From a virus, in UHGV virus genome UHGV-0344594: 62,256 bases of DNA; one strand, given 5' to 3'. A program made the position numbers and the translations under genes. Shown here piece by piece: positions 1 through 62,256 of the stretch (position 1 is its first letter; each line of letters begins with the position of its first letter). Below the pieces are notes generated by a model, which saw only the letters and a program-made list of their open reading frames with translations, searched no databases and was not told where the DNA came from.

Positions 1-2
1 AA

Positions 3-467
3 ATGCACCGCCAGGAAGAAGATATGAAGAAGCAGGCATCGACGTTTGCGGCCCTGTTCGGCGGTAAGCCGGTCTATCAAAAGACCATGTGCGACTGGCG
101 CTTTTATGGCGTCCTGTTCTTCGGCCGCGCGTATGGACACGAAGATCTGTGGACGAAGGGCACCAGCAAGAACGGCGGCGCGCGCCAGCCTCGCGTTAAG
201 GTGCCTGCTAACCTGAAGCGTGAATCAGAAGCGCTGTGGCAGCTGTGGAATGACCAGCGGCCGCATATCACTGCCGACCGTGAAGCGTTCTACGAGTCTA
301 TCGGTCTGGACTGGGGCAACCTCATGTTTTGCGGCTTTGCCTCTTTCCGTTATGGCGACGTGATCTACGTCGAAACCAGGGCCACGCCGAAGCCTGAAGC
401 CGGTGGCGTGGAAATTCTCGGAAGTGAATTCGCCGCCGCTGAGCGCGCGGCTAAGGAAACCAATTGA
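3..467 (+). CDS. hypothetical protein (5'-truncated at window edge)
   Basis: Open frame running in from the window edge and ending TGA at 465-467. No recognisable motifs. Confidence 0.35.
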   Translation: MHRQEEDMKKQASTFAALFGGKPVYQKTMCDWRFYGVLFFGRAYGHEDLWTKGTSKNGGARQPRVKVPANLKRESEALWQLWNDQRPHITADREAFYESIGLDWGNLMFCGFASFRYGDVIYVETRATPKPEAGGVEILGSEFAAAERAAKETN

Positions 468-817
468 GCAAATACCGCAAAGGCATCGCCTATCTGCGCA
501 AGATGAAGCCGACCGACCGCGCCAACGATTTTCGCACCGCCGCGCGCCTGGGCATGTTCTCGGATCCGAATAACTGGAAGCATCCGGAGCGCTGCAAGCC
601 GGTAGTGATGGCCCAGCACGGCGTTAAAGGCGTGTCGGGTGCCTGGATGAACCATGACGAGGCTGTTCGCAGCCTCCTCGCCCGCGTTCCGAAGAGACGC
701 CGGAATGCCAAGCATAACCCGCGCCGTGGCCTGCGACTGACCAAAGGGGATTTGAGAAAGGCTTTCCGGCGCTGGCGCTTCCCGGAGGCCCGTAATGTGC
801 CAGGCACTCGTTCTTAA
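464..817 (+). CDS. hypothetical basic protein (117 aa)
   Basis: ORF overlapping the previous stop (ATGA). Arg/Lys-rich. No motif recognised. Confidence 0.3.
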   Translation: MSKYRKGIAYLRKMKPTDRANDFRTAARLGMFSDPNNWKHPERCKPVVMAQHGVKGVSGAWMNHDEAVRSLLARVPKRRRNAKHNPRRGLRLTKGDLRKAFRRWRFPEARNVPGTRS

Positions 818-1133
818 ATACTCAAACGCCGAACCGGAACAGCTGCTGGGCGTCATCCCGCTGGAAGAAGTGGCGGAGCTGATGCGGATGCGAATTCTGG
901 TAAAAGTCAGGGCTGAAGTCGAAAGCGAGTATCAGGGCCGCATTGACGATGCGGTGGGCGACGCCAGCGAATGGGAGGACAGAGCCAACGAAGCTGAGGA
1001 TGAGGTCGATATTTGGAAATGTCGGGCCGTTGAGCTTTACCGGGCTATGGAGCGCGCTGCATCGCTACCAGAGCCATACGCCATGCAGATACTGAAGCAC
1101 TGCATGGAGAAGCACAAAAAACACATCGACTAA
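795..1133 (+). CDS. hypothetical acidic protein (112 aa)
   Basis: ORF co-directional with its neighbours. No motif recognised. Confidence 0.3.
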   Translation: MCQALVLKYSNAEPEQLLGVIPLEEVAELMRMRILVKVRAEVESEYQGRIDDAVGDASEWEDRANEAEDEVDIWKCRAVELYRAMERAASLPEPYAMQILKHCMEKHKKHID

Positions 1134-1267
1134 CCGGAGGTGCCCATGCGGGAAGAAGAGATACAGCGTCTCGCTCCCCTTAACCGCATAGGTTGACGGG
1201 GCCAGGCATCCGTTACCACCTGAAACATTATCATCAACCACCGCCCCCAGGGGCTAAAGAGAAAGGC

Positions 1268-2242
1268 ATGACTACCGAAAATATTGTTCAAGACACTGAA
1301 GAAAGCCGTATCGCACAGCAAAAGCGCGAAACGCTTCACTCACTGCTTTACATCATGGCTGAGTGTGCGCCTTCGGCAGAAAAATTCATGGGCATCGACG
1401 TGAAGGCGCTGGCCCGGAAGGTGAACGAAGCCTACGACCAGTTAGGCAACAACTATACCGTTGAAGCGGATCCAGCAGCCAATCCGCTTGCCGGTCTGGT
1501 GGTTCCCGGCAATAACGTCCTGGCTATGCATGCTGGATCTACCGGCGTCGCAGAAGGGGTAAATCTGGGTTCATCGTTCAAAGCCAGCAAAAAAGAGTAC
1601 GCCAAATTCCCTTCGCATCTGAGCCACTTTTCCTTTGGCGAGATCCAGGATATTGACGGCCAGCTGAGAATGGAAGCACGGATTTACTGGGATGATGGTT
1701 CTAAGACCGAAAAATCTGTGTGGTGCGGAAGCCTTGGTACGCCGAAAGACGAAGCTGAGCGCATCGCTCGCAATCGTATTTGGCTGTATGCCTCCACAAA
1801 AGACGAACGCGATTTGGAAGAGTGCGCGAGTGCCGAAGAAACGAAAAAAGGCACCCCTACCGTTCTGATCGCACTGCCTGCGGGTGCTGGTATGTCGCTC
1901 ACCCCGGAGCAGGCCAGCTTCAATCTTCCGGAGGGGATCTCCACCGGCCAGATCTCGGACGGCTATCACACGTTCGATGAGCTGTACGCTCACCGTGTTC
2001 GCCTTTTCTCCGCCCTGATGAGCGCTCACGAAGATAAGGCCTGGTGGAGCCATCGTCATCATGACGGCAGCAAAATGGATGGCTGGATCATTGCCGGAAT
2101 CAAAACTCCCGGCGGGATGGTGACATACCACCTTCCTGAATCAGAAATACCCAACCTTCCCGCATGGCTTGAGCTTGATCGCGGGATGGCATGGGACGGG
2201 CACACCGCCGATGACGTGCTGGAGCGCCTGAAGTCTCTCTAA
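1268..2242 (+). CDS. hypothetical protein (324 aa)
   Basis: ATG at 1268 is preceded by AAAGAGAAAGG. The long ORF track entry (1193) has no RBS. Confidence 0.5.
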   Translation: MTTENIVQDTEESRIAQQKRETLHSLLYIMAECAPSAEKFMGIDVKALARKVNEAYDQLGNNYTVEADPAANPLAGLVVPGNNVLAMHAGSTGVAEGVNLGSSFKASKKEYAKFPSHLSHFSFGEIQDIDGQLRMEARIYWDDGSKTEKSVWCGSLGTPKDEAERIARNRIWLYASTKDERDLEECASAEETKKGTPTVLIALPAGAGMSLTPEQASFNLPEGISTGQISDGYHTFDELYAHRVRLFSALMSAHEDKAWWSHRHHDGSKMDGWIIAGIKTPGGMVTYHLPESEIPNLPAWLELDRGMAWDGHTADDVLERLKSL

Positions 2243-2283
2243 TGCCGGATACCGGCCAATAACAACCCACAAAGGGGGGAAAC

Positions 2284-2793
2284 ATGCAAAAGATTCAACC
2301 GATGGAGCCGCAGCGCGATAGCTATGGCTACTGGTGCCACCCGGATATGCCGGAAATTGAAACCAGCGAGCAGTTTAACAACTGGATTTCTTCGCAGGGG
2401 CTTCAATATGCCCTCCACTGCCTCGATGGCGACGACGGGATCGGCGCTGAAGACGCTCAGGAACGCTACTTCAACAAGGGTGATTGTGACATTCTCGCCT
2501 GGCAACCTTCGACGCCTGAAGGTGAAGGCTGGTTTATCGCGTCGATACACGACACCGAAGACGGTCCGGTATGCTTGTGGATCCGTCACCCGACCGAAGA
2601 GCAGCTGCGCGAAGCGGAAGAGCGCAAAAAGCTGCAGGCGCTGAAAGAGGACTTCCTGGCTAAGCACCGCGCCTGTGAGAAGGCCGCCTATGAGTATTTC
2701 GCAGCCTGCCCGGAAGGCGATGACCGCGTTTTTGCCAGTGAGGTCTACCAGCGCGTTCGTCTTGCCACGTCCCGGAGCGGGAAAGGCGCGTAA
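2284..2793 (+). CDS. hypothetical protein (169 aa)
   Basis: ORF with GGGGGGAAAC RBS, preceded by the CCAATAACAAC leader motif. Confidence 0.5.
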   Translation: MQKIQPMEPQRDSYGYWCHPDMPEIETSEQFNNWISSQGLQYALHCLDGDDGIGAEDAQERYFNKGDCDILAWQPSTPEGEGWFIASIHDTEDGPVCLWIRHPTEEQLREAEERKKLQALKEDFLAKHRACEKAAYEYFAACPEGDDRVFASEVYQRVRLATSRSGKGA

Positions 2794-2835
2794 CCGGCCA
2801 TCACTGGCCCAATAACAACCCATAAGGGGAATATC

Positions 2836-3201
2836 GTGGAAAATCAGCACAAAAAAATTACCGGCTACCGTGATCTCTCGCAGGAAGAGATTGACCTGAT
2901 GAATCGAATTAAAGCCAAAGGTGCGGAGCTTCTGGCGCTGCAGAATGAGCTGGCTAAGTCAATTCGCGACCGGCAGGCATTCCTGATTGAAGTAGTCACA
3001 TCATGGCAGGCCGTCCTTGATGGCCCAGCAATGCTTTCAACCGATCAGGCTGAAGAAGCCAAAACTAACCGCGACGAAGCTCAGGCAGAGCTTGACCTCG
3101 TTGCTGAGGCGGAATCATTCCGCTGGGCAGCTATCGGTAAGACCGACATCCAGACCGGCATCATGGCGCTGGTGCGGGCTGTAGCAAAACCGACTGCCTG
3201 A
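2836..3201 (+). CDS. hypothetical protein (121 aa, GTG start)
   Basis: ORF with AAGGGGAAT RBS and the same CCAATAACAAC leader motif as the gene at 2284. Confidence 0.45.
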   Translation: MENQHKKITGYRDLSQEEIDLMNRIKAKGAELLALQNELAKSIRDRQAFLIEVVTSWQAVLDGPAMLSTDQAEEAKTNRDEAQAELDLVAEAESFRWAAIGKTDIQTGIMALVRAVAKPTA

Positions 3202-3264
3202 TAGTTGGATGATGGGGAAGTTCACGCTTCCCCCTTTTCAGACTGTTTCGCCCTTGTTAATAGC

Positions 3265-3281
3265 GTTGCTGAAACAGCAAC
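3265..3281. promoter_or_regulatory. GTTGC-N7-GCAAC palindrome (site 1, island, upstream of alpA)
   Basis: Exact GTTGCTGAAACAGCAAC. Confidence 0.5.
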
Positions 3282-3295
3282 AGGAGCGAATCAGG

Positions 3296-3502
3296 ATGAG
3301 CAAGAAAAGGTATCTCACGCAGGACGAAGTAGCAGACCGGTACCGGGGGCTTATCTCGGTGCGCACGCTGGCGAATTGGCGCTCGCTGCGCATCGGACCC
3401 AGGTTCACGAAGGTAGGAAAGACCGTTCTCTATGACGAAGCAGAGCTGGACGCGTGGGATGAACGTAATACCGTCAAATGCGCACCATCGGTGCGGGAGT
3501 GA
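3296..3502 (+). CDS. alpA: AlpA-family (prophage CP4-57-type) transcriptional regulator, 68 aa
   Basis: A ~68-aa MerR-like HTH protein (..RYLTQDEVADRYRGLISVRTLANWRS..YDEAELDAWDE) typical of Phage_AlpA. A GTTGC-N7-GCAAC palindrome lies 15 nt upstream. Confidence 0.6.
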   Translation: MSKKRYLTQDEVADRYRGLISVRTLANWRSLRIGPRFTKVGKTVLYDEAELDAWDERNTVKCAPSVRE

Positions 3503-3504
3503 GT

Positions 3505-3945
3505 ATGAAACGTGAAAATCGATATATCGTCATAAAGCGCAAAGATTTAGCCCCTAACGTTCCGCTGGATATGCTGGAGGAGTTCGAAGAGGTATTTTCG
3601 AAAGTATCCCCCCTGCTTCCAGCTCGCGAGTGCGTTGTCGTGGAAAGCGACTGGCCCGAATATGAGCACGTTTGGGAGCTTATCCGCCTTCGCGTCGAGA
3701 ATGCAGAAATCCCCGCCGAAACCGTTCAGGGCGTAGTGGATGCGCCAGCGGTCGATGCCGCGCTGCGTGCCTTCACTGACGACGCCACGAACGATAACGC
3801 GTTCTTCCTGGTCCGCGCCATCATGGAGGCATGCCTGCCGCGCGAGCCTAAAACCTTCGACAGCGTGAAAGAAGGCCTGGCGGCGACGAAAAGCGGTGAA
3901 ACCTTCAAAGTTGGGAAACCTACTTTCGGTCCGGGAGACCGTTAG
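3505..3945 (+). CDS. hypothetical protein (146 aa)
   Basis: ORF starting at an internal ATG (MKRENRYIV) that overlaps the alpA stop. Confidence 0.4.
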   Translation: MKRENRYIVIKRKDLAPNVPLDMLEEFEEVFSKVSPLLPARECVVVESDWPEYEHVWELIRLRVENAEIPAETVQGVVDAPAVDAALRAFTDDATNDNAFFLVRAIMEACLPREPKTFDSVKEGLAATKSGETFKVGKPTFGPGDR

Positions 3946-3953
3946 GGAGACTT

Positions 3954-4199
3954 GTGACCGATAAAATCAGAGCGTCCACCAGAGAGCGCATCGCCTACTG
4001 GCTTCTGCTACTGAAGCCCGGCCAGTGCATGGAGTTTTCCCCGGATGAATACGGGATCAGCCCTAAAACGCTGCTGGCCTATCTCGAAGCGATAAGCGAC
4101 GCCTCTATCGACCGCCGGTACAAGATGTGCAGCGCCGGGTTCCGCAAGATTGGCGTGCGCCGTCTGCGTGACTGGCCGTTTAGCGGCAAGGTGGCGTGA
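3954..4199 (+). CDS. hypothetical protein (81 aa)
   Basis: ORF only. Confidence 0.3.
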   Translation: MTDKIRASTRERIAYWLLLLKPGQCMEFSPDEYGISPKTLLAYLEAISDASIDRRYKMCSAGFRKIGVRRLRDWPFSGKVA

Positions 4200-4272
4200 T
4201 GGATGAGCTGGATGACAGCCTTCCGTATTTTTGTGACAACCGCTGCCCCGGTTGCCGGGGTGAGGATAAAAC

Positions 4273-4464
4273 GTGAACAGACTGAAGATGTGCATGGTGG
4301 CCGTGCTGGGACTGGTTGGCGCGCCGGTGAAGTGGACGCCGACGCCAGAGGTCCAAGCGCTGGCCGAACCTACCGGCGGCTATCCGGTCACTGATCGCCA
4401 TACCGGAAAGGCCAAAGAACGCCGTGAAGCAAAGCGCCGTCGCCGCGCTAAGGGGAGAAAGTGA
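4273..4464 (+). CDS. hypothetical small protein with N-terminal hydrophobic segment and basic tail
   Basis: ORF only. Sequence MCMVAVLGLVGAPV followed by an Arg/Lys-rich C-terminus. Confidence 0.25.
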   Translation: MNRLKMCMVAVLGLVGAPVKWTPTPEVQALAEPTGGYPVTDRHTGKAKERREAKRRRRAKGRK

Positions 4465-4727
4465 GCACTTCAAAACATCCAAAGCCGCATTTTGTGAAGT
4501 GCAATGGGAAGTGGCAGGCCTGCTACGGCAATCGGTCGAAGGGTAGCAAGTTCCGCTTCCAGATGGTCATGGCGGAGGATGAGAACCCATTAGCTGCTTA
4601 CATTAAATACCTTGATGCTCTGATGCAGGTGGAGGCATGGCAGGAAGCTGTAGGGGCTGGGAGGGGTGGAAAATCCATCCTTAGCGGCCTGCGCATAGCC
4701 TATCTACGGTTAAGGGGGAAAATGTGA
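4461..4727 (+). CDS. hypothetical protein (88 aa)
   Basis: ORF overlapping the previous stop. Confidence 0.3.
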   Translation: MSTSKHPKPHFVKCNGKWQACYGNRSKGSKFRFQMVMAEDENPLAAYIKYLDALMQVEAWQEAVGAGRGGKSILSGLRIAYLRLRGKM

Positions 4728-4812
4728 CAGCATTACAATGGGGGCTGATTATCGGTTTTACGATTGGCCTGACCGTAGCAAAAACCGCCGCGACGTTCGG
4801 CATGTTTTCAGG

Positions 4813-5067
4813 ATGGTGAGTATGAGTAAACGAGATATCAAAGCGAAACGCTGGGGTCGCAAATCAGCGAAGCGTCAGATGGCAGTCGAGCCGGTAATTG
4901 TTGACGGGTTTCCGAGAGGGCTGCAGCTACGTTTTCTGACGCAGTACCGGAAGTTTGGCGATGGAAGGGAGCAACTGCGCGACGGCGTTCCTGATTTTCG
5001 CGGTGGCTCAGCGGTGATGTGGGGGGATTGGTTCGATGTGCGAGGGGGTGAGCGTGTCCAGGGTTAA
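4813..5067 (+). CDS. hypothetical basic protein
   Basis: ORF 4738-5067. An internal Met (MVSMSKRD) is the likelier start. Confidence 0.25.
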   Translation: MVSMSKRDIKAKRWGRKSAKRQMAVEPVIVDGFPRGLQLRFLTQYRKFGDGREQLRDGVPDFRGGSAVMWGDWFDVRGGERVQG

Positions 5068-5440
5068 CGGGCGCAGGCCGCCCACGTTATCCCCTCTCCC
5101 GCAGCCGGTAGAGCCAAAGAAGATCGGCTGCGGAAAAAGCCTCGGTGGTTACATGGATCAGAGCGTGCCTGACAGATGCGGTGCGGTGGGCCTGGATGGA
5201 CTACATCTGTGCAGCGAGTGCTATCAAACCGTACAGGATATTGCAGGTGGTGAGCATGGTCACAGGTAGCGATCTGCTGGATATCCTCATCGCGATACCG
5301 GCGCTGATTTGCATCCGCCTGGCGTTGAAAGATATGTAGCGGTAATGCTGGTGGCGGTGAGTGACCGAACGGGAATGTGCGAGAGGTCAAAACGAAACCA
5401 GTACCAGTCCGCTACACCAGTTAGGCGGCATAACAGGCTA

Positions 5441-5542
5441 AAGGGTTTGAAAACAAAGAGGAATTTGAACCGGGTAAGCGTGGTTCACAATCACCCTACT
5501 GCCAGTTTTTAGTTCACGCTGGTTCACGCTCAAACCCTTTGA
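5441..5542. repeat. iteron-like region: three GTTCAC repeats bracketed by an 11-bp inverted repeat
   Basis: GTTCAC occurs at 5484-5489, 5512-5517 and 5523-5528. The last two are a tandem 10-bp unit GTTCACGCT(g/c). The inverted repeat is AAAGGGTTTGA (5441-5451) against TCAAACCCTTT (5531-5541). An A/T-rich tract with TTGACT follows. Confidence 0.5.
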
Positions 5543-5684
5543 TTACCGGACTTTTTTTAAGATATTGACTGGTAGCGGCTCCCGATCAATAAACGGGGTG
5601 CGTCGGGCAAACCGACACCAACTACAGCACCAGCTACCACCTACAAACAGCACCACCAAACCGCCTTCGGGCTAAGAGGAAAGG

Positions 5685-5888
5685 ATGGAAAAGTTACTCC
5701 ATATCGTGATGATTTTGGGCTTCATTTATGCCGCCTGGTCGGCCTTTGGATGGATCATGGGTTGCTGGCACTACACCAAAGCAACCACCTTCTTGGAGCA
5801 GGAAGCGCTGACGCACTACGGTACGATCTATCTGCGCCGGGCCGTTCTGAGCCTCGTTATCTCGCTGACAATCTATTTCGTGGCCTGA
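5685..5888 (+). CDS. small membrane protein (67 aa, 2 predicted TM)
   Basis: ORF with AAGAGGAAAGG RBS and two hydrophobic helices. Confidence 0.4.
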   Translation: MEKLLHIVMILGFIYAAWSAFGWIMGCWHYTKATTFLEQEALTHYGTIYLRRAVLSLVISLTIYFVA

Positions 5889-5914
5889 CGCCCGGCAGGG
5901 CTAATGAGGAAGGT

Positions 5915-6229
5915 ATGAGCAAAATTTCCCTGCCCAAGCTGCGCGAGATCTCGCAATCAGCGAAGGAAGTGATCGACGCCCTGGCGGACAAGAACGAGAA
6001 CGTCAGCCAGAACGACAGCGGCAAGATGGTGCAGCTTTACGACTATCTGAATGATGTCGCCGCGCCGCCCGCAGTGGTCAAGGCTATGGCGGACGAACTT
6101 ATCAACCTGCGAGAAATAAACCTGCGCCTACGTCAGCAGCAGATTGCTGATCGTCGTCGCTTTTGTAACCCCGCACCTGAGAGCCTTCTTCGCCTCATCA
6201 GGATCGATTCAGAAGATAACCAGCCATAA
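5915..6229 (+). CDS. hypothetical protein (104 aa)
   Basis: ATG at 5915 after AGGAAGGT. The longer track ORF overlaps the preceding gene. Confidence 0.4.
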   Translation: MSKISLPKLREISQSAKEVIDALADKNENVSQNDSGKMVQLYDYLNDVAAPPAVVKAMADELINLREINLRLRQQQIADRRRFCNPAPESLLRLIRIDSEDNQP

Positions 6230-6246
6230 ACGGCTAAGGAAAGGAA

Positions 6247-6726
6247 ATGAAAGTAACAGATCTCCCAGTTTGGCCGCATCGCCGCGTCTCATTTGTTCTT
6301 GACGATCCAGAACGTGGCGACAATCGGCTTAAAGAAGATGCAGAAATTGCGATGGCTGAGTATCTGGCGGGCCAGAAATGGCTGTCAGAAAACACCGATC
6401 CTTTTGCCATGGATGAAGATGAAACCGACCCTGAAAAAAGGGAACTCATTGAACGATACAGCGCAAATCCATTCGTCACGTCAGTGGGGATTACTGTCAC
6501 TGTGTCCAGCGGACCATTCGACTACAGACTTAACTTTGGGGAGGCTCTTCAGCTGCTGAAAGAAGGCCATAAGGTATATCGAGAAGATTGGGGAAATACT
6601 TCACATTGGCTCGAAATTGGCGATGACGGAAGGATCTGCCTTATGTCCGAAGAGCTACGCATACCCTCTTACAGCCCATCCCATGACGATATTTTCAGCG
6701 ATTTTTGGGCACTGAAAGACAACTAA
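6247..6726 (+). CDS. DUF2829-domain protein (Tad2-like fold)
   Basis: The C-terminal half carries the DUF2829 signature F.EAL.LLKEG.KV.RE.W....WL.I (FGEALQLLKEGHKVYREDWGNTSHWLEI). RBS AAGGAAAGGAAATG. Confidence 0.5.
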   Translation: MKVTDLPVWPHRRVSFVLDDPERGDNRLKEDAEIAMAEYLAGQKWLSENTDPFAMDEDETDPEKRELIERYSANPFVTSVGITVTVSSGPFDYRLNFGEALQLLKEGHKVYREDWGNTSHWLEIGDDGRICLMSEELRIPSYSPSHDDIFSDFWALKDN

Positions 6727-6739
6727 AGGAGACTACCCG

Positions 6740-8005
6740 ATGCCGAGCCTTACAGACGGACAAATCAAGAACGCGCTGAAGCGCGTAGCCAAAGCGCAGA
6801 AACCTGAAACGCTGGTGGACGGCGAAGGGCGCGGCACCGGGCGTCTCATTCTGGTTATCAAGCCCCAGCCGACCCGCGTAACGTCGGTCTTTTACGCGCA
6901 GCAGTGGCGCGACGGGAAGCGCAAACTGAAGAAGCTGGGAGAGTACCCGCACATGACCCTGGCGGATGCCCGCGAGGTATTCACCCGAGACTTTTCCGCC
7001 ACCATCAACAAAGGGGCATCGATCAAAGTCCAGGGCGACACCCGGCCCGGCACCGTGGGCGACCTGTTTGAAGGTTACGCGGACTGGCTACGGGACAGCG
7101 GCAAAATGAGCCATAAGGAAGCCCGGAAAGGCCTGAACAAGATAGCCGATGAGCTGGGCCGCAACCGCTTGGCGCGCGACATCGAGCCGGTTGACGTGCT
7201 GAACGTCCTGCGCCCCATCTATGAGCGCGGGAAGAAGGCTATGGCTGACCATGTGCGCAGCTACGTCAGAAGCGCCTACAGCTGGGGTATGAAGAGCGAG
7301 AACGACTATCGATCCACCAGCCCCCGGCGGTTCAACCTGGTGAGCAACCCGGCGGCGGGCATCCCCACCGAACCGAAGAAGCCCGGAGAGCGCTGGCTAC
7401 GCGAAGAGGAATGGGTGAAGATGTGGCGTTGGCTGCAGAATCCCGACTCTCTCACCCATGAATCCTATCCGCTGGCGATCATGCTGCTAATGCTCACCGG
7501 CCAGCGCGTGCAGGAGATTTGCACCCTGCACAAAGACCAGTACGACGCCGAAGAGGGCATTATCGACTGGCACAAAACCAAGAACGGCCGCCCCCACGCC
7601 ATCCCGCTGCCGTCGCTGGCGAAGGAGCTGCTGGACAGCATCACGCCGAATGAGCACGGCTGGTACTTCCCCGGACAAAAGGATCCGTCAACGTCTGTGC
7701 AGCACCAGACGCTCTATTCCTTCCTGTGGCGGCAGCGCGACCGTGGCGTTATTCCGCACGTCACGAACAGAGACATGCGGCGCACATTCAAGACGCTGGC
7801 AGGTAAAGCAGGTCTGACGCAGGAGATCCGCGACCGGCTGCAGAATCACGCCCGTTTCGACGTCAGCTCACGCCACTATGACCGGTACAGCTATATGGAT
7901 GAGAAGCGAGAGGCGATGGACATTTGGGATAAGTTTGTGCGGGACATGATCAGGGATAAGACACCGCCAAGACTGACGGTCATCGCTGGTACCGAAGCAG
8001 CATAA
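6740..8005 (+). CDS. int: tyrosine integrase, P4-type (DUF4102 N-terminal arm-binding domain)
   Basis: 421 aa. The N-terminus MPSLTDGQIKNA..DGEGRGTGRLIL..YAQQWRDGKRKL..YPHMTLADAREVF matches the P4-integrase arm-binding domain. The C-terminal catalytic region (..HDLRRTF..GH-like, RHYDRYSY) is typical of tyrosine recombinases. The gene sits next to a tRNA. Confidence 0.9.
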   Translation: MPSLTDGQIKNALKRVAKAQKPETLVDGEGRGTGRLILVIKPQPTRVTSVFYAQQWRDGKRKLKKLGEYPHMTLADAREVFTRDFSATINKGASIKVQGDTRPGTVGDLFEGYADWLRDSGKMSHKEARKGLNKIADELGRNRLARDIEPVDVLNVLRPIYERGKKAMADHVRSYVRSAYSWGMKSENDYRSTSPRRFNLVSNPAAGIPTEPKKPGERWLREEEWVKMWRWLQNPDSLTHESYPLAIMLLMLTGQRVQEICTLHKDQYDAEEGIIDWHKTKNGRPHAIPLPSLAKELLDSITPNEHGWYFPGQKDPSTSVQHQTLYSFLWRQRDRGVIPHVTNRDMRRTFKTLAGKAGLTQEIRDRLQNHARFDVSSRHYDRYSYMDEKREAMDIWDKFVRDMIRDKTPPRLTVIAGTEAA

Positions 8006-8008
8006 AAA

Positions 8009-8033
8009 AAGCCCCTTCGGGGGCTTTCTTTTT
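8009..8033. terminator. bidirectional rho-independent terminator
   Basis: AAAAAAAGCCCCTTCGGGGGCTTTCTTTTT: a GC stem flanked by an A-run and a T-run, sitting between the convergent int gene and the 8032-8307 gene. Confidence 0.7.
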
Positions 8034-8307
8034 AGATGAGGGCGCGAAGCTCTGCCTGCATATCACGAAGCTCGATAATTGCTCTTTCTTCTCTCGCAAG
8101 CTCTCTTTCTAAACGCTCAAGAATGCCGCATGGAAGCGGTGACAATTTTTCTTCATCAGCGGTAGTCGGTACCTCACCGCGAAGACGGATCAGCGCCTCA
8201 CGAATTCCGCCAATAATTTCATACAGGTCATCCGTCTGACGCTGTTTTACTTTCAACGCCGCTTCGAGTCTGGAGTTACTTTGAATTTCATAGTCGTTGA
8301 TAGCCAT
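8032..8307 (-). CDS. hypothetical coiled-coil protein (91 aa)
   Basis: ORF between int and the tRNA with RBS GAGGAAATACC. No motif recognised. Confidence 0.4.
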   Translation of the reverse strand: MAINDYEIQSNSRLEAALKVKQRQTDDLYEIIGGIREALIRLRGEVPTTADEEKLSPLPCGILERLERELAREERAIIELRDMQAELRALI

Positions 8308-8512
8308 AGGTATTTCCTCGGTTGGTTGTCGAGGTTATTTTCCTCACTCTGAGGATAAGTGTCTAACGAGGGATTTTTGCTGTAGCGATAAGCGAGACTT
8401 GTTGAAAAAGCGCCCCTGGCGGGTAGAACATTACCCTCTTCCTCCTGTGTGGTTGGTGGAAGACCCCGCCAGGGCGAATAGACCAATCAAACGATTGTTA
8501 TGGATACCGCGC

Positions 8513-8594
8513 CATAACGCAGGGCACCCTCCAGGCTGATTTAACGCCAAAACCTCGCAGATTAAGGGGTTCCTGAAAGATGCCCTGCGTTATG
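8513..8594. repeat. 14-bp inverted repeat abutting the tRNA 3' end (candidate att/core-binding structure)
   Basis: CATAACGCAGGGCA at 8513-8526 pairs with TGCCCTGCGTTATG at 8581-8594. The second arm ends one base before the tRNA CCA end. Confidence 0.4.
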
Positions 8595-8671
8595 TGGTGC
8601 GCCCTACAGGATTTGAACCTGTGGCCTACGGCTTAGAAGGCCGTTGCTCTATCCAGCTGAGCTAAGGGCGC
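8595..8671 (-). tRNA. argU: tRNA-Arg (anticodon TCT), argU-like
   Basis: The reverse complement folds as a 77-nt cloverleaf GCGCCCT..GCTCAGCTGGATAGAGC..ACGGCCTTCTAAGCCGT..CAGGTTCAAATCCTG..AGGGCGCACCA. It has a 7-bp acceptor stem, anticodon loop CTTCTAA and a CCA end. Confidence 0.9.
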
Positions 8672-9221
8672 ATTGTTGTAGCGGTGGTGCCTCCACCTGC
8701 CGGAACGGCCGGACCCGGCGGCGTCACACTATTAAGAACGCATTCATTTTTAACGTTGAATGGTTTGGCCTCGCCGCGTGCGCATAGCCGCAATTACCAC
8801 AACGGAAAGGGCACTACTGGGTCGTTCATTTACAGGTTGATGCTACCCAGACGTTAGCAGCAATGCCCTCACCTGTTGTGTGCCGGGATTCCACCGGCTC
8901 CCATCTGTTTTTTAAGTCGCTCAGATATCGTCTGGACTGCTGTCTATACCAGCTGCTACCGTCCTTTCCCGGCGTCATCGCGTATTCTGGAACGCGAAAC
9001 CGACCTGTTGTCCCCTGTCTGCTTCCAGGGCGTCACACCGTATCGCCACGATGGTGAATCGCTCGTTCGTGCCGGGTAAACACGCGGCTTGCACATTCCG
9101 GCTACCTGCTGCTGGGATGATGGATAAAGGCCCGCTCAGACCGCTAACGATACATGTGCCATGCAACGTACAACGGTGAAAATATAGCAGAGTAGAACGC
9201 GCGATTGCAAATTTAGAACAA

Positions 9222-9250
9222 AAAAAGGCCCGCTGGAACGGCGGGCATGG
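9222..9250 (-). terminator. rho-independent terminator downstream of the lysis cassette
   Basis: Minus strand reads GCCCGCCGTTCCAGCGGGC followed by TTTTTTTG. Confidence 0.6.
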
Positions 9251-20200: not shown

Positions 20201-22972
20201 TTCATGCGTGCCGGTGATGCCTTTTTTCTGCAGGTACTCGTTCGCCTTCCGCTCGGTACCGAACCATTTCTGACTGCCGTCTTTGTTCAGTGTAGGGTCG
20301 GCGTTGGCGGATCCAGATACAGGAAGAACATCAGATTGGCGACTGGTGCCAGACTCTGAGGCAACGGGTGCCACTCGGTCGAGCTGTGCAGCACTTCCGC
20401 TTTCATCTGATTGAACTGCTGGCGTGTTATCAGGCTGCGAGATCTGAGAAACTTCAGGCTGCGCAGCGCGCTCATCCGGTAGGTTCGTGGTTTCGGCATC
20501 GATCTCCCCCTGTACAGGTGCAGTTTTAGCGTCAATCGCCTTCTCGACCTCCCGACGGGCTTTCGTCAGGCGCTCATTCCAGCCGCCGGATGATTTGGCT
20601 TGCTGGTGCAGATATTTCAGGCGGTCGCGCAGCTCTGGCTCGGTCATTTCGCTGACGGCCTTCGGCTGGCGTGGCTGTTCTTCAATCGCCTGCTCTACCG
20701 GGATTTGCTGCTGTACCGGCTCATTCACCGCCTGCGCCGGTTGCTGCTGCGCAACGTCGGCAGCGGCATCCGGGCGTACTACTTCATGCGGGCCAAACTC
20801 CAAAATTTCACCGTGTTCATCGACAACAACGGCGTTTCCGTCACGATACCCTTGAACTACAGCCGGGAAGCTATCATTAGGGTCATCCGCAGGGTGAACC
20901 ATCGTTTCTGAGCCAACCGGCCCCATGAACTCATCAGGCGTGTGGTTCTCGGCGGCAGCGGTGTTTTGCTCCGCCTGTGCGGCAACATCGGTTACAACCT
21001 GTTGAGTTCCGTTCTGAACCGCACGCCCAAGCGGGCCAGAGGGCTGTTTCTCCTGTGGCTGCTCGGTTTGTACAGGTTGTTCCGGCTGCGTACCCTGCGT
21101 AGGTTCTTCAGCAGTCGCGTCAGGCTGAGCTGCGGTTTCCTCTGCTGGCTGAGTTTCCGTCTGTGCCGACTGATTGCCTCTTACTCGGTCGTAAATGGCT
21201 CGACCAGCCTGCATGGTTCCGCCCTGAATCCCGCTTACCAGCGCGGTTTGAATCGCCTGCTGGCGGAAGGCATCCGCAACGCTCATTTTTTCGTTGGACA
21301 GGCCTACATCACGCTCGGCCTCGTTCTGCCCCAGCGTTGTCGCAGTCTCAGTTACCTGCTCGGCAATCTGCTCTTTACCCAGTCGCTTTGCCGCATCGGC
21401 TATGCGTGCGGCTCTGGTAGCGCCAGCCAGAGGGTGAGAAATCATCTTCAGAGCGATAACGTTAGATAGCGCTTCTGGGATCGCTTCCCATGCACCGTAC
21501 TTCATAGCGGCCGCTTCAGACGTGTCTTTCAGCGTGTCCCACTCTTTTTCCGTTAGCTTGCTACCCTTTTCCGTCTCGGCCTTTTTCTTCACGTCATCAA
21601 GGAACTGGTCTTTACTGGCGCGGTAAGCGATTGTTCCGGATGTGGCAAAACCAGCGGCAGTGCCGACGCCGGGAGAGACTACGTTACCGGCAGCGCCTGC
21701 AGCGATACTCGGAACCATATTCGATAGCGAGAAGCCAAGAGACTGATCGATACCGTTCAGTGATTGATAGTTAGGATCCTGGTACTTCTCCTGCGGCACG
21801 TCAGTAGCGGAAATAGCCCGATCCATCATCGTGCTGCCATCGGCGCTAATGTCACCACCACGAACAGCGCGAAGCGTGGCATTAGCCACTGCTGAAGGAA
21901 CGTTGGGAAGCTGTTTTCCAACAATTTCCGCGCCTTCTGCCAGCGCCTGAATAGGTGCTCGGCCTTCCGGGTTCCACATTGGACGTGCGCCACCCATCGA
22001 TTTATAGACTTCCTCGACAGAGACGCCTTCACGATTGGCAATATCGCGCGCAATCATTTCGATAGTTGCGGCATCTTTATTTCCAGGGATGAGGCCTTTA
22101 ATTCGCTCCCAAAGCGTCGGCTCCCACGGTTTAAGCTCTGCCTGCCGTTTTTCTGGCTGCTGCTGGCTCTGCTGCGCCGTCACCGCCTGGCCTGGCTGCA
22201 CCAAGTCAGGGATATTAATTTCGATAGGCTTGCCGCTCTGCATAGCCTGTTGCTGCATTTCCGGTGTGATGTGCTGCGACAGCTGCTGCATTTCCTCGTC
22301 GGTGAGAGGGCGGTAGCGGCCTGGCTCTTCCTTGTTCATCTCATCGAGAAGTGCCTGGGTGCGCTGGCGCGTCTGCTCCAGGTTCTCCATTGCGCTCTGC
22401 GCTGGCGGGTAATCCTGCGCGATCTGCTCCATGCGAGTTTGTGGCTGGTCCTGCTGCTGTGTCGGCTGACCGGCGGCGATGGTCTGGCCGTTGCCCAGGA
22501 ACTTCTCGGCGCGGCCTAAAACGTCTTTGCCGTACTGCGCTGTTTTCGGCCCCCACTGTTTGCGGTCATCACCACCAAAGTGCGCCTGTACTGCCTCCTG
22601 CATCGAGTAGCCTTTATCCAGGCGCTCACGCAGCTGGCGCGCAGCGGCATCGATGGACTGCACAGGATCGTAAGGGTTGATGCCCATACGCGAGGCGGTG
22701 TCATCGATGTACTGCATCAGGCCTTTAGCGCGGCCATATTTGGTAGGCACGCCGATGGCGGTGGGGTTGAAAGAAGACTCCTGCTCTGCCAGGCCCATCA
22801 GGACGTTAAACGGCACGCCGTATTTTTGGGATGCAGAGAGAAATTCAGCCTGGAACGGCACCGCGCCGCCGGTGTTGACGGTTTGCGCCTGCGGGCGCTG
22901 CGCCCAGTCAGGCAGGCCATAAGACGGCTGCTGGACAAGATCCAGCTCAGACGGCAAAGAGTTTTTAGCCAC
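11294..22972 (-). CDS. giant polyvalent internal/ejection protein (3892 aa): SLT - Q-rich linker - SNF2/DExH helicase - N6A DNA methyltransferase - ART-like - zincin HExxH - coiled coil - hydrophobic C-terminus
   Basis: One uninterrupted ORF with a GTG start after GAGGAAAT. It is the last gene of the internal-protein block, the position T7 gp16 occupies. The domains were recognised from motifs, listed separately below. Confidence 0.85.
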   Translation of the reverse strand: MAKNSLPSELDLVQQPSYGLPDWAQRPQAQTVNTGGAVPFQAEFLSASQKYGVPFNVLMGLAEQESSFNPTAIGVPTKYGRAKGLMQYIDDTASRMGINPYDPVQSIDAAARQLRERLDKGYSMQEAVQAHFGGDDRKQWGPKTAQYGKDVLGRAEKFLGNGQTIAAGQPTQQQDQPQTRMEQIAQDYPPAQSAMENLEQTRQRTQALLDEMNKEEPGRYRPLTDEEMQQLSQHITPEMQQQAMQSGKPIEINIPDLVQPGQAVTAQQSQQQPEKRQAELKPWEPTLWERIKGLIPGNKDAATIEMIARDIANREGVSVEEVYKSMGGARPMWNPEGRAPIQALAEGAEIVGKQLPNVPSAVANATLRAVRGGDISADGSTMMDRAISATDVPQEKYQDPNYQSLNGIDQSLGFSLSNMVPSIAAGAAGNVVSPGVGTAAGFATSGTIAYRASKDQFLDDVKKKAETEKGSKLTEKEWDTLKDTSEAAAMKYGAWEAIPEALSNVIALKMISHPLAGATRAARIADAAKRLGKEQIAEQVTETATTLGQNEAERDVGLSNEKMSVADAFRQQAIQTALVSGIQGGTMQAGRAIYDRVRGNQSAQTETQPAEETAAQPDATAEEPTQGTQPEQPVQTEQPQEKQPSGPLGRAVQNGTQQVVTDVAAQAEQNTAAAENHTPDEFMGPVGSETMVHPADDPNDSFPAVVQGYRDGNAVVVDEHGEILEFGPHEVVRPDAAADVAQQQPAQAVNEPVQQQIPVEQAIEEQPRQPKAVSEMTEPELRDRLKYLHQQAKSSGGWNERLTKARREVEKAIDAKTAPVQGEIDAETTNLPDERAAQPEVSQISQPDNTPAVQSDESGSAAQLDRVAPVASESGTSRQSDVLPVSGSANADPTLNKDGSQKWFGTERKANEYLQKKGITGTHEIRLVDRRFEIHAKGEGVNQATETVNQTAENVKPAAESVKGKNGPRYNRVKKLLGAEEGDIVTPQEDIGYTTAGRQYRIDQIEKNGIVHLTNLETNGGTTVSLGELERAKSRKSGFNRVEAVAETAPAAQEKQQKVGRPPLDVDAMPLLEEHRDDPLIQRFVELSDRVDRAEKDSDPSTWSPEEKRAYESGSYEEFSRLRGYTESEIADFNEFVKLAGEIDAKYGENTAGGIDDLISRQFEDRAPETAKAEPKTANFRKNENSSTENVRENADSSTRTTIRDTAGKQYEHRGEPLPKKGLATANIGSNGAVYVNKPSGVHFQLSEKYPVSERGEWQREGFVTPDGQFLDRTQALAWVNQNEGEIKPSDNMSNQLDAVDYREQAGKRPVKNDSSEYGASNKLVSQDRAAELRKKLKAKFSQLNSGLDPEILAIGTELAVFHLEAGVRKFADFARTMASDLDVPINRLRPYLRSWYNGGRDMMEDSNISIEGMDSPDTVRAELAKLDDNEATAAQPKAEASEPKSSDDSDKQPRYQLFNQATGGGSNAEFMSWVSDMKSEYTRARGIDNSVPGGATINDQADFTNFIREKVNAERKQQSRPTGAMDDMVSQFDNEVTPNVSGIRTGMEPDSRNAADAVSGNENPVLDGSGRNNRSDEQPGQRAEQERSVGQRDQRVSADGAASRREPGNQPVHQPNGQFVAEGRDAGNSERSGSRGNSQAGSPVEQQRRRAIADNAHAAGAGDLDRRLKAQKAAKGAPTAWADKASIDAALPLLLPEQRGDVLKIEQRHQVATGVLSTNGTGTGKTATGLGAAKRFYNAGKKNIAIVVPTDKVASDWVKFAGMMDMPLRQLSGIDDAGSGPIVTTYANFGQNDALYSRQWDLIIPDESHYLSSNANGDSTAALDKLRGLTGHPDGFQHWLIGNNKELSDQLNEQRAILNKMNSAQAGYQAQEQKVNRLTEQWRAIEQPARREWQQRWTEQRDLPKVVFLSATPFAYVKNTDYAEGYLFHHTPPEDRYTENSTGGYNSANDRERFYMEHFGYRMRYNKLTQPEAGVNTELMEQNFNQWLKDTGALFGRRLDVPFDYDRRFQLIDDAAGKKLDDALRFLNEAENGIYRPIYDEVMRTFDYQRRMFLLESMKARAAVPVIREHLKLGRKVVVFHDYNQGGGFSPFAEALKEMKDLDMRSTASELFQRPMFRINFSGLDSAINTIRKAFPNVLLFNGTVSKGKRRQNADFFNADNSGKNLILVQSDAGREGVSLHDTTGKHQRVEINLGMPVRPVAATQIEGRIYRTGQASDAIFRYMTTGTSWEASTFASKIAERAATAENLALGEEARGLKQSFIDAYNEAEPMQASREDGKGGKERDQALSQNITPFDKAKTFYWAQQKNTKRRDQREGQDYFATPEPVGLKMVEWANIKPGDKVLEPSAGHGAIARFFPAQSDVTMVEPSYDLSQRAALANGTARIINGRFEDLSRANKFDAIVMNPPFGTGGKTAYEHLAKAAKHLRQGGRLVALVPRGGISERRFDQFFGGDEAKGLDLVARIKMPWVTFERAGTKVATEVLVFERHDKSDGSIIPVRPDLSSAQTINELFDRIEGLTLPERQPLTADEAIANAADGTMYSVPGEVVSHQTDTPAFKRWFEGSKVVDENGNPQVMYHGTPEDFTVFNTADRLADGSARNPMNDNIGAFFTSDRPDAEDFSARNASSSAASNIHDVYLAIKNPLVFEDQAEFRSYLRKNSREDMEKAGYDGVIINDVYEEDRAYEFDPDSDEYLNGPKTRWTIAFSPEQVKSASRNNGNFDSSNPDIRFSIAAARESLTEGSIGSAAKELLDAGRLELHSAPPAPEYAAAGGWIDPDGKIHLALYNLRPEDVQPTLMHELFHAGMRNIGGDRRWVNLMDRLGQYYRAAQNSGAKNEWTAAVERIQNAQRQGDRMNDAARDHVIEELGAYAVENFEKMPAGIRKWAESIIGAVKNYLQQTFGLQLGKVTPGQLRALAAGAIRNQKAPATSTAFSTPESSQPPKAAEKQSWFNQRWDEVADLPDNMLKTVMPALLRFTPGRFILKRVGKDIPALGRYADVKLQMDTLRDEWHAKTDQESQKWLKYRVSKPQENAELMGLMHDSTLAQVDPSKDFQSILNAIDLTALREKKRGDPAWDEANQKAQDDAKRKEEHGKLRERYNALSPEGKQIYNRVRDLYSRLADAQEQAIIDNMEKAMDIRSRQVRRKFEDEMQRITDEGLKGKDKEDAIAAAKKALNNGLRKDAWNRRARINQLRSEFESNRLAGPYFPLARFGDFFVTARKKGSGEVVSFSRTETAFAQTRLRKQLEKEGYDVETGIVSKSNDLRKQVPADFVARIEDLLKGIEGTQQTQDQVWQLYLQTMPDYSLRKSRIHRKGRAGFEEDALRAFASHMFHGSHQLARMKYSMELGDLIDQAEREAKRTRSPVRSGLVVEQARMNHDYVMNPTSNRISQVATQGAFMWYLAQSPAAALVNMSQTFIVAPAKLAAFYDKGAAAGIPVALGYLNRAMFDLGMGRTFAEKSARVTPEEKRAVSEAYRMGLITRTQSHDVAGIGDSGVKYSPIRAKLMAALSFMFHHTERINREATFLAAYRMAKKRGLDPKNAIRKAADLTWDSHYDYQNSSRPAIMHSNTGKALLVFRNYSLNMLADLAYTAYEMVNPRNKQERREARTQMLGLGATLAFNAGIRGLPLYGLLMAIAGMFSDDGEDPEVELKKTMLQHFPKQMVGIMMDGVPGYLSGVELSGRIGFGDLWFRSDDMDREGDAQFLYWLQQVLGASAGIPYNWYRGVSQINDGYTWRGIETMVPKAIKDPMKAWRYYNEGVSTKNGDPIVDDVGGWNIFKQAMGFTPAKVTEQYKMNSYNMNKQKAITEERSKLLGDFYKAWKAGDEKKVDQITDKMRAYSEKYPEMRIDGDAVRSSLTRREKYRGSALGGMNYNQKLVPRLQEEQPGTVYR
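14273..14665 (-). other. domain: zincin-like metallopeptidase
   Basis: HELFH (HExxH) coded at 14561-14575, with a downstream EEL as possible third ligand. Confidence 0.5.
14858..15265 (-). other. domain: ADP-ribosyltransferase-like (H-Y-E-type signature)
   Basis: YHGT then ~30 aa then IGAFFTSD then ~70 aa then YEEDRAYEF. The pattern echoes diphtheria-toxin H21/Y54/E148. The call is tentative. Confidence 0.4.
15623..16030 (-). other. domain: N6-adenine DNA methyltransferase (gamma-type order I then IV)
   Basis: Motif I VLEPSAGHGAI and motif IV NPPF (coding 15743-15754). Confidence 0.75.
16268..16795 (-). other. domain: SF2 helicase C-terminal
   Basis: Motif IV VVVFHDY, motif V ILVQSDAGREGVSLHD, motif VI QIEGRIYRTGQ. 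Confidence 0.7.
17183..17875 (-). other. domain: SF2 helicase ATP-binding (DExH/SNF2-like)
   Basis: Walker A GTGTGKT (coding 17793-17813), Ia IVVPT, II DESH, III SATP. Confidence 0.75.
22493..22870 (-). other. domain: lytic transglycosylase (SLT)
   Basis: aa ~35-160: ..MGLAEQESSFNPTAIG..AKGLMQY.., the catalytic Glu-Ser region of family-1 LTs. Confidence 0.75.
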
Positions 22973-22996
22973 TATATTTCCTCGGAGAATTGGCCG

Positions 22997-24181
22997 TCAC
23001 TTGACGGGGATCATTACCGGTTTGCCGGTTTTGGTGTCGTAGCCCAGCGCCATACGCGGCTGCACACCCTGCGTTTGCTGGCCCTGCTGATTCTGCGGCG
23101 TCAGCCCTGCCCCCTGGCCGTAATAACCATCGGCGGCCTGATCGCGGGCCTGCAGCTCCTTCACCGCGCGTTCGGTCTTCTCGGACGCGTTCAGCTTCTG
23201 CCAGTCCTTATCGAGAACGTCTTTATCCTTCTCGGTAATGTAGGTGTCGATGCGCTTCACAATCGGCACGCCCTGGTTTTCCAGGCCGACCATCTGCGGA
23301 GCCAGCGATTTAATGCGGTCTTCGGATACGCCGCGCGAGCGCAGGTATTCTTCTTTCGCCTTCGCGTCGGTCACAACCTTGCTGCTTCCGCCGTTCCGGT
23401 TTTTCTCCGCCTCTTCAGCGCGGCGCAGCTGCGACTGGTTCGCCTGGGATTCCAGCGTATAACCCTGCTGAAGTCCCATTTTGGCTACATCGCGGTTCCA
23501 GGCGCGATCCTCTTTCTGCGCTTCAGCCTTAGCTTTCGTGCTGGCGGCGATCTGCTGGGTCGCGTAATCAAAGACGTTTTTCGGGTCAGTGAACGGCAAG
23601 ACCGTGCGATACGCATCTTCCAGGGTTTTGAAATTATGCGTCGTGGTTTCGCCGGTCGCGTCGTTTTTCAGGGTGATATCCATCCCTGCGGCATTGCCGT
23701 CTTTGTCGCGTGTGAGCTTCGCATTCACCGCCGACCAGCCGTTTTCGAAATATCCCGGCTGATTGAACAGCTTCACCATGCTGCCCATCGCCCCTTCAGC
23801 GTCACCCAGCTGAACGGCACGCATGAAGGAAGAGCCATACTTCAGCCCCTGCTGAACATTTTCGTTCTGCATGTAGGTGCGGAAAGCGTTGGCCTTCTCC
23901 ACGTCCCCATTTTGCAGATACTGCTGGTAATACTTCGGCACAAATTGCTCGTTGTACACCTTCGCCATGCTATCGATTGTGCCGTCAGTACCGGCCATCG
24001 CCTTCCCGGCGTCTTGCCCGATCTGGCGCAGCGCCTGCTGGTCCTGCTGCTGCTGCTCCAGGTTCTTGATCTGCATATCCTGCAGCTTTTGCCGCGATTT
24101 CGCGTTCTGAATGTTCGCATAGGTTTCTGCCCCCTGGCCGAAACCCTGCATAAATGAGCCTAACCCTCCACCGAATGCCAT
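22997..24181 (-). CDS. internal virion/ejection protein (394 aa)
   Basis: Q/N-rich coiled-coil protein in the block between tail and giant genes. Gly-rich N-terminus. Confidence 0.5.
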   Translation of the reverse strand: MAFGGGLGSFMQGFGQGAETYANIQNAKSRQKLQDMQIKNLEQQQQDQQALRQIGQDAGKAMAGTDGTIDSMAKVYNEQFVPKYYQQYLQNGDVEKANAFRTYMQNENVQQGLKYGSSFMRAVQLGDAEGAMGSMVKLFNQPGYFENGWSAVNAKLTRDKDGNAAGMDITLKNDATGETTTHNFKTLEDAYRTVLPFTDPKNVFDYATQQIAASTKAKAEAQKEDRAWNRDVAKMGLQQGYTLESQANQSQLRRAEEAEKNRNGGSSKVVTDAKAKEEYLRSRGVSEDRIKSLAPQMVGLENQGVPIVKRIDTYITEKDKDVLDKDWQKLNASEKTERAVKELQARDQAADGYYGQGAGLTPQNQQGQQTQGVQPRMALGYDTKTGKPVMIPVK

Positions 24182-24444
24182 CAGCTGTTACCCCCGAACA
24201 AAGATTTGACGAATGCCCATGAGTTGTCAGCCTGCGGCTGCGCTGGCTGCTGCGGTGATAATCCCGCTCCCTGGGCTGGCTGCTGTGCGGGCTGCTGTGG
24301 TGCCTGCGCTTGAGGCTGCTGGGTGCCCGGCTGGCTAGTGGCAACCTTATCCAGCATATCGTTTTGCTTCTGCATGTTTTGCATGTTTTTCATGCTCTGC
24401 ATGCCACCAGCGGCACCCTGAAGAAACGAACCTAATCCGGCCAT
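24181..24444 (-). CDS. small Gln/Pro-rich protein (87 aa)
   Basis: Translationally coupled ORF (ATGA overlaps). Confidence 0.4.
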   Translation of the reverse strand: MAGLGSFLQGAAGGMQSMKNMQNMQKQNDMLDKVATSQPGTQQPQAQAPQQPAQQPAQGAGLSPQQPAQPQADNSWAFVKSLFGGNS

Positions 24445-25694
24445 TACGCGGCCTCCTTCTTACGTTGTGGAAGCCCACGGCCTTTCGCCAGCGCATCGAC
24501 TTTCTTATCGAGCTGCTGCACCGCGCCCATAGTGACGCCGACCGCATCCATGAGGTTGATCATCTTGCCGTTGCCCTTGCCGGTCGCGGCCTGGAAATCC
24601 TCGGCGTATGGCCCGATGTGCTCACCACCGTCCGCGATGCCGTCTTTGTACTTCCATTCGCCAACCGGCATGCGGCGCACTGCTTCAAGCGATCCCGTAG
24701 CCGGTCGCTTGTCCTCTTTGAATTCCTTCGAAGAAAACGCCATGAGGCCCATTCCCGCCAGCGAACCCAGGCCGCCCCACAAGCTATTAGATTGCTGCTG
24801 GTTAGCCTGCCAGGCGTTGAGCTGGTTCTGGTACTGCTGGTTCAGTGTGTTGGCCTGATTGCCGTATCCGGTCATCGCAGCCTGGTAGCCCTGGCCCATG
24901 ATACTGGACAGGCCAGCGGCCTGCGCATTGTTACCGGCGGTGGTCTGCATCGCGGCGGATCCGGCGCTGGTGGATAGCCCCAGCGACGACGCCGGGTTAA
25001 CAGCCAGACCTTTACCCATGTTGACGGCATCAGCCTGCAGTGACAGCGCCTGATTACGCACCGTGTTACGGGCGTTGTTTTCGGCACCGGCAGCGGCCAG
25101 CGCGGTAGCATTCTCGCCGGAACGCTCAACACCGGCATAGCGGCCGCTGGTAGGGTCAACACCCATCGACGCCATATTACGCTCGGTAGCCTGGCGCTGC
25201 TGAGAGGCATTATTCAGCACATCGGCTTTTGCTTCTGCCGCCTGCTGCGCCTGCCGTTCGGCGCTATCCCAGTTTTGCGCCTTGTCGATGAACTGATCTT
25301 CGAGCGGCTTGAACGTGTTGTTGTAGCGGTCGCGGTCTTCCGTCGCCCACTGCTGCGCCTGCTTACTGGCATCGAGCTGCTGCTGCGTGACCTGGTTCGC
25401 GAGTACGTCCTGCTCTTTCTGGCGCTCGTTCGATACCTTGAACTGTTCCTGTGCGAAGTTAAGCCAGCTCTCGCCCAGCTCGGCCTGCTTCATGGCGGCC
25501 TTGCCGATGTTCGGATCCGGCGACGGCGCGCTGCTGCCGCCTTTTTTGAACATCAGCAGCTTTTCCCACGGCTTCTCTTCCGGCTTCTTCTCCGGTTCCT
25601 GGTCGCCAGGAGAGATAAACGCATAGGCCAGCTGCGGCTGCATAAACATAGCGACAGCAATCAGCAGGGTCAGGATATAGGGGATCTCGTTCAT
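24444..25694 (-). CDS. internal protein with N-terminal signal/TM and C-terminal S74-type intramolecular chaperone domain
   Basis: C-terminus ..SSKEFKEDKRPATGSLEAVRRMPVGEWKYKDG..GEHIGPYAEDF..MINLMDAVGVTMGAVQQL matches the S-x-[RK]-x-K-x-[ND]-I..AL..I..L..V.Y.[YW]K CIMCD pattern. It is preceded by a Q/N-rich fibre-like region. Confidence 0.55.
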   Translation of the reverse strand: MNEIPYILTLLIAVAMFMQPQLAYAFISPGDQEPEKKPEEKPWEKLLMFKKGGSSAPSPDPNIGKAAMKQAELGESWLNFAQEQFKVSNERQKEQDVLANQVTQQQLDASKQAQQWATEDRDRYNNTFKPLEDQFIDKAQNWDSAERQAQQAAEAKADVLNNASQQRQATERNMASMGVDPTSGRYAGVERSGENATALAAAGAENNARNTVRNQALSLQADAVNMGKGLAVNPASSLGLSTSAGSAAMQTTAGNNAQAAGLSSIMGQGYQAAMTGYGNQANTLNQQYQNQLNAWQANQQQSNSLWGGLGSLAGMGLMAFSSKEFKEDKRPATGSLEAVRRMPVGEWKYKDGIADGGEHIGPYAEDFQAATGKGNGKMINLMDAVGVTMGAVQQLDKKVDALAKGRGLPQRKKEAA

Positions 25695-25697
25695 GGT

Positions 25698-26125
25698 TCA
25701 TTTCCTGTACATTTCCGGTATGAAACGGCAGTTTTCCCGCAGCATGCCCAGCACGATAAGGTCGTCATCGGGCAGTGCGTGGCGGATAAAGCCTTCCCGC
25801 TCAAAGCCCAGGTGCAGATCGAAGCGGAGAGCGGCGGCGTTCTTTGCGGGCACCAGGCCAGTTACCCGGCGCATGCCCCACTGTACGAAAGGGTGTGAAA
25901 AGCTCGCGCAGAGGAAAGCGCGTGAAAGCCAGTTTGGCCCGCCATCACTGGCGATATGCATGTTGCAGTCACACTCTGAAAAGCCGTCATAGAGGGTGAC
26001 AGCGCGCAATTTGCCGTCAGTTTCCCAGCCGATAGCCTTCACATCGGCACGCGGCTGGAAGTGGATTATCTCGCTGGCCCAGCTGACCAGCTCGGCATCC
26101 CGGCCATAGATGATGTTTGCCATAC
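25698..26125 (-). CDS. hypothetical protein, possible GNAT-like acetyltransferase fold (142 aa)
   Basis: ATG 26125 after AAGGGCAACGGGG. The acetyltransferase guess is weak and rests on hydrophobic/Gly patterning only. Confidence 0.3.
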
Positions 26126-26218
26126 GTTTGCCCCGTTGCCCTTTTAGCAACATGATAGACAAAAGGGCAACGCACGACCATTACCAAGTTTACGGATTCT
26201 GCGCTGCGAGTAACGATT

Positions 26219-26369
26219 TTACCTGTTTTTCCAGCTGTTCGATGCGACGCAGGGCGGCGTCCATCTCCTCCGCGCGGACGGCGCGCTTCGGCCTGGCCTT
26301 GTCTCCACGCGAGCCGTCGAGCACTTCAACCTTTTCTTTGACCTTTTGCCATTCGCTATCGCTAACCAT
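26219..26369 (-). CDS. small hypothetical protein (~50 aa)
   Basis: ORF below the track threshold, MVSDSEWQKVKEKVEVL.., whose start overlaps the upstream stop (TAATG). Confidence 0.3.
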
Positions 26370-28117
26370 TATGCGCCTCCCGCGATATCTTCAGGTGTGG
26401 CCGCCACGGTGACGGCGGTGATCCTCTGGTTGCCGCGCACTTCCAGCTCCAGGGTGGTGTACATCCGTTTACCGGGCAGGCGTTCAATCTCGTTGATGCG
26501 GTAGATGGTGGCGATCAGCTCGCCATCGCCATAGACCGCGCAGGAAAATGACGGGTCGGCATCCTCCAGCGGCTCCAGCAGACTACCGGCGAATGTCACA
26601 ACACCCAGGGCGGCATCGGCCAGCGCGCCATCAGAGTTATCGGCATTCATCCGGACGCGGTTACGCGCCCGAACGGCGGCATTCTTCGCCAGGCGCTCTT
26701 TGATCTGCTCGTCGCTCGATGCGTCTTCCCCTTCCACCAGGATAGCGCCCCAGTTGTAGTAGCTGGGCGAAACGAACCGCTTAGAGCGCCAGTACATTTC
26801 CGCGTATGGCTCGGATATCGCGTCCCACTCGAAAATCTCCCGGCCGCCGCGCAGCAGGTACAGCACGCCGGTGCCAATTTCGAAGAACATGGCGCTGGCG
26901 TAGTCGGCGTATCGCTCCAGGAATGGCTGGGATCCGGACAGGTCGATGCTGATAATGCCGCGCCGCTCGATGTTGTCGCTATCCAGGTACGCGTAAGACG
27001 CCAGATAGCGCCCGGCGAACTGCCCGGCGATAAAACTCTCTGGCTGCATCTGCCGCCACTGGTCGCGGGTCATCAGGCTGGCGGTGGCGACGGCCGCGCC
27101 GTTCTGCGAGATCGTAACCAGACCCTGCGGCGACGCGTAGGCAACGGAATAGCCCAGGTCAACGATGCTCGATGCCGCGATGCATGGATAGTTCACCCGG
27201 ATCCGGTCCATCGTCATGTTTTCCGGGGCGGTACCCTGGGCGACATACGGCGATCCCTTCGTCATAATGGCAACGGACGTGCCAAAAACGCCCAAACCGA
27301 CGATCTCATAGTCGCAAGTCAGGATGTACTTTTCCGGCCACGCGTGCGGGCGGTATGGCTCACTGAAATACAGCTTCTTCCCGACGAAAGCGGCCATCAT
27401 GCCGTTTGGCAAGGAGGTAAGCCCCTGCAGGCCATCCGGCGGCGCGTTGTAGTCGGTGCTCGGCAGCACTTCGTTAATCGGGTTATCCGCCACCACATCC
27501 ACGAAATCGGCGGCCGTCGCCTCCCGCTCTTTGATGAAATAGAGGGTGGTGACGCCGCTGCTGCTGGTCTGTGACCGGTAGATGCGCATGCGGTTTATAC
27601 CGCGCCCGGCCGGGGGCATCTGGAAGCCAGACAGGCGAACATCGAGGCCAGGACTCCACAAAAGCCCGGCTGACAATGGCGCTGGCTCTGATTCCTCGTC
27701 CAGCTCCGTTATCCAGGTGTATGTCCAGATAACGGTGGAAGACAGCTCGTCGTCAACGTCGCCAGAAACGATAGCGGTGGTCAGCGCTGCAGACGGGAAC
27801 GGCACCGCCAGCGGCCAGGTCTTGCCATTGGCGATAACCTTCGGCACGCCGTCGCCAGTTACATAGAGACGATCTTCCGCCACCGGGCCAGGGGCGACAC
27901 GAACCACGCCGGGCCAGCCCAGCCACTCCCCATCGGTGGTTTTGTAGAAGGTTTTGCAGTCGAAACCGAACCGGTTGACGTAGCGCGCCCTGCGGATCGG
28001 CAGTAGCGAGCCGTCTTCCAGTTTCGTGTTCTGCGACACCTGCGCATAGTTGTTGTCCAGCAACCGGGGGATAACGCGCGGTATCTCCCCGGAAAACGCC
28101 GCTATGCGGACACTCAT
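26369..28117 (-). CDS. virion structural protein (582 aa; tail tube/hub-like)
   Basis: Large ORF between the internal proteins and the receptor-binding genes. Confidence 0.45.
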   Translation of the reverse strand: MSVRIAAFSGEIPRVIPRLLDNNYAQVSQNTKLEDGSLLPIRRARYVNRFGFDCKTFYKTTDGEWLGWPGVVRVAPGPVAEDRLYVTGDGVPKVIANGKTWPLAVPFPSAALTTAIVSGDVDDELSSTVIWTYTWITELDEESEPAPLSAGLLWSPGLDVRLSGFQMPPAGRGINRMRIYRSQTSSSGVTTLYFIKEREATAADFVDVVADNPINEVLPSTDYNAPPDGLQGLTSLPNGMMAAFVGKKLYFSEPYRPHAWPEKYILTCDYEIVGLGVFGTSVAIMTKGSPYVAQGTAPENMTMDRIRVNYPCIAASSIVDLGYSVAYASPQGLVTISQNGAAVATASLMTRDQWRQMQPESFIAGQFAGRYLASYAYLDSDNIERRGIISIDLSGSQPFLERYADYASAMFFEIGTGVLYLLRGGREIFEWDAISEPYAEMYWRSKRFVSPSYYNWGAILVEGEDASSDEQIKERLAKNAAVRARNRVRMNADNSDGALADAALGVVTFAGSLLEPLEDADPSFSCAVYGDGELIATIYRINEIERLPGKRMYTTLELEVRGNQRITAVTVAATPEDIAGGA

Positions 28118-28479
28118 GAGGAAATCGCCGCGTCACTGATAACAGCAGTCACCACTGAGGGACTTGGCGTCCCGTTCTGCAGCTCGTCCATCGCGCCAGC
28201 GGTCAAACGCAGCTCACACAGGTCGCCAGCACTGAATTCCCGACGCTGGGAACCTTCAGCCCCGCGCTGGACAGTGATGCTATCCCCTTCCCTGGCGGTG
28301 GCGCGCAGGTACTCGATGTTGCCGGAATCATCCTCCAGCGCCAGCGGGAACCAGTCGCCGGTATTGGTCAGCACCGGAAACTTGACGCCGTGGCCGACTT
28401 TCACGCGGATCACCGTCTCGGAGTCGCTGATTGATACAGCCAGGATGCTACGGGCATTGTTGGTGAGTTTCAGGCTCAT
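28114..28479 (-). CDS. structural protein (121 aa)
   Basis: Coupled ORF. Confidence 0.4.
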   Translation of the reverse strand: MSLKLTNNARSILAVSISDSETVIRVKVGHGVKFPVLTNTGDWFPLALEDDSGNIEYLRATAREGDSITVQRGAEGSQRREFSAGDLCELRLTAGAMDELQNGTPSPSVVTAVISDAAISS

Positions 28480-28481
28480 TG

Positions 28482-31361
28482 TTACCTCACGTTATCTTCA
28501 AGCCAGCCCTGGGTTTGCACCAGGCGCTCTCTCATGGTTGATGTGCTGATATTGCCGGGGATGCCCGCCGGGTATTTCAGCAGGTAGGCAATCGTCGCGA
28601 TGATCTCGAACTGCCAGAAGCCGAACCATTCCTGGTTATCGTTCGCCCAGGTATGGCGCATTGCATCGGTCTGCCCTGTGCGCCAACGGCTCTCGATGTA
28701 CGTCCAGCAGCGCTCGCCAACAGCTTCCACGGTCGCCAGCTGCCCGGATGACAGCAGGCCGGACAATTTCAGCCAGAGGCAGGCGCGCAGGATAAGCGCT
28801 GGCGCGTGCGGCTCCTCATAGAGCGTCTGCGGCGCTCCCTTGCGGGGATCATCCCAGTCGGTCGGCATACCGGCGATAGTACCGTTCAGGTTCGGCCAGA
28901 CGACGTTAATCCGCTCGATCCAGCTCATCGCCATATCCAGCGCCAGGCCGCGAGCCGTTCCCCATGATGGCGTGCTGCGGGACAGCCAGCAGAGCTTCGC
29001 CAGGCTCTCAACGACGCGGGTCTGATATCCCACCCAGCGGGTGTTCGGGTCATCGTTAGTGTACACCCATGTGTGCGGCGTCGGACTGCCGATGCTGATG
29101 CGTGCCGGGGTGTTCATCACGAAAGTATGCGCGAATGGCCCGGCCGCGCCGCCGTCTGAGATCCACTTATCGCGTGCATGCTTCAGGAATAGCAGCTGTT
29201 GCTCGGCCAGCAATGCATTTTTCGTTTTGGCAACACCATTGGCACTAAAAGAAATCGGGTAGGTGATCGCTCCCGTCGCCTGGTCTGGCACCGGCATATT
29301 GACGGCCGGATTAAGGTCCGGGTGGACTGCATCGGCATCGGCACCCAGGAACCACCACAGATCCGGCAGCTGGTAGCCGTGGAAAGGTGAGCCATTCCAG
29401 CCAACAAACTGCTGCTTCACCGTATCGGCGTTGATGGCAAACGGCATCGCACCGGGGAAAAATGGCATTGGTGAGCCGTGGACCGCTTTTGACAGGTTAT
29501 CCCTCACCCACTGCTCACTCGCGCCGCTAACCGGGCGAAGCGCCACGATCTGAAGGCGATATGCGTCGCGCATTTCCATCGATATGCCGAAGTTCTCGAA
29601 CCGCTGACCCGCCGGAAGCACGCTGTTATCGCCGTCTTTGCGCCGGAATGACGTGCGAGGGATCAGGATATAGCTCGGCTTGTCCGGACTGGTGGACGGT
29701 ATCAGCGCCGCGTCCTGCCCGATATCGGCATACCAGCGCGTCGAGGCGTCGTAATATTTGGTCGAGGACATGAAAACATAGCAGCGCTCGCCCAGCGCCA
29801 GGTTCGGCCGCCGGGAGAGTGAAAGCGCCACGAACATAAACTGATCGGCTTCCTGGTAATCGGTCGCCTGCCGCCAGCTGTCATTGATGCCGCGCCCGAT
29901 TTGCACCTGGCACACCGTGGCGGCCGCCGGAACGTCAGCGCGGATCGCCCCATTGAAGAAGTTTCGACCGTTGGCTGCTTCTCCCATGTTCGCCGGGGTC
30001 CAGGTGAATTCGCCAGGCTTCACGGTGCCGCCGGAACCGCCTACGCGGGACCAGAAGTTATAGCCGATCCAGCCAGAGTTTGCCCCAGCGCCAATAGCGC
30101 CTGGCCCTGGCGGAGTCGCCTGGGGATGGTTCGAATAGCAGAACATGCCGGACGGATCACCCTTCGCCGGGATGGCGTCAAACTGCGGCATCGGTTTGAT
30201 GATCTCGCGGAGGTCGCTGATAGCCTGCCCTTTCACCACCGTGCGTCGCATCGCGTCGCGCAGCTTCTGCCAGCGCGCCTGCATGCCGGTGCGGGTATCG
30301 ACTTCCATCGCCAGCGACATCGCGTACTCGAACCAGCGGAACGTGTCAGGCGCACAGGCTGAATAGCCGGGGTCGATTTTTGTCCAGCACGGATAGGCCT
30401 CTTCTGCCTCTCCCTGGCGGATTGTGCCCGCATTGTTGTAGCCATAGACTATGCACCAGTCGGAGACACCAGACGGCGCGCCAGCCGGGATCGTGATGAC
30501 CACCGTGCTTCCATCAAGGCTCCAGTCGTCATCGGTAAGCATGACACTGGTATCTGCCACCGGGTGAACGGAGTCGTATGACGGGCTGTAGGGTGACTGA
30601 TACAGCAGATAGCTGCTGGCCGGGTAGATCTGCCAGACACGGTAAACGTCAGCCGCGCCTTTGTGCCCTGGCACGTTGGCCGGGATATACAGCTTGTTGC
30701 CGTTCCTGGTGGCGCGGAAAGCGTAGTTGATAGCCTGCGACGGGATATCGCCGCGTGCGGCAAACAGCCAGTGCAGGAGCGTGATGGTGTTCTTATCGTC
30801 GGGGATCTGCTGGCGCAGCATCGGCCCGGTAAGCGAACCGCTGCCCATCGCATCGAGCATGTTCTGGCCGTTGGCCTTGTACCACTCAGCTGCGGCTTTT
30901 TCGTCGGTGGTGCCGGTCGCCAGCACCTGGCTTGCCAGCAGTGATCCCTCGATGCCGATTGACTGGCCTTCGCTGGTGCCGGAATTGTGGTGGAAATAGC
31001 CGCCGCGCCCCTCAACGTTGTGAAATGCGTTGGTCATCAAGCCACGCAGGATAAGCGGGCCGCCCAGTCCGTCAGTGGAACCGGCGGGAATGAGGGCTAT
31101 GCCGTCAGAGTCAACGATGGTGCAATTCTGCGCCCGGTAAAGGGTCGTCATGAAGCGCTGTGCCTGTTCGCCAGGCCGCTCATCACGCACATCGACGGTG
31201 ATCTGCTTCTCAACCTCGCCCGGAAGGAAAGTCAGCGTCCCACGCTGCGCGGTATAGTCGTCTGGTGCCGTCGCCGTTATGTCAACGGTCACATAGTCGA
31301 TCTGCACCTGCTGTGTGCTGGCCTGGGACAGCCGCACGGTGAATACTGCTTTTCTGGTCAT
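28482..31361 (-). CDS. receptor-binding protein 3: N-terminal Calx-beta domain + large C-terminal putative glycan-degrading domain (959 aa)
   Basis: N-terminus VQIDYVTVDITATAPDDYTAQRGTLTFLPGEVEKQITV is Calx-beta-like. The remainder is Trp/Tyr-rich, as in carbohydrate-active enzymes. Confidence 0.5.
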   Translation of the reverse strand: MTRKAVFTVRLSQASTQQVQIDYVTVDITATAPDDYTAQRGTLTFLPGEVEKQITVDVRDERPGEQAQRFMTTLYRAQNCTIVDSDGIALIPAGSTDGLGGPLILRGLMTNAFHNVEGRGGYFHHNSGTSEGQSIGIEGSLLASQVLATGTTDEKAAAEWYKANGQNMLDAMGSGSLTGPMLRQQIPDDKNTITLLHWLFAARGDIPSQAINYAFRATRNGNKLYIPANVPGHKGAADVYRVWQIYPASSYLLYQSPYSPSYDSVHPVADTSVMLTDDDWSLDGSTVVITIPAGAPSGVSDWCIVYGYNNAGTIRQGEAEEAYPCWTKIDPGYSACAPDTFRWFEYAMSLAMEVDTRTGMQARWQKLRDAMRRTVVKGQAISDLREIIKPMPQFDAIPAKGDPSGMFCYSNHPQATPPGPGAIGAGANSGWIGYNFWSRVGGSGGTVKPGEFTWTPANMGEAANGRNFFNGAIRADVPAAATVCQVQIGRGINDSWRQATDYQEADQFMFVALSLSRRPNLALGERCYVFMSSTKYYDASTRWYADIGQDAALIPSTSPDKPSYILIPRTSFRRKDGDNSVLPAGQRFENFGISMEMRDAYRLQIVALRPVSGASEQWVRDNLSKAVHGSPMPFFPGAMPFAINADTVKQQFVGWNGSPFHGYQLPDLWWFLGADADAVHPDLNPAVNMPVPDQATGAITYPISFSANGVAKTKNALLAEQQLLFLKHARDKWISDGGAAGPFAHTFVMNTPARISIGSPTPHTWVYTNDDPNTRWVGYQTRVVESLAKLCWLSRSTPSWGTARGLALDMAMSWIERINVVWPNLNGTIAGMPTDWDDPRKGAPQTLYEEPHAPALILRACLWLKLSGLLSSGQLATVEAVGERCWTYIESRWRTGQTDAMRHTWANDNQEWFGFWQFEIIATIAYLLKYPAGIPGNISTSTMRERLVQTQGWLEDNVR

Positions 31362-31381
31362 AGTCCCCGCTCCGCATACGA

Positions 31382-31412
31382 AAAAGCCCCTTTCGGGGCT
31401 TAATCATAACAT
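31382..31412 (-). terminator. intra-operon rho-independent terminator/attenuator
   Basis: Minus strand AAGCCCCGAAAGGGGCTTTTTC. Confidence 0.5.
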
Positions 31413-31424
31413 CCATTTCAAAGT

Positions 31425-31652
31425 TTAGGCTGGCATCGGCGGTACAGTATACCCGACCATATCTGCGATCTGGCGCAGGTGGTAATCCAGGAAGCCGATA
31501 CCATTCGCGGCCCACTGAGCCTGGCCTTTCGCGTCACCAGCTGCAGTCGCTGCATACTGAGCTTTGCCATAGATGGCGCCCAGGGTGTTCTGCAGGTTGT
31601 CCAGCGGCAGATCATCAATCGGGTCTACGGTTACTGCGGTTGCTGCTACCAT
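31425..31652 (-). CDS. small protein (75 aa)
   Basis: ORF with RBS. Confidence 0.35.
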   Translation of the reverse strand: MVAATAVTVDPIDDLPLDNLQNTLGAIYGKAQYAATAAGDAKGQAQWAANGIGFLDYHLRQIADMVGYTVPPMPA

Positions 31653-31765
31653 AAAAACTCCTTCACTTGGTTAGTTTGTTTTTGTTGATGCCGTGCTAAA
31701 TATTAGTCGCTGTTATAAAAGTTTCCCAGCGACTTTTCAATTACACTTTCATCCGCATTGTGGCT

Positions 31766-32575
31766 TTAGATCGTAATTCCACGTTTTGCGGCATAATTTT
31801 TCAGGTAATTATACATATCCGTCTCTTCTGATACTGTCAGCGCGCGGTTCCACAACAACGCCAGCATAATTTCGGTTGTCGCCACAGTCGTACCTGATGG
31901 ACCACGCGTACCAATACGCAGAGTAGCATCGTTTCGCAGGTCACGGACGTTACCAGCAGCCAGGGGCTGAGAAGCCTGAGTGCCCTTAGTAAGGTTCTTG
32001 ACGTAGCGGGCGCCTGAAGCACCAGACGCTCCAGCTCCGTCAATTTTACCCAGGATGGCTCGCCAAGAGGTGTTGCCAGCAGCAGCAAGTGACGTCGCAA
32101 GGCCGCTTTCAGCTGCCAGCACCGCGACGTTCGCATTTGAAGATGCACCTGCAACGCCAGAGTAGGAGGCCCCTACCATTTGCTGAGTTCCCGCTGGCTC
32201 GAATACCAGACCAGCACCTTGTGCAGTAATCGAGTTACCGCCGTCAGTGATGTTCTTATTGAAGTTGCAGAACAACGGAAGGCGGACACCTGCCGTGGTC
32301 GGTGCATAAATCTTTGCTACGACCAGCATTGTCATATCTGGCGTTTCAGCAATGTTCGTGTCTACGTAGTTATTCAGATCCATCTGTGAGCTGTATTCGG
32401 TCACATGGTTCGGTGAGCCTATCAGCGTAATAGGCGTTCCGCCGATCACCTGGTTTTTCCAGATGCCTTTCGAACCGCCATAATACGCGCCAATAAGGCC
32501 ATTCATGATCGGGAGATTGATACCCATTGAGAACGCCTGCGCGTTCACGCCTTTCGCTACTCCAACAAGGCTCAT
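31766..32575 (-). CDS. tail-associated protein (269 aa)
   Basis: ORF immediately downstream of RBP2. Gly/Ala/Ser-rich. Confidence 0.4.
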   Translation of the reverse strand: MSLVGVAKGVNAQAFSMGINLPIMNGLIGAYYGGSKGIWKNQVIGGTPITLIGSPNHVTEYSSQMDLNNYVDTNIAETPDMTMLVVAKIYAPTTAGVRLPLFCNFNKNITDGGNSITAQGAGLVFEPAGTQQMVGASYSGVAGASSNANVAVLAAESGLATSLAAAGNTSWRAILGKIDGAGASGASGARYVKNLTKGTQASQPLAAGNVRDLRNDATLRIGTRGPSGTTVATTEIMLALLWNRALTVSEETDMYNYLKNYAAKRGITI

Positions 32576-32577
32576 AA

Positions 32578-35151
32578 TTACAACTCCTCAGTTGCGTTGA
32601 TGATGTCTGCTCCGCACCAGTTGCGCAGCTCGTATGGCTTACCGTTCAGCCCTGCGATCGATTCTTCTGCCGGTGCGCCGGCTACAATCTCCCACACGTA
32701 TGGTGCAATGGAGTCATCGCTGTCTGCGATATTATGCGTTCCAGAATGATACGTTTTATCGCCCAACCATATCTGCACCGGCGGGACTAGATCCCGTGAT
32801 GCACTGATACTGATAACGGTATCTGATACGGCTTCAACGGTCAGATCTGCGCCATGCAAATGACCCGCACCATCGCGGATAGTGAAACCTTTGTCGGCGT
32901 GCATTGTGGCGACAGAGCCAACGTAGGTCGGCACAAATTTAAACGGCGGCACTGGCGGAGAGACGCTTACGGTAGCGACATTTCCTTTGTAAACCGCTTC
33001 CCGCATACGAAACACAGGACGGCCAGAACCGCGATGAACGAGATCCATTACGCGTCCTACGTCGCAACCAAACCAGCGATAGCTATTAGCAAATAGGTGG
33101 TTATCATTACCGTCCGGATTAACCGGATTTGGCAGTTGACCGATAGGGTTCACAAAAGACGCCAGACCAGGATGGTTATCGCAGAAGTCCAGCAGCGCTC
33201 TGGATGCGGCCATGCTGTTGGTATCAGAAGTGTACATTCCGCCGCCCTGATAGAAATACCAGTGCGGTGGTCGGGTCTGGCCGAAAATAGCCATACCATC
33301 GGTATTCACGTCACTGTAGAACTGTTCCAGCTGCGGGTAATACGTGGTGTATGGTGTCGATCCGTCGTTTTCCATCTGCATGAAGGTGACGCCACAGAAG
33401 CGCGACGTTTTCCCGGCAGCATCAGCCGCACTTTTAATCCCCTGCATGGCCGTGATGATGTGGTTATAGAGGTTCGGGTTGGCCCCTTTACTCAGCTGGG
33501 CAAGCGACTTACCACCGACGCCAGGACAGGCACCAGCAAACACGCGCGTAGTATCATTATCGGTCATCAGGCGCTGATTATGCAGAATTTTACCGAAATT
33601 CAGCCAGCCCGACAGCGACGTTTCACCGAAACTCCCGCTCGATGCACTAACTGTGCCGTCATCGAGTTGGCGGACCTCAATCAGATTAACGAGGATATTC
33701 CCGCCGACCGGCCCATACTGGTCGGAGGTCGTGGTGTTAAGGTAGTTTGTTCCTCGCGGAGAGTTCCCCAGCATCAGATTTCCAAGGTTCTGACTTACGG
33801 TAAGAACTACGCGGCTAAATGTGCCATGGGAGTGCGACTGTCCCACCATGAGGCCGACATTAATCTCGGCGGTTGGCATCTGCGTAAGGTAGTACCGCTG
33901 GCGCATAGCGGCGGTAATTTTGTTCAGCGATCTCGTCCCCAAGCGCGCAATGATATCTTTGCCGCTGGATCCTCCGCCTCCTGAACCTGCAATTTTTGAA
34001 AGAAGCTCTAAGTCTTTCGTCAGACGCAGGAAAATGAAGCCATCCTCGTCTTGCAGGCGAATGACATCATCACCGCTATCGAGGATAAGCGAAAATTTCG
34101 ACGCGCTTAAGGCCAGGGTTTTCGAAAAGATATCGACGATCTCTTCTTGCCAGTCGTAAGAGACGGTAAGACCTAACGCTTTAGCGACGCCATCCAGGAA
34201 GGTTGCCAGCAGGTGTCCATCTTCATCTTTAAGGATGAAGCCTTGATCGGACGAACTTCCTTCACGCAGCGACCCAAGCAAGTTTTCGATGACTTTCGGC
34301 ATCATCTTCACAGCAAGGCTACTGAACCCAATGCCGTAGGGGTCCATCTGGACCTTTGCGCCGATATGCCCATCTTCGTCGGAAAACGAATGCAGACTAT
34401 TGAAGTCATCATTGTTATTCAGCATCTGCCTCATATTGGATATGGCCAGATAGCTTGGCGCCGACCCCTGATAAATTGCGACCCCGGCTGCATTCGTGTA
34501 GTAGTCGAATAAAATCTCGCTATCTTTTTGCTTCACACGGAATGTCTGCCCGTTTGTCGTTCCGGCCAGGCCCAGGTCAATGTTATCGAAGGTCAGTTCG
34601 GTGTCTGCTTTGGCCTCTGCCTCATCAGCGGCTCGTTCTGCTCTGTCTGCTGCGTCGTCTGAACGATTTGCTTCCGATGCCGCGCGGTCGGCGGCTATGC
34701 CTGCGGCAGTTTCTTGCTGGATGTACTCTTCAAGCGTCCCTTCATAGCCCTGCAGCTTTGCCAGCTCATAAGAGCTAAGTCCCGGGTCTCCTTTGACGCC
34801 TCTCGGGCCGGTTGCCACGACCAGCGAGGTGATGGCGGTCCCTTCGCTGTCCGCGACCTGGATTTCAACCTCGGTCAATTCCTGGTCCAGAATTGCGTTT
34901 TCAGGCGGGTACAGCTGAATGCTGAACGTGCGCGTTTCCGTGTCGCCTGGTGAGCGGCCATTGACGACTACCTGCACCTGCTTTGATGTTTCTCCAGGCT
35001 CGAACGTTACCGAACCGCTTGCGGCCTCATAGTCGGTCCCTGCTTTCGCGGTGCCGTCCTTAGTCTGCCATGCAACGGTAACAGGCGTTTCCAGCGCTGC
35101 GGAAAGGCTGATAATAAATACGGCAGTAGTAGCGCCGGATAAGTTGCTCAT
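32578..35151 (-). CDS. receptor-binding protein 2: N-terminal Calx-beta, collagen-like/tail-fibre segment, C-terminal SASA-like esterase domain (857 aa)
   Basis: VTVAWQTKDGTAKAGTDYEAASGSVTFEPGE is Calx-beta-like. GPRGVKGDPG..SYELAKLQGY is a tail-fibre hallmark. MVGQSHSHG resembles the GQSNM motif of sialate-O-acetylesterase-type domains. Confidence 0.5.
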   Translation of the reverse strand: MSNLSGATTAVFIISLSAALETPVTVAWQTKDGTAKAGTDYEAASGSVTFEPGETSKQVQVVVNGRSPGDTETRTFSIQLYPPENAILDQELTEVEIQVADSEGTAITSLVVATGPRGVKGDPGLSSYELAKLQGYEGTLEEYIQQETAAGIAADRAASEANRSDDAADRAERAADEAEAKADTELTFDNIDLGLAGTTNGQTFRVKQKDSEILFDYYTNAAGVAIYQGSAPSYLAISNMRQMLNNNDDFNSLHSFSDEDGHIGAKVQMDPYGIGFSSLAVKMMPKVIENLLGSLREGSSSDQGFILKDEDGHLLATFLDGVAKALGLTVSYDWQEEIVDIFSKTLALSASKFSLILDSGDDVIRLQDEDGFIFLRLTKDLELLSKIAGSGGGGSSGKDIIARLGTRSLNKITAAMRQRYYLTQMPTAEINVGLMVGQSHSHGTFSRVVLTVSQNLGNLMLGNSPRGTNYLNTTTSDQYGPVGGNILVNLIEVRQLDDGTVSASSGSFGETSLSGWLNFGKILHNQRLMTDNDTTRVFAGACPGVGGKSLAQLSKGANPNLYNHIITAMQGIKSAADAAGKTSRFCGVTFMQMENDGSTPYTTYYPQLEQFYSDVNTDGMAIFGQTRPPHWYFYQGGGMYTSDTNSMAASRALLDFCDNHPGLASFVNPIGQLPNPVNPDGNDNHLFANSYRWFGCDVGRVMDLVHRGSGRPVFRMREAVYKGNVATVSVSPPVPPFKFVPTYVGSVATMHADKGFTIRDGAGHLHGADLTVEAVSDTVISISASRDLVPPVQIWLGDKTYHSGTHNIADSDDSIAPYVWEIVAGAPAEESIAGLNGKPYELRNWCGADIINATEEL

Positions 35152-35166
35152 AAATCTTATTTCCTT

Positions 35167-37647
35167 TTAAGAGACGCGATACCAGGCGGCCAGCACTACG
35201 TAGGCGTTCTTCACGCCCAGGGACTGACCGCTACCTAAATTCTCTGTCTGACCGGTCACTGAGTGGTCATGCGCGCCGAGATCGACGGTGTGGTCATGCG
35301 CACCAGCTGCCGACGTTGTGCCAAATCCGCCTTCTGCTGAACCGGCAACAGGGTTATCGCTGCCACCCTGTTTCTGCACTCCTGTACCCCAGGTGTGGGT
35401 ATGCTGGCCGTTGTTTGACGTGGTTTTCGTACCCAAGTCTTTGTTCGCCGCTGTACCGCTGATCGATACCTGTGTTGCAGGGAGATTCGCGCGAGCGATG
35501 GTTACGCTGTCAGCACCTCCAGTCTGCAGCAGGTCGCTGCCGTCTGCTTTCGCCAGCCGCACGGTCTTCTCCAGACCAGGAACTAGGATCCAGGTCTGCC
35601 CGCTGTATTTGGCGTTCGGGTTGACGTTGGTTGCGAACCAGTGAACTACGCCAGGCTCAAAGGTCTTGTTGCGTGTGAGAGCCATAAGCTCGCTGACGCG
35701 CAGGCTGTAGTCAGTGCCGTTGTGGTTGACCAGCAGCAGATCAGCATCGGCAACTTCCGACGCTGAAATCGGGTTGAGCGAAGTCAGATAGTCGAGGGAT
35801 ACACCAGCCATAATAGGATCCAGTAGTCTGAGTTTGAAAGCCTGTGCGGTCGCCCAGTCGTCCTGGACTATGCCGCCTGTGTCGCCGCTGTTCGGGTTGA
35901 ACGCCCAGTAACAGAAGCTGATACCTTCGCTGCCAGCGGGTAGATCGATATCGCCGTCGCCGTCGAAATCGCCGTTCATGTACAGCTCAAGGTGATAAAG
36001 CCACTGGCACTCGTATTCCGCGTGCGGGGCAATCCCCAGCTCTCCAGCACCATTGGTGCCGAACTTACCGCCGAACTCGCCAATCCAGACCGGCGCGATG
36101 CCGTTCTCTACGATAAAGCCCCAGTGCGAGCGCCATACCTCATAGAGATTCATGGGCCAGTTTGCCGGAAGCGCCTCGCCATCGTAGGCAAGCCAGGATT
36201 GCTGGCCTACCGACTGGCCGTATTCATGAGGCGAGTAGACGACGCGGTTCGCCTGGTTCAGCTTAACCGGTCGAGACGCCACGCCAGCGAGCTGGCCGCC
36301 CCACCAGTAGCTTTCGCCGTTGAAGGAACCGACACCCTCAACAAAAATCAGCCAGTGAGGCGCAACCTGGTGGATAGCATTGCCGCATTGCTCGGCATAA
36401 TCAGCCCATACCGGCCAGGACAGAGAATACGGCTCATTATGCAGGTCAGCACCCAGCACATATTCGTTATCCACGAACTGCTGCGCCAGCGCCTTCCAGT
36501 TGGCGATCCACGTTGCCAAGGGGTACGTGTCACTGACCGGTGAACCATCAGCGCCACTCCCGGCCGTGCGGCGGTGGTGGTCAAGGATAACGTAAATTTC
36601 CTTCTCTGCGCAGTACGCGATGATGGCGGACAGCACTTCGAGAGCCGTTTTACCGACCAGCGTCGGGTTCAAGTCGTAATTGATGACGCCGGAAGCCACA
36701 CCGCGCCCGACGGTCAGCAGATCGCCACTGAAAGGCAGGCGGACGGAGTTAAAGCTCATCGCCTTAATCTGGTCGATGATGGCCTTATAGCCCCGCGCCC
36801 AAAGCCCATGCGGCACGTAAACGTCAGTTTCTGCACCAAACCAGTTGATCGAGCGCAGGCGGAAGTTTTCGCCAGCGCCGGTGATCAGCTGGTTCCCGCT
36901 GGTGGTGATGCGGGTGCCTATTTCTGCGGTTCCGGTGAACGTAGCGTACTGCTTGCCGCCGTCGTTGATATCGATGGAGATCGAACCAGAAAAATCACCT
37001 GCAGCTTTCGGCGCGAATGTCACCGACAGGGGATATGAATCACCTGGCTGGAGAATTTCTTCGCTGCCGTTCTTCTGCCGGAAAGCTCCAGCGACGTTGA
37101 TAGCGCGCAGAAATACCGGGACTTCGCCCGTATTCGTCATGGTCAGCACCTGGGGCGCTGAAACCTGGTTCACGCCGGTGAGCGGGAATGCCAGAGAAGA
37201 CGGAGTGACGGTTATTTCAGGCAACTGAACAGGTTCAGGCTGCTTGCCCGGATGAGTGAAGCCTACCAGGACTACCGGCGGCCCCAGCAGCTCTACCCGA
37301 ACGATCATCGGCGCAGTACCGTGCGTGAAGCACACGAATTGATACTGCAGTACACGGCGCTCGCTGGTCATGAACTCCACGATCACCAGCTGGCGAACGT
37401 CATCGCCGCCACCTGCCAGCCAGATAACAATGGCGGCATCAGTAAATTGCAGGTTCGTGATGGTCAGCGGACCGTCTTCCGTGCGCGCGGCGCAGGCGGT
37501 GATGCGCTCGCTCGGCTCGATCCAGCTTTTGGCATCGAAAACCCATGCGTGCGTCTCTTCCGCCCGTTTTACCTGGCGCTCCATAATGCCGTTACCGATA
37601 TGCAGGACGGCATCATACTGAGATACGGGGAGATAGCCCGACTGCAT
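35167..37647 (-). CDS. tailspike/depolymerase with glycoside-hydrolase family 5 domain and His-rich fibre-tip C-terminus (826 aa)
   Basis: ATG 37647. GH5 motifs FNSVRLPF, ILDHHR, LHNEPYS (acid/base Glu) and IGEFGG (nucleophile Glu). The C-terminus carries HTHT/HDHT/HDHS motifs like fibre tips. Confidence 0.6.
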   Translation of the reverse strand: MQSGYLPVSQYDAVLHIGNGIMERQVKRAEETHAWVFDAKSWIEPSERITACAARTEDGPLTITNLQFTDAAIVIWLAGGGDDVRQLVIVEFMTSERRVLQYQFVCFTHGTAPMIVRVELLGPPVVLVGFTHPGKQPEPVQLPEITVTPSSLAFPLTGVNQVSAPQVLTMTNTGEVPVFLRAINVAGAFRQKNGSEEILQPGDSYPLSVTFAPKAAGDFSGSISIDINDGGKQYATFTGTAEIGTRITTSGNQLITGAGENFRLRSINWFGAETDVYVPHGLWARGYKAIIDQIKAMSFNSVRLPFSGDLLTVGRGVASGVINYDLNPTLVGKTALEVLSAIIAYCAEKEIYVILDHHRRTAGSGADGSPVSDTYPLATWIANWKALAQQFVDNEYVLGADLHNEPYSLSWPVWADYAEQCGNAIHQVAPHWLIFVEGVGSFNGESYWWGGQLAGVASRPVKLNQANRVVYSPHEYGQSVGQQSWLAYDGEALPANWPMNLYEVWRSHWGFIVENGIAPVWIGEFGGKFGTNGAGELGIAPHAEYECQWLYHLELYMNGDFDGDGDIDLPAGSEGISFCYWAFNPNSGDTGGIVQDDWATAQAFKLRLLDPIMAGVSLDYLTSLNPISASEVADADLLLVNHNGTDYSLRVSELMALTRNKTFEPGVVHWFATNVNPNAKYSGQTWILVPGLEKTVRLAKADGSDLLQTGGADSVTIARANLPATQVSISGTAANKDLGTKTTSNNGQHTHTWGTGVQKQGGSDNPVAGSAEGGFGTTSAAGAHDHTVDLGAHDHSVTGQTENLGSGQSLGVKNAYVVLAAWYRVS

Positions 37648-37663
37648 CGGGCGTCCCTGGTAC

Positions 37664-38281
37664 TCAGAAAAAGCTGGCTTTGGTGCGCTTTCTGGCACGC
37701 TGCTGCCCTCGCATGTTGTAGGCAAAATTCCGGTTAAGCATTGCGGTGAACTTGGCATCGAACACCGCCGCCATCTGCGGGTTAGTGAATGGCTGGTTCG
37801 GGATAAGCAGCAGTGTGGACAGGGCACCATCTGCCAGCGCCTGCGCGAACTGTTCGAAGAAGAACTGCGGCAGCTCTTCGGCGTCCTGCGACGGCTTCAG
37901 CCACATCGAGAGGCGAACCGTTCCAGGACTGCCTGCAGGGATCAGCTGAAGGGTATCCGGTAGCTGCTGCGAGAACCGGCGGGGATAGCCGTTGTCGTGA
38001 AACAACATATCCTCTGCGTAGCCAGTCGGCTCCAGCTCCTGCTCTTCGAACCAGGCCTTTTCGATCTCATAAAGTGCTGTTCCCGGCACGATGGCCGGGA
38101 TAACTACACGGCTTTCGCCGTCTGTCTCGAATTCGTCCACGTCGCGCCAGCAGCGCGTGCGCTCACATAACGTGATTGCGGCGTCGCGAAGGTGATCTAC
38201 GGCCAGCGGCTCCGGGCAACCTGGCGCGTACATGAGGACTTTCGGATACAGGTCTTCAATCGGTCTGTTGGGAGGCATCAT
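37664..38281 (-). CDS. virion structural protein (205 aa)
   Basis: ORF coupled to its neighbours. Confidence 0.4.
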   Translation of the reverse strand: MMPPNRPIEDLYPKVLMYAPGCPEPLAVDHLRDAAITLCERTRCWRDVDEFETDGESRVVIPAIVPGTALYEIEKAWFEEQELEPTGYAEDMLFHDNGYPRRFSQQLPDTLQLIPAGSPGTVRLSMWLKPSQDAEELPQFFFEQFAQALADGALSTLLLIPNQPFTNPQMAAVFDAKFTAMLNRNFAYNMRGQQRARKRTKASFF

Positions 38282-39006
38282 TGCTGCGTTACCCCCACAG
38301 CACCGCGACCAACGCCGGATTTGACGTTAGGCGACATGTTGGTTTCAACCGTGACCTGAATGCCCAGCTCGTTGGCGTACTGCTGATACCAGGCTGCGGC
38401 GCGTGCTGCGGCACCGGCTACCTGGGCGTCCTTCGCGTAAGCGCGGTGGAGAACGAAATACAGCAGCGCGTTCGAGTAGATTTCATTGACGGTGAGCGGC
38501 AGGTCGTAGCTTTCTAGGCTGTGAGCGTCAGCGCCATCAGCCAGGACGATAGCCTGCGGGATCTCCGACAAAACCGCCTCGATGTAGCCGGTGCCGTCGT
38601 TGCCGGGGTAGACATAGAATGCGCGCGGGTTAACCTCATCGAAAACGATGTGCTTGGCCTGCTGCCGGTACCGCACGGAATCAGGGTCATGCCAGGACGG
38701 ATTGACGGCATCCAGCGCATCGACGCCGACCACAGAGACGATCTTACGCGGCATCCTGTCCGACTTATCGCCGCGCATATTCCGCACCACGCGCAGAATT
38801 CCGTTATATTTCGTCGGGATGCTCTGATAGGTGCCTTCGTCCAGGGCCAGCGTGACAGTTACCGCCGTCGCGCTGGGCTTCTGCGTCACAATAGCCAGCA
38901 GGCCATCATTCAGCCACTTCAGCAGCTCCGGCAAATCCCAGCGAACGTAGCCCTCATCGAGCAGGAGAATTCCCGCCCGGTCCAGAAGCTCTTTCGCGGT
39001 CTTCAT
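38278..39006 (-). CDS. virion structural protein (242 aa)
   Basis: ORF. Confidence 0.4.
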   Translation of the reverse strand: MKTAKELLDRAGILLLDEGYVRWDLPELLKWLNDGLLAIVTQKPSATAVTVTLALDEGTYQSIPTKYNGILRVVRNMRGDKSDRMPRKIVSVVGVDALDAVNPSWHDPDSVRYRQQAKHIVFDEVNPRAFYVYPGNDGTGYIEAVLSEIPQAIVLADGADAHSLESYDLPLTVNEIYSNALLYFVLHRAYAKDAQVAGAAARAAAWYQQYANELGIQVTVETNMSPNVKSGVGRGAVGVTQQ

Positions 39007-39656
39007 CAGGAGATCCCCAGCAGGGTTTTAGCTGCAGCCTGGTCAGCGGCCTGCAGCAGCTGCCGACCGAAAGCGCCAGCATCTGAGATATTGGCCGCCG
39101 TGGGCTGGTAGTTACCTGCCTTCGCCTGGGTGGCAGTGGTGCCGATCACCAGGTTCGAGTTACCAATCCCCGCGCCGATGGCAGCGCGCGCTGCAGCGGC
39201 GTCAGCAGCAGTCAGGACGTTAGCGCCTACGGTACTAGCCCCCAGTGCTGTGCGTGCTGCTGCAGCATCGGCTGCGGTGAGCAGGTTTTTACCAACGGTG
39301 GAAGCGTCAGTAATATCTGCGCTGGTGATATCGCCGGAACCGCCGCCGGTGTCTCCACCTTTCGCCAGCACCATGAAAAACGTGTTGTTTGGACCGACTT
39401 CTGCCCGGCCCACCGGGTAAAAGCCGTTTGTCACAGCGTCGGCAAGCGCCTGGTTGAAACGCACCAGACCTACCGCCTTAATGACTTTGCAGGCATCGAC
39501 CGGCGTGCCGGTATCAACCATGACGATGCTCACATCGCCGTTGGAGATCGGGATTATCGAGCCATGCGGAGAAAAGCCGTCAGTGACAGCAGCAGCGATA
39601 AGGCCGTTCAGACGGTCCAGGCCGTCAGCGGAGATAACTTTGCAAGCATCGATCAT
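39006..39656 (-). CDS. structural protein with internal tandem repeats (216 aa)
   Basis: DACKVI.A.GL.RxN..A.AVT.GF.P.G occurs twice. TVG.N.LTAADAAAAR.A.GA is also repeated. Confidence 0.45.
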   Translation of the reverse strand: MIDACKVISADGLDRLNGLIAAAVTDGFSPHGSIIPISNGDVSIVMVDTGTPVDACKVIKAVGLVRFNQALADAVTNGFYPVGRAEVGPNNTFFMVLAKGGDTGGGSGDITSADITDASTVGKNLLTAADAAAARTALGASTVGANVLTAADAAAARAAIGAGIGNSNLVIGTTATQAKAGNYQPTAANISDAGAFGRQLLQAADQAAAKTLLGIS

Positions 39657-39665
39657 GGTTTCCCC

Positions 39666-40319
39666 TTACGCTTCGCTGATTGCGCGCTTCAGGTTGGCGG
39701 CGGTCATGCTCTTGGCCGGGTTACGCTTGAATACTTTCTTGTATTCAGCGCGCAGGGTTTCCAGCTCGTCTTCGGTGTCGATCTGGTCCGGGCCGTTAGA
39801 GGACTGCTCACCGGCATCGACGCCGTTCTGACCAGCGTCGGCAGTATCATCGGCGTTGTCTTCGTCTTCGCCGTCTTCAGCAGCGGCAGGAGTGCCAGCG
39901 ACAACCGCCGGGGCGGTCGGTACAGTGGCCTGTAGCTCCAGCAGCACCTGGTCAATCCATTCGGTACGATCTTCGTCGTCCAGCTCGTTCCATTCTTCCG
40001 GGGTCTTGCCGGAATCCTTCTGTGCCATTTCCACAACGTCAGCCAGCTCAATGGTACCGCCGGGGATATTGTAGACCGGGCTATGAAGTGCGCTGGTTTT
40101 CAGGTCGATTTTAACGCGCGGCTTCTCTTCTTCCTGCTCGCCTTCAGCGGAGCGATAGCCCTCAGTGATGCGCAGCAGCGTGGAAATGTGAGAGGCTTCG
40201 ATCACATCAGCGATATGGCGCGGATCGGACTCGCTCGGCTTGAAATGGTACTCAACGCGCGGGGCTTCTAGCTGTACGCGGGAACCGCCAGGGCGATGGA
40301 GGATGCATTCAATTTTCAT
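39666..40319 (-). CDS. acidic structural protein with C-terminal HeH/Rho-N-like motif (217 aa)
   Basis: C-terminus ELETLRAEYKKVFKRNPAKSMTAANLKRAI. Confidence 0.4.
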   Translation of the reverse strand: MKIECILHRPGGSRVQLEAPRVEYHFKPSESDPRHIADVIEASHISTLLRITEGYRSAEGEQEEEKPRVKIDLKTSALHSPVYNIPGGTIELADVVEMAQKDSGKTPEEWNELDDEDRTEWIDQVLLELQATVPTAPAVVAGTPAAAEDGEDEDNADDTADAGQNGVDAGEQSSNGPDQIDTEDELETLRAEYKKVFKRNPAKSMTAANLKRAISEA

Positions 40320-40370
40320 GGATATTCCTCGGAACGATGAAAAGACAGGGGCTTTCGCCCCTGCTGGTGA

Positions 40371-40835
40371 TTACTGCTGGTACTGCGCGATGGAGAGCAG
40401 CAGACCGATCTTCTTGCCTGCACCGGCGGTGACAGCTGCGGAGAACTTCACGCCGATGGAGCGGTCTTTCTGCGTCGGATCGACCAGCAGGGCGGCCGAC
40501 TTCGCCAGCTGGGTGACTTCAGCAGTCAGCGCAGCAGCTGCGAACAGCTCGGTACCAACGGTACGGGCGGAACCGTCTTCGTTGGTCGGCTCACCGGTGA
40601 GGCCGGACATAAGGCCAACATCAACGGTCGCCGCGCCCAGGCTTCCCACCGTGATCAGCTTCGCATCAACGATGCGGGCATACGGAGGGAGTACAGCCAG
40701 CTCAATGATATCGCCGCCAGCGATGCCCGCCGCCGGTACATCCATGATGTACAGCAGGTCATGCGCCGAAAATGCGGTTTGCGGGCGCGGGGGATTCAGC
40801 ATCCCTACTGCCCACGGAGATTGAATCAGTGCCAT
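40371..40835 (-). CDS. head-associated protein (154 aa; decoration?)
   Basis: ORF immediately downstream of the capsid gene. Confidence 0.4.
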   Translation of the reverse strand: MALIQSPWAVGMLNPPRPQTAFSAHDLLYIMDVPAAGIAGGDIIELAVLPPYARIVDAKLITVGSLGAATVDVGLMSGLTGEPTNEDGSARTVGTELFAAAALTAEVTQLAKSAALLVDPTQKDRSIGVKFSAAVTAGAGKKIGLLLSIAQYQQ

Positions 40836-40847
40836 GTGGTGATCCCC

Positions 40848-41951
40848 TTATGCTGCGTTCGGGTCTTTCGCTGCGGTGTCGATTGCCACCACGCCGAAAT
40901 CGCGCTTGTTGAAACGGGTCTTGCTGATGCCGATGATGGTACCGGCGGCAACAGACGGCTCGTTGTCGTAGTCAGCCAGCTTCTCTTTCCAGGTGAAGTT
41001 CAGGCCTTTGGTGGTGCCGTAAGCAACCACACCAGCCTGGCGGCCCAGGAAGAGCGCGCGGGCGGCTTTGACGTTGGACGCTGCGCCGTAGTCGCTGAAT
41101 CGGATAACGTCGCGGTGCTTGTGCAGCACGATGTCATCGATCATACCCAGGCCACCTTTGAAGATGACGTTGGCTTTACCTTCAGCAGCGGCAGCAGCTT
41201 TCTGGATATCCAGCCAGCCCGCACCGGCTTCGGTACGCAGGTCAAACGCCTGGGTCGGGTTCATGACCATCACGTAGTGGTCGCTGCCGCCGATAGGGAT
41301 CGGGAGCAGGTTGGCGCTACGCGGGTCCAGAGCACGCATCATCGCTGCCTTATGGCTCGCCTTCTCGATCAGCAGGCGGCTCATCTTGTCGTCAGCGGTC
41401 AGGGTGGCTTTGCTGGTGGCGGAACCGCCGAACAGCAGGTGCTGGCCGTCCGGGGTGCGGATCGGGTTGCCTGCGTGTCCTGCGTAGTTGGCCGGGAACG
41501 ATTCATAGTTCTCGTTCATGCCGCGAGCGCCAGACAGGTAGATGAAGAACATCTGGTCGATGTACTGGCCCCACCATTCGGACAGGCGTTTTTTCGCAAC
41601 GTCACGCAGATCGTGAGCGGTACGCTTGCGGGTCATCTTGCCGCCGCAGGAAACGGACTTACGCAGCTGGTCAATGATGATTTCGTCGGAGAAGAACTTC
41701 AGCTGTTCTTCGTTGCCTTCCAGACGCTGGTCGCCGGAAACCGGGCCGCCGCGTAACTGGACGGAGAGATCGAAGCTAATGCGGTCGCCCACGTCAGCAT
41801 CGAGTTCGGTCTTGCGCTGGATTACTGCGTCATCACCTTTACCGATGAATTTTTCCCAGTAGCTCTTCCCCAGCGTTTCCGCGTAGAGACGCGCCGACCA
41901 TTTTTTCTGCGCCTGGACATCATTGCCCCAGGTGATAGTGGTTTGGCTCAT
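40848..41951 (-). CDS. major capsid protein (367 aa)
   Basis: Follows the scaffold gene, has a strong RBS (GAGGG) and is preceded by the conserved late leader element. Confidence 0.6.
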   Translation of the reverse strand: MSQTTITWGNDVQAQKKWSARLYAETLGKSYWEKFIGKGDDAVIQRKTELDADVGDRISFDLSVQLRGGPVSGDQRLEGNEEQLKFFSDEIIIDQLRKSVSCGGKMTRKRTAHDLRDVAKKRLSEWWGQYIDQMFFIYLSGARGMNENYESFPANYAGHAGNPIRTPDGQHLLFGGSATSKATLTADDKMSRLLIEKASHKAAMMRALDPRSANLLPIPIGGSDHYVMVMNPTQAFDLRTEAGAGWLDIQKAAAAAEGKANVIFKGGLGMIDDIVLHKHRDVIRFSDYGAASNVKAARALFLGRQAGVVAYGTTKGLNFTWKEKLADYDNEPSVAAGTIIGISKTRFNKRDFGVVAIDTAAKDPNAA

Positions 41952-41984
41952 AATGTGCCCTCAAGAACGTGCGGTGTGTCGGGA

Positions 41985-42019
41985 TCGCCGCACGTCTTGC
42001 GCAGCATTACGTTTCGATT
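41985..42019 (-). promoter_or_regulatory. conserved 21-nt leader element (copy 2, upstream of major capsid)
   Basis: Identical TCGCCGCACGTCTTGCGCAGC plus GTTTCGATT, as at 11059-11099. Confidence 0.5.
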
Positions 42020-42049
42020 ATCGAATGACTGTTGCTGAAATGCAAACAC

Positions 42050-42259
42050 TCATGTCATGGCAATGGCTGTTTTGCTTGGAATGTCAACCTCCTGTTGCCC
42101 CTCTACAGCGCCGGGGCGCTTATCGCAGTGAATAATTACGCTTTCCGGCGCTTCGATTATAAAGCTGCACCGTTTACCGGCCTTCTTCACCATACGCACG
42201 GTTGCGTCGCCAATTTTCAGCACGTCGCCCTCGCGCAAATCGAATTTAAGTGCCCCCAC
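42050..42259 (-). CDS. CsrA-family RNA-binding protein homologue (69 aa)
   Basis: ..LREGDVLKIGDATVRMV..IEAPESVIIHCDKRP parallels CsrA ([33 protein letters not shown]). Confidence 0.5.
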   Translation of the reverse strand: MGALKFDLREGDVLKIGDATVRMVKKAGKRCSFIIEAPESVIIHCDKRPGAVEGQQEVDIPSKTAIAMT

Positions 42260-42270
42260 GCTGTTTCTCC

Positions 42271-43206
42271 TTATCGACGGGTGTATGCGTCGTATTCGTC
42301 GGCGCTCATGCGGGCGATAGTCTCCTGGTACTTCTGAGGATCGCTATCAGCCATGCGGTCGAGTGCTGCGAACTTGCCATCGTCGGTATCTTCCGGCGCG
42401 GCGGCGGGCACCTTCGCCAGTGTCGGGGGGATATCCAGCGCCTTTTGCTGCTGCTTCGGCTGCTGTTGCTGCTGCTGGGCCGCCTGCTCCTGCTTCGGAT
42501 CTTCGTTCGCCGGTTTTGGCGGTGCAATGCCGCGCTCATCGGCCCAAATGCGATACGCCCGCTCCAGGTCAGCCTCACCATAGCGCAGACCCTGCTCTGC
42601 CTTCGCCTTCGTGATGCTCTGCACCAGTATGTCGAGGGCTTTAAAGTCCTCTTCGCTGGCGTAAATTTCAGGGTGACGTTCAGCAAATGCCTTCACATCG
42701 GCCTGCCACTGGCGCTCGATCTGCTGTTCGACGCTTTCGCGGTTCAGCTCGTCTTTGCGCTGCTGCCAGTCCAGATCCCCGCGCTCTTTGTTCAGCTCGC
42801 GCAGCTGGGCATTATATTCGCGGGTGGTAAGCTCACCCTCTTCGAACTTCTCGATCAGCTCTTCTTCGCGCTTATCGATATCGTCATACTTAGCCTTCAG
42901 CTCTTCGGTTGCCACCGGCTTAAATACCGGCTGTGGCACCGGCGCTTCAGACTGCTGGGCCTTCTGCTGCTCCTGTTGGCCCTGCTGCTCTTCCTGCTGC
43001 TGCTGCTCTTCCGGTTTCCCATCTTTCTCAGGATCTGGCTTTTTGTCCTGGTCGGTGTCCTGCTCTTCTTCCTGCTGCTGTTGCTGCTGGGCGGCAACCT
43101 GCTCAAGATCCACCTCCTGGTGCTCGGAATCACTATCCGGCGCTTCCAGGGCTGCGCGCTCTTCTTCGGTCAGGTTAGCCAGAATGCTTTCATCGATATC
43201 AGCCAT
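42271..43206 (-). CDS. scaffolding protein (311 aa, acidic, Gln-run coiled coil)
   Basis: Lies between portal and capsid. Highly charged with poly-Q/E tracts. Confidence 0.6.
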   Translation of the reverse strand: MADIDESILANLTEEERAALEAPDSDSEHQEVDLEQVAAQQQQQQEEEQDTDQDKKPDPEKDGKPEEQQQQEEQQGQQEQQKAQQSEAPVPQPVFKPVATEELKAKYDDIDKREEELIEKFEEGELTTREYNAQLRELNKERGDLDWQQRKDELNRESVEQQIERQWQADVKAFAERHPEIYASEEDFKALDILVQSITKAKAEQGLRYGEADLERAYRIWADERGIAPPKPANEDPKQEQAAQQQQQQPKQQQKALDIPPTLAKVPAAAPEDTDDGKFAALDRMADSDPQKYQETIARMSADEYDAYTRR

Positions 43207-43213
43207 AAGTTCC

Positions 43214-45556
43214 TCACTGCTGTGGTTGTGGTTGAGGCAGGCCAGCGGGCTGCTGTTCCTGCTGTTGCTGCTGGGCGGCCTGTTCCTGCTGGGCCTGTTG
43301 CTCCTGCATAGCCTGCTGCTCGGCAGCGGCTTGCTGTTGCTGCTCGGCCTGCATCACTGCAGCCTGGCGGGCTTCTTCCTCGCCTTCTGTTCGCGAGAGG
43401 AAGCTGGATTCGTGGAGAATGTTGTCTGCGACCGGAACGGCGGCGGGTTGTGACAGCGCCATAAGTGCGGCTTCCAGGGCAGCTTTTTGGGTGCTGACGT
43501 TCTGACCTGCCATAGACGCGAGGATCTGCTGCGCCTGAGCTTGTTCTTTGCCAGCTGACGCGGCGTTTTTCTGCGCATTGCTCTGTTTGAGAGCGGCGTC
43601 TGCCTCGTCTTTGGCAATGGCGGCCAGCTGTGCCCGTTGCTGCAGCTCTGCCTGCGCCTGCTTGGCCTTCTCGGCGGCAATCTCTTCCGGTGTTGGCTCT
43701 TCGGCGTCCGGGTCGCGCATACCAGTGACCTGGCGGATACGCTTAACCAGCTCTTCACGGCTGGCGATATCCATCCCTTCGACCAGAATATCCATCATGA
43801 CCAGTGCCAGCTGCGGCGCTACCGGTGCCAGCTGCTGCAGCAGGCCGAAAAGCTCTTCGGTCTGCGCCTGGCGGATGGTATTACGCCAGTCTTCCTCACC
43901 GATAATGAAATCGGCCTTCGTCCTGATGATATCGTTGTCCGGATCCCCATCGTTGATGGTGATGTATTCCGGGGTGTTGCGCATGTTCGTGATACGGAAC
44001 TGCTTCTCTTCGCTGTAGAACTGCTCGATTGCTGAAAGCAGCTTCTCACCATGCACCTGTACTGAAAATCGCAGGTTGTCGAAGATGAGCGTTGTAGCCA
44101 GTCCGCCCTGCTCCTGGCGCGCGGTGATTGCCTTCCCGCTCGATGCGTTGGTTTGTCGGCCCAGGTTCTCATCGGTTACGCCGGAAATCTGCTGAATCAT
44201 GCCGATAGAACGGCTCATCATATCCAGGTGCGCCTGGTCGAGGCCACGGTCAGCGTTCATGTCCAGTCGCTTGTTCGGCTTAACGACGATTACAGCGTCA
44301 GGTCTGGCCGCCTCTTCCCGGTACTCATCGATATCGTCTACTGCACCCTCTTCCATGATGGTTTTGTTCGTGGAAATGATGTGCAGCGCCTTACTGGCAC
44401 GCTTGTTGATGTCCTCCTGCATGTCGCGCAGGTTGCGTATCACGCCATAAGGCAGGTTGTCGCGGTCGCGGCGATAGCACCAGATCGGCGTAAACGGGAA
44501 TGAGTTGTGCCGGTATGGGCTTGGACCATCCCAAAGCATGCCACCGACGCAGAATATCGAGACGCGCATACGCATGGCGCGGGGAACAGTGACAGGGTAA
44601 GCGCGCTGTGCGTCAATATCCGCCTGGTGGCCTGGTGCCGGGTCATCGGGGTTGAAGATCTCACCGTTGAAGTCACCACCGCGCATTTTCTCCACTTCTT
44701 CGGTGACTTTGTGCCAGGCCTCAATAATGCGGACGCGCTCACGCTTGAACGTGGTGACGGCATTGCGGTAGTGCGATGTTTCGTTGAGGCGTTCTTGGCT
44801 GTCTGACGCATCGTCGCCGTAGTCATCGATCTCCCAGTCATTGGCGGCGCGGGCGCACAGACGCAGCAGCCCGGCACGGTCGGGGAACATGGCTTCAGCT
44901 ACATCGAGGTCCACCCACTTAAAGCGGAACACATAGCGGGCATCGGAAATGTCATCTTCGGTACAGGCGCTGTCCCACAGGATGTTACGCCAGCTCTCAT
45001 AGCGGTCATAAACAGGTTCGCCATCTTCTGGCTGCTGCAGGCCTTCCTCCATCCAGCCCACACCGACCTTCACGCAGTCAGCGAATGCCCGGCTACGGTT
45101 GAACGGCGTCCGGTTGACGTCGCTAAGATACTTCATGAGCTGGGTCTTACGCTCTGCAGCCTTCCCCGCCTCTTTGCGACGCGGCAGGATCTTCCAGTCC
45201 GTCCGTCCTCTCGCCTCAGAACCGAGTATCCAGTTGATGCTGGTGGCGATGACGTTATAGACCAGCGGCACCTGGCCGCGTTCTCTCAGCGCTGCGGCAT
45301 CCTGCTCACGCCACTGGATGCCATCATAGAAATCCGCGTCTCTGGCCTGCTGCTGGCGGTTATCAGCCTGGCGGGCCAGCTCATCCTGGAATATTCCCAG
45401 GAGGCGCGCATAGCGATTGACCATATCGGGATGGTCTAATTCATGGTCTGGTTTCCCGCGCTCTTCCTCGCTGGCGTATGCTGCGTCCGGTAAGTCATCG
45501 AGCGGCACATGTCTGGCGTCGCGCAGGTCAAAGCCCGTATCTGGTTTATCAAACAC
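43214..45556 (-). CDS. portal protein (780 aa) with Gln/Ala-rich C-terminal extension
   Basis: Large ORF directly after the terminase region. The long helical Q-rich C-terminus resembles P22-like portal barrels. Confidence 0.6.
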   Translation of the reverse strand: MFDKPDTGFDLRDARHVPLDDLPDAAYASEEERGKPDHELDHPDMVNRYARLLGIFQDELARQADNRQQQARDADFYDGIQWREQDAAALRERGQVPLVYNVIATSINWILGSEARGRTDWKILPRRKEAGKAAERKTQLMKYLSDVNRTPFNRSRAFADCVKVGVGWMEEGLQQPEDGEPVYDRYESWRNILWDSACTEDDISDARYVFRFKWVDLDVAEAMFPDRAGLLRLCARAANDWEIDDYGDDASDSQERLNETSHYRNAVTTFKRERVRIIEAWHKVTEEVEKMRGGDFNGEIFNPDDPAPGHQADIDAQRAYPVTVPRAMRMRVSIFCVGGMLWDGPSPYRHNSFPFTPIWCYRRDRDNLPYGVIRNLRDMQEDINKRASKALHIISTNKTIMEEGAVDDIDEYREEAARPDAVIVVKPNKRLDMNADRGLDQAHLDMMSRSIGMIQQISGVTDENLGRQTNASSGKAITARQEQGGLATTLIFDNLRFSVQVHGEKLLSAIEQFYSEEKQFRITNMRNTPEYITINDGDPDNDIIRTKADFIIGEEDWRNTIRQAQTEELFGLLQQLAPVAPQLALVMMDILVEGMDIASREELVKRIRQVTGMRDPDAEEPTPEEIAAEKAKQAQAELQQRAQLAAIAKDEADAALKQSNAQKNAASAGKEQAQAQQILASMAGQNVSTQKAALEAALMALSQPAAVPVADNILHESSFLSRTEGEEEARQAAVMQAEQQQQAAAEQQAMQEQQAQQEQAAQQQQQEQQPAGLPQPQPQQ

Positions 45557-45974
45557 GTTCGATTACCTCAGAGTGATGGGTTTTCCCTGTGTCGTGGTCG
45601 GTGCGGAATGCATCTGCGACGACGACGCCGGTTGTTGGCTTGGGAGGGATAGCGATCAGGTCGCCCAGGTGGTCGTGAATGAGGGTCACTATCTTCATGG
45701 CGGCGAACACGTTGCCGGTGTCCATGCCGTTCATGTCCAGGAAAGCCATGCACATGACGCGGTTCAGTTGCGGCATTGCCTGGGGGTCTTCCGGGTTCCA
45801 CTGCCAGGCGTCATCGAGGTCGATAATCAGCGGACGGCAGCTGGCGATGCGATAGGTGGGAACAACAACGAGGCACGGCTGATGCTCGACCCCGTACCAT
45901 GTACCGTAAATGGTCAGATCCCCGCGCTTATGCACGAAATGGTACTGAGTCAGGTCTAAAACGTGCTCTGCCAT
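45549..45974 (-). CDS. hypothetical protein between terL and portal (141 aa)
   Basis: ORF overlapping the portal start, preceded by a GTTGC-N7-GCAAC palindrome. Confidence 0.4.
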   Translation of the reverse strand: MAEHVLDLTQYHFVHKRGDLTIYGTWYGVEHQPCLVVVPTYRIASCRPLIIDLDDAWQWNPEDPQAMPQLNRVMCMAFLDMNGMDTGNVFAAMKIVTLIHDHLGDLIAIPPKPTTGVVVADAFRTDHDTGKTHHSEVIERV

Positions 45975-46005
45975 GATTGCCCTCTGTTGCGTTTATGTCT
46001 TATGC

Positions 46006-46022
46006 GTTGCCAGTATAGCAAC
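46006..46022. promoter_or_regulatory. GTTGC-N7-GCAAC palindrome (site 2, between terL and the 141-aa gene)
   Basis: Exact GTTGCCAGTATAGCAAC. Confidence 0.5.
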
Positions 46023-46027
46023 ACTTA

Positions 46028-47647
46028 TCACACAGCCATACCCGAAGTATTTCGTCTCGGCTTCGCCTTTGTGCGGCGGCGGCCAGCGTTCGGGTCCGTT
46101 CCGTACACCTGCGCCCACTGACGGAAGGCGTCGGCGGCCTCACTGTGACCGTCTTCTTTCTCTGGCTGGTCGGTGAATGTCTGCATCCGGTTGTTGAATT
46201 TTTTCCGGTAGCTATCCAGGTGAGCGATGCCCTCTTTACAGGCGTCCTTGTCGATCCAGGCTGTTGCCATCATGTTCCTGGTTATCTGGATGCCGTGCTG
46301 CAGCTCGGAGACGCGCTCAACGATCTCGATGCGACGGCGACCTTCCTTCTCCAGCATTTCTTTCGGCGTCAGGTTGGCATTCTGCCCCTGCCGTGCATGG
46401 TTTCCGTCGTGAGGCAGGTAGTCGGTGCCCCAAACATACCCCAGCTTGTCCAGCTCCCGGACGTAATAGCCGTATGGTTCGTCCCAGCCCTCAATGAAGC
46501 CGATAAAGCGATGCTCCTGCCCGATGTGCTGGTGCAGCCAGATAGCCGTTCCGTCTTTGCTGCCGATATCCCAAAAGGTATTGACCGGATAGCCAGGCGT
46601 ATACGGTACAGTGGTGATGCGCTTCTCCTTGCGCATCTTGACCATCTGTTTGGTGTAGTAGCAGCCTTCAGTCGATTTCTGGAAAGCCTCTTCCGGCGAG
46701 CTGGGGTATTCCTGCCACATCTTCTCGTCCTGGCCGGAATAGACGTTATCACGCGTGCTCACCCACCATGCCCGCTGCTCGATATCGATCATGGTGTCCA
46801 TTTTGGCTTCTATCTCGTCAAAATATTCGTGCTCCTTCTGCGAGATATCTACCAGCTCCGGATCCATGCGGTACTGCATATCCTCCCACCAGGGGTAGAA
46901 GTGGAAGGCGAACTCTTTGTTCGTGAGCCTGCGCCCCAGGGAGGCAATCTTCTGCGCCCGCTGGCACATCATGAAGAACTCGCCTTCCCGGCCTTCAGCT
47001 GTGGACTCGATGAAAATCATGCCCATTTCAGCCGCCGGGATTGAGCCGGTCACTACCTCATTGGCGCGGTCAGGGAACTTGGCGCAGATTTTACCGAACT
47101 CGGAAATGTGCAGGTGGGTCAGCGTACCGCCACGGAATGAGGTAGCAACGCTCACCTTGCTGCCGTTGTGGGCGAATTCCAGCGCGTCGGCGCGGTCGCG
47201 TACCAGCGGCATCACCGCACGCAGAACATCCGGCAGGTTGTCATAGCCGAACTTCACCTTGTCCCTGAATATCTCCTCAGCCATGTCCTGGTTATGCGCC
47301 ACGATAGCCGCTGTCGTCGGGTTATTGGCTGGGGCGAACAAAGCACAGTCGAGAAACAGGATGGCAATGAACGTCGTGAAGCCCAGCTGGCGCGCCTTTA
47401 AGATGATATTGCGCTTATGCAGCTTCTTCAGCAGCTTCCGCTGCGCCCGGTTCGGCTTGAATGGCACAATGCGGACTTCGCTTTCATCCTCTTCCCCGAA
47501 CTCATCGCGCGGTTTGGTCTTGATTTTGTACAGCTGCCCGGAGCACAGCCGCCAGTACGGGTCACAGAGGCACTGGAACAGCTCGTCATCGTTCGATGGC
47601 ACGAAATCGAGCGGCACTGAGCCGGGTTTAGCCACCTGCAAACTCAT
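46028..47647 (-). CDS. terL: terminase large subunit
   Basis: ATG 47647 after GAGGGGG. An N-terminal ATPase region is followed by a nuclease-like C-terminus and the gene follows terS. Confidence 0.75.
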   Translation of the reverse strand: MSLQVAKPGSVPLDFVPSNDDELFQCLCDPYWRLCSGQLYKIKTKPRDEFGEEDESEVRIVPFKPNRAQRKLLKKLHKRNIILKARQLGFTTFIAILFLDCALFAPANNPTTAAIVAHNQDMAEEIFRDKVKFGYDNLPDVLRAVMPLVRDRADALEFAHNGSKVSVATSFRGGTLTHLHISEFGKICAKFPDRANEVVTGSIPAAEMGMIFIESTAEGREGEFFMMCQRAQKIASLGRRLTNKEFAFHFYPWWEDMQYRMDPELVDISQKEHEYFDEIEAKMDTMIDIEQRAWWVSTRDNVYSGQDEKMWQEYPSSPEEAFQKSTEGCYYTKQMVKMRKEKRITTVPYTPGYPVNTFWDIGSKDGTAIWLHQHIGQEHRFIGFIEGWDEPYGYYVRELDKLGYVWGTDYLPHDGNHARQGQNANLTPKEMLEKEGRRRIEIVERVSELQHGIQITRNMMATAWIDKDACKEGIAHLDSYRKKFNNRMQTFTDQPEKEDGHSEAADAFRQWAQVYGTDPNAGRRRTKAKPRRNTSGMAV

Positions 47648-47745
47648 CGCGCCCCCTCGAAAAGCATTGATGTGAAGATATTGCACAGAAAACCGCTATA
47701 ATGCGGTGAGGCATGTGCATTTATTTCACTTTGAGGATATCGAAT

Positions 47746-47964
47746 ATGGGCGGATTTGAACTGAAACTCTGGCGCAATGGCCTGGGCTGGTCCCAGGAAC
47801 GGGCAGCTGAAGAGCTGGGAGTGAGCAGACGGACTTACCTTACGTGGGAACAGAAAGGCACCTCCCGCGTGGTCGAACTTGCCACGCAGGCGCTGTCCAT
47901 CAAAGCCGAATGGCCTGAAACCGCCAAAAAGCTGAATAGGCTGTCCACTCTCGCGAAACACTAA
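47746..47964 (+). CDS. XRE-family helix-turn-helix protein (72 aa), antisense-inserted between terS and terL
   Basis: MGGFELKLWRNGLGWSQERAAEELGVSRRTYLTWEQ is a classical HTH_XRE. TATAAT at 47694-47699 and RBS GAGGATATCGAAT. The opposite-strand ORF 47644-47961 looks like noise. Confidence 0.55.
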   Translation: MGGFELKLWRNGLGWSQERAAEELGVSRRTYLTWEQKGTSRVVELATQALSIKAEWPETAKKLNRLSTLAKH

Positions 47965-48743
47965 GTATCCTCTTTGTCCTGCTTAACTGGGGTGATAAGC
48001 GCGCCGGGCAGCTGCTGGAGCAGAACTTGCAATGGGTTCTGCTCATCCCCTTTAAGTGTCAGCTTATCATTGAACATGCCCAGGTGCCTCGCAATCTGGT
48101 CGAGGGCTGCTTTCTGGTCATGCATTTTTACTTCCAGCCCCTCTTTCGACTGCTTAACGCCTGCGAATAGGGCCAGCGCTGCCGGTGAAAGGTTACGGGT
48201 GTCCTGAAAGAAGGTATTCAGGTGGCCGTCTCCGTGACACTCCGGGCACTTGGCGTGCGGAGAGAGAGAGCTATCAAAGCCGTAGCCGCCATCATCGGTG
48301 ATATCGCGGGGCGGTCGCTCTTCCTGTTTGGCCGCCATAGTCTCGCGCGCTTTGGCGTTCTCGAACTCGTCCTCATCCTTCCACTGAAATGCATGGTCAA
48401 TGCCATAGCAGTGACGGCAGCACGTCCGGCGCAGCTGTGTCAGCTCGTTCGGGTTGGCGGTGGCTATCATCCAGTACCGCTGTAACACCATGTCCTGGGT
48501 GATTTTGGTGCGCTCTGAGCGCTTCTCCATGCCAGCCAGGATCGCAGCGTAGACCAGAGGCTTCACCTTACCATTGCTGACCCACATGTAGGCTTTCGTT
48601 CGGGCAACGGTGGCGCTATAACCGGCCGCAAGTGCAGCCCGTTCCGGTGACAAATCGATTAGATATTCGTCCACAAAGCGTTTATCGCGTGCTGATAGCT
48701 TTGTGGCCTTTGCTGTAGGCGTCTTGGTTTGTTTCCTGTTCAT
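47961..48743 (-). CDS. terS: terminase small subunit
   Basis: The N-terminal ..DKRFVDEYLIDLSPERAALAAGYS.. HTH is typical of TerS. Confidence 0.7.
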   Translation of the reverse strand: MNRKQTKTPTAKATKLSARDKRFVDEYLIDLSPERAALAAGYSATVARTKAYMWVSNGKVKPLVYAAILAGMEKRSERTKITQDMVLQRYWMIATANPNELTQLRRTCCRHCYGIDHAFQWKDEDEFENAKARETMAAKQEERPPRDITDDGGYGFDSSLSPHAKCPECHGDGHLNTFFQDTRNLSPAALALFAGVKQSKEGLEVKMHDQKAALDQIARHLGMFNDKLTLKGDEQNPLQVLLQQLPGALITPVKQDKEDT

Positions 48744-48828
48744 AACGTGTCCTTGCGGGTTGACATATCCGCATGCATCGGGAATCGCTCCCGGATCGCT
48801 TTGTTGCGATTGTAGAAACAGGGGTTAC

Positions 48829-49098
48829 GAAATGCAAACACTCAAGCCGATAGATGGGCGGTGGCTTTACTGGCAGCAGGTGGACCTGGCAAACGGCGTT
48901 TTCCGCGTGCAGGGCGCTGAATGGCGCACGGAATGTCCAGACCTAACAGAATGGGTTGACTGGACCGGTTCGGCGCAGCTGGAAGAAGAGATCGGCCTGG
49001 CTCTCGAAATGCTGGGCGCATACATGTTTGGTAAATGGGTAGGATTCGGAAAGTCGATAGACGGCATCTGTCATGGTATAGCCTGGATGGTGGCCTGA
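48829..49098 (+). CDS. hypothetical protein (89 aa)
   Basis: + strand ORF from internal ATG (MQTLKPIDGRW). First gene of the convergent + block. Confidence 0.35.
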   Translation, partial: EMQTLKPIDGRWLYWQQVDLANGVFRVQGAEWRTECPDLTEWVDWTGSAQLEEEIGLALEMLGAYMFGKWVGFGKSIDGICHGIAWMVA

Positions 49099-49265
49099 TG
49101 CGTGATCACTATTGTCCGTGGATAGGCAATACTTGCTAAGCGCTTTGTTGCTCTATCGCACTATTTGATTGCATATTTACAATACTCTTCTGGCGTTACC
49201 GCTAACGCTATATTATGATTACCTTGTACCGCGCAATATGCGCCAATAACAACGAGGTAACACCC

Positions 49266-49589
49266 ATGACTACCGAATGCACCGCTCTGCGTACTGATGG
49301 CTTTATAACCAACATCAAATCACGCAATCCATTCGATGTTATCCGCGCCGATGTAGTGCTGGAACGGCTGGAAAAACAGGCTCACCAGGGTTGCGGCCTG
49401 TACTATGAGATTTATGAGGCCCGCCTGCTCAGCTCAGCCATTGGTCATCTTGAAAAGCTCCCTCCGAAAGACCGTCAGACGTTCATCGCGGCGGCTGAAA
49501 AGAGAGGGTTGACGCTGAACGAGGAAGAGCTGGAACGCGCTGAAGACGCGTATGCCGATGTTATGAGCGAAATTCGTGCTGATTACTGA
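49266..49589 (+). CDS. hypothetical protein (107 aa)
   Basis: ATG after GAGGTAACACCC, preceded by the CCAATAACAAC leader motif. Confidence 0.45.
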   Translation: MTTECTALRTDGFITNIKSRNPFDVIRADVVLERLEKQAHQGCGLYYEIYEARLLSSAIGHLEKLPPKDRQTFIAAAEKRGLTLNEEELERAEDAYADVMSEIRADY

Positions 49590-49611
49590 GCAGGTGCCAA
49601 CATGCCAAAAT

Positions 49612-49766
49612 TACCAAGCGTTTTCCCGATTGTTCATGACCACGGCACCGACGCCAAAGGCGCGGAGCGTCACTGCCTGTCCCTGGTGACGGGCGGCTGG
49701 CGCGCGAAGTTGGTACGCCCAGCTGGCTGCGGATGGCGGGTGGTGATCACCGGATATCGCGGCTGA
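49612..49766 (+). CDS. small hypothetical protein (~51 aa)
   Basis: Sub-threshold ORF MPKLPSVFPIVHDHG.. in the gap. Confidence 0.2.
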
Positions 49767-49803
49767 GTGCTTTCACCCTGCGCCTGTCATGACGGGCGCA
49801 TGA

Positions 49804-50058
49804 ATGAAACCACAGAGCGAGGATAAATCCATGCCGACACTAAAATGTACGAAAGACGAAACAGGCTACTGGACAGTTGGCGAAACATACGCTGCCGGGT
49901 ACGCGGGTGGCGGTATTTTGTCTGTAGGCGATGACAGCGATCCGGAAGCGGATTGGCTGGCCCATCCCAAAGACTGGAAAGACGGCGACGATGAGGATGC
50001 CCTGATTTACCACATGCCTGGCTGCTTTGGTGAAGTGGAATTTGTCGAAGTCAATTGA
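49804..50058 (+). CDS. hypothetical acidic protein (84 aa)
   Basis: ORF. Confidence 0.4.
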   Translation: MKPQSEDKSMPTLKCTKDETGYWTVGETYAAGYAGGGILSVGDDSDPEADWLAHPKDWKDGDDEDALIYHMPGCFGEVEFVEVN

Positions 50059-50096
50059 ACGTGTTTTTACCAGCCCAGCAGGGCTAAGGACCATAT

Positions 50097-50363
50097 GTGA
50101 ACAGCACTACACCGCGCACCCAGCGCAGACGCCAGCCACCGCTGGAAGTAAACCAGAGCCTGATTGAGAAGCTGAACGGCTTTGTAGAAAGCGCCCGCAA
50201 GGGTGAGCAGGATACTGATTACGAATACGCGATCCGCATGTGGCGCTTCGCTATCCAGATCGTGGAACAGCTGAGCCACCGGGAAGCTGAGAAGCGCATA
50301 CCGTATTACCTGAACCGCATCGACTTCTGCGAAAAAATGGTGAAGCGAGGTAAGCGGTCATGA
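50097..50363 (+). CDS. hypothetical protein (88 aa)
   Basis: ORF. Confidence 0.4.
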   Translation: MNSTTPRTQRRRQPPLEVNQSLIEKLNGFVESARKGEQDTDYEYAIRMWRFAIQIVEQLSHREAEKRIPYYLNRIDFCEKMVKRGKRS

Positions 50364-50602
50364 TTACGATCCCAGTTACTGGCTACGCAATCGTCCTGGC
50401 ATGCTCGATTAACGCTGGCACGCCGGATTGCATCGAGCAGCTGGCTACCGGCTATGTGTGGGCCAATGCCCAGCGCTGCCAGGAAGAGCTGGACCACGCG
50501 AAAATACCCGGCGCGCAGTGTGAGAGCCTTTCCGGCATCACCGTTTCTGATGAAGGTACCGGCCCGGCACTGGCGCGCATGATCGACGTGGAGGGCATGT
50601 GA
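50360..50602 (+). CDS. small secreted/Cys-containing protein (80 aa)
   Basis: N-terminal hydrophobic segment MITIPVTGYAIVLACSINAG and four Cys residues. Confidence 0.35.
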   Translation: MITIPVTGYAIVLACSINAGTPDCIEQLATGYVWANAQRCQEELDHAKIPGAQCESLSGITVSDEGTGPALARMIDVEGM

Positions 50603-50820
50603 TTAAACCAAATCCAGGCGCGCTGCGGGCGCGGAACTACACCAAACGTCGCCAGGAGCAGGGCGACGTTAAAACCACCGTGTGGCTGAAAGGGAAGATA
50701 AACGCAGAGCTGCAGGCGCTGGCGAAGAAGGAAGGAGTTACCCGCGACGAGCTGATAGAGCGCATCTGTTCCGGGTACATAGAGTTTAAAACCAGACCAG
50801 TGACCCAACCCCACGAATAA
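50599..50820 (+). CDS. ribbon-helix-helix (Arc/CopG-like) protein (73 aa)
   Basis: ..TVWLKGKINAELQALAKKEGVTRDELIERI.. shows the beta-alpha-alpha pattern of RHH proteins. Confidence 0.4.
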   Translation: MIKPNPGALRARNYTKRRQEQGDVKTTVWLKGKINAELQALAKKEGVTRDELIERICSGYIEFKTRPVTQPHE

Positions 50821-50823
50821 ACA

Positions 50824-50858
50824 GCAGGAGCGCCCATAAGCGCTCCTGTTTCGTTTTA
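50824..50858 (+). terminator. rho-independent terminator (convergent junction)
   Basis: CAGGAGCGC-CCATAA-GCGCTCCTG followed by TTTCGTTTT. Confidence 0.7.
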
Positions 50859-51608
50859 TGGGGTGTCCTCCCGTTTTCTCTCTTCGTCCATAGCCAGCGC
50901 CTGGGCAACCACCTCATCGCGGTGCGCTTCAAACTTCTGCCGCGCCTCCTGGCGCTGCCTGGCCTGTTCTGCGTCGGCATCGACTTCCGCCTGGCGCATC
51001 GATTCACGCCAGGTTCGCATTAGCTCCGCCATGCGGGCGCGGTTGTCCTTCACCTGCTCCGGGCTTAGGTTCGGCAGCGCCAGCGCCTCCTCTTTGCGCG
51101 GAGGAGGCAAAAGCCCCCGGTTAACAGCCTGATCGACGGCGACGTCACGCAGTTGCTTATCCCATCCCTCGGAAACCTCGACGCTCGGAGCACCACCAGC
51201 TGCCTTTGCGATTGATACACTGCGGTCGTAGGCAGCGATGAAGGCCATGCGCGCCCCGATCTTGTCGCCCTCCTCCAGCAGCGGCAGCGCGATATTGAAA
51301 GCGTCCCGCGCCTCCCTCGTCCACACCACCGTGTTGCGCTCGTCAGCAGCTGGCAGCGCCAGTGACCAGGCCTCATTCGCGGATAGCCAGTCCCTGCCCG
51401 GTGACAACATGTCGATGATCGCCTTCAGCGTCAGCCTGCCGGTCGCCTCCTTCCGGACGCGGTTTAGTGCGGTCATCACTTCGTGGAAAGGGTATTCGTC
51501 CAGATCCTGCGCCATCACCAGCGCGGTGGTGGGCTTCATCTCACCCCCCATCACTTCGGCGGTCGCCACCAGCGTGCGCAGGACTTGTTCTTTCTCTTCG
51601 AGCGTCAT
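50856..51608 (-). CDS. putative replication protein (P-like helicase-loader position), 250 aa
   Basis: Immediately follows, and is coupled to, the O-like gene. There is no strong motif, so the function is assigned by position. Confidence 0.35.
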   Translation of the reverse strand: MTLEEKEQVLRTLVATAEVMGGEMKPTTALVMAQDLDEYPFHEVMTALNRVRKEATGRLTLKAIIDMLSPGRDWLSANEAWSLALPAADERNTVVWTREARDAFNIALPLLEEGDKIGARMAFIAAYDRSVSIAKAAGGAPSVEVSEGWDKQLRDVAVDQAVNRGLLPPPRKEEALALPNLSPEQVKDNRARMAELMRTWRESMRQAEVDADAEQARQRQEARQKFEAHRDEVVAQALAMDEERKREDTP

Positions 51609-52543
51609 TCTCTGCCCTCCCGCTCCCTCAGCATGCGGATAGCTTCATCGGCGGCGTTCGCGTTGGTCTGAGTGCTATCAATCTGGCGGGCGCGGCCCTG
51701 GGTCATTGCGCGGCCATTCATCCACTGCGTGCGGTAGCCCTCTGCGTTGAGCAGCAGGAAGTCGAGCGTATGGCTCGCCATAAGCACGCGCTGCTCGCTG
51801 ACGTTCTCGACGTAGAAACGGGCGACGCCAGGCGCTTCCCTGCCCAGCCGCTGGATGAGCTGCTTCACCTGCGCGTTGGTTTTCGCATTGCGCGGGATCG
51901 TCGTGTGATAGCGCTGCTCATAGGCTTTATCGAACCACTCCCAAAAGACAGTCCGGATCTTCTCGTAGCTGGGGCCGTTGTTCCTTTCGTCGTGCTGTTG
52001 CTGCTCCGACAACACTGCAGGCAAGCCAGCAGCGGCCGGGGGCGATTTTTCGCCGCCGGTAAGATTCTCTGAGGTAGTCTCTGTAGTAGTCTCTGTATGA
52101 AGATCGGGGCATTTTGCCCCGTTGGGTCGGGGCTTTTTGCCCTTAACGGCTGGGGCATTTTGCTCTGATGGGTTGGCGCAGTCTGCCCCATTCGATTGGT
52201 GCAAATTGCCCTGATCGGAGAGAAGCGCGTGCCGGTACTCAATTGTGTAAAAATTGGTGTGGTCGTGCTTCGATTTTCGCAGCTGCTTAACGTCCACCAG
52301 CCCCAGCTTTTTCAGCTTCGTCAGCGTCCGCTTGATGGTGTCCACGGACCAGAACGGGAAGTTATCGCGCTGCCATTCCTCGAACGTGTTGTAGACCCAT
52401 TTGCGGCCGTCGTGGACCTCGCCAGCGGTCGAGTCCTGGATCCAGTAGTTCAGTTGCTGCAGCACGATGGCTTCGTTCAGGCCGATACGGTCGGCCAGCT
52501 CCGCGTTAATGACGATGGGCTTGCGATTGAACAGGAGGCTCAT
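51605..52543 (-). CDS. replication initiator / replisome organiser (O-like), 312 aa
   Basis: The N-terminal region ..NFPFWSVDTIKRTLTKLKKLGLV.. resembles the phage replisome-organiser N-domain. Confidence 0.5.
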   Translation of the reverse strand: MSLLFNRKPIVINAELADRIGLNEAIVLQQLNYWIQDSTAGEVHDGRKWVYNTFEEWQRDNFPFWSVDTIKRTLTKLKKLGLVDVKQLRKSKHDHTNFYTIEYRHALLSDQGNLHQSNGADCANPSEQNAPAVKGKKPRPNGAKCPDLHTETTTETTSENLTGGEKSPPAAAGLPAVLSEQQQHDERNNGPSYEKIRTVFWEWFDKAYEQRYHTTIPRNAKTNAQVKQLIQRLGREAPGVARFYVENVSEQRVLMASHTLDFLLLNAEGYRTQWMNGRAMTQGRARQIDSTQTNANAADEAIRMLREREGRE

Positions 52544-52752
52544 TGCAGTGCCCCCCTGCGTGGATACATGACGAACTGCGCGCGGTAGTTGCGTGGGCCA
52601 GGTGCTGATGCTGTTGCCACGCGTAGGGAGGGGTTCTTACCGCTTGCGATAATGCGCATGATGGCCCGATATTCGCATGGGTTTTCCGCACGGATGTAGG
52701 CATATGGCCGAAGTCTGCCCGCCATGCGGTGACAAAAACGCCAGACTTTCAT
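52540..52752 (-). CDS. small basic protein (70 aa)
   Basis: ORF that exactly fills the gap with ATGA-type overlaps on both sides. Confidence 0.3.
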   Translation of the reverse strand: MKVWRFCHRMAGRLRPYAYIRAENPCEYRAIMRIIASGKNPSLRVATASAPGPRNYRAQFVMYPRRGALQ

Positions 52753-53189
52753 AGGCGCACCTCCGACAAGTTCAACTCAGGGATCAGCGCCTCGTTGCGA
52801 CCGGCGGCCACAACGCCGTAACCAGTCTCGAAGAAGCTCAGGCGGCCTTTCAACGGCTGGAACGGCAGCGGCTTCGATCCGGAAAGCTGGAAGCCTACCG
52901 GGCCAAAGAACCAGGGCGACGCGCTTTCGCGTGTGGTGCCGGTGATGTGCGTATAGCCGACGATCCCGCCGCGCTCTAACTTATCAAACGCTGGCAGGAC
53001 TATGCGCTGCAGCGGTGGCAGGCTGTCGCAGATAGCTTTTGCTGCGTCATAGTCGGCGCGTGTCATTCCCTTGCTGGCGTGGATCAGCACCGCGCCCCGA
53101 TACTTCGTGTCCCAGCTCCGGTTCTCGATGTCCTTAAAGCCGTTGACGATTAGCCAGGCCCACGGCTGCCTTATTGAAATTGCCTTCAT
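52749..53189 (-). CDS. ASCH-domain protein
   Basis: MKAISIRQPWAWLIVNGFKDIENRSW.. is the ASCH/EVE-like signature. Confidence 0.6.
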   Translation of the reverse strand: MKAISIRQPWAWLIVNGFKDIENRSWDTKYRGAVLIHASKGMTRADYDAAKAICDSLPPLQRIVLPAFDKLERGGIVGYTHITGTTRESASPWFFGPVGFQLSGSKPLPFQPLKGRLSFFETGYGVVAAGRNEALIPELNLSEVRL

Positions 53190-53235
53190 GCTTTTGCCTT
53201 AGCCGCTCTACGGCGGCGATCCATTGCTGTTTTGA

Positions 53236-53982
53236 TTATTCAGTTGCTGAAATGGCAACACTCTTCCCGCACTTAGGGCAGAACTTCACTCCGTTCTCTT
53301 CCGGGCCGCCGTCAGGGAAAATCCATTCAACGCCGCATGTGCCAGACCAGTGGTCATCGTAATTGCTGAATGTCCAGGTGCAGCTGTCCGGAATAATTTC
53401 AGGAATATTTTGTGGTGCATTTTGGGGTTGATTAGCGGCCAGTTGGCGGATGATAGCGGCGTCTGCAAAATTACCGATATGCTCCAGAGTGTTGGCGACA
53501 AGCTCAATTCCATCCGGAACTACCGGCGCTGGCTGCTGGGATATAGCGGTATAGCAGTCCTCGCACAGACCATCGACCGAATACCCGTAGATAGGCTTAT
53601 TGCAGTTTCTGTCTTTGCAGCGGCGTCGTTCATGTTTCTGAAGAGCGTTGTCCAGCGTGATGAAGTCAACGCTGGGATGCGCCATGCGGGCATCTATCGC
53701 TGCGTCAAACTCATTCGTGTCAAGTTCAACAAGGTCATCCCAGCTCGCCAGACCTGGCTCACCGTCATCGCCAAAAGCGTCTCTTTCTCGCAAAAAACGG
53801 TAGCGCTGGGCATCTCGCTCAATGTTTGCCGTGAGCGCCACCGGCTCGCTGTCCATTGCGGCCACCAGCAGGCGCAGCGCTTCCAGATAAAACTGCTCTT
53901 TAAGCGATAGCTCGCCAGCCGATTCCAGCGCCGCGATACGCTCTTTCACTGCTTCTGGTGTGATTTTAGTAGTCATCGCCAA
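53236..53982 (-). CDS. hypothetical protein with C-terminal Cys cluster (248 aa)
   Basis: ORF with a ..CPKCGK.. zinc-ribbon-like end. Confidence 0.4.
   Translation of the reverse strand: MAMTTKITPEAVKERIAALESAGELSLKEQFYLEALRLLVAAMDSEPVALTANIERDAQRYRFLRERDAFGDDGEPGLASWDDLVELDTNEFDAAIDARMAHPSVDFITLDNALQKHERRRCKDRNCNKPIYGYSVDGLCEDCYTAISQQPAPVVPDGIELVANTLEHIGNFADAAIIRQLAANQPQNAPQNIPEIIPDSCTWTFSNYDDHWSGTCGVEWIFPDGGPEENGVKFCPKCGKSVAISATE
53243..53259. promoter_or_regulatory. GTTGC-N7-GCAAC palindrome (site 3, upstream of ASCH gene)
   Basis: Exact GTTGCTGAAATGGCAAC. A near copy, GTTGCTGAAATGCAAAC, lies at 42031-42047. Confidence 0.5.
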
Positions 53983-54286
53983 TCGCCTTATTCAGAACTT
54001 CCAGAATGCACTTTGTGCTCATCTTGCCGCCTTCGCGATAGGTATACTCCGTGAGTTCACGGCGAGCCTCTTTGAGCGTTTCAATGCTGACATGACCAAA
54101 GAGCGTTTTTTGCTCATCGTCACAGTCGGCCATCGCAAAACCAGCAACGAAGCCGATTAGCAGAGTGATTGCAGTTATTCCGCCGAAAAGCGGCGTCCCC
54201 CAGTCCGCCCCGCTGGCGGCGCTGATGAAAGCCCCAGTCGCGCACACCGGGATGAACACCTTGAAAAACGCGATGGTTTTCTTCAT
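53966..54286 (-). CDS. small membrane protein (106 aa)
   Basis: N-terminal TM segment. Confidence 0.35.
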   Translation of the reverse strand: MKKTIAFFKVFIPVCATGAFISAASGADWGTPLFGGITAITLLIGFVAGFAMADCDDEQKTLFGHVSIETLKEARRELTEYTYREGGKMSTKCILEVLNKAIGDDY

Positions 54287-54438
54287 GGCTTCACCTGATT
54301 AATAAGCTCGATAACCTTCATGGTCAGGATGGCACCAGGGACCCAGGCACCCAGCACGCAGACCACAATCGCGATAACCAGAGAGCGCCACATACGTGCG
54401 TTTTCTGCTTTAAATTGCTCGATTTCGTTGTTCATCAT
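54283..54438 (-). CDS. small membrane peptide (~51 aa)
   Basis: Sub-threshold ORF MMNNEIEQFKAENARMWRSLVIAIVVCVLGAW.. with coupled overlaps. Confidence 0.3.
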   Translation of the reverse strand: MMNNEIEQFKAENARMWRSLVIAIVVCVLGAWVPGAILTMKVIELINQVKP

Positions 54439-54767
54439 GCCTCCCGTTTGAGGGGGTTGTTGTCGTTGATGGCAAAGGCCTCGTAGTCTTCGCGGCCTGT
54501 TTTTATGTGCTCAAGATTGCCGCGCCGGTTGGTGCCAAACTCACCTTTCGGCAGGAACACGCGCGGGAATTGACCGTGCCATTTTCCGCCGTAGGGGGTT
54601 GGATCCCCGTCGCAAAGGTGCGTAGGTCCGCATGCCGAACACAGCAGCATTCCTTCGCGTTCCGGTGCGTATGACCAGTCAAACTCCTCTTTCATCGGCC
54701 GGAAACCCTGGAATGAAAGAGCAGTGTTCTCACAGCAACCGCAGTTGTCGCACTGGAACAGACTCAT
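54435..54767 (-). CDS. Cys-rich (zinc-binding?) protein (110 aa)
   Basis: CDNCGCCEN..CSACGP..C. Confidence 0.4.
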   Translation of the reverse strand: MSLFQCDNCGCCENTALSFQGFRPMKEEFDWSYAPEREGMLLCSACGPTHLCDGDPTPYGGKWHGQFPRVFLPKGEFGTNRRGNLEHIKTGREDYEAFAINDNNPLKREA

Positions 54768-54991
54768 GAAGCCTCCCTGTCGGTCGATTGGCTTTCTCTC
54801 TGCTCGCGGGTGATAAAGACGTTGCAGAGGTTGATTGTGCTGCGCTCGGCAGCGCGCGCGATGATTTCGTTCACCACTTCCGACTGTGTGGCCGGTTCCA
54901 GCCCCATCGCCTGGCGCTGCTCATTCACGGCGGAAATGAACTGCCAGAGCGCGATACGGTTGTGGAGGGTGATGGAGCAGTTAATCCTCAT
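54764..54991 (-). CDS. hypothetical protein (~75 aa)
   Basis: Internal ATG (MRINCSITLH..) overlapping the upstream stop. The longer track version runs into the neighbouring gene. Confidence 0.3.
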   Translation of the reverse strand: MRINCSITLHNRIALWQFISAVNEQRQAMGLEPATQSEVVNEIIARAAERSTINLCNVFITREQRESQSTDREAS

Positions 54992-55334
54992 CGGCTTCGC
55001 CCTCCTCTTCCGGGCGGCGCTCTTCCTCGATGTACACCAGCGAGTGGTCGTAAAGCTCTTCCAGGGGGAAGCCGCGCAGGGTCTTTGTGTCCGGCATGCC
55101 ATACGGGCGCTTCAGCTTGTAGCCGTGCTTTTTGATGACGTCGCCCACCAGCACCGGGCCGCCCTGCTCCACCAGCCACTGGTGAATGTCACGGGCCTGC
55201 TGGCTCAGATCCAGCGGGTAGGTACCCACGGCAACGGCTACGACGTGTTTGCCGACCTGAATGACCTTCACACCGCCAGGCTCATGATTCAGGGCTGGCT
55301 TGAACGTCGAAAGGTAGTTTGGTTGCATGAACAT
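54981..55334 (-). CDS. hypothetical protein (117 aa)
   Basis: ORF preceded by a GTTGC-N7-GCAAC palindrome. Confidence 0.4.
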   Translation of the reverse strand: MFMQPNYLSTFKPALNHEPGGVKVIQVGKHVVAVAVGTYPLDLSQQARDIHQWLVEQGGPVLVGDVIKKHGYKLKRPYGMPDTKTLRGFPLEELYDHSLVYIEEERRPEEEGEADED

Positions 55335-55380
55335 TCCCTATCGCCATATGGCGAATCGTAATTGCTAATCTGCACTGTGC

Positions 55381-55397
55381 GTTGCCAAAACAGCAAC
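55381..55397. promoter_or_regulatory. GTTGC-N7-GCAAC palindrome (site 4)
   Basis: Exact GTTGCCAAAACAGCAAC, flanked GCGTTGCC..GCAACGGTGCGC. Confidence 0.5.
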
Positions 55398-55404
55398 GGT
55401 GCGC

Positions 55405-56640
55405 CTAAATTTTTTGTTTGAAAATCACCTGGCCGTCATCGATAACGGGTGCATCGCACAGGCCGTAAGCGCTCGAACACCCAGCTGGGGCTGGCAACAG
55501 CTTCATCATGTCGAAAACCCGGCCGCCGCGTGCGGTCTTCGACCACTTAACGACTTCATGCACATTCAGCTTTTCCATCGCTTCCTGGTTGGTCAGTCCA
55601 TCGATATCGACCGGCATGACGCCGGGACCAAAGAAGCTGGCTCCCTGCCGTTTGCTCGCCTGGCTTACCAGCCGTTCCCACTCCGCGATGCGTTCGATCT
55701 CTTCCGGGAAGCGGGAGGCAATCTCATGCAGCTCGTCTTTGCGGCAGTTGATGCAGGGTGCGCAGCCGACGCGGGACATCCCCATTTCATAAAGCGGGTT
55801 CCACTTCACGCCGTGTTTGCGGTGGAAGTCGAAAACGTCCTGCGCCGTCCAGTTGAGGATCGGACGGTAGTTGAAAAGCCCCTGGCCGACTTCCTCAATC
55901 TCTTTGTATTTTGCGCGCACGGCTGACTCATCGGCGCGGATGCCCTGCCAGCTGTAAAGCTCCTCCGTGTCCGGATCCTCCAGCAGCGGCATAAACACCT
56001 GCTCAAATACCGGATTGCGCTTCAGCTCTTCGGTGCAGAACTGCGCTTTGCGGCTGGGGAAACGGCCTTTCCAGATACACAGGTCGAGAAATGGGTTCCC
56101 AGTTGGATGGAGAACGCCGAGTGCGGTTTCGATAATGATTCCTGATTGGTGCTCCGCCTCATCCTTACTCATGCCCTTGACGGCTGGAAGCCAAAGAAAA
56201 GGGCCAGCTTCGGCGTTGCCGTAAATATCAGAAGGTTCTGGTGGAATGTCAGGGAACTCAATTTCACGCCCATCAGGGCAACGCAAAAAAGAGACAACCC
56301 CATCATCAGTAGGCATCGTTATCTTCGCATAGGCTGGGTTTAAAACCCACTGACCAGCGGTATCAGCCATAAAGTCGGCTACCAGCTTTGTCGGCCACTT
56401 GGTTTCGACATAGGCGCGCTTACCGGCGATCTGGCGGTCGAAGTTTGCCCGGATGCGTCGAATGGCAATGCCCAGCTTGTTTTCCAGGTAGTCGAGATAA
56501 TCGTAAACCTGCGGCAGCTCGTTGCCGGTATCAGCGAACACCAGAAGGATATTCTCTGCCTGGCGCTCAATCGCCAGCAGTGCCGTTGCGGTGCTGTCTT
56601 TCCCGGCGCTGGTGCTGACTACGTTGTAAGTTTTCTTCAT
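55405..56640 (-). CDS. PAPS-reductase/PP-loop ATP-pyrophosphatase family protein with C-terminal Cys cluster
   Basis: ATG 56640 (MKKTYNVVSTSAGKDSTA is the SGGKDS P-loop). CAPCINC near the C-terminus. Confidence 0.65.
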   Translation of the reverse strand: MKKTYNVVSTSAGKDSTATALLAIERQAENILLVFADTGNELPQVYDYLDYLENKLGIAIRRIRANFDRQIAGKRAYVETKWPTKLVADFMADTAGQWVLNPAYAKITMPTDDGVVSFLRCPDGREIEFPDIPPEPSDIYGNAEAGPFLWLPAVKGMSKDEAEHQSGIIIETALGVLHPTGNPFLDLCIWKGRFPSRKAQFCTEELKRNPVFEQVFMPLLEDPDTEELYSWQGIRADESAVRAKYKEIEEVGQGLFNYRPILNWTAQDVFDFHRKHGVKWNPLYEMGMSRVGCAPCINCRKDELHEIASRFPEEIERIAEWERLVSQASKRQGASFFGPGVMPVDIDGLTNQEAMEKLNVHEVVKWSKTARGGRVFDMMKLLPAPAGCSSAYGLCDAPVIDDGQVIFKQKI

Positions 56641-56672
56641 CCGCTTCGCTCTGTTGTGGTTCCGTAAGGTGC

Positions 56673-56689
56673 GTTGCCGCCACGGCAAC
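56673..56689. promoter_or_regulatory. GTTGC-N7-GCAAC palindrome (site 5, upstream of PAPS-reductase-like gene)
   Basis: Exact GTTGCCGCCACGGCAAC. Confidence 0.5.
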
Positions 56690-56696
56690 ACTCCGG

Positions 56697-57131
56697 TTAA
56701 ATTTCTTCGAAGATCCAGCCGCCGCCGTCTTTCTTCTGGCGCGGGAAGGCGTACCGGAACACAAAGGGGAACTGCTCGGCCGCCACCTTCATCTTAACCT
56801 TCGCGTCTTCCTCGATGATGGCCTTCGCCCCCTTCACGTCGATCATCACCAGCAGGCCATCGGCGTACATGACGTTGAAATCGACGTTCAGCGTCGTGTT
56901 GTCGGCCAGCTGCAGCTTAATGCCCTCATGCCTCCACCAGAGAATTTCACCGGTGATCTCCAGCCCGCGCAGGTAGTTCGCGAACTTCGCTTCGGTGGCG
57001 TTCATTTCGCCTTTCTTTTTGCGGCCCAGCGCGTGCAGCTTCGCCTTGCTGGTGGACTGCTTCGGTACCGGGCTTTTGCTCTTCGCCTGGCGGGCCTGCA
57101 GCTGGTTGAACTCCTCTTCGGTGAATCTCAT
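56697..57131 (-). CDS. DUF1064-like protein (putative nuclease)
   Basis: ..HALGRKKKGEMNATEAKFANYLR..WRHEGIKL.. pattern. Confidence 0.4.
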   Translation of the reverse strand: MRFTEEEFNQLQARQAKSKSPVPKQSTSKAKLHALGRKKKGEMNATEAKFANYLRGLEITGEILWWRHEGIKLQLADNTTLNVDFNVMYADGLLVMIDVKGAKAIIEEDAKVKMKVAAEQFPFVFRYAFPRQKKDGGGWIFEEI

Positions 57132-57436
57132 TCCCAGCCCAGCTCCTGTTTAGTGCGTTCATACAGCTCTTCTTCGGTGCCGAACTGCTCGATGAAGGCG
57201 CGTTTCGCCATGTGGATGCTGGGCACCGCCGGGTGATGCGTGCCGCGATGGTGCGCCGGGCAAAGCGCCAGGCTTTTCTGGTGATCACTACGCTGCCCGC
57301 GCCCCTGGCCCGCCCGGATATGATGGATTTCTGCGGGCGTTCCCGGCGTCCCTTGTACCAGGCAGGCGATACAGCCCAGCTCGGTGATAGCCGCCATCCA
57401 CTCGTTATCCGATTTGGTGCGGTGCTTGGTCGCCAT
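57128..57436 (-). CDS. HNH/Ref-like zinc-finger nuclease family protein (102 aa)
   Basis: GCIAC...IHHI..G.G.GQRSD.....LCPAHH is a CxxC...H...CxxHH HNH-type arrangement. Confidence 0.4.
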   Translation of the reverse strand: MATKHRTKSDNEWMAAITELGCIACLVQGTPGTPAEIHHIRAGQGRGQRSDHQKSLALCPAHHRGTHHPAVPSIHMAKRAFIEQFGTEEELYERTKQELGWE

Positions 57437-57438
57437 AC

Positions 57439-57723
57439 TTATTTCTTCGCCTCGTTGACTTCTGGTGTACCAGGCGAAAGAAGCGCTACAGCCTCAGCAA
57501 GTAATTTCCTTGCCTTAGTCACGGCATCATCTTTCTCCCCGTAAGTTTCAAGAACCAGAAGACGCAGCGAATCCGTCAGTATCTTCTGACCGCTTTCAAT
57601 CCGGCACCCCGTACCTTTCGATACGTGGATAGCCTCCCAGAAATCACGCTGAGAAATGCCCTTCTCTTTGCGGTACTGCCGCAGCGTGATCGGGGTGATG
57701 TCGTTAATCGATTTAAAAGTCAT
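57439..57723 (-). CDS. cro: Cro-like HTH repressor (94 aa)
   Basis: ATG 57723 after GGCGAGG. It has an HTH (..TLRQYRKEKGISQRDFWEAIHVSKGTGCRIESGQ) and lies divergent from cI at the head of the early operon. Confidence 0.55.
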   Translation of the reverse strand: MTFKSINDITPITLRQYRKEKGISQRDFWEAIHVSKGTGCRIESGQKILTDSLRLLVLETYGEKDDAVTKARKLLAEAVALLSPGTPEVNEAKK

Positions 57724-57852
57724 GTTGCCTCGCCGTGTTGTCTTCATAGCAACTATGTTGGCAAAAAATAATGCCAAAAGCAAACGCATGATTGCAATTT
57801 AGCAACGCAACGGGTAGGAACGTGATCCAAAGTGAAGTACCGGGAGGCGCGT
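57724..57852. promoter_or_regulatory. divergent cro/cI promoter-operator region
   Basis: Palindromes TTGGCA-N8-TGCCAA at 57757-57776 and ATTGC-N6-GCAAC at 57790-57806, plus a GCAACGCAAC direct repeat. Confidence 0.5.
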
Positions 57853-58449
57853 ATGCCTGTGAACAAAAAATATTTTGACGACCTGATGAAAGACCGCCGG
57901 ATCTCCCTTCGGGCTATCGCCAGGGAAATGAACTGCTCACCGTCCCAGCTCTCCAGAACGTTTGGAGGGTACCGGCGTATGCAGCTGGCAGAAGCCGCAA
58001 CCATCGCCAGAATGCTCGGCGTACCGGTGGTTGAGGTCATGGTGAATGCCGGGATCGAGGAAGTGCGTGGCGAGCGGAAGTACGCCAAAGTGATCGGCTT
58101 CCTAAAAGGGGATTTGACCGTCTCCCCTGTCCCCGATGACGTCCGGGAACGGGTGCCACTTCCGATAGCAGACCTGCCGCCGGATACCGTAGCCATACAG
58201 GCGCGCACAGCGAATACGCCGTTCTCCTTTCTGGATGGATGGGTGTTCTTTGCCGGTCCAAGGGTGGACCCCAGCGACGAGATCGGCAGCTACTGCGTGG
58301 CGCACATCGAGGGCGGCGACAAGATAATCGGCACGCTTTCGAAGGGCTATCAGCGCGGGACATATAACGTCACCGGCGCGGCGGGCATCGCCAGACAGAG
58401 CATGAAAGTCGATTGGGTTCGTAGGATTTATTTCACGCAACACGCCTAA
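57853..58449 (+). CDS. cI: CI-like repressor (N-terminal HTH; C-terminal domain lacking a recognisable S24 Ser-Lys motif)
   Basis: ATG 57853 after GGGAGG. The HTH is ..ISLRAIAREMNCSPSQLSRT.. and the C-terminal domain is ~110 aa. Confidence 0.5.
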   Translation: MPVNKKYFDDLMKDRRISLRAIAREMNCSPSQLSRTFGGYRRMQLAEAATIARMLGVPVVEVMVNAGIEEVRGERKYAKVIGFLKGDLTVSPVPDDVRERVPLPIADLPPDTVAIQARTANTPFSFLDGWVFFAGPRVDPSDEIGSYCVAHIEGGDKIIGTLSKGYQRGTYNVTGAAGIARQSMKVDWVRRIYFTQHA

Positions 58450-58551
58450 AAGTGTTGCTGTTCTCAAATATATTGTTCTAATATAGCAACACAGGATTGC
58501 AGCGGTTAAATGATGACCGCTCACATAATCACCATCAAAAAAGGGGGATGT

Positions 58552-58875
58552 ATGCCGGAAACCTGGCGGCCCTGGACCGACGAGGAAAAGGCCTGGCTGG
58601 CCTCCAATGCTCACCGGTTCTCTGCTGAATACATCGGGCTGCGCCTGAAACGCACAGCAGAGGCCGTAAGATGCAAAGCGGAGAGGATGGGAGTCCGCTT
58701 TACCCGGTGGCCAGACGAAGATATCCGCTTCTTACGTAAGAATGCAGCGCGGATGACAGCGAGGGAAATAGCTGACTCACTGGGGAAAGATAAAGGTCAG
58801 GTTGTTTATAAAGCGCAGACTGACGGGATCCTCACTGGTCCCAAACGCAGAAAATTCACCGCCCTACAGGGCTAA
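58552..58875 (+). CDS. hypothetical protein (107 aa)
   Basis: ORF from internal ATG, downstream of a TTGCTG-18-TAATAT promoter-like element at 58461-58490. Confidence 0.4.
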   Translation: MPETWRPWTDEEKAWLASNAHRFSAEYIGLRLKRTAEAVRCKAERMGVRFTRWPDEDIRFLRKNAARMTAREIADSLGKDKGQVVYKAQTDGILTGPKRRKFTALQG

Positions 58876-58883
58876 GGAAAGGT

Positions 58884-59675
58884 ATGAACGTTAATGAACT
58901 TCCGCAGTACAAATGCCATAAGGTAGTTCGCGCTGGCAAGATTCTAGCGACCGCCCGCAACCCCAATGAAGATGCCGTTTTTCTTGATGTTGATGGGGTG
59001 GTTAATAAATGGCTTTTTGCGCCAACTGGGTGGCTTAATAAACATAACCCGGATATTGGAGGTTATCTCGTCGCCTATGAGGACGGATATCTGTCCTACT
59101 CACCGGCGGAGGCCTTTGAGGCTGGCTATTCCGTCTATATCCCTGAAGCTGAAATTGACCTGAATGCTGCCGACTTCTCCGACGCCCTGATGTGGCTGAA
59201 AGAGGGCAAGCGCGTGCAGCGCGCCGGGTGGAATGGCTCTAATCAGTGGGTTGAGCTGGTCAGAAATTCCGGGCTGGTTTTCCGCTCTGAGCACGACAAT
59301 ACCGCGTTTTCCGTTGCCGATGGCCTGGTCCTGAAAAACGCGCAGGGTATCGTCGTTCAGTGGGTGCCATCAATTGGCGACCTTATGGCTGATGACTGGA
59401 AGGTCGTTGGGAAAAATGTGGATGAGCCAAGCTATCGCACTGTTTCCAGCGATGGCCGTGAAACGCTGAATTTTGTTAGCAACACTCTTCCGCACCAGCG
59501 CCGCGTGATCGAAGAGTACGACCAGCTTTTTAACCGCCACCAGGATCTGACGAAGTTCTTCGACACCGACCTGTATCGCTCCCTGGGCGTCGAAGAGCGC
59601 AACCGCCTCAAAGAACAGTCCCTGTTTATGGCTGAATACCAGCGCGTGCTGCTGGAACGTATCAGGGCGTTTTGA
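58884..59675 (+). CDS. DUF2829-domain protein (Tad2-like), 263 aa with extra N- and C-terminal regions
   Basis: The central FSDALMWLKEGKRVQRAGWNGSNQWVELV matches the DUF2829 core. RBS AAGGAAAGGT. Confidence 0.5.
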   Translation: MNVNELPQYKCHKVVRAGKILATARNPNEDAVFLDVDGVVNKWLFAPTGWLNKHNPDIGGYLVAYEDGYLSYSPAEAFEAGYSVYIPEAEIDLNAADFSDALMWLKEGKRVQRAGWNGSNQWVELVRNSGLVFRSEHDNTAFSVADGLVLKNAQGIVVQWVPSIGDLMADDWKVVGKNVDEPSYRTVSSDGRETLNFVSNTLPHQRRVIEEYDQLFNRHQDLTKFFDTDLYRSLGVEERNRLKEQSLFMAEYQRVLLERIRAF

Positions 59676-59914
59676 TGAAAATCGAAGTGGGACGCGCCGC
59701 TGTATGGCAGCACGCAGAAGAAGCCGACCTGCAGGACATGATCCGCAAGGTGGCCGCCCACTTCGAAATAGCTGATATCGCGATTTTTACGCCGGGCAAG
59801 CTCACCTATGTGAATGAGCCTCCCCGGAAATATAACCGTATCCGGCCATTCGAGAGCGATCACCGCTTCGATACCGCAACCGGAAAATTAGTAAGGAAAG
59901 GCAATGGGAAATGA
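59672..59914 (+). CDS. hypothetical protein (80 aa)
   Basis: Coupled ORF. Confidence 0.35.
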   Translation: MMKIEVGRAAVWQHAEEADLQDMIRKVAAHFEIADIAIFTPGKLTYVNEPPRKYNRIRPFESDHRFDTATGKLVRKGNGK

Positions 59915-60113
59915 AATAGCGGTCTATCACTACTCCGCATGGTTCAACAACGCACGCGGCCCCGTCCATCATGACGGCGTTCTGCTGCTGCCGGTTATCA
60001 GCAATACCGAAAGCTATTTCGCGGCGCGCCAGGCTATCGCGAATGACCTGGGGATCCGCGTCGAAGTGCTGAACGTGAATTCTTTCGCCTACATCGGCCC
60101 GGCTTCTGTCTGA
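59904..60113 (+). CDS. hypothetical protein (69 aa)
   Basis: Coupled ORF. Confidence 0.35.
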   Translation: MGNEIAVYHYSAWFNNARGPVHHDGVLLLPVISNTESYFAARQAIANDLGIRVEVLNVNSFAYIGPASV

Positions 60114-60123
60114 GGAAGGGATT

Positions 60124-60792
60124 ATGCATGACGAAAAGGTTTTAACCCGATTTATTCGCGACGTTGCCCTGCACCGGCTGGAAGTTCTGCGGGAAGACGG
60201 CGTTTATCGCCACCTGCGCTTCAAACGCCCAGGAACTAACGCCTACTATTTCGATATCGTGACGTGGCCCGGCTATCTGACCGTAACCGGCGATATGGGT
60301 ACGTGGACGTTCTCTCGCGAGCACGACATGGTGCGGCAGTTCTTCCCCAGCGATATCGCTGGCGGGATCAATCCTGGTTACTGGTCGGAAAAAATCGAAG
60401 CAGGTACCTGCGGCGGTTACGACAAGATTTGTATGGAGTTTGACGAAAAGGAGTTCGCCAAGCGCCTCGATGAATGGCTGGCTGGATGGCGTGAAGAGTG
60501 TGGCGACGATTGCGACGAGGATGAGATTGAAAGCGCCCTCGATACTGTCGCTGACCTCAAACGCTCAGGGTTTAATGATTCTCGTGACGCGTTAAATGCT
60601 GTTTACAACGCAGAATGGCCGGATGGCGTTAGCTCATGGGATATCGCTGAAGGCATGTACGGAATCAACACGTACAGTCACCACTTCCTGTGGATCTGCT
60701 ACGCGGTCGTATGGGGGATTGGTCGTTACGAGGCGTCGAAAATTATCAGCGGCGCAGTGGATAAATTTATTGCATTCCGGGCAGCTGCGTGA
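60124..60792 (+). CDS. hypothetical protein (222 aa)
   Basis: ORF with RBS GAGGAAGGGATT. Confidence 0.45.
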   Translation: MHDEKVLTRFIRDVALHRLEVLREDGVYRHLRFKRPGTNAYYFDIVTWPGYLTVTGDMGTWTFSREHDMVRQFFPSDIAGGINPGYWSEKIEAGTCGGYDKICMEFDEKEFAKRLDEWLAGWREECGDDCDEDEIESALDTVADLKRSGFNDSRDALNAVYNAEWPDGVSSWDIAEGMYGINTYSHHFLWICYAVVWGIGRYEASKIISGAVDKFIAFRAAA

Positions 60793-61202
60793 AGCGGGTA
60801 GCCTTTTACCGCCGCGCTGGGGATCAGACCACCAGCCTGGCGGGCACTAAAGAGCGGGTGGCCTGGCGCTTATCCAAAGGCCCAGCCACCGGCACCGAGC
60901 TGGCGGAAATTTTCGGTATCACCAGAGTGCAGATGAACCACATCGCCTCGAAGTGGAAACCTGATGAAGCCACCAGCTCAATCAAAGCGTCTGAGTGGTT
61001 CCAGTTGCCGGACGGCGGCAGAGACAGGACTTACAGCCTGGAGCGCAAGCCGAGGCGGGTAACACCGAGCGGAGAAACGCCTCGATACACGCGAAAGACC
61101 TTCCTCACCGCCAGCAAGGAAACCAAGCGCCTCAATACTGAGCGCGCGAAACGCCGGGCGAGGCTTATCGCTGCCGGGCTTTATATTGACGAGTTTAACT
61201 GA
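60789..61202 (+). CDS. hypothetical protein with possible HTH (137 aa)
   Basis: ..TGTELAEIFGITRVQMNHI.. and a basic C-terminus. Confidence 0.35.
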   Translation: MKRVAFYRRAGDQTTSLAGTKERVAWRLSKGPATGTELAEIFGITRVQMNHIASKWKPDEATSSIKASEWFQLPDGGRDRTYSLERKPRRVTPSGETPRYTRKTFLTASKETKRLNTERAKRRARLIAAGLYIDEFN

Positions 61203-61210
61203 GGTCCAAC

Positions 61211-62256: not shown

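Follow-up and report, generated by a model that had tools for sequence, protein, structure and literature searches.

The DNA analysed here, a 62,256-nt stretch (UHGV virus genome UHGV-0344594; hereafter the window), is, judged by sequence comparison, one complete, circularly permuted Lastavirus genome, and the Klebsiella phages SopranoGao and ZX1 are ~94% identical to it. A CI-like repressor gene and a divergent Cro-like gene flank a gap carrying several copies of a 17-bp palindrome, further copies of which lie in front of operons across the genome (Table 1). The CI-like protein matched Pfam HTH_31/HTH_26 and PHROG transcriptional regulator/repressor families, with no S24 peptidase domain detected in the Pfam search, and the Cro-like protein matched the RsaL-like HTH_92 (Pfam, 3e-11).

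Table 1. Coordinates of the palindrome-bearing features and switch genes in the window, with weight-matrix scores.
Feature	Coordinates	Strand	Score (bits)	Details
alpA/xis module	3245..3281	+	22.0 (mirror strand, 18.2)	GTTTC gcccttg TTAAT agc GTTGC tgaaaca GCAAC; operator B = exact palindrome 3265-3281; AlpA/excisionase-like gene ATG 3296, co-oriented
Lysis-cassette module	11091..11127	-	34.5	GTTGT ggttatg GCAAT ggt CAGTC TAAAATc GAAAC; endolysin gene ATG 11040
Motif-like copy in giant DarB-like gene	19804..19840	-		In frame, encodes peptide SVAETA
GNAT acetyltransferase module	26135..26171	-	30.8	Operator B = exact palindrome 26135-26151; -10 TAAAAG; true ATG of gene 26123
Capsid module	42011..42047	-	41.2	CsrA-like/capsid gap; GTTTG catttca GCAAC agt CATTC GATAATc GAAAC
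141-aa gene module	45986..46022	-	36.4	terL/141-aa gap; operator A = exact palindrome 46006-46022; ATG 45974
terS (late operon) module	48803..48839	-	44.2 (top)	GTTTG catttcg TAACC cct GTTTC TACAATc GCAAC
Possible weak extra module	49147..49183	ambiguous	19.6 (shuffle maximum, 12.6)	Between small + strand genes
ASCH module	53223..53259	-	22.9	Operator A = exact palindrome 53243-53259; ATG 53189; -10 CAAAAC
117-aa gene module	55361..55397	-	14.4	Operator A = exact palindrome 55381-55397
PAPS-reductase-like module	56653..56689	-	18.0	Operator A = exact palindrome 56673-56689; gene ATG 56640; -10 CGGAAC
Cro-like gene	57439..57723	-		94 aa; ATG 57723; divergent from cI
cI/cro switch region	57737..57806	-		Three family sites read on - strand
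CI-like repressor gene	57853..58449	+		198 aa; ATG 57853, RBS GGGAGG; candidate operator binder
Post-cI module	58454..58490	+	22.3	GTTGC tgttctc AAATA tat TGTTC TAATATa GCAAC

The five exact copies of GTTGC-N7-GCAAC in the original prediction (3265, 46006, 53243, 55381 and 56673) are all present, and a sixth, in the GNAT module, had been overlooked. Six copies compare with 0.09 expected, a number reached in none of 100 shuffles, and when every 5-mer dyad with a spacer of 0-16 was enumerated without bias, GTTGC-N7 ranked first in the window (6 vs 0.088). The predicted near copy at 42031, GTTGCTGAAATGCAAAC, has two mismatches to the strict pattern yet falls within the family consensus GTTKS-N7-SMAAC, for which there were 8 matches in the window against 1.2 expected. 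The looser pattern GTT-N11-AAC occurs only 14 times in the whole window, with 10 of the 14 motif-like. Sites beyond the original list lie in the lysis leader (11111-11127), 5' of terS (48803), after cI (58454) and in the cI/cro gap (57737 and two more). The predicted placement in short intergenic gaps directly 5' of gene starts holds. In unrelated DNA used as a control (F116, Bcep22 and a Klebsiella plasmid), relaxed matches number 0-1 per 50 kb. The motif-like copy in the DarB-like gene is probably a coding coincidence and no operator; in Parlo and PEp14 the related peptides VAETA, VAKTET and VAKPAT yield the same DNA pattern.

Every palindrome belongs to a 37-bp module, of which it forms one half: two 17-bp operators, offset by 20 bp, lie over a sigma-70-like promoter. 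The left half-site of operator A (module positions 1-17), GTTGC/GTTTGC, doubles as the -35 hexamer, while the -10 hexamer (positions 26-31) occupies the spacer of operator B (positions 21-37), the right half-site of which ends directly before the predicted transcription start. Eleven modules were counted, each co-oriented with the downstream gene. Across 29 modules the match to TATAAT peaks at module position 26 only (3.48 vs ~1.5 elsewhere), and a weight matrix trained solely on the 19 modules of three other phages (Parlo, Itty13 and PEp14) gave those of the window 14-44 bits (shuffle maximum, 12.6), with the gene-oriented strand scoring higher in every window module. This geometry suggests that the modules are used as promoters, and those with poor -10 hexamers (PAPS, ASCH and, with TGAAAC, alpA) may be operators without promoters. 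From the predicted starts, leaders would be only 11-14 nt long and would have the Shine-Dalgarno sequence at the extreme 5' end, an observation that counts against the reading favored below.

The top-scoring module is located in the divergent gap between terS and a small cluster of + strand genes, where a promoter scan also picked up its sigma-70-like TTTGCA-18-TACAAT. Parlo and PEp14 share its operator-B 17-mer, GTTTCTACAATCGCAAC, exactly, Itty13 having GTTTTTACAATCGAAAC, and the two-operator arrangement recurs at terS in 10 IMG/VR loci of the phage family. The capsid module contains the predicted major capsid promoter (TTTGCA-18-GATAAT), with GATAAT at the same module position in the window, Parlo, PEp14 and Itty13. 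Ahead of the endolysin gene, the lysis module directly follows a strong intrinsic terminator (11143-11166), and the same order is found at PEp14 41861 (-10 TATAAT); the genes behind such a terminator therefore need a promoter there. The 141-aa gene matches phrog_10057, annotated as DNA methyltransferase, and its module has orthologs at PEp14 4244 and Itty13 31148, while those of the PAPS-reductase-like and 117-aa genes have orthologs at Parlo 10016 and 11054, respectively, the latter module doubling as a mosaic junction. The layout of the GNAT module, with a perfect operator B, is kept in Parlo, Itty13 and PEp14, and that of the alpA module, which precedes a gene with HTH_17 and PHROG excisionase family matches, recurs at Parlo 3543 and Itty13 56165.

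The cI/cro gap contains three family sites with start-to-start spacings of 21 and 32 bp: GTTGCTAAATTGCAATC (57806->57790), a middle site GTTTGCTTTTGGCATTA (57785->57769; alternative register CATTATTTTTTGCCAAC, 57773->57757) and GTTGCTATGAAGACAAC (57753->57737), with one mismatch, 13 nt before the cro ATG. A two- or three-site layout of this gap was found in 8/8 phages with a CI homologue, and all 8 relatives have a module after cI (-10 TATAAT, TAGAAT, TAATAT or TATCAT). In the window, this module, just after the cI stop codon, is the predicted PL-like promoter of the operon that passes through alpA and extends to int.

Orthologous modules with the half-site GTTKS are present in Parlo, Itty13 and PEp14, whose TerL proteins are 58-64% identical to that of the window, and precede cro, PAPS reductase, terS, the methyltransferase-like gene, capsid, GNAT, lysis and alpA. 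Separate dyad searches in Parlo and Itty13 returned the same family (TGTTT-N9-AAACA, 4 vs 0.036, and GTTT-N9-AAAC, 6 vs 0.10, respectively). The CI HTH retains 41-46% identity over four genera, and for an immunity operator to be conserved over four host genera is unusual, given that such regions diverge as a rule. Phages with the CI helix 'LSRT/LSRS' have G4/C14 in 27/42 half-sites and those with 'LSLT' in 7/56, such that the CI recognition-helix residue appears to covary with operator base 4, a comparison of about 3 vs 5 lineages. Cro carries an extra Arg in the two phages preferring G at this base and changes in parallel with CI, and therefore CI and Cro are inseparable by covariation.

The reading favored here, with a probability of about 0.65, is that the 17-bp palindrome serves as operator for the CI/Cro immunity switch that the phage itself encodes, and that it is positioned at about eleven promoters of one phage. 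The dispersed-operator regulon originally proposed is thereby upheld, its sites now taking in the cI/cro switch region. A dimeric helix-turn-helix protein would recognise the operator on double-stranded DNA, the likeliest binder being the CI-like repressor, and the Cro-like protein probably binds the same sites. Built into the repeated module, the operator would reach beyond the cI/cro gap, with the eleven modules heading the early-right, early-left, xis/int, late (terS), capsid and lysis units and several accessory-gene units. Occupation of all the modules by repressor in a lysogen would obstruct RNA polymerase at each promoter, and perhaps also read-through, silencing the whole prophage directly, and loss of the repressor would open all module promoters. 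If CI alone controls every promoter there is no obvious delay of the late genes, which counts against this reading, as do the poor -10 hexamers of several modules, the negative Pfam result for an S24 peptidase domain in CI and the unusual conservation of the operator over four host genera. A link to CI is favored by F116, which has structural genes in common and a different CI and is without the motif, and by the clean cI deletion in the virulent phages LASTA and SJM3. Bcep22 has a CI homologue and merely degenerate versions of the motif, which also counts against the CI/Cro assignment.

A less probable, though still credible, alternative is that the binder is another phage regulator, serving as a timer or activator in lytic growth and not as a maintenance repressor, which, like phi29 p4, would turn off the early promoters and activate the late ones. 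Candidates are the Cro-like protein acting by itself, the antisense XRE protein (47713-47964), which is conserved, and a small regulator of the 48.8-50.8 kb cluster. The weak -10 hexamers, with spacers of 18 bp, resemble those of activator-dependent promoters, an operator conserved across genera is more in keeping with a core regulator than with an immunity determinant, and the extra Arg of Cro accompanies the base-4 preference. Further, the virulent phages LASTA and SJM3 (PMC10052179) have a clean 449-bp cI deletion (CI residues ~4-152 gone), and LASTA, lytic without CI, keeps every site; the deletion is recent (flanks about 95-97% identical), and site retention therefore says little. Against such a regulator, one palindrome, centred near -29, overlies the -35 hexamer together with most of the spacer, and the second spans -10 to +1, which is the geometry of a repressor and not of a class I/II or MerR-type activator, and sites are present at both early promoters flanking cI.

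It is improbable that no regulator is involved and that the repeats are host-polymerase promoters, or recombination 'linker' sequences copied with cassettes, in which the dyad is incidental. The left half-site does coincide with a -35-like TTGCnn, and one or more modules are exact mosaic junctions of three phages, but a sigma-70 promoter has no use for the right half-sites (positions 13-17 and 33-37), which drive the assumption-free dyad enrichment in three genomes and belong to a dyad whose half-site covaries with the repressor helix and of which three sites cluster in the switch region.

Slighter still is the chance that the palindromes act as RNA (or ssDNA) hairpins in polycistronic transcripts, as processing sites, translational operators by the Shine-Dalgarno sequence, or attenuators. 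The exact copies of this phage can fold (-4.8 to -15.2 kcal/mol), z is below -2.5 in 4/8 sites folded (seven of them exact copies), and many copies lie directly 5' of ribosome-binding sites. Despite this, energies over the sites range from -0.1 to -15 kcal/mol, the terS site (-0.1 kcal/mol) being unable to fold, and the inner positions 4:14 and 5:13 can each pair in only 22/32 orthologous sites; this frequent non-complementarity (10/32 each), with a free spacer, argues against a hairpin and sustains the initial preference for a dimeric protein on double-stranded DNA. The stem sequence itself is conserved without compensatory covariation, positions 6 and 12 are symmetric in composition with no correlation, no T-run is present, placement with respect to the RBS differs between the alpA copy and the others, sites also occur in the non-transcribed divergent gaps at cI/cro and terS, and an Rfam search gave no match.

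The original prediction assigned the alpA copy to a neighbouring P4-like island, sharing the motif with the prophage so as to sense the helper's regulator, and indeed this copy lies 14 nt before the AlpA-like gene, with an integrase and tRNA-Arg downstream, but window 1-8016 is collinear with SopranoGao 54793-61611 (gp63 to integrase, gp63-gp77; aligned blocks 83-98% identical) and an intact ORF runs from the window end into its start (SopranoGao 54358-54747 matching window 61604-61993), and therefore satellite-helper cross-talk falls, its probability being close to nil. The tRNA-Arg is also annotated in the LASTA genome, and one tRNA is reported for ZX1 (PMC9505181). The alpA site with identical flanks is found inside the SopranoGao and ZX1 virion genomes, and Parlo, Itty13 and PEp14 have the same alpA-int arm. 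The supposed island is the integrase arm of a single phage, and the alpA/xis-like gene is one more operon of that phage under the same operator.

The lambda OR/OL regions consist of 17-bp pseudo-palindromic operators overlapping PR, PRM and PL. In common with lambda, the CI/Cro operator system proposed here has an HTH repressor gene divergent from cro, an intervening gap with two or three dyad operators of 17 bp that overlap -35/-10 elements, a second operator set at the early-left promoter, and a spacing of neighbouring operators fit for cooperative dimer pairs. Unlike in lambda, the operator recurs at about eight other places, late, capsid and lysis promoters among them, cI shares its strand with the early-left operon, and neither an S24 peptidase domain in CI nor Q- or N-type antitermination signals were seen.

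The operators of P1 are asymmetric 17-bp sites bound by a monomer, and immunity in P1/N15 additionally involves an antirepressor and the c4 antisense RNA. The comparison with P1 C1 and N15 CB made at the outset is apt as an analogy, in that one immunity repressor would serve many operons through scattered operators, each overlapping a promoter; the site here is a dyad, no c4-type RNA family was detected by Rfam, and there is no homology to C1 in the Pfam or PHROG matches. The 'stoperators' of mycobacteriophage L5 and cluster A phages are asymmetric 13-mers, numbering >20, that stop elongation and are bound by a monomeric repressor with two DNA-binding domains (PMC9283540). As in L5 (PMC9283540), the putative repressor sites occupy promoters as well as the short gaps between genes of long operons, pointing the same way as transcription, and a virulent relative (D29 there, LASTA/SJM3 here) derives from a repressor deletion and retains the sites, whereas the sites here are paired dyads in ~11 modules, most of which coincide with promoter-like hexamers.

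The GTTGC-N7-GCAAC palindrome is a real and specific feature of this genome. The strict form occurs six times in the window compared with 0.09 expected from dinucleotide-preserving shuffles, and in an enumeration of every 5-mer dyad with a 0–16 spacer, the GTTGC-N7 dyad ranked first for enrichment (6 versus 0.088). All five exact copies listed in the original prediction are present, but a sixth, at 26135, had been overlooked. The near copy reported with them (GTTGCTGAAATGCAAAC) matches the relaxed family consensus GTTKS-N7-SMAAC, for which there are eight matches in the window against about 1.2 expected, and the observation as a whole is confirmed with several degenerate sites added. The outer frame GTT-N11-AAC occurs only 14 times in the whole window, and 10 of the 14 are motif-like. 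As a control for similar density in other DNA, relaxed matches numbered 0–1 per 50 kb in phage F116, in Bcep22 and in a Klebsiella plasmid. Several other dyads were set aside: all four copies of CGCAT-N5-ATGCG in the window and every copy of GTTCG-N6-CGAAC in phage Itty13 are coding, and TCGGA-N6-TCCGA in F116 is clustered and not dispersed, with six tandem copies inside 170 bp directly after cro that look like replication-origin iterons unrelated to the GTTGC motif. Motif-like copies within the giant DarB-like gene of the window, Parlo and PEp14 were rejected as operators, as they are in frame and code for SVAETA, VAKTET or VAKPAT linker peptides, and are probably a coding coincidence in which V-A-x-x-A-T is written GTT GCN NNN NNN GCA ACN.

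The sequence is ~94% identical to the Klebsiella Lastavirus phages SopranoGao, ZX1, LASTA and SJM3. Both of its ends match SopranoGao, the first collinearly from gp63 to the integrase, and an unbroken ORF (MSYWKFTSAESLTAWDEM...) spans the end-to-start junction; it is therefore one complete, circular or permuted phage genome, and the integrase arm (1–8005) is part of the same phage. SopranoGao and ZX1 also carry the alpA motif copy in their genomes, with flanking sequence identical to that of the window. The idea of a P4-like island beside a prophage is refuted by the collinearity of this region with the sequenced SopranoGao and ZX1 genomes and by closure through the intact ORF, and the satellite-helper cross-talk proposed for the alpA copy falls with it, removing a false lead on satellite-helper communication. 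The region has neither the ends of its own nor the absence from the virion genome that mark P4-like and PICI satellites. A tRNA-Arg(TCT) between the integrase and lysis genes, annotated in LASTA, is phage-borne and probably part of attP; ZX1 is said to carry one tRNA (PMC9505181). A 138-bp segment near the tRNA is 97% identical to a stretch without annotation in the genomes of two E. coli from pigeons.

The sites are also present in phages from other genera. Parlo (Serratia), Itty13 (Pseudomonas) and PEp14 (Erwinia) share the genome layout of the window phage and have TerL proteins 58–64% identical to its own. Independent dyad searches returned TGTTT-N9-AAACA in Parlo (4 versus 0.036) and GTTT-N9-AAAC in Itty13 (6 versus 0.10), while the PEp14 sites were located by pattern search. 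Site positions in the three phages are orthologous, lying before cro, PAPS reductase, terS, the methyltransferase-like gene, capsid, GNAT, lysis and alpA, and after cI. Parlo, Itty13 and PEp14 supplied the 19 modules used as the sole training set for a weight matrix; on it the window modules score 14–44 bits against a shuffle maximum of 12.6, and the gene-oriented strand outscores the mirror strand at 10 of 10 modules. The terS module is also present in 10 IMG/VR loci of the phage family; a collection scan with the terS operator gave 66 matches, mostly chance, of which ten were family members. At the module ahead of the 117-aa gene, the window, SopranoGao and ZX1 share a mosaic junction at the palindrome edge: the palindrome and its downstream side are common to the three phages, and unrelated cassettes, comprising the PAPS reductase (window), regulator genes (SopranoGao) or an anti-repressor (ZX1), start at the first base beyond it.

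Read toward the downstream gene, the sites resolve into a 37-bp module with GTTKS at positions 1–5 and 21–25 and SMAAC at 13–17 and 33–37, that is, a pair of 17-bp operators (A and B) whose starts lie 20 bp apart. In most modules A is perfect and B retains only its right half; in the terS, GNAT and alpA modules B is perfect and A retains only its left half, which is why the alpA copy first seemed inverted. Eleven modules were counted, spread from 3.2 kb to 58.5 kb and 11–59 nt from the following start codon; in two cases the stop codon of the preceding gene is 7 nt ahead of the palindrome, and several modules end at the ribosome-binding site of the next gene. The dispersed-operator reading that had been proposed is supported, and the eleven modules stand at predicted promoters of separate operons.

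The pattern within the sites matches a protein dimer reading the two half-sites, and not base pairing in an RNA hairpin. The outer GTT/AAC is invariant in 32 of 32 sites because the sites were selected on GTT-N11-AAC, and the inner positions are pairable in only a portion of them (4:14 in 22/32, 5:13 in 22/32 and 6:12 in 15/32). Composition is symmetric at positions 6/12 and 7/11 without correlation inside individual sites, the centre is A/T-rich, and across the 32 sites the stem sequence is conserved with no compensatory base-pair changes. Sites folded as RNA give predicted hairpin energies between -0.1 and -15.2 kcal/mol, and an Rfam gathering scan of the whole window matched the tRNA alone. 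The broken inner pairs and lack of covariation favour a dimeric DNA-binding protein, as had been suggested.

The modules also have the geometry of sigma-70-like promoters. The left half-site includes a -35-like TTGCnn/TTTGCA, and a -10-like hexamer follows 18 bases on, at positions 26–31 within the B spacer; among 29 modules from four phages the mean TATAAT match is 3.48 at module position 26 versus about 1.5 at all other offsets. The hexamer is poor at four modules (PAPS, ASCH, the 117-aa gene and alpA), and predicted leaders are very short. In the window phage and PEp14 the lysis module lies directly behind an intrinsic terminator with a 10-bp stem, so the lysis genes need a promoter exactly there. 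Antisense promoters on the + strand of the lambda CII-like pRE/paQ type were rejected because both the -10 signal and the weight-matrix score prefer the gene-oriented strand at every module. A P1 Lpa-type late promoter has its dyad at -22, whereas the dyad here spans -37 to -21 and early promoters carry sites too; a ‘third half-site’ acting as an alternative RNA pairing partner gave way to the two-operator arrangement once the mirror layout was recognised at terS and alpA. A sigma-54 reading of TGGCA...TTGC fails on spacing.

Coordinates of the modules, genes and other features, in the window unless another genome is named
Feature	Position	Strand	Detail
Exact motif copies	3265, 26135, 46006, 53243, 55381, 56673		GTTGC-N7-GCAAC
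Near copy	42031		
terS module, predicted promoter			TTTGCA-18-TACAAT; found by promoter scan; TACAAT at same position in terS modules of 4/4 phages
Capsid module, predicted promoter			TTTGCA-18-GATAAT; present in four phages
Post-cI module, predicted promoter			TTGCTG-18-TAATAT
Lysis module, predicted promoter			TTGTGG-18-TAAAAT
Extra module-like match	49147-49183	ambiguous	19.6 bits, weak; lies between small genes on the + strand (48.8-50.8 kb cluster)
cI start codon	57853	+	ATG
cro start codon	57723	-	ATG
XRE-type HTH gene	47713-47964	+	antisense, between terS and terL; HTH_3 1.7e-6, phrog_6962 1e-34
CsrA-like gene	42050-42259		just upstream of capsid leader
15-mer leader element	41988-42002 (capsid); 11062-11076 (lysis)	-	8-14 nt past module
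tRNA-Arg(TCT)	8595-8671	-	
Segment shared with E. coli	8863-9000		138 bp
Mosaic junction	55381-55397		SopranoGao (record L001) 47777-47793; ZX1 (L003) 11282-11298
DarB-internal copies	19804-19840		Parlo (L009) 52605; PEp14 (L012) 30250, 37102
Collinear first end	1-8016		SopranoGao 54793-61611
Matching last end	61604-61993		SopranoGao 54358-54747
ORF-spanned junction	62256/1		
cI deletion of LASTA/SJM3	57862-58310		LASTA (L017) 14069/14070
TCGGA-N6-TCCGA dyads	F116 (L014) 19481-19650		

The capsid and lysis leaders contain an exact 15-mer (GCGCAAGACGTGCGG) that is kept in Parlo and Itty13 and is GCGCATGACGTGC in PEp14. The capsid leader, which lies just downstream of a CsrA-like gene, also has a strong predicted stem adjoining the Shine-Dalgarno sequence (-25.4 kcal/mol, z = -3.1). 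The 15-mer could be an mRNA-stability or CsrA-related feature.

The gap between cI and cro holds three family sites in helical phase, and the products of both genes have an HTH. Eight phages with a CI homologue were found, and each has two or three sites in the gap and a module right after the cI stop codon, which is how an immunity switch with OR- and OL-like operator sets is laid out. The HTH of CI is well conserved between genera, and one residue of the predicted recognition helix covaries with operator base 4, with G4/C14 half-sites in 27 of 42 cases from phages with an ‘LSRT/LSRS’ CI versus 7 of 56 from ‘LSLT’ phages. The lineages are few, and a parallel Arg change in Cro means that CI and Cro are not separable as the cause of the covariation. 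In F116 structural genes are shared, CI is different and the motif is absent. These features point to the CI-like protein as the most likely operator binder, with Cro also a candidate in lytic growth. CI matches are restricted to lambda-repressor-like HTH families; Pfam gives the N-terminal HTH only (E <= 0.01), with no C-terminal LexA/S24 self-cleavage domain detected, a PDB sequence search returned only weak HTH matches (ClgR and lambda repressor), and a single-sequence AlphaFold model (pLDDT 36) is too poor for judging the fold. Between terS and terL, in antisense orientation, is a small gene for an XRE-type HTH protein; SopranoGao, LASTA and ZX1 have an ORF annotated there as a transcriptional regulator and PEp14 one annotated as a hypothetical protein, and the Parlo annotation took the sense ORF.

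LASTA and SJM3, both therapy candidates, have been described as strictly virulent (PMC10052179). Both have a clean 449-bp deletion that removes CI residues ~4–152, marking the CI-like gene as the lysogeny repressor, and an integrase truncated to a 90-aa fragment. Their lytic growth without cI also shows that lytic expression from the modules can proceed without CI. Judged from their genomes, LASTA and SJM3 are cI-deletion derivatives of a temperate phage, which explains their virulence, and they relate to the temperate parent as mycobacteriophage D29 does to L5. A related prophage or expressed CI is predicted to make cells immune to both phages.

Mechanistically, CI dimers (Cro in lytic growth) on operator A would cover the -35 region of each module, and occupancy of operator B would cover the -10/+1 region, occluding RNA polymerase. 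Where the -10 hexamer is weak, the module may serve chiefly as a roadblock or as a very weak promoter. Operator binding, repression and promoter use at the modules are all predicted. Weaknesses of this proposed mechanism are the poor -10 hexamers at four modules, the very short predicted leaders, the unusual conservation of an immunity operator among phages of different host genera, and the lack of an obvious source for the delay of late genes. We assign a probability of about 0.3 to the reading that throughout this widespread temperate podophage family (Lastavirus, Parlovirus, Ittyvirus, Pavtokvirus and related contigs) all transcription units, including terminase, capsid and lysis, answer directly to one CI/Cro operator carried on a portable 37-bp cassette of promoter and operator, with no dedicated late activator or antiterminator, and that the cassettes double as junctions for the exchange of gene modules. 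A promoter or operator of this kind is unreported in the Lastavirus genome papers PMC10052179, which gives only a different PHIRE consensus, and PMC9505181, which mentions none, and a full-text search on the half-sites with repressor and phage returned no description of the motif and nothing relevant. Klebsiella phages of the Lastavirus type are under characterisation for therapy, and the modules provide their first regulatory map.

The best-known examples of a single repressor directly controlling a whole genome are P1 and mycobacteriophage L5. As in P1 C1 and N15 CB, many operator copies are dispersed at promoters of separate operons, whereas the P1/N15 operator is asymmetric and bound by a monomeric C1-family repressor; of the c4-type antisense RNA/antirepressor circuit of P1 and N15, the Rfam scan of the window gave no sign. 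As with the L5 stoperators, sites occupy short intergenic gaps within operons and are oriented with transcription, but those of L5 are asymmetric 13-bp sites in >20 copies that block elongation, compared with a 17-bp dyad in about 11 modules here. The defining features of P1 C1 and L5 fail because the sites here are dyads and not asymmetric monomer sites. The closest likeness is to lambda CI/Cro, in the ~17-bp dyad operator with a free central spacer and in the several adjacent operators between divergent repressor and cro genes, with the difference that the S24 domain was not detected in the CI of the window phage. On this comparison the system would work as lambda-type CI/Cro operators spread over the whole genome, much as in P1 C1 or L5, and direct control of a whole genome by one repressor would extend to a CI/Cro-type phage family of Gram-negative hosts.
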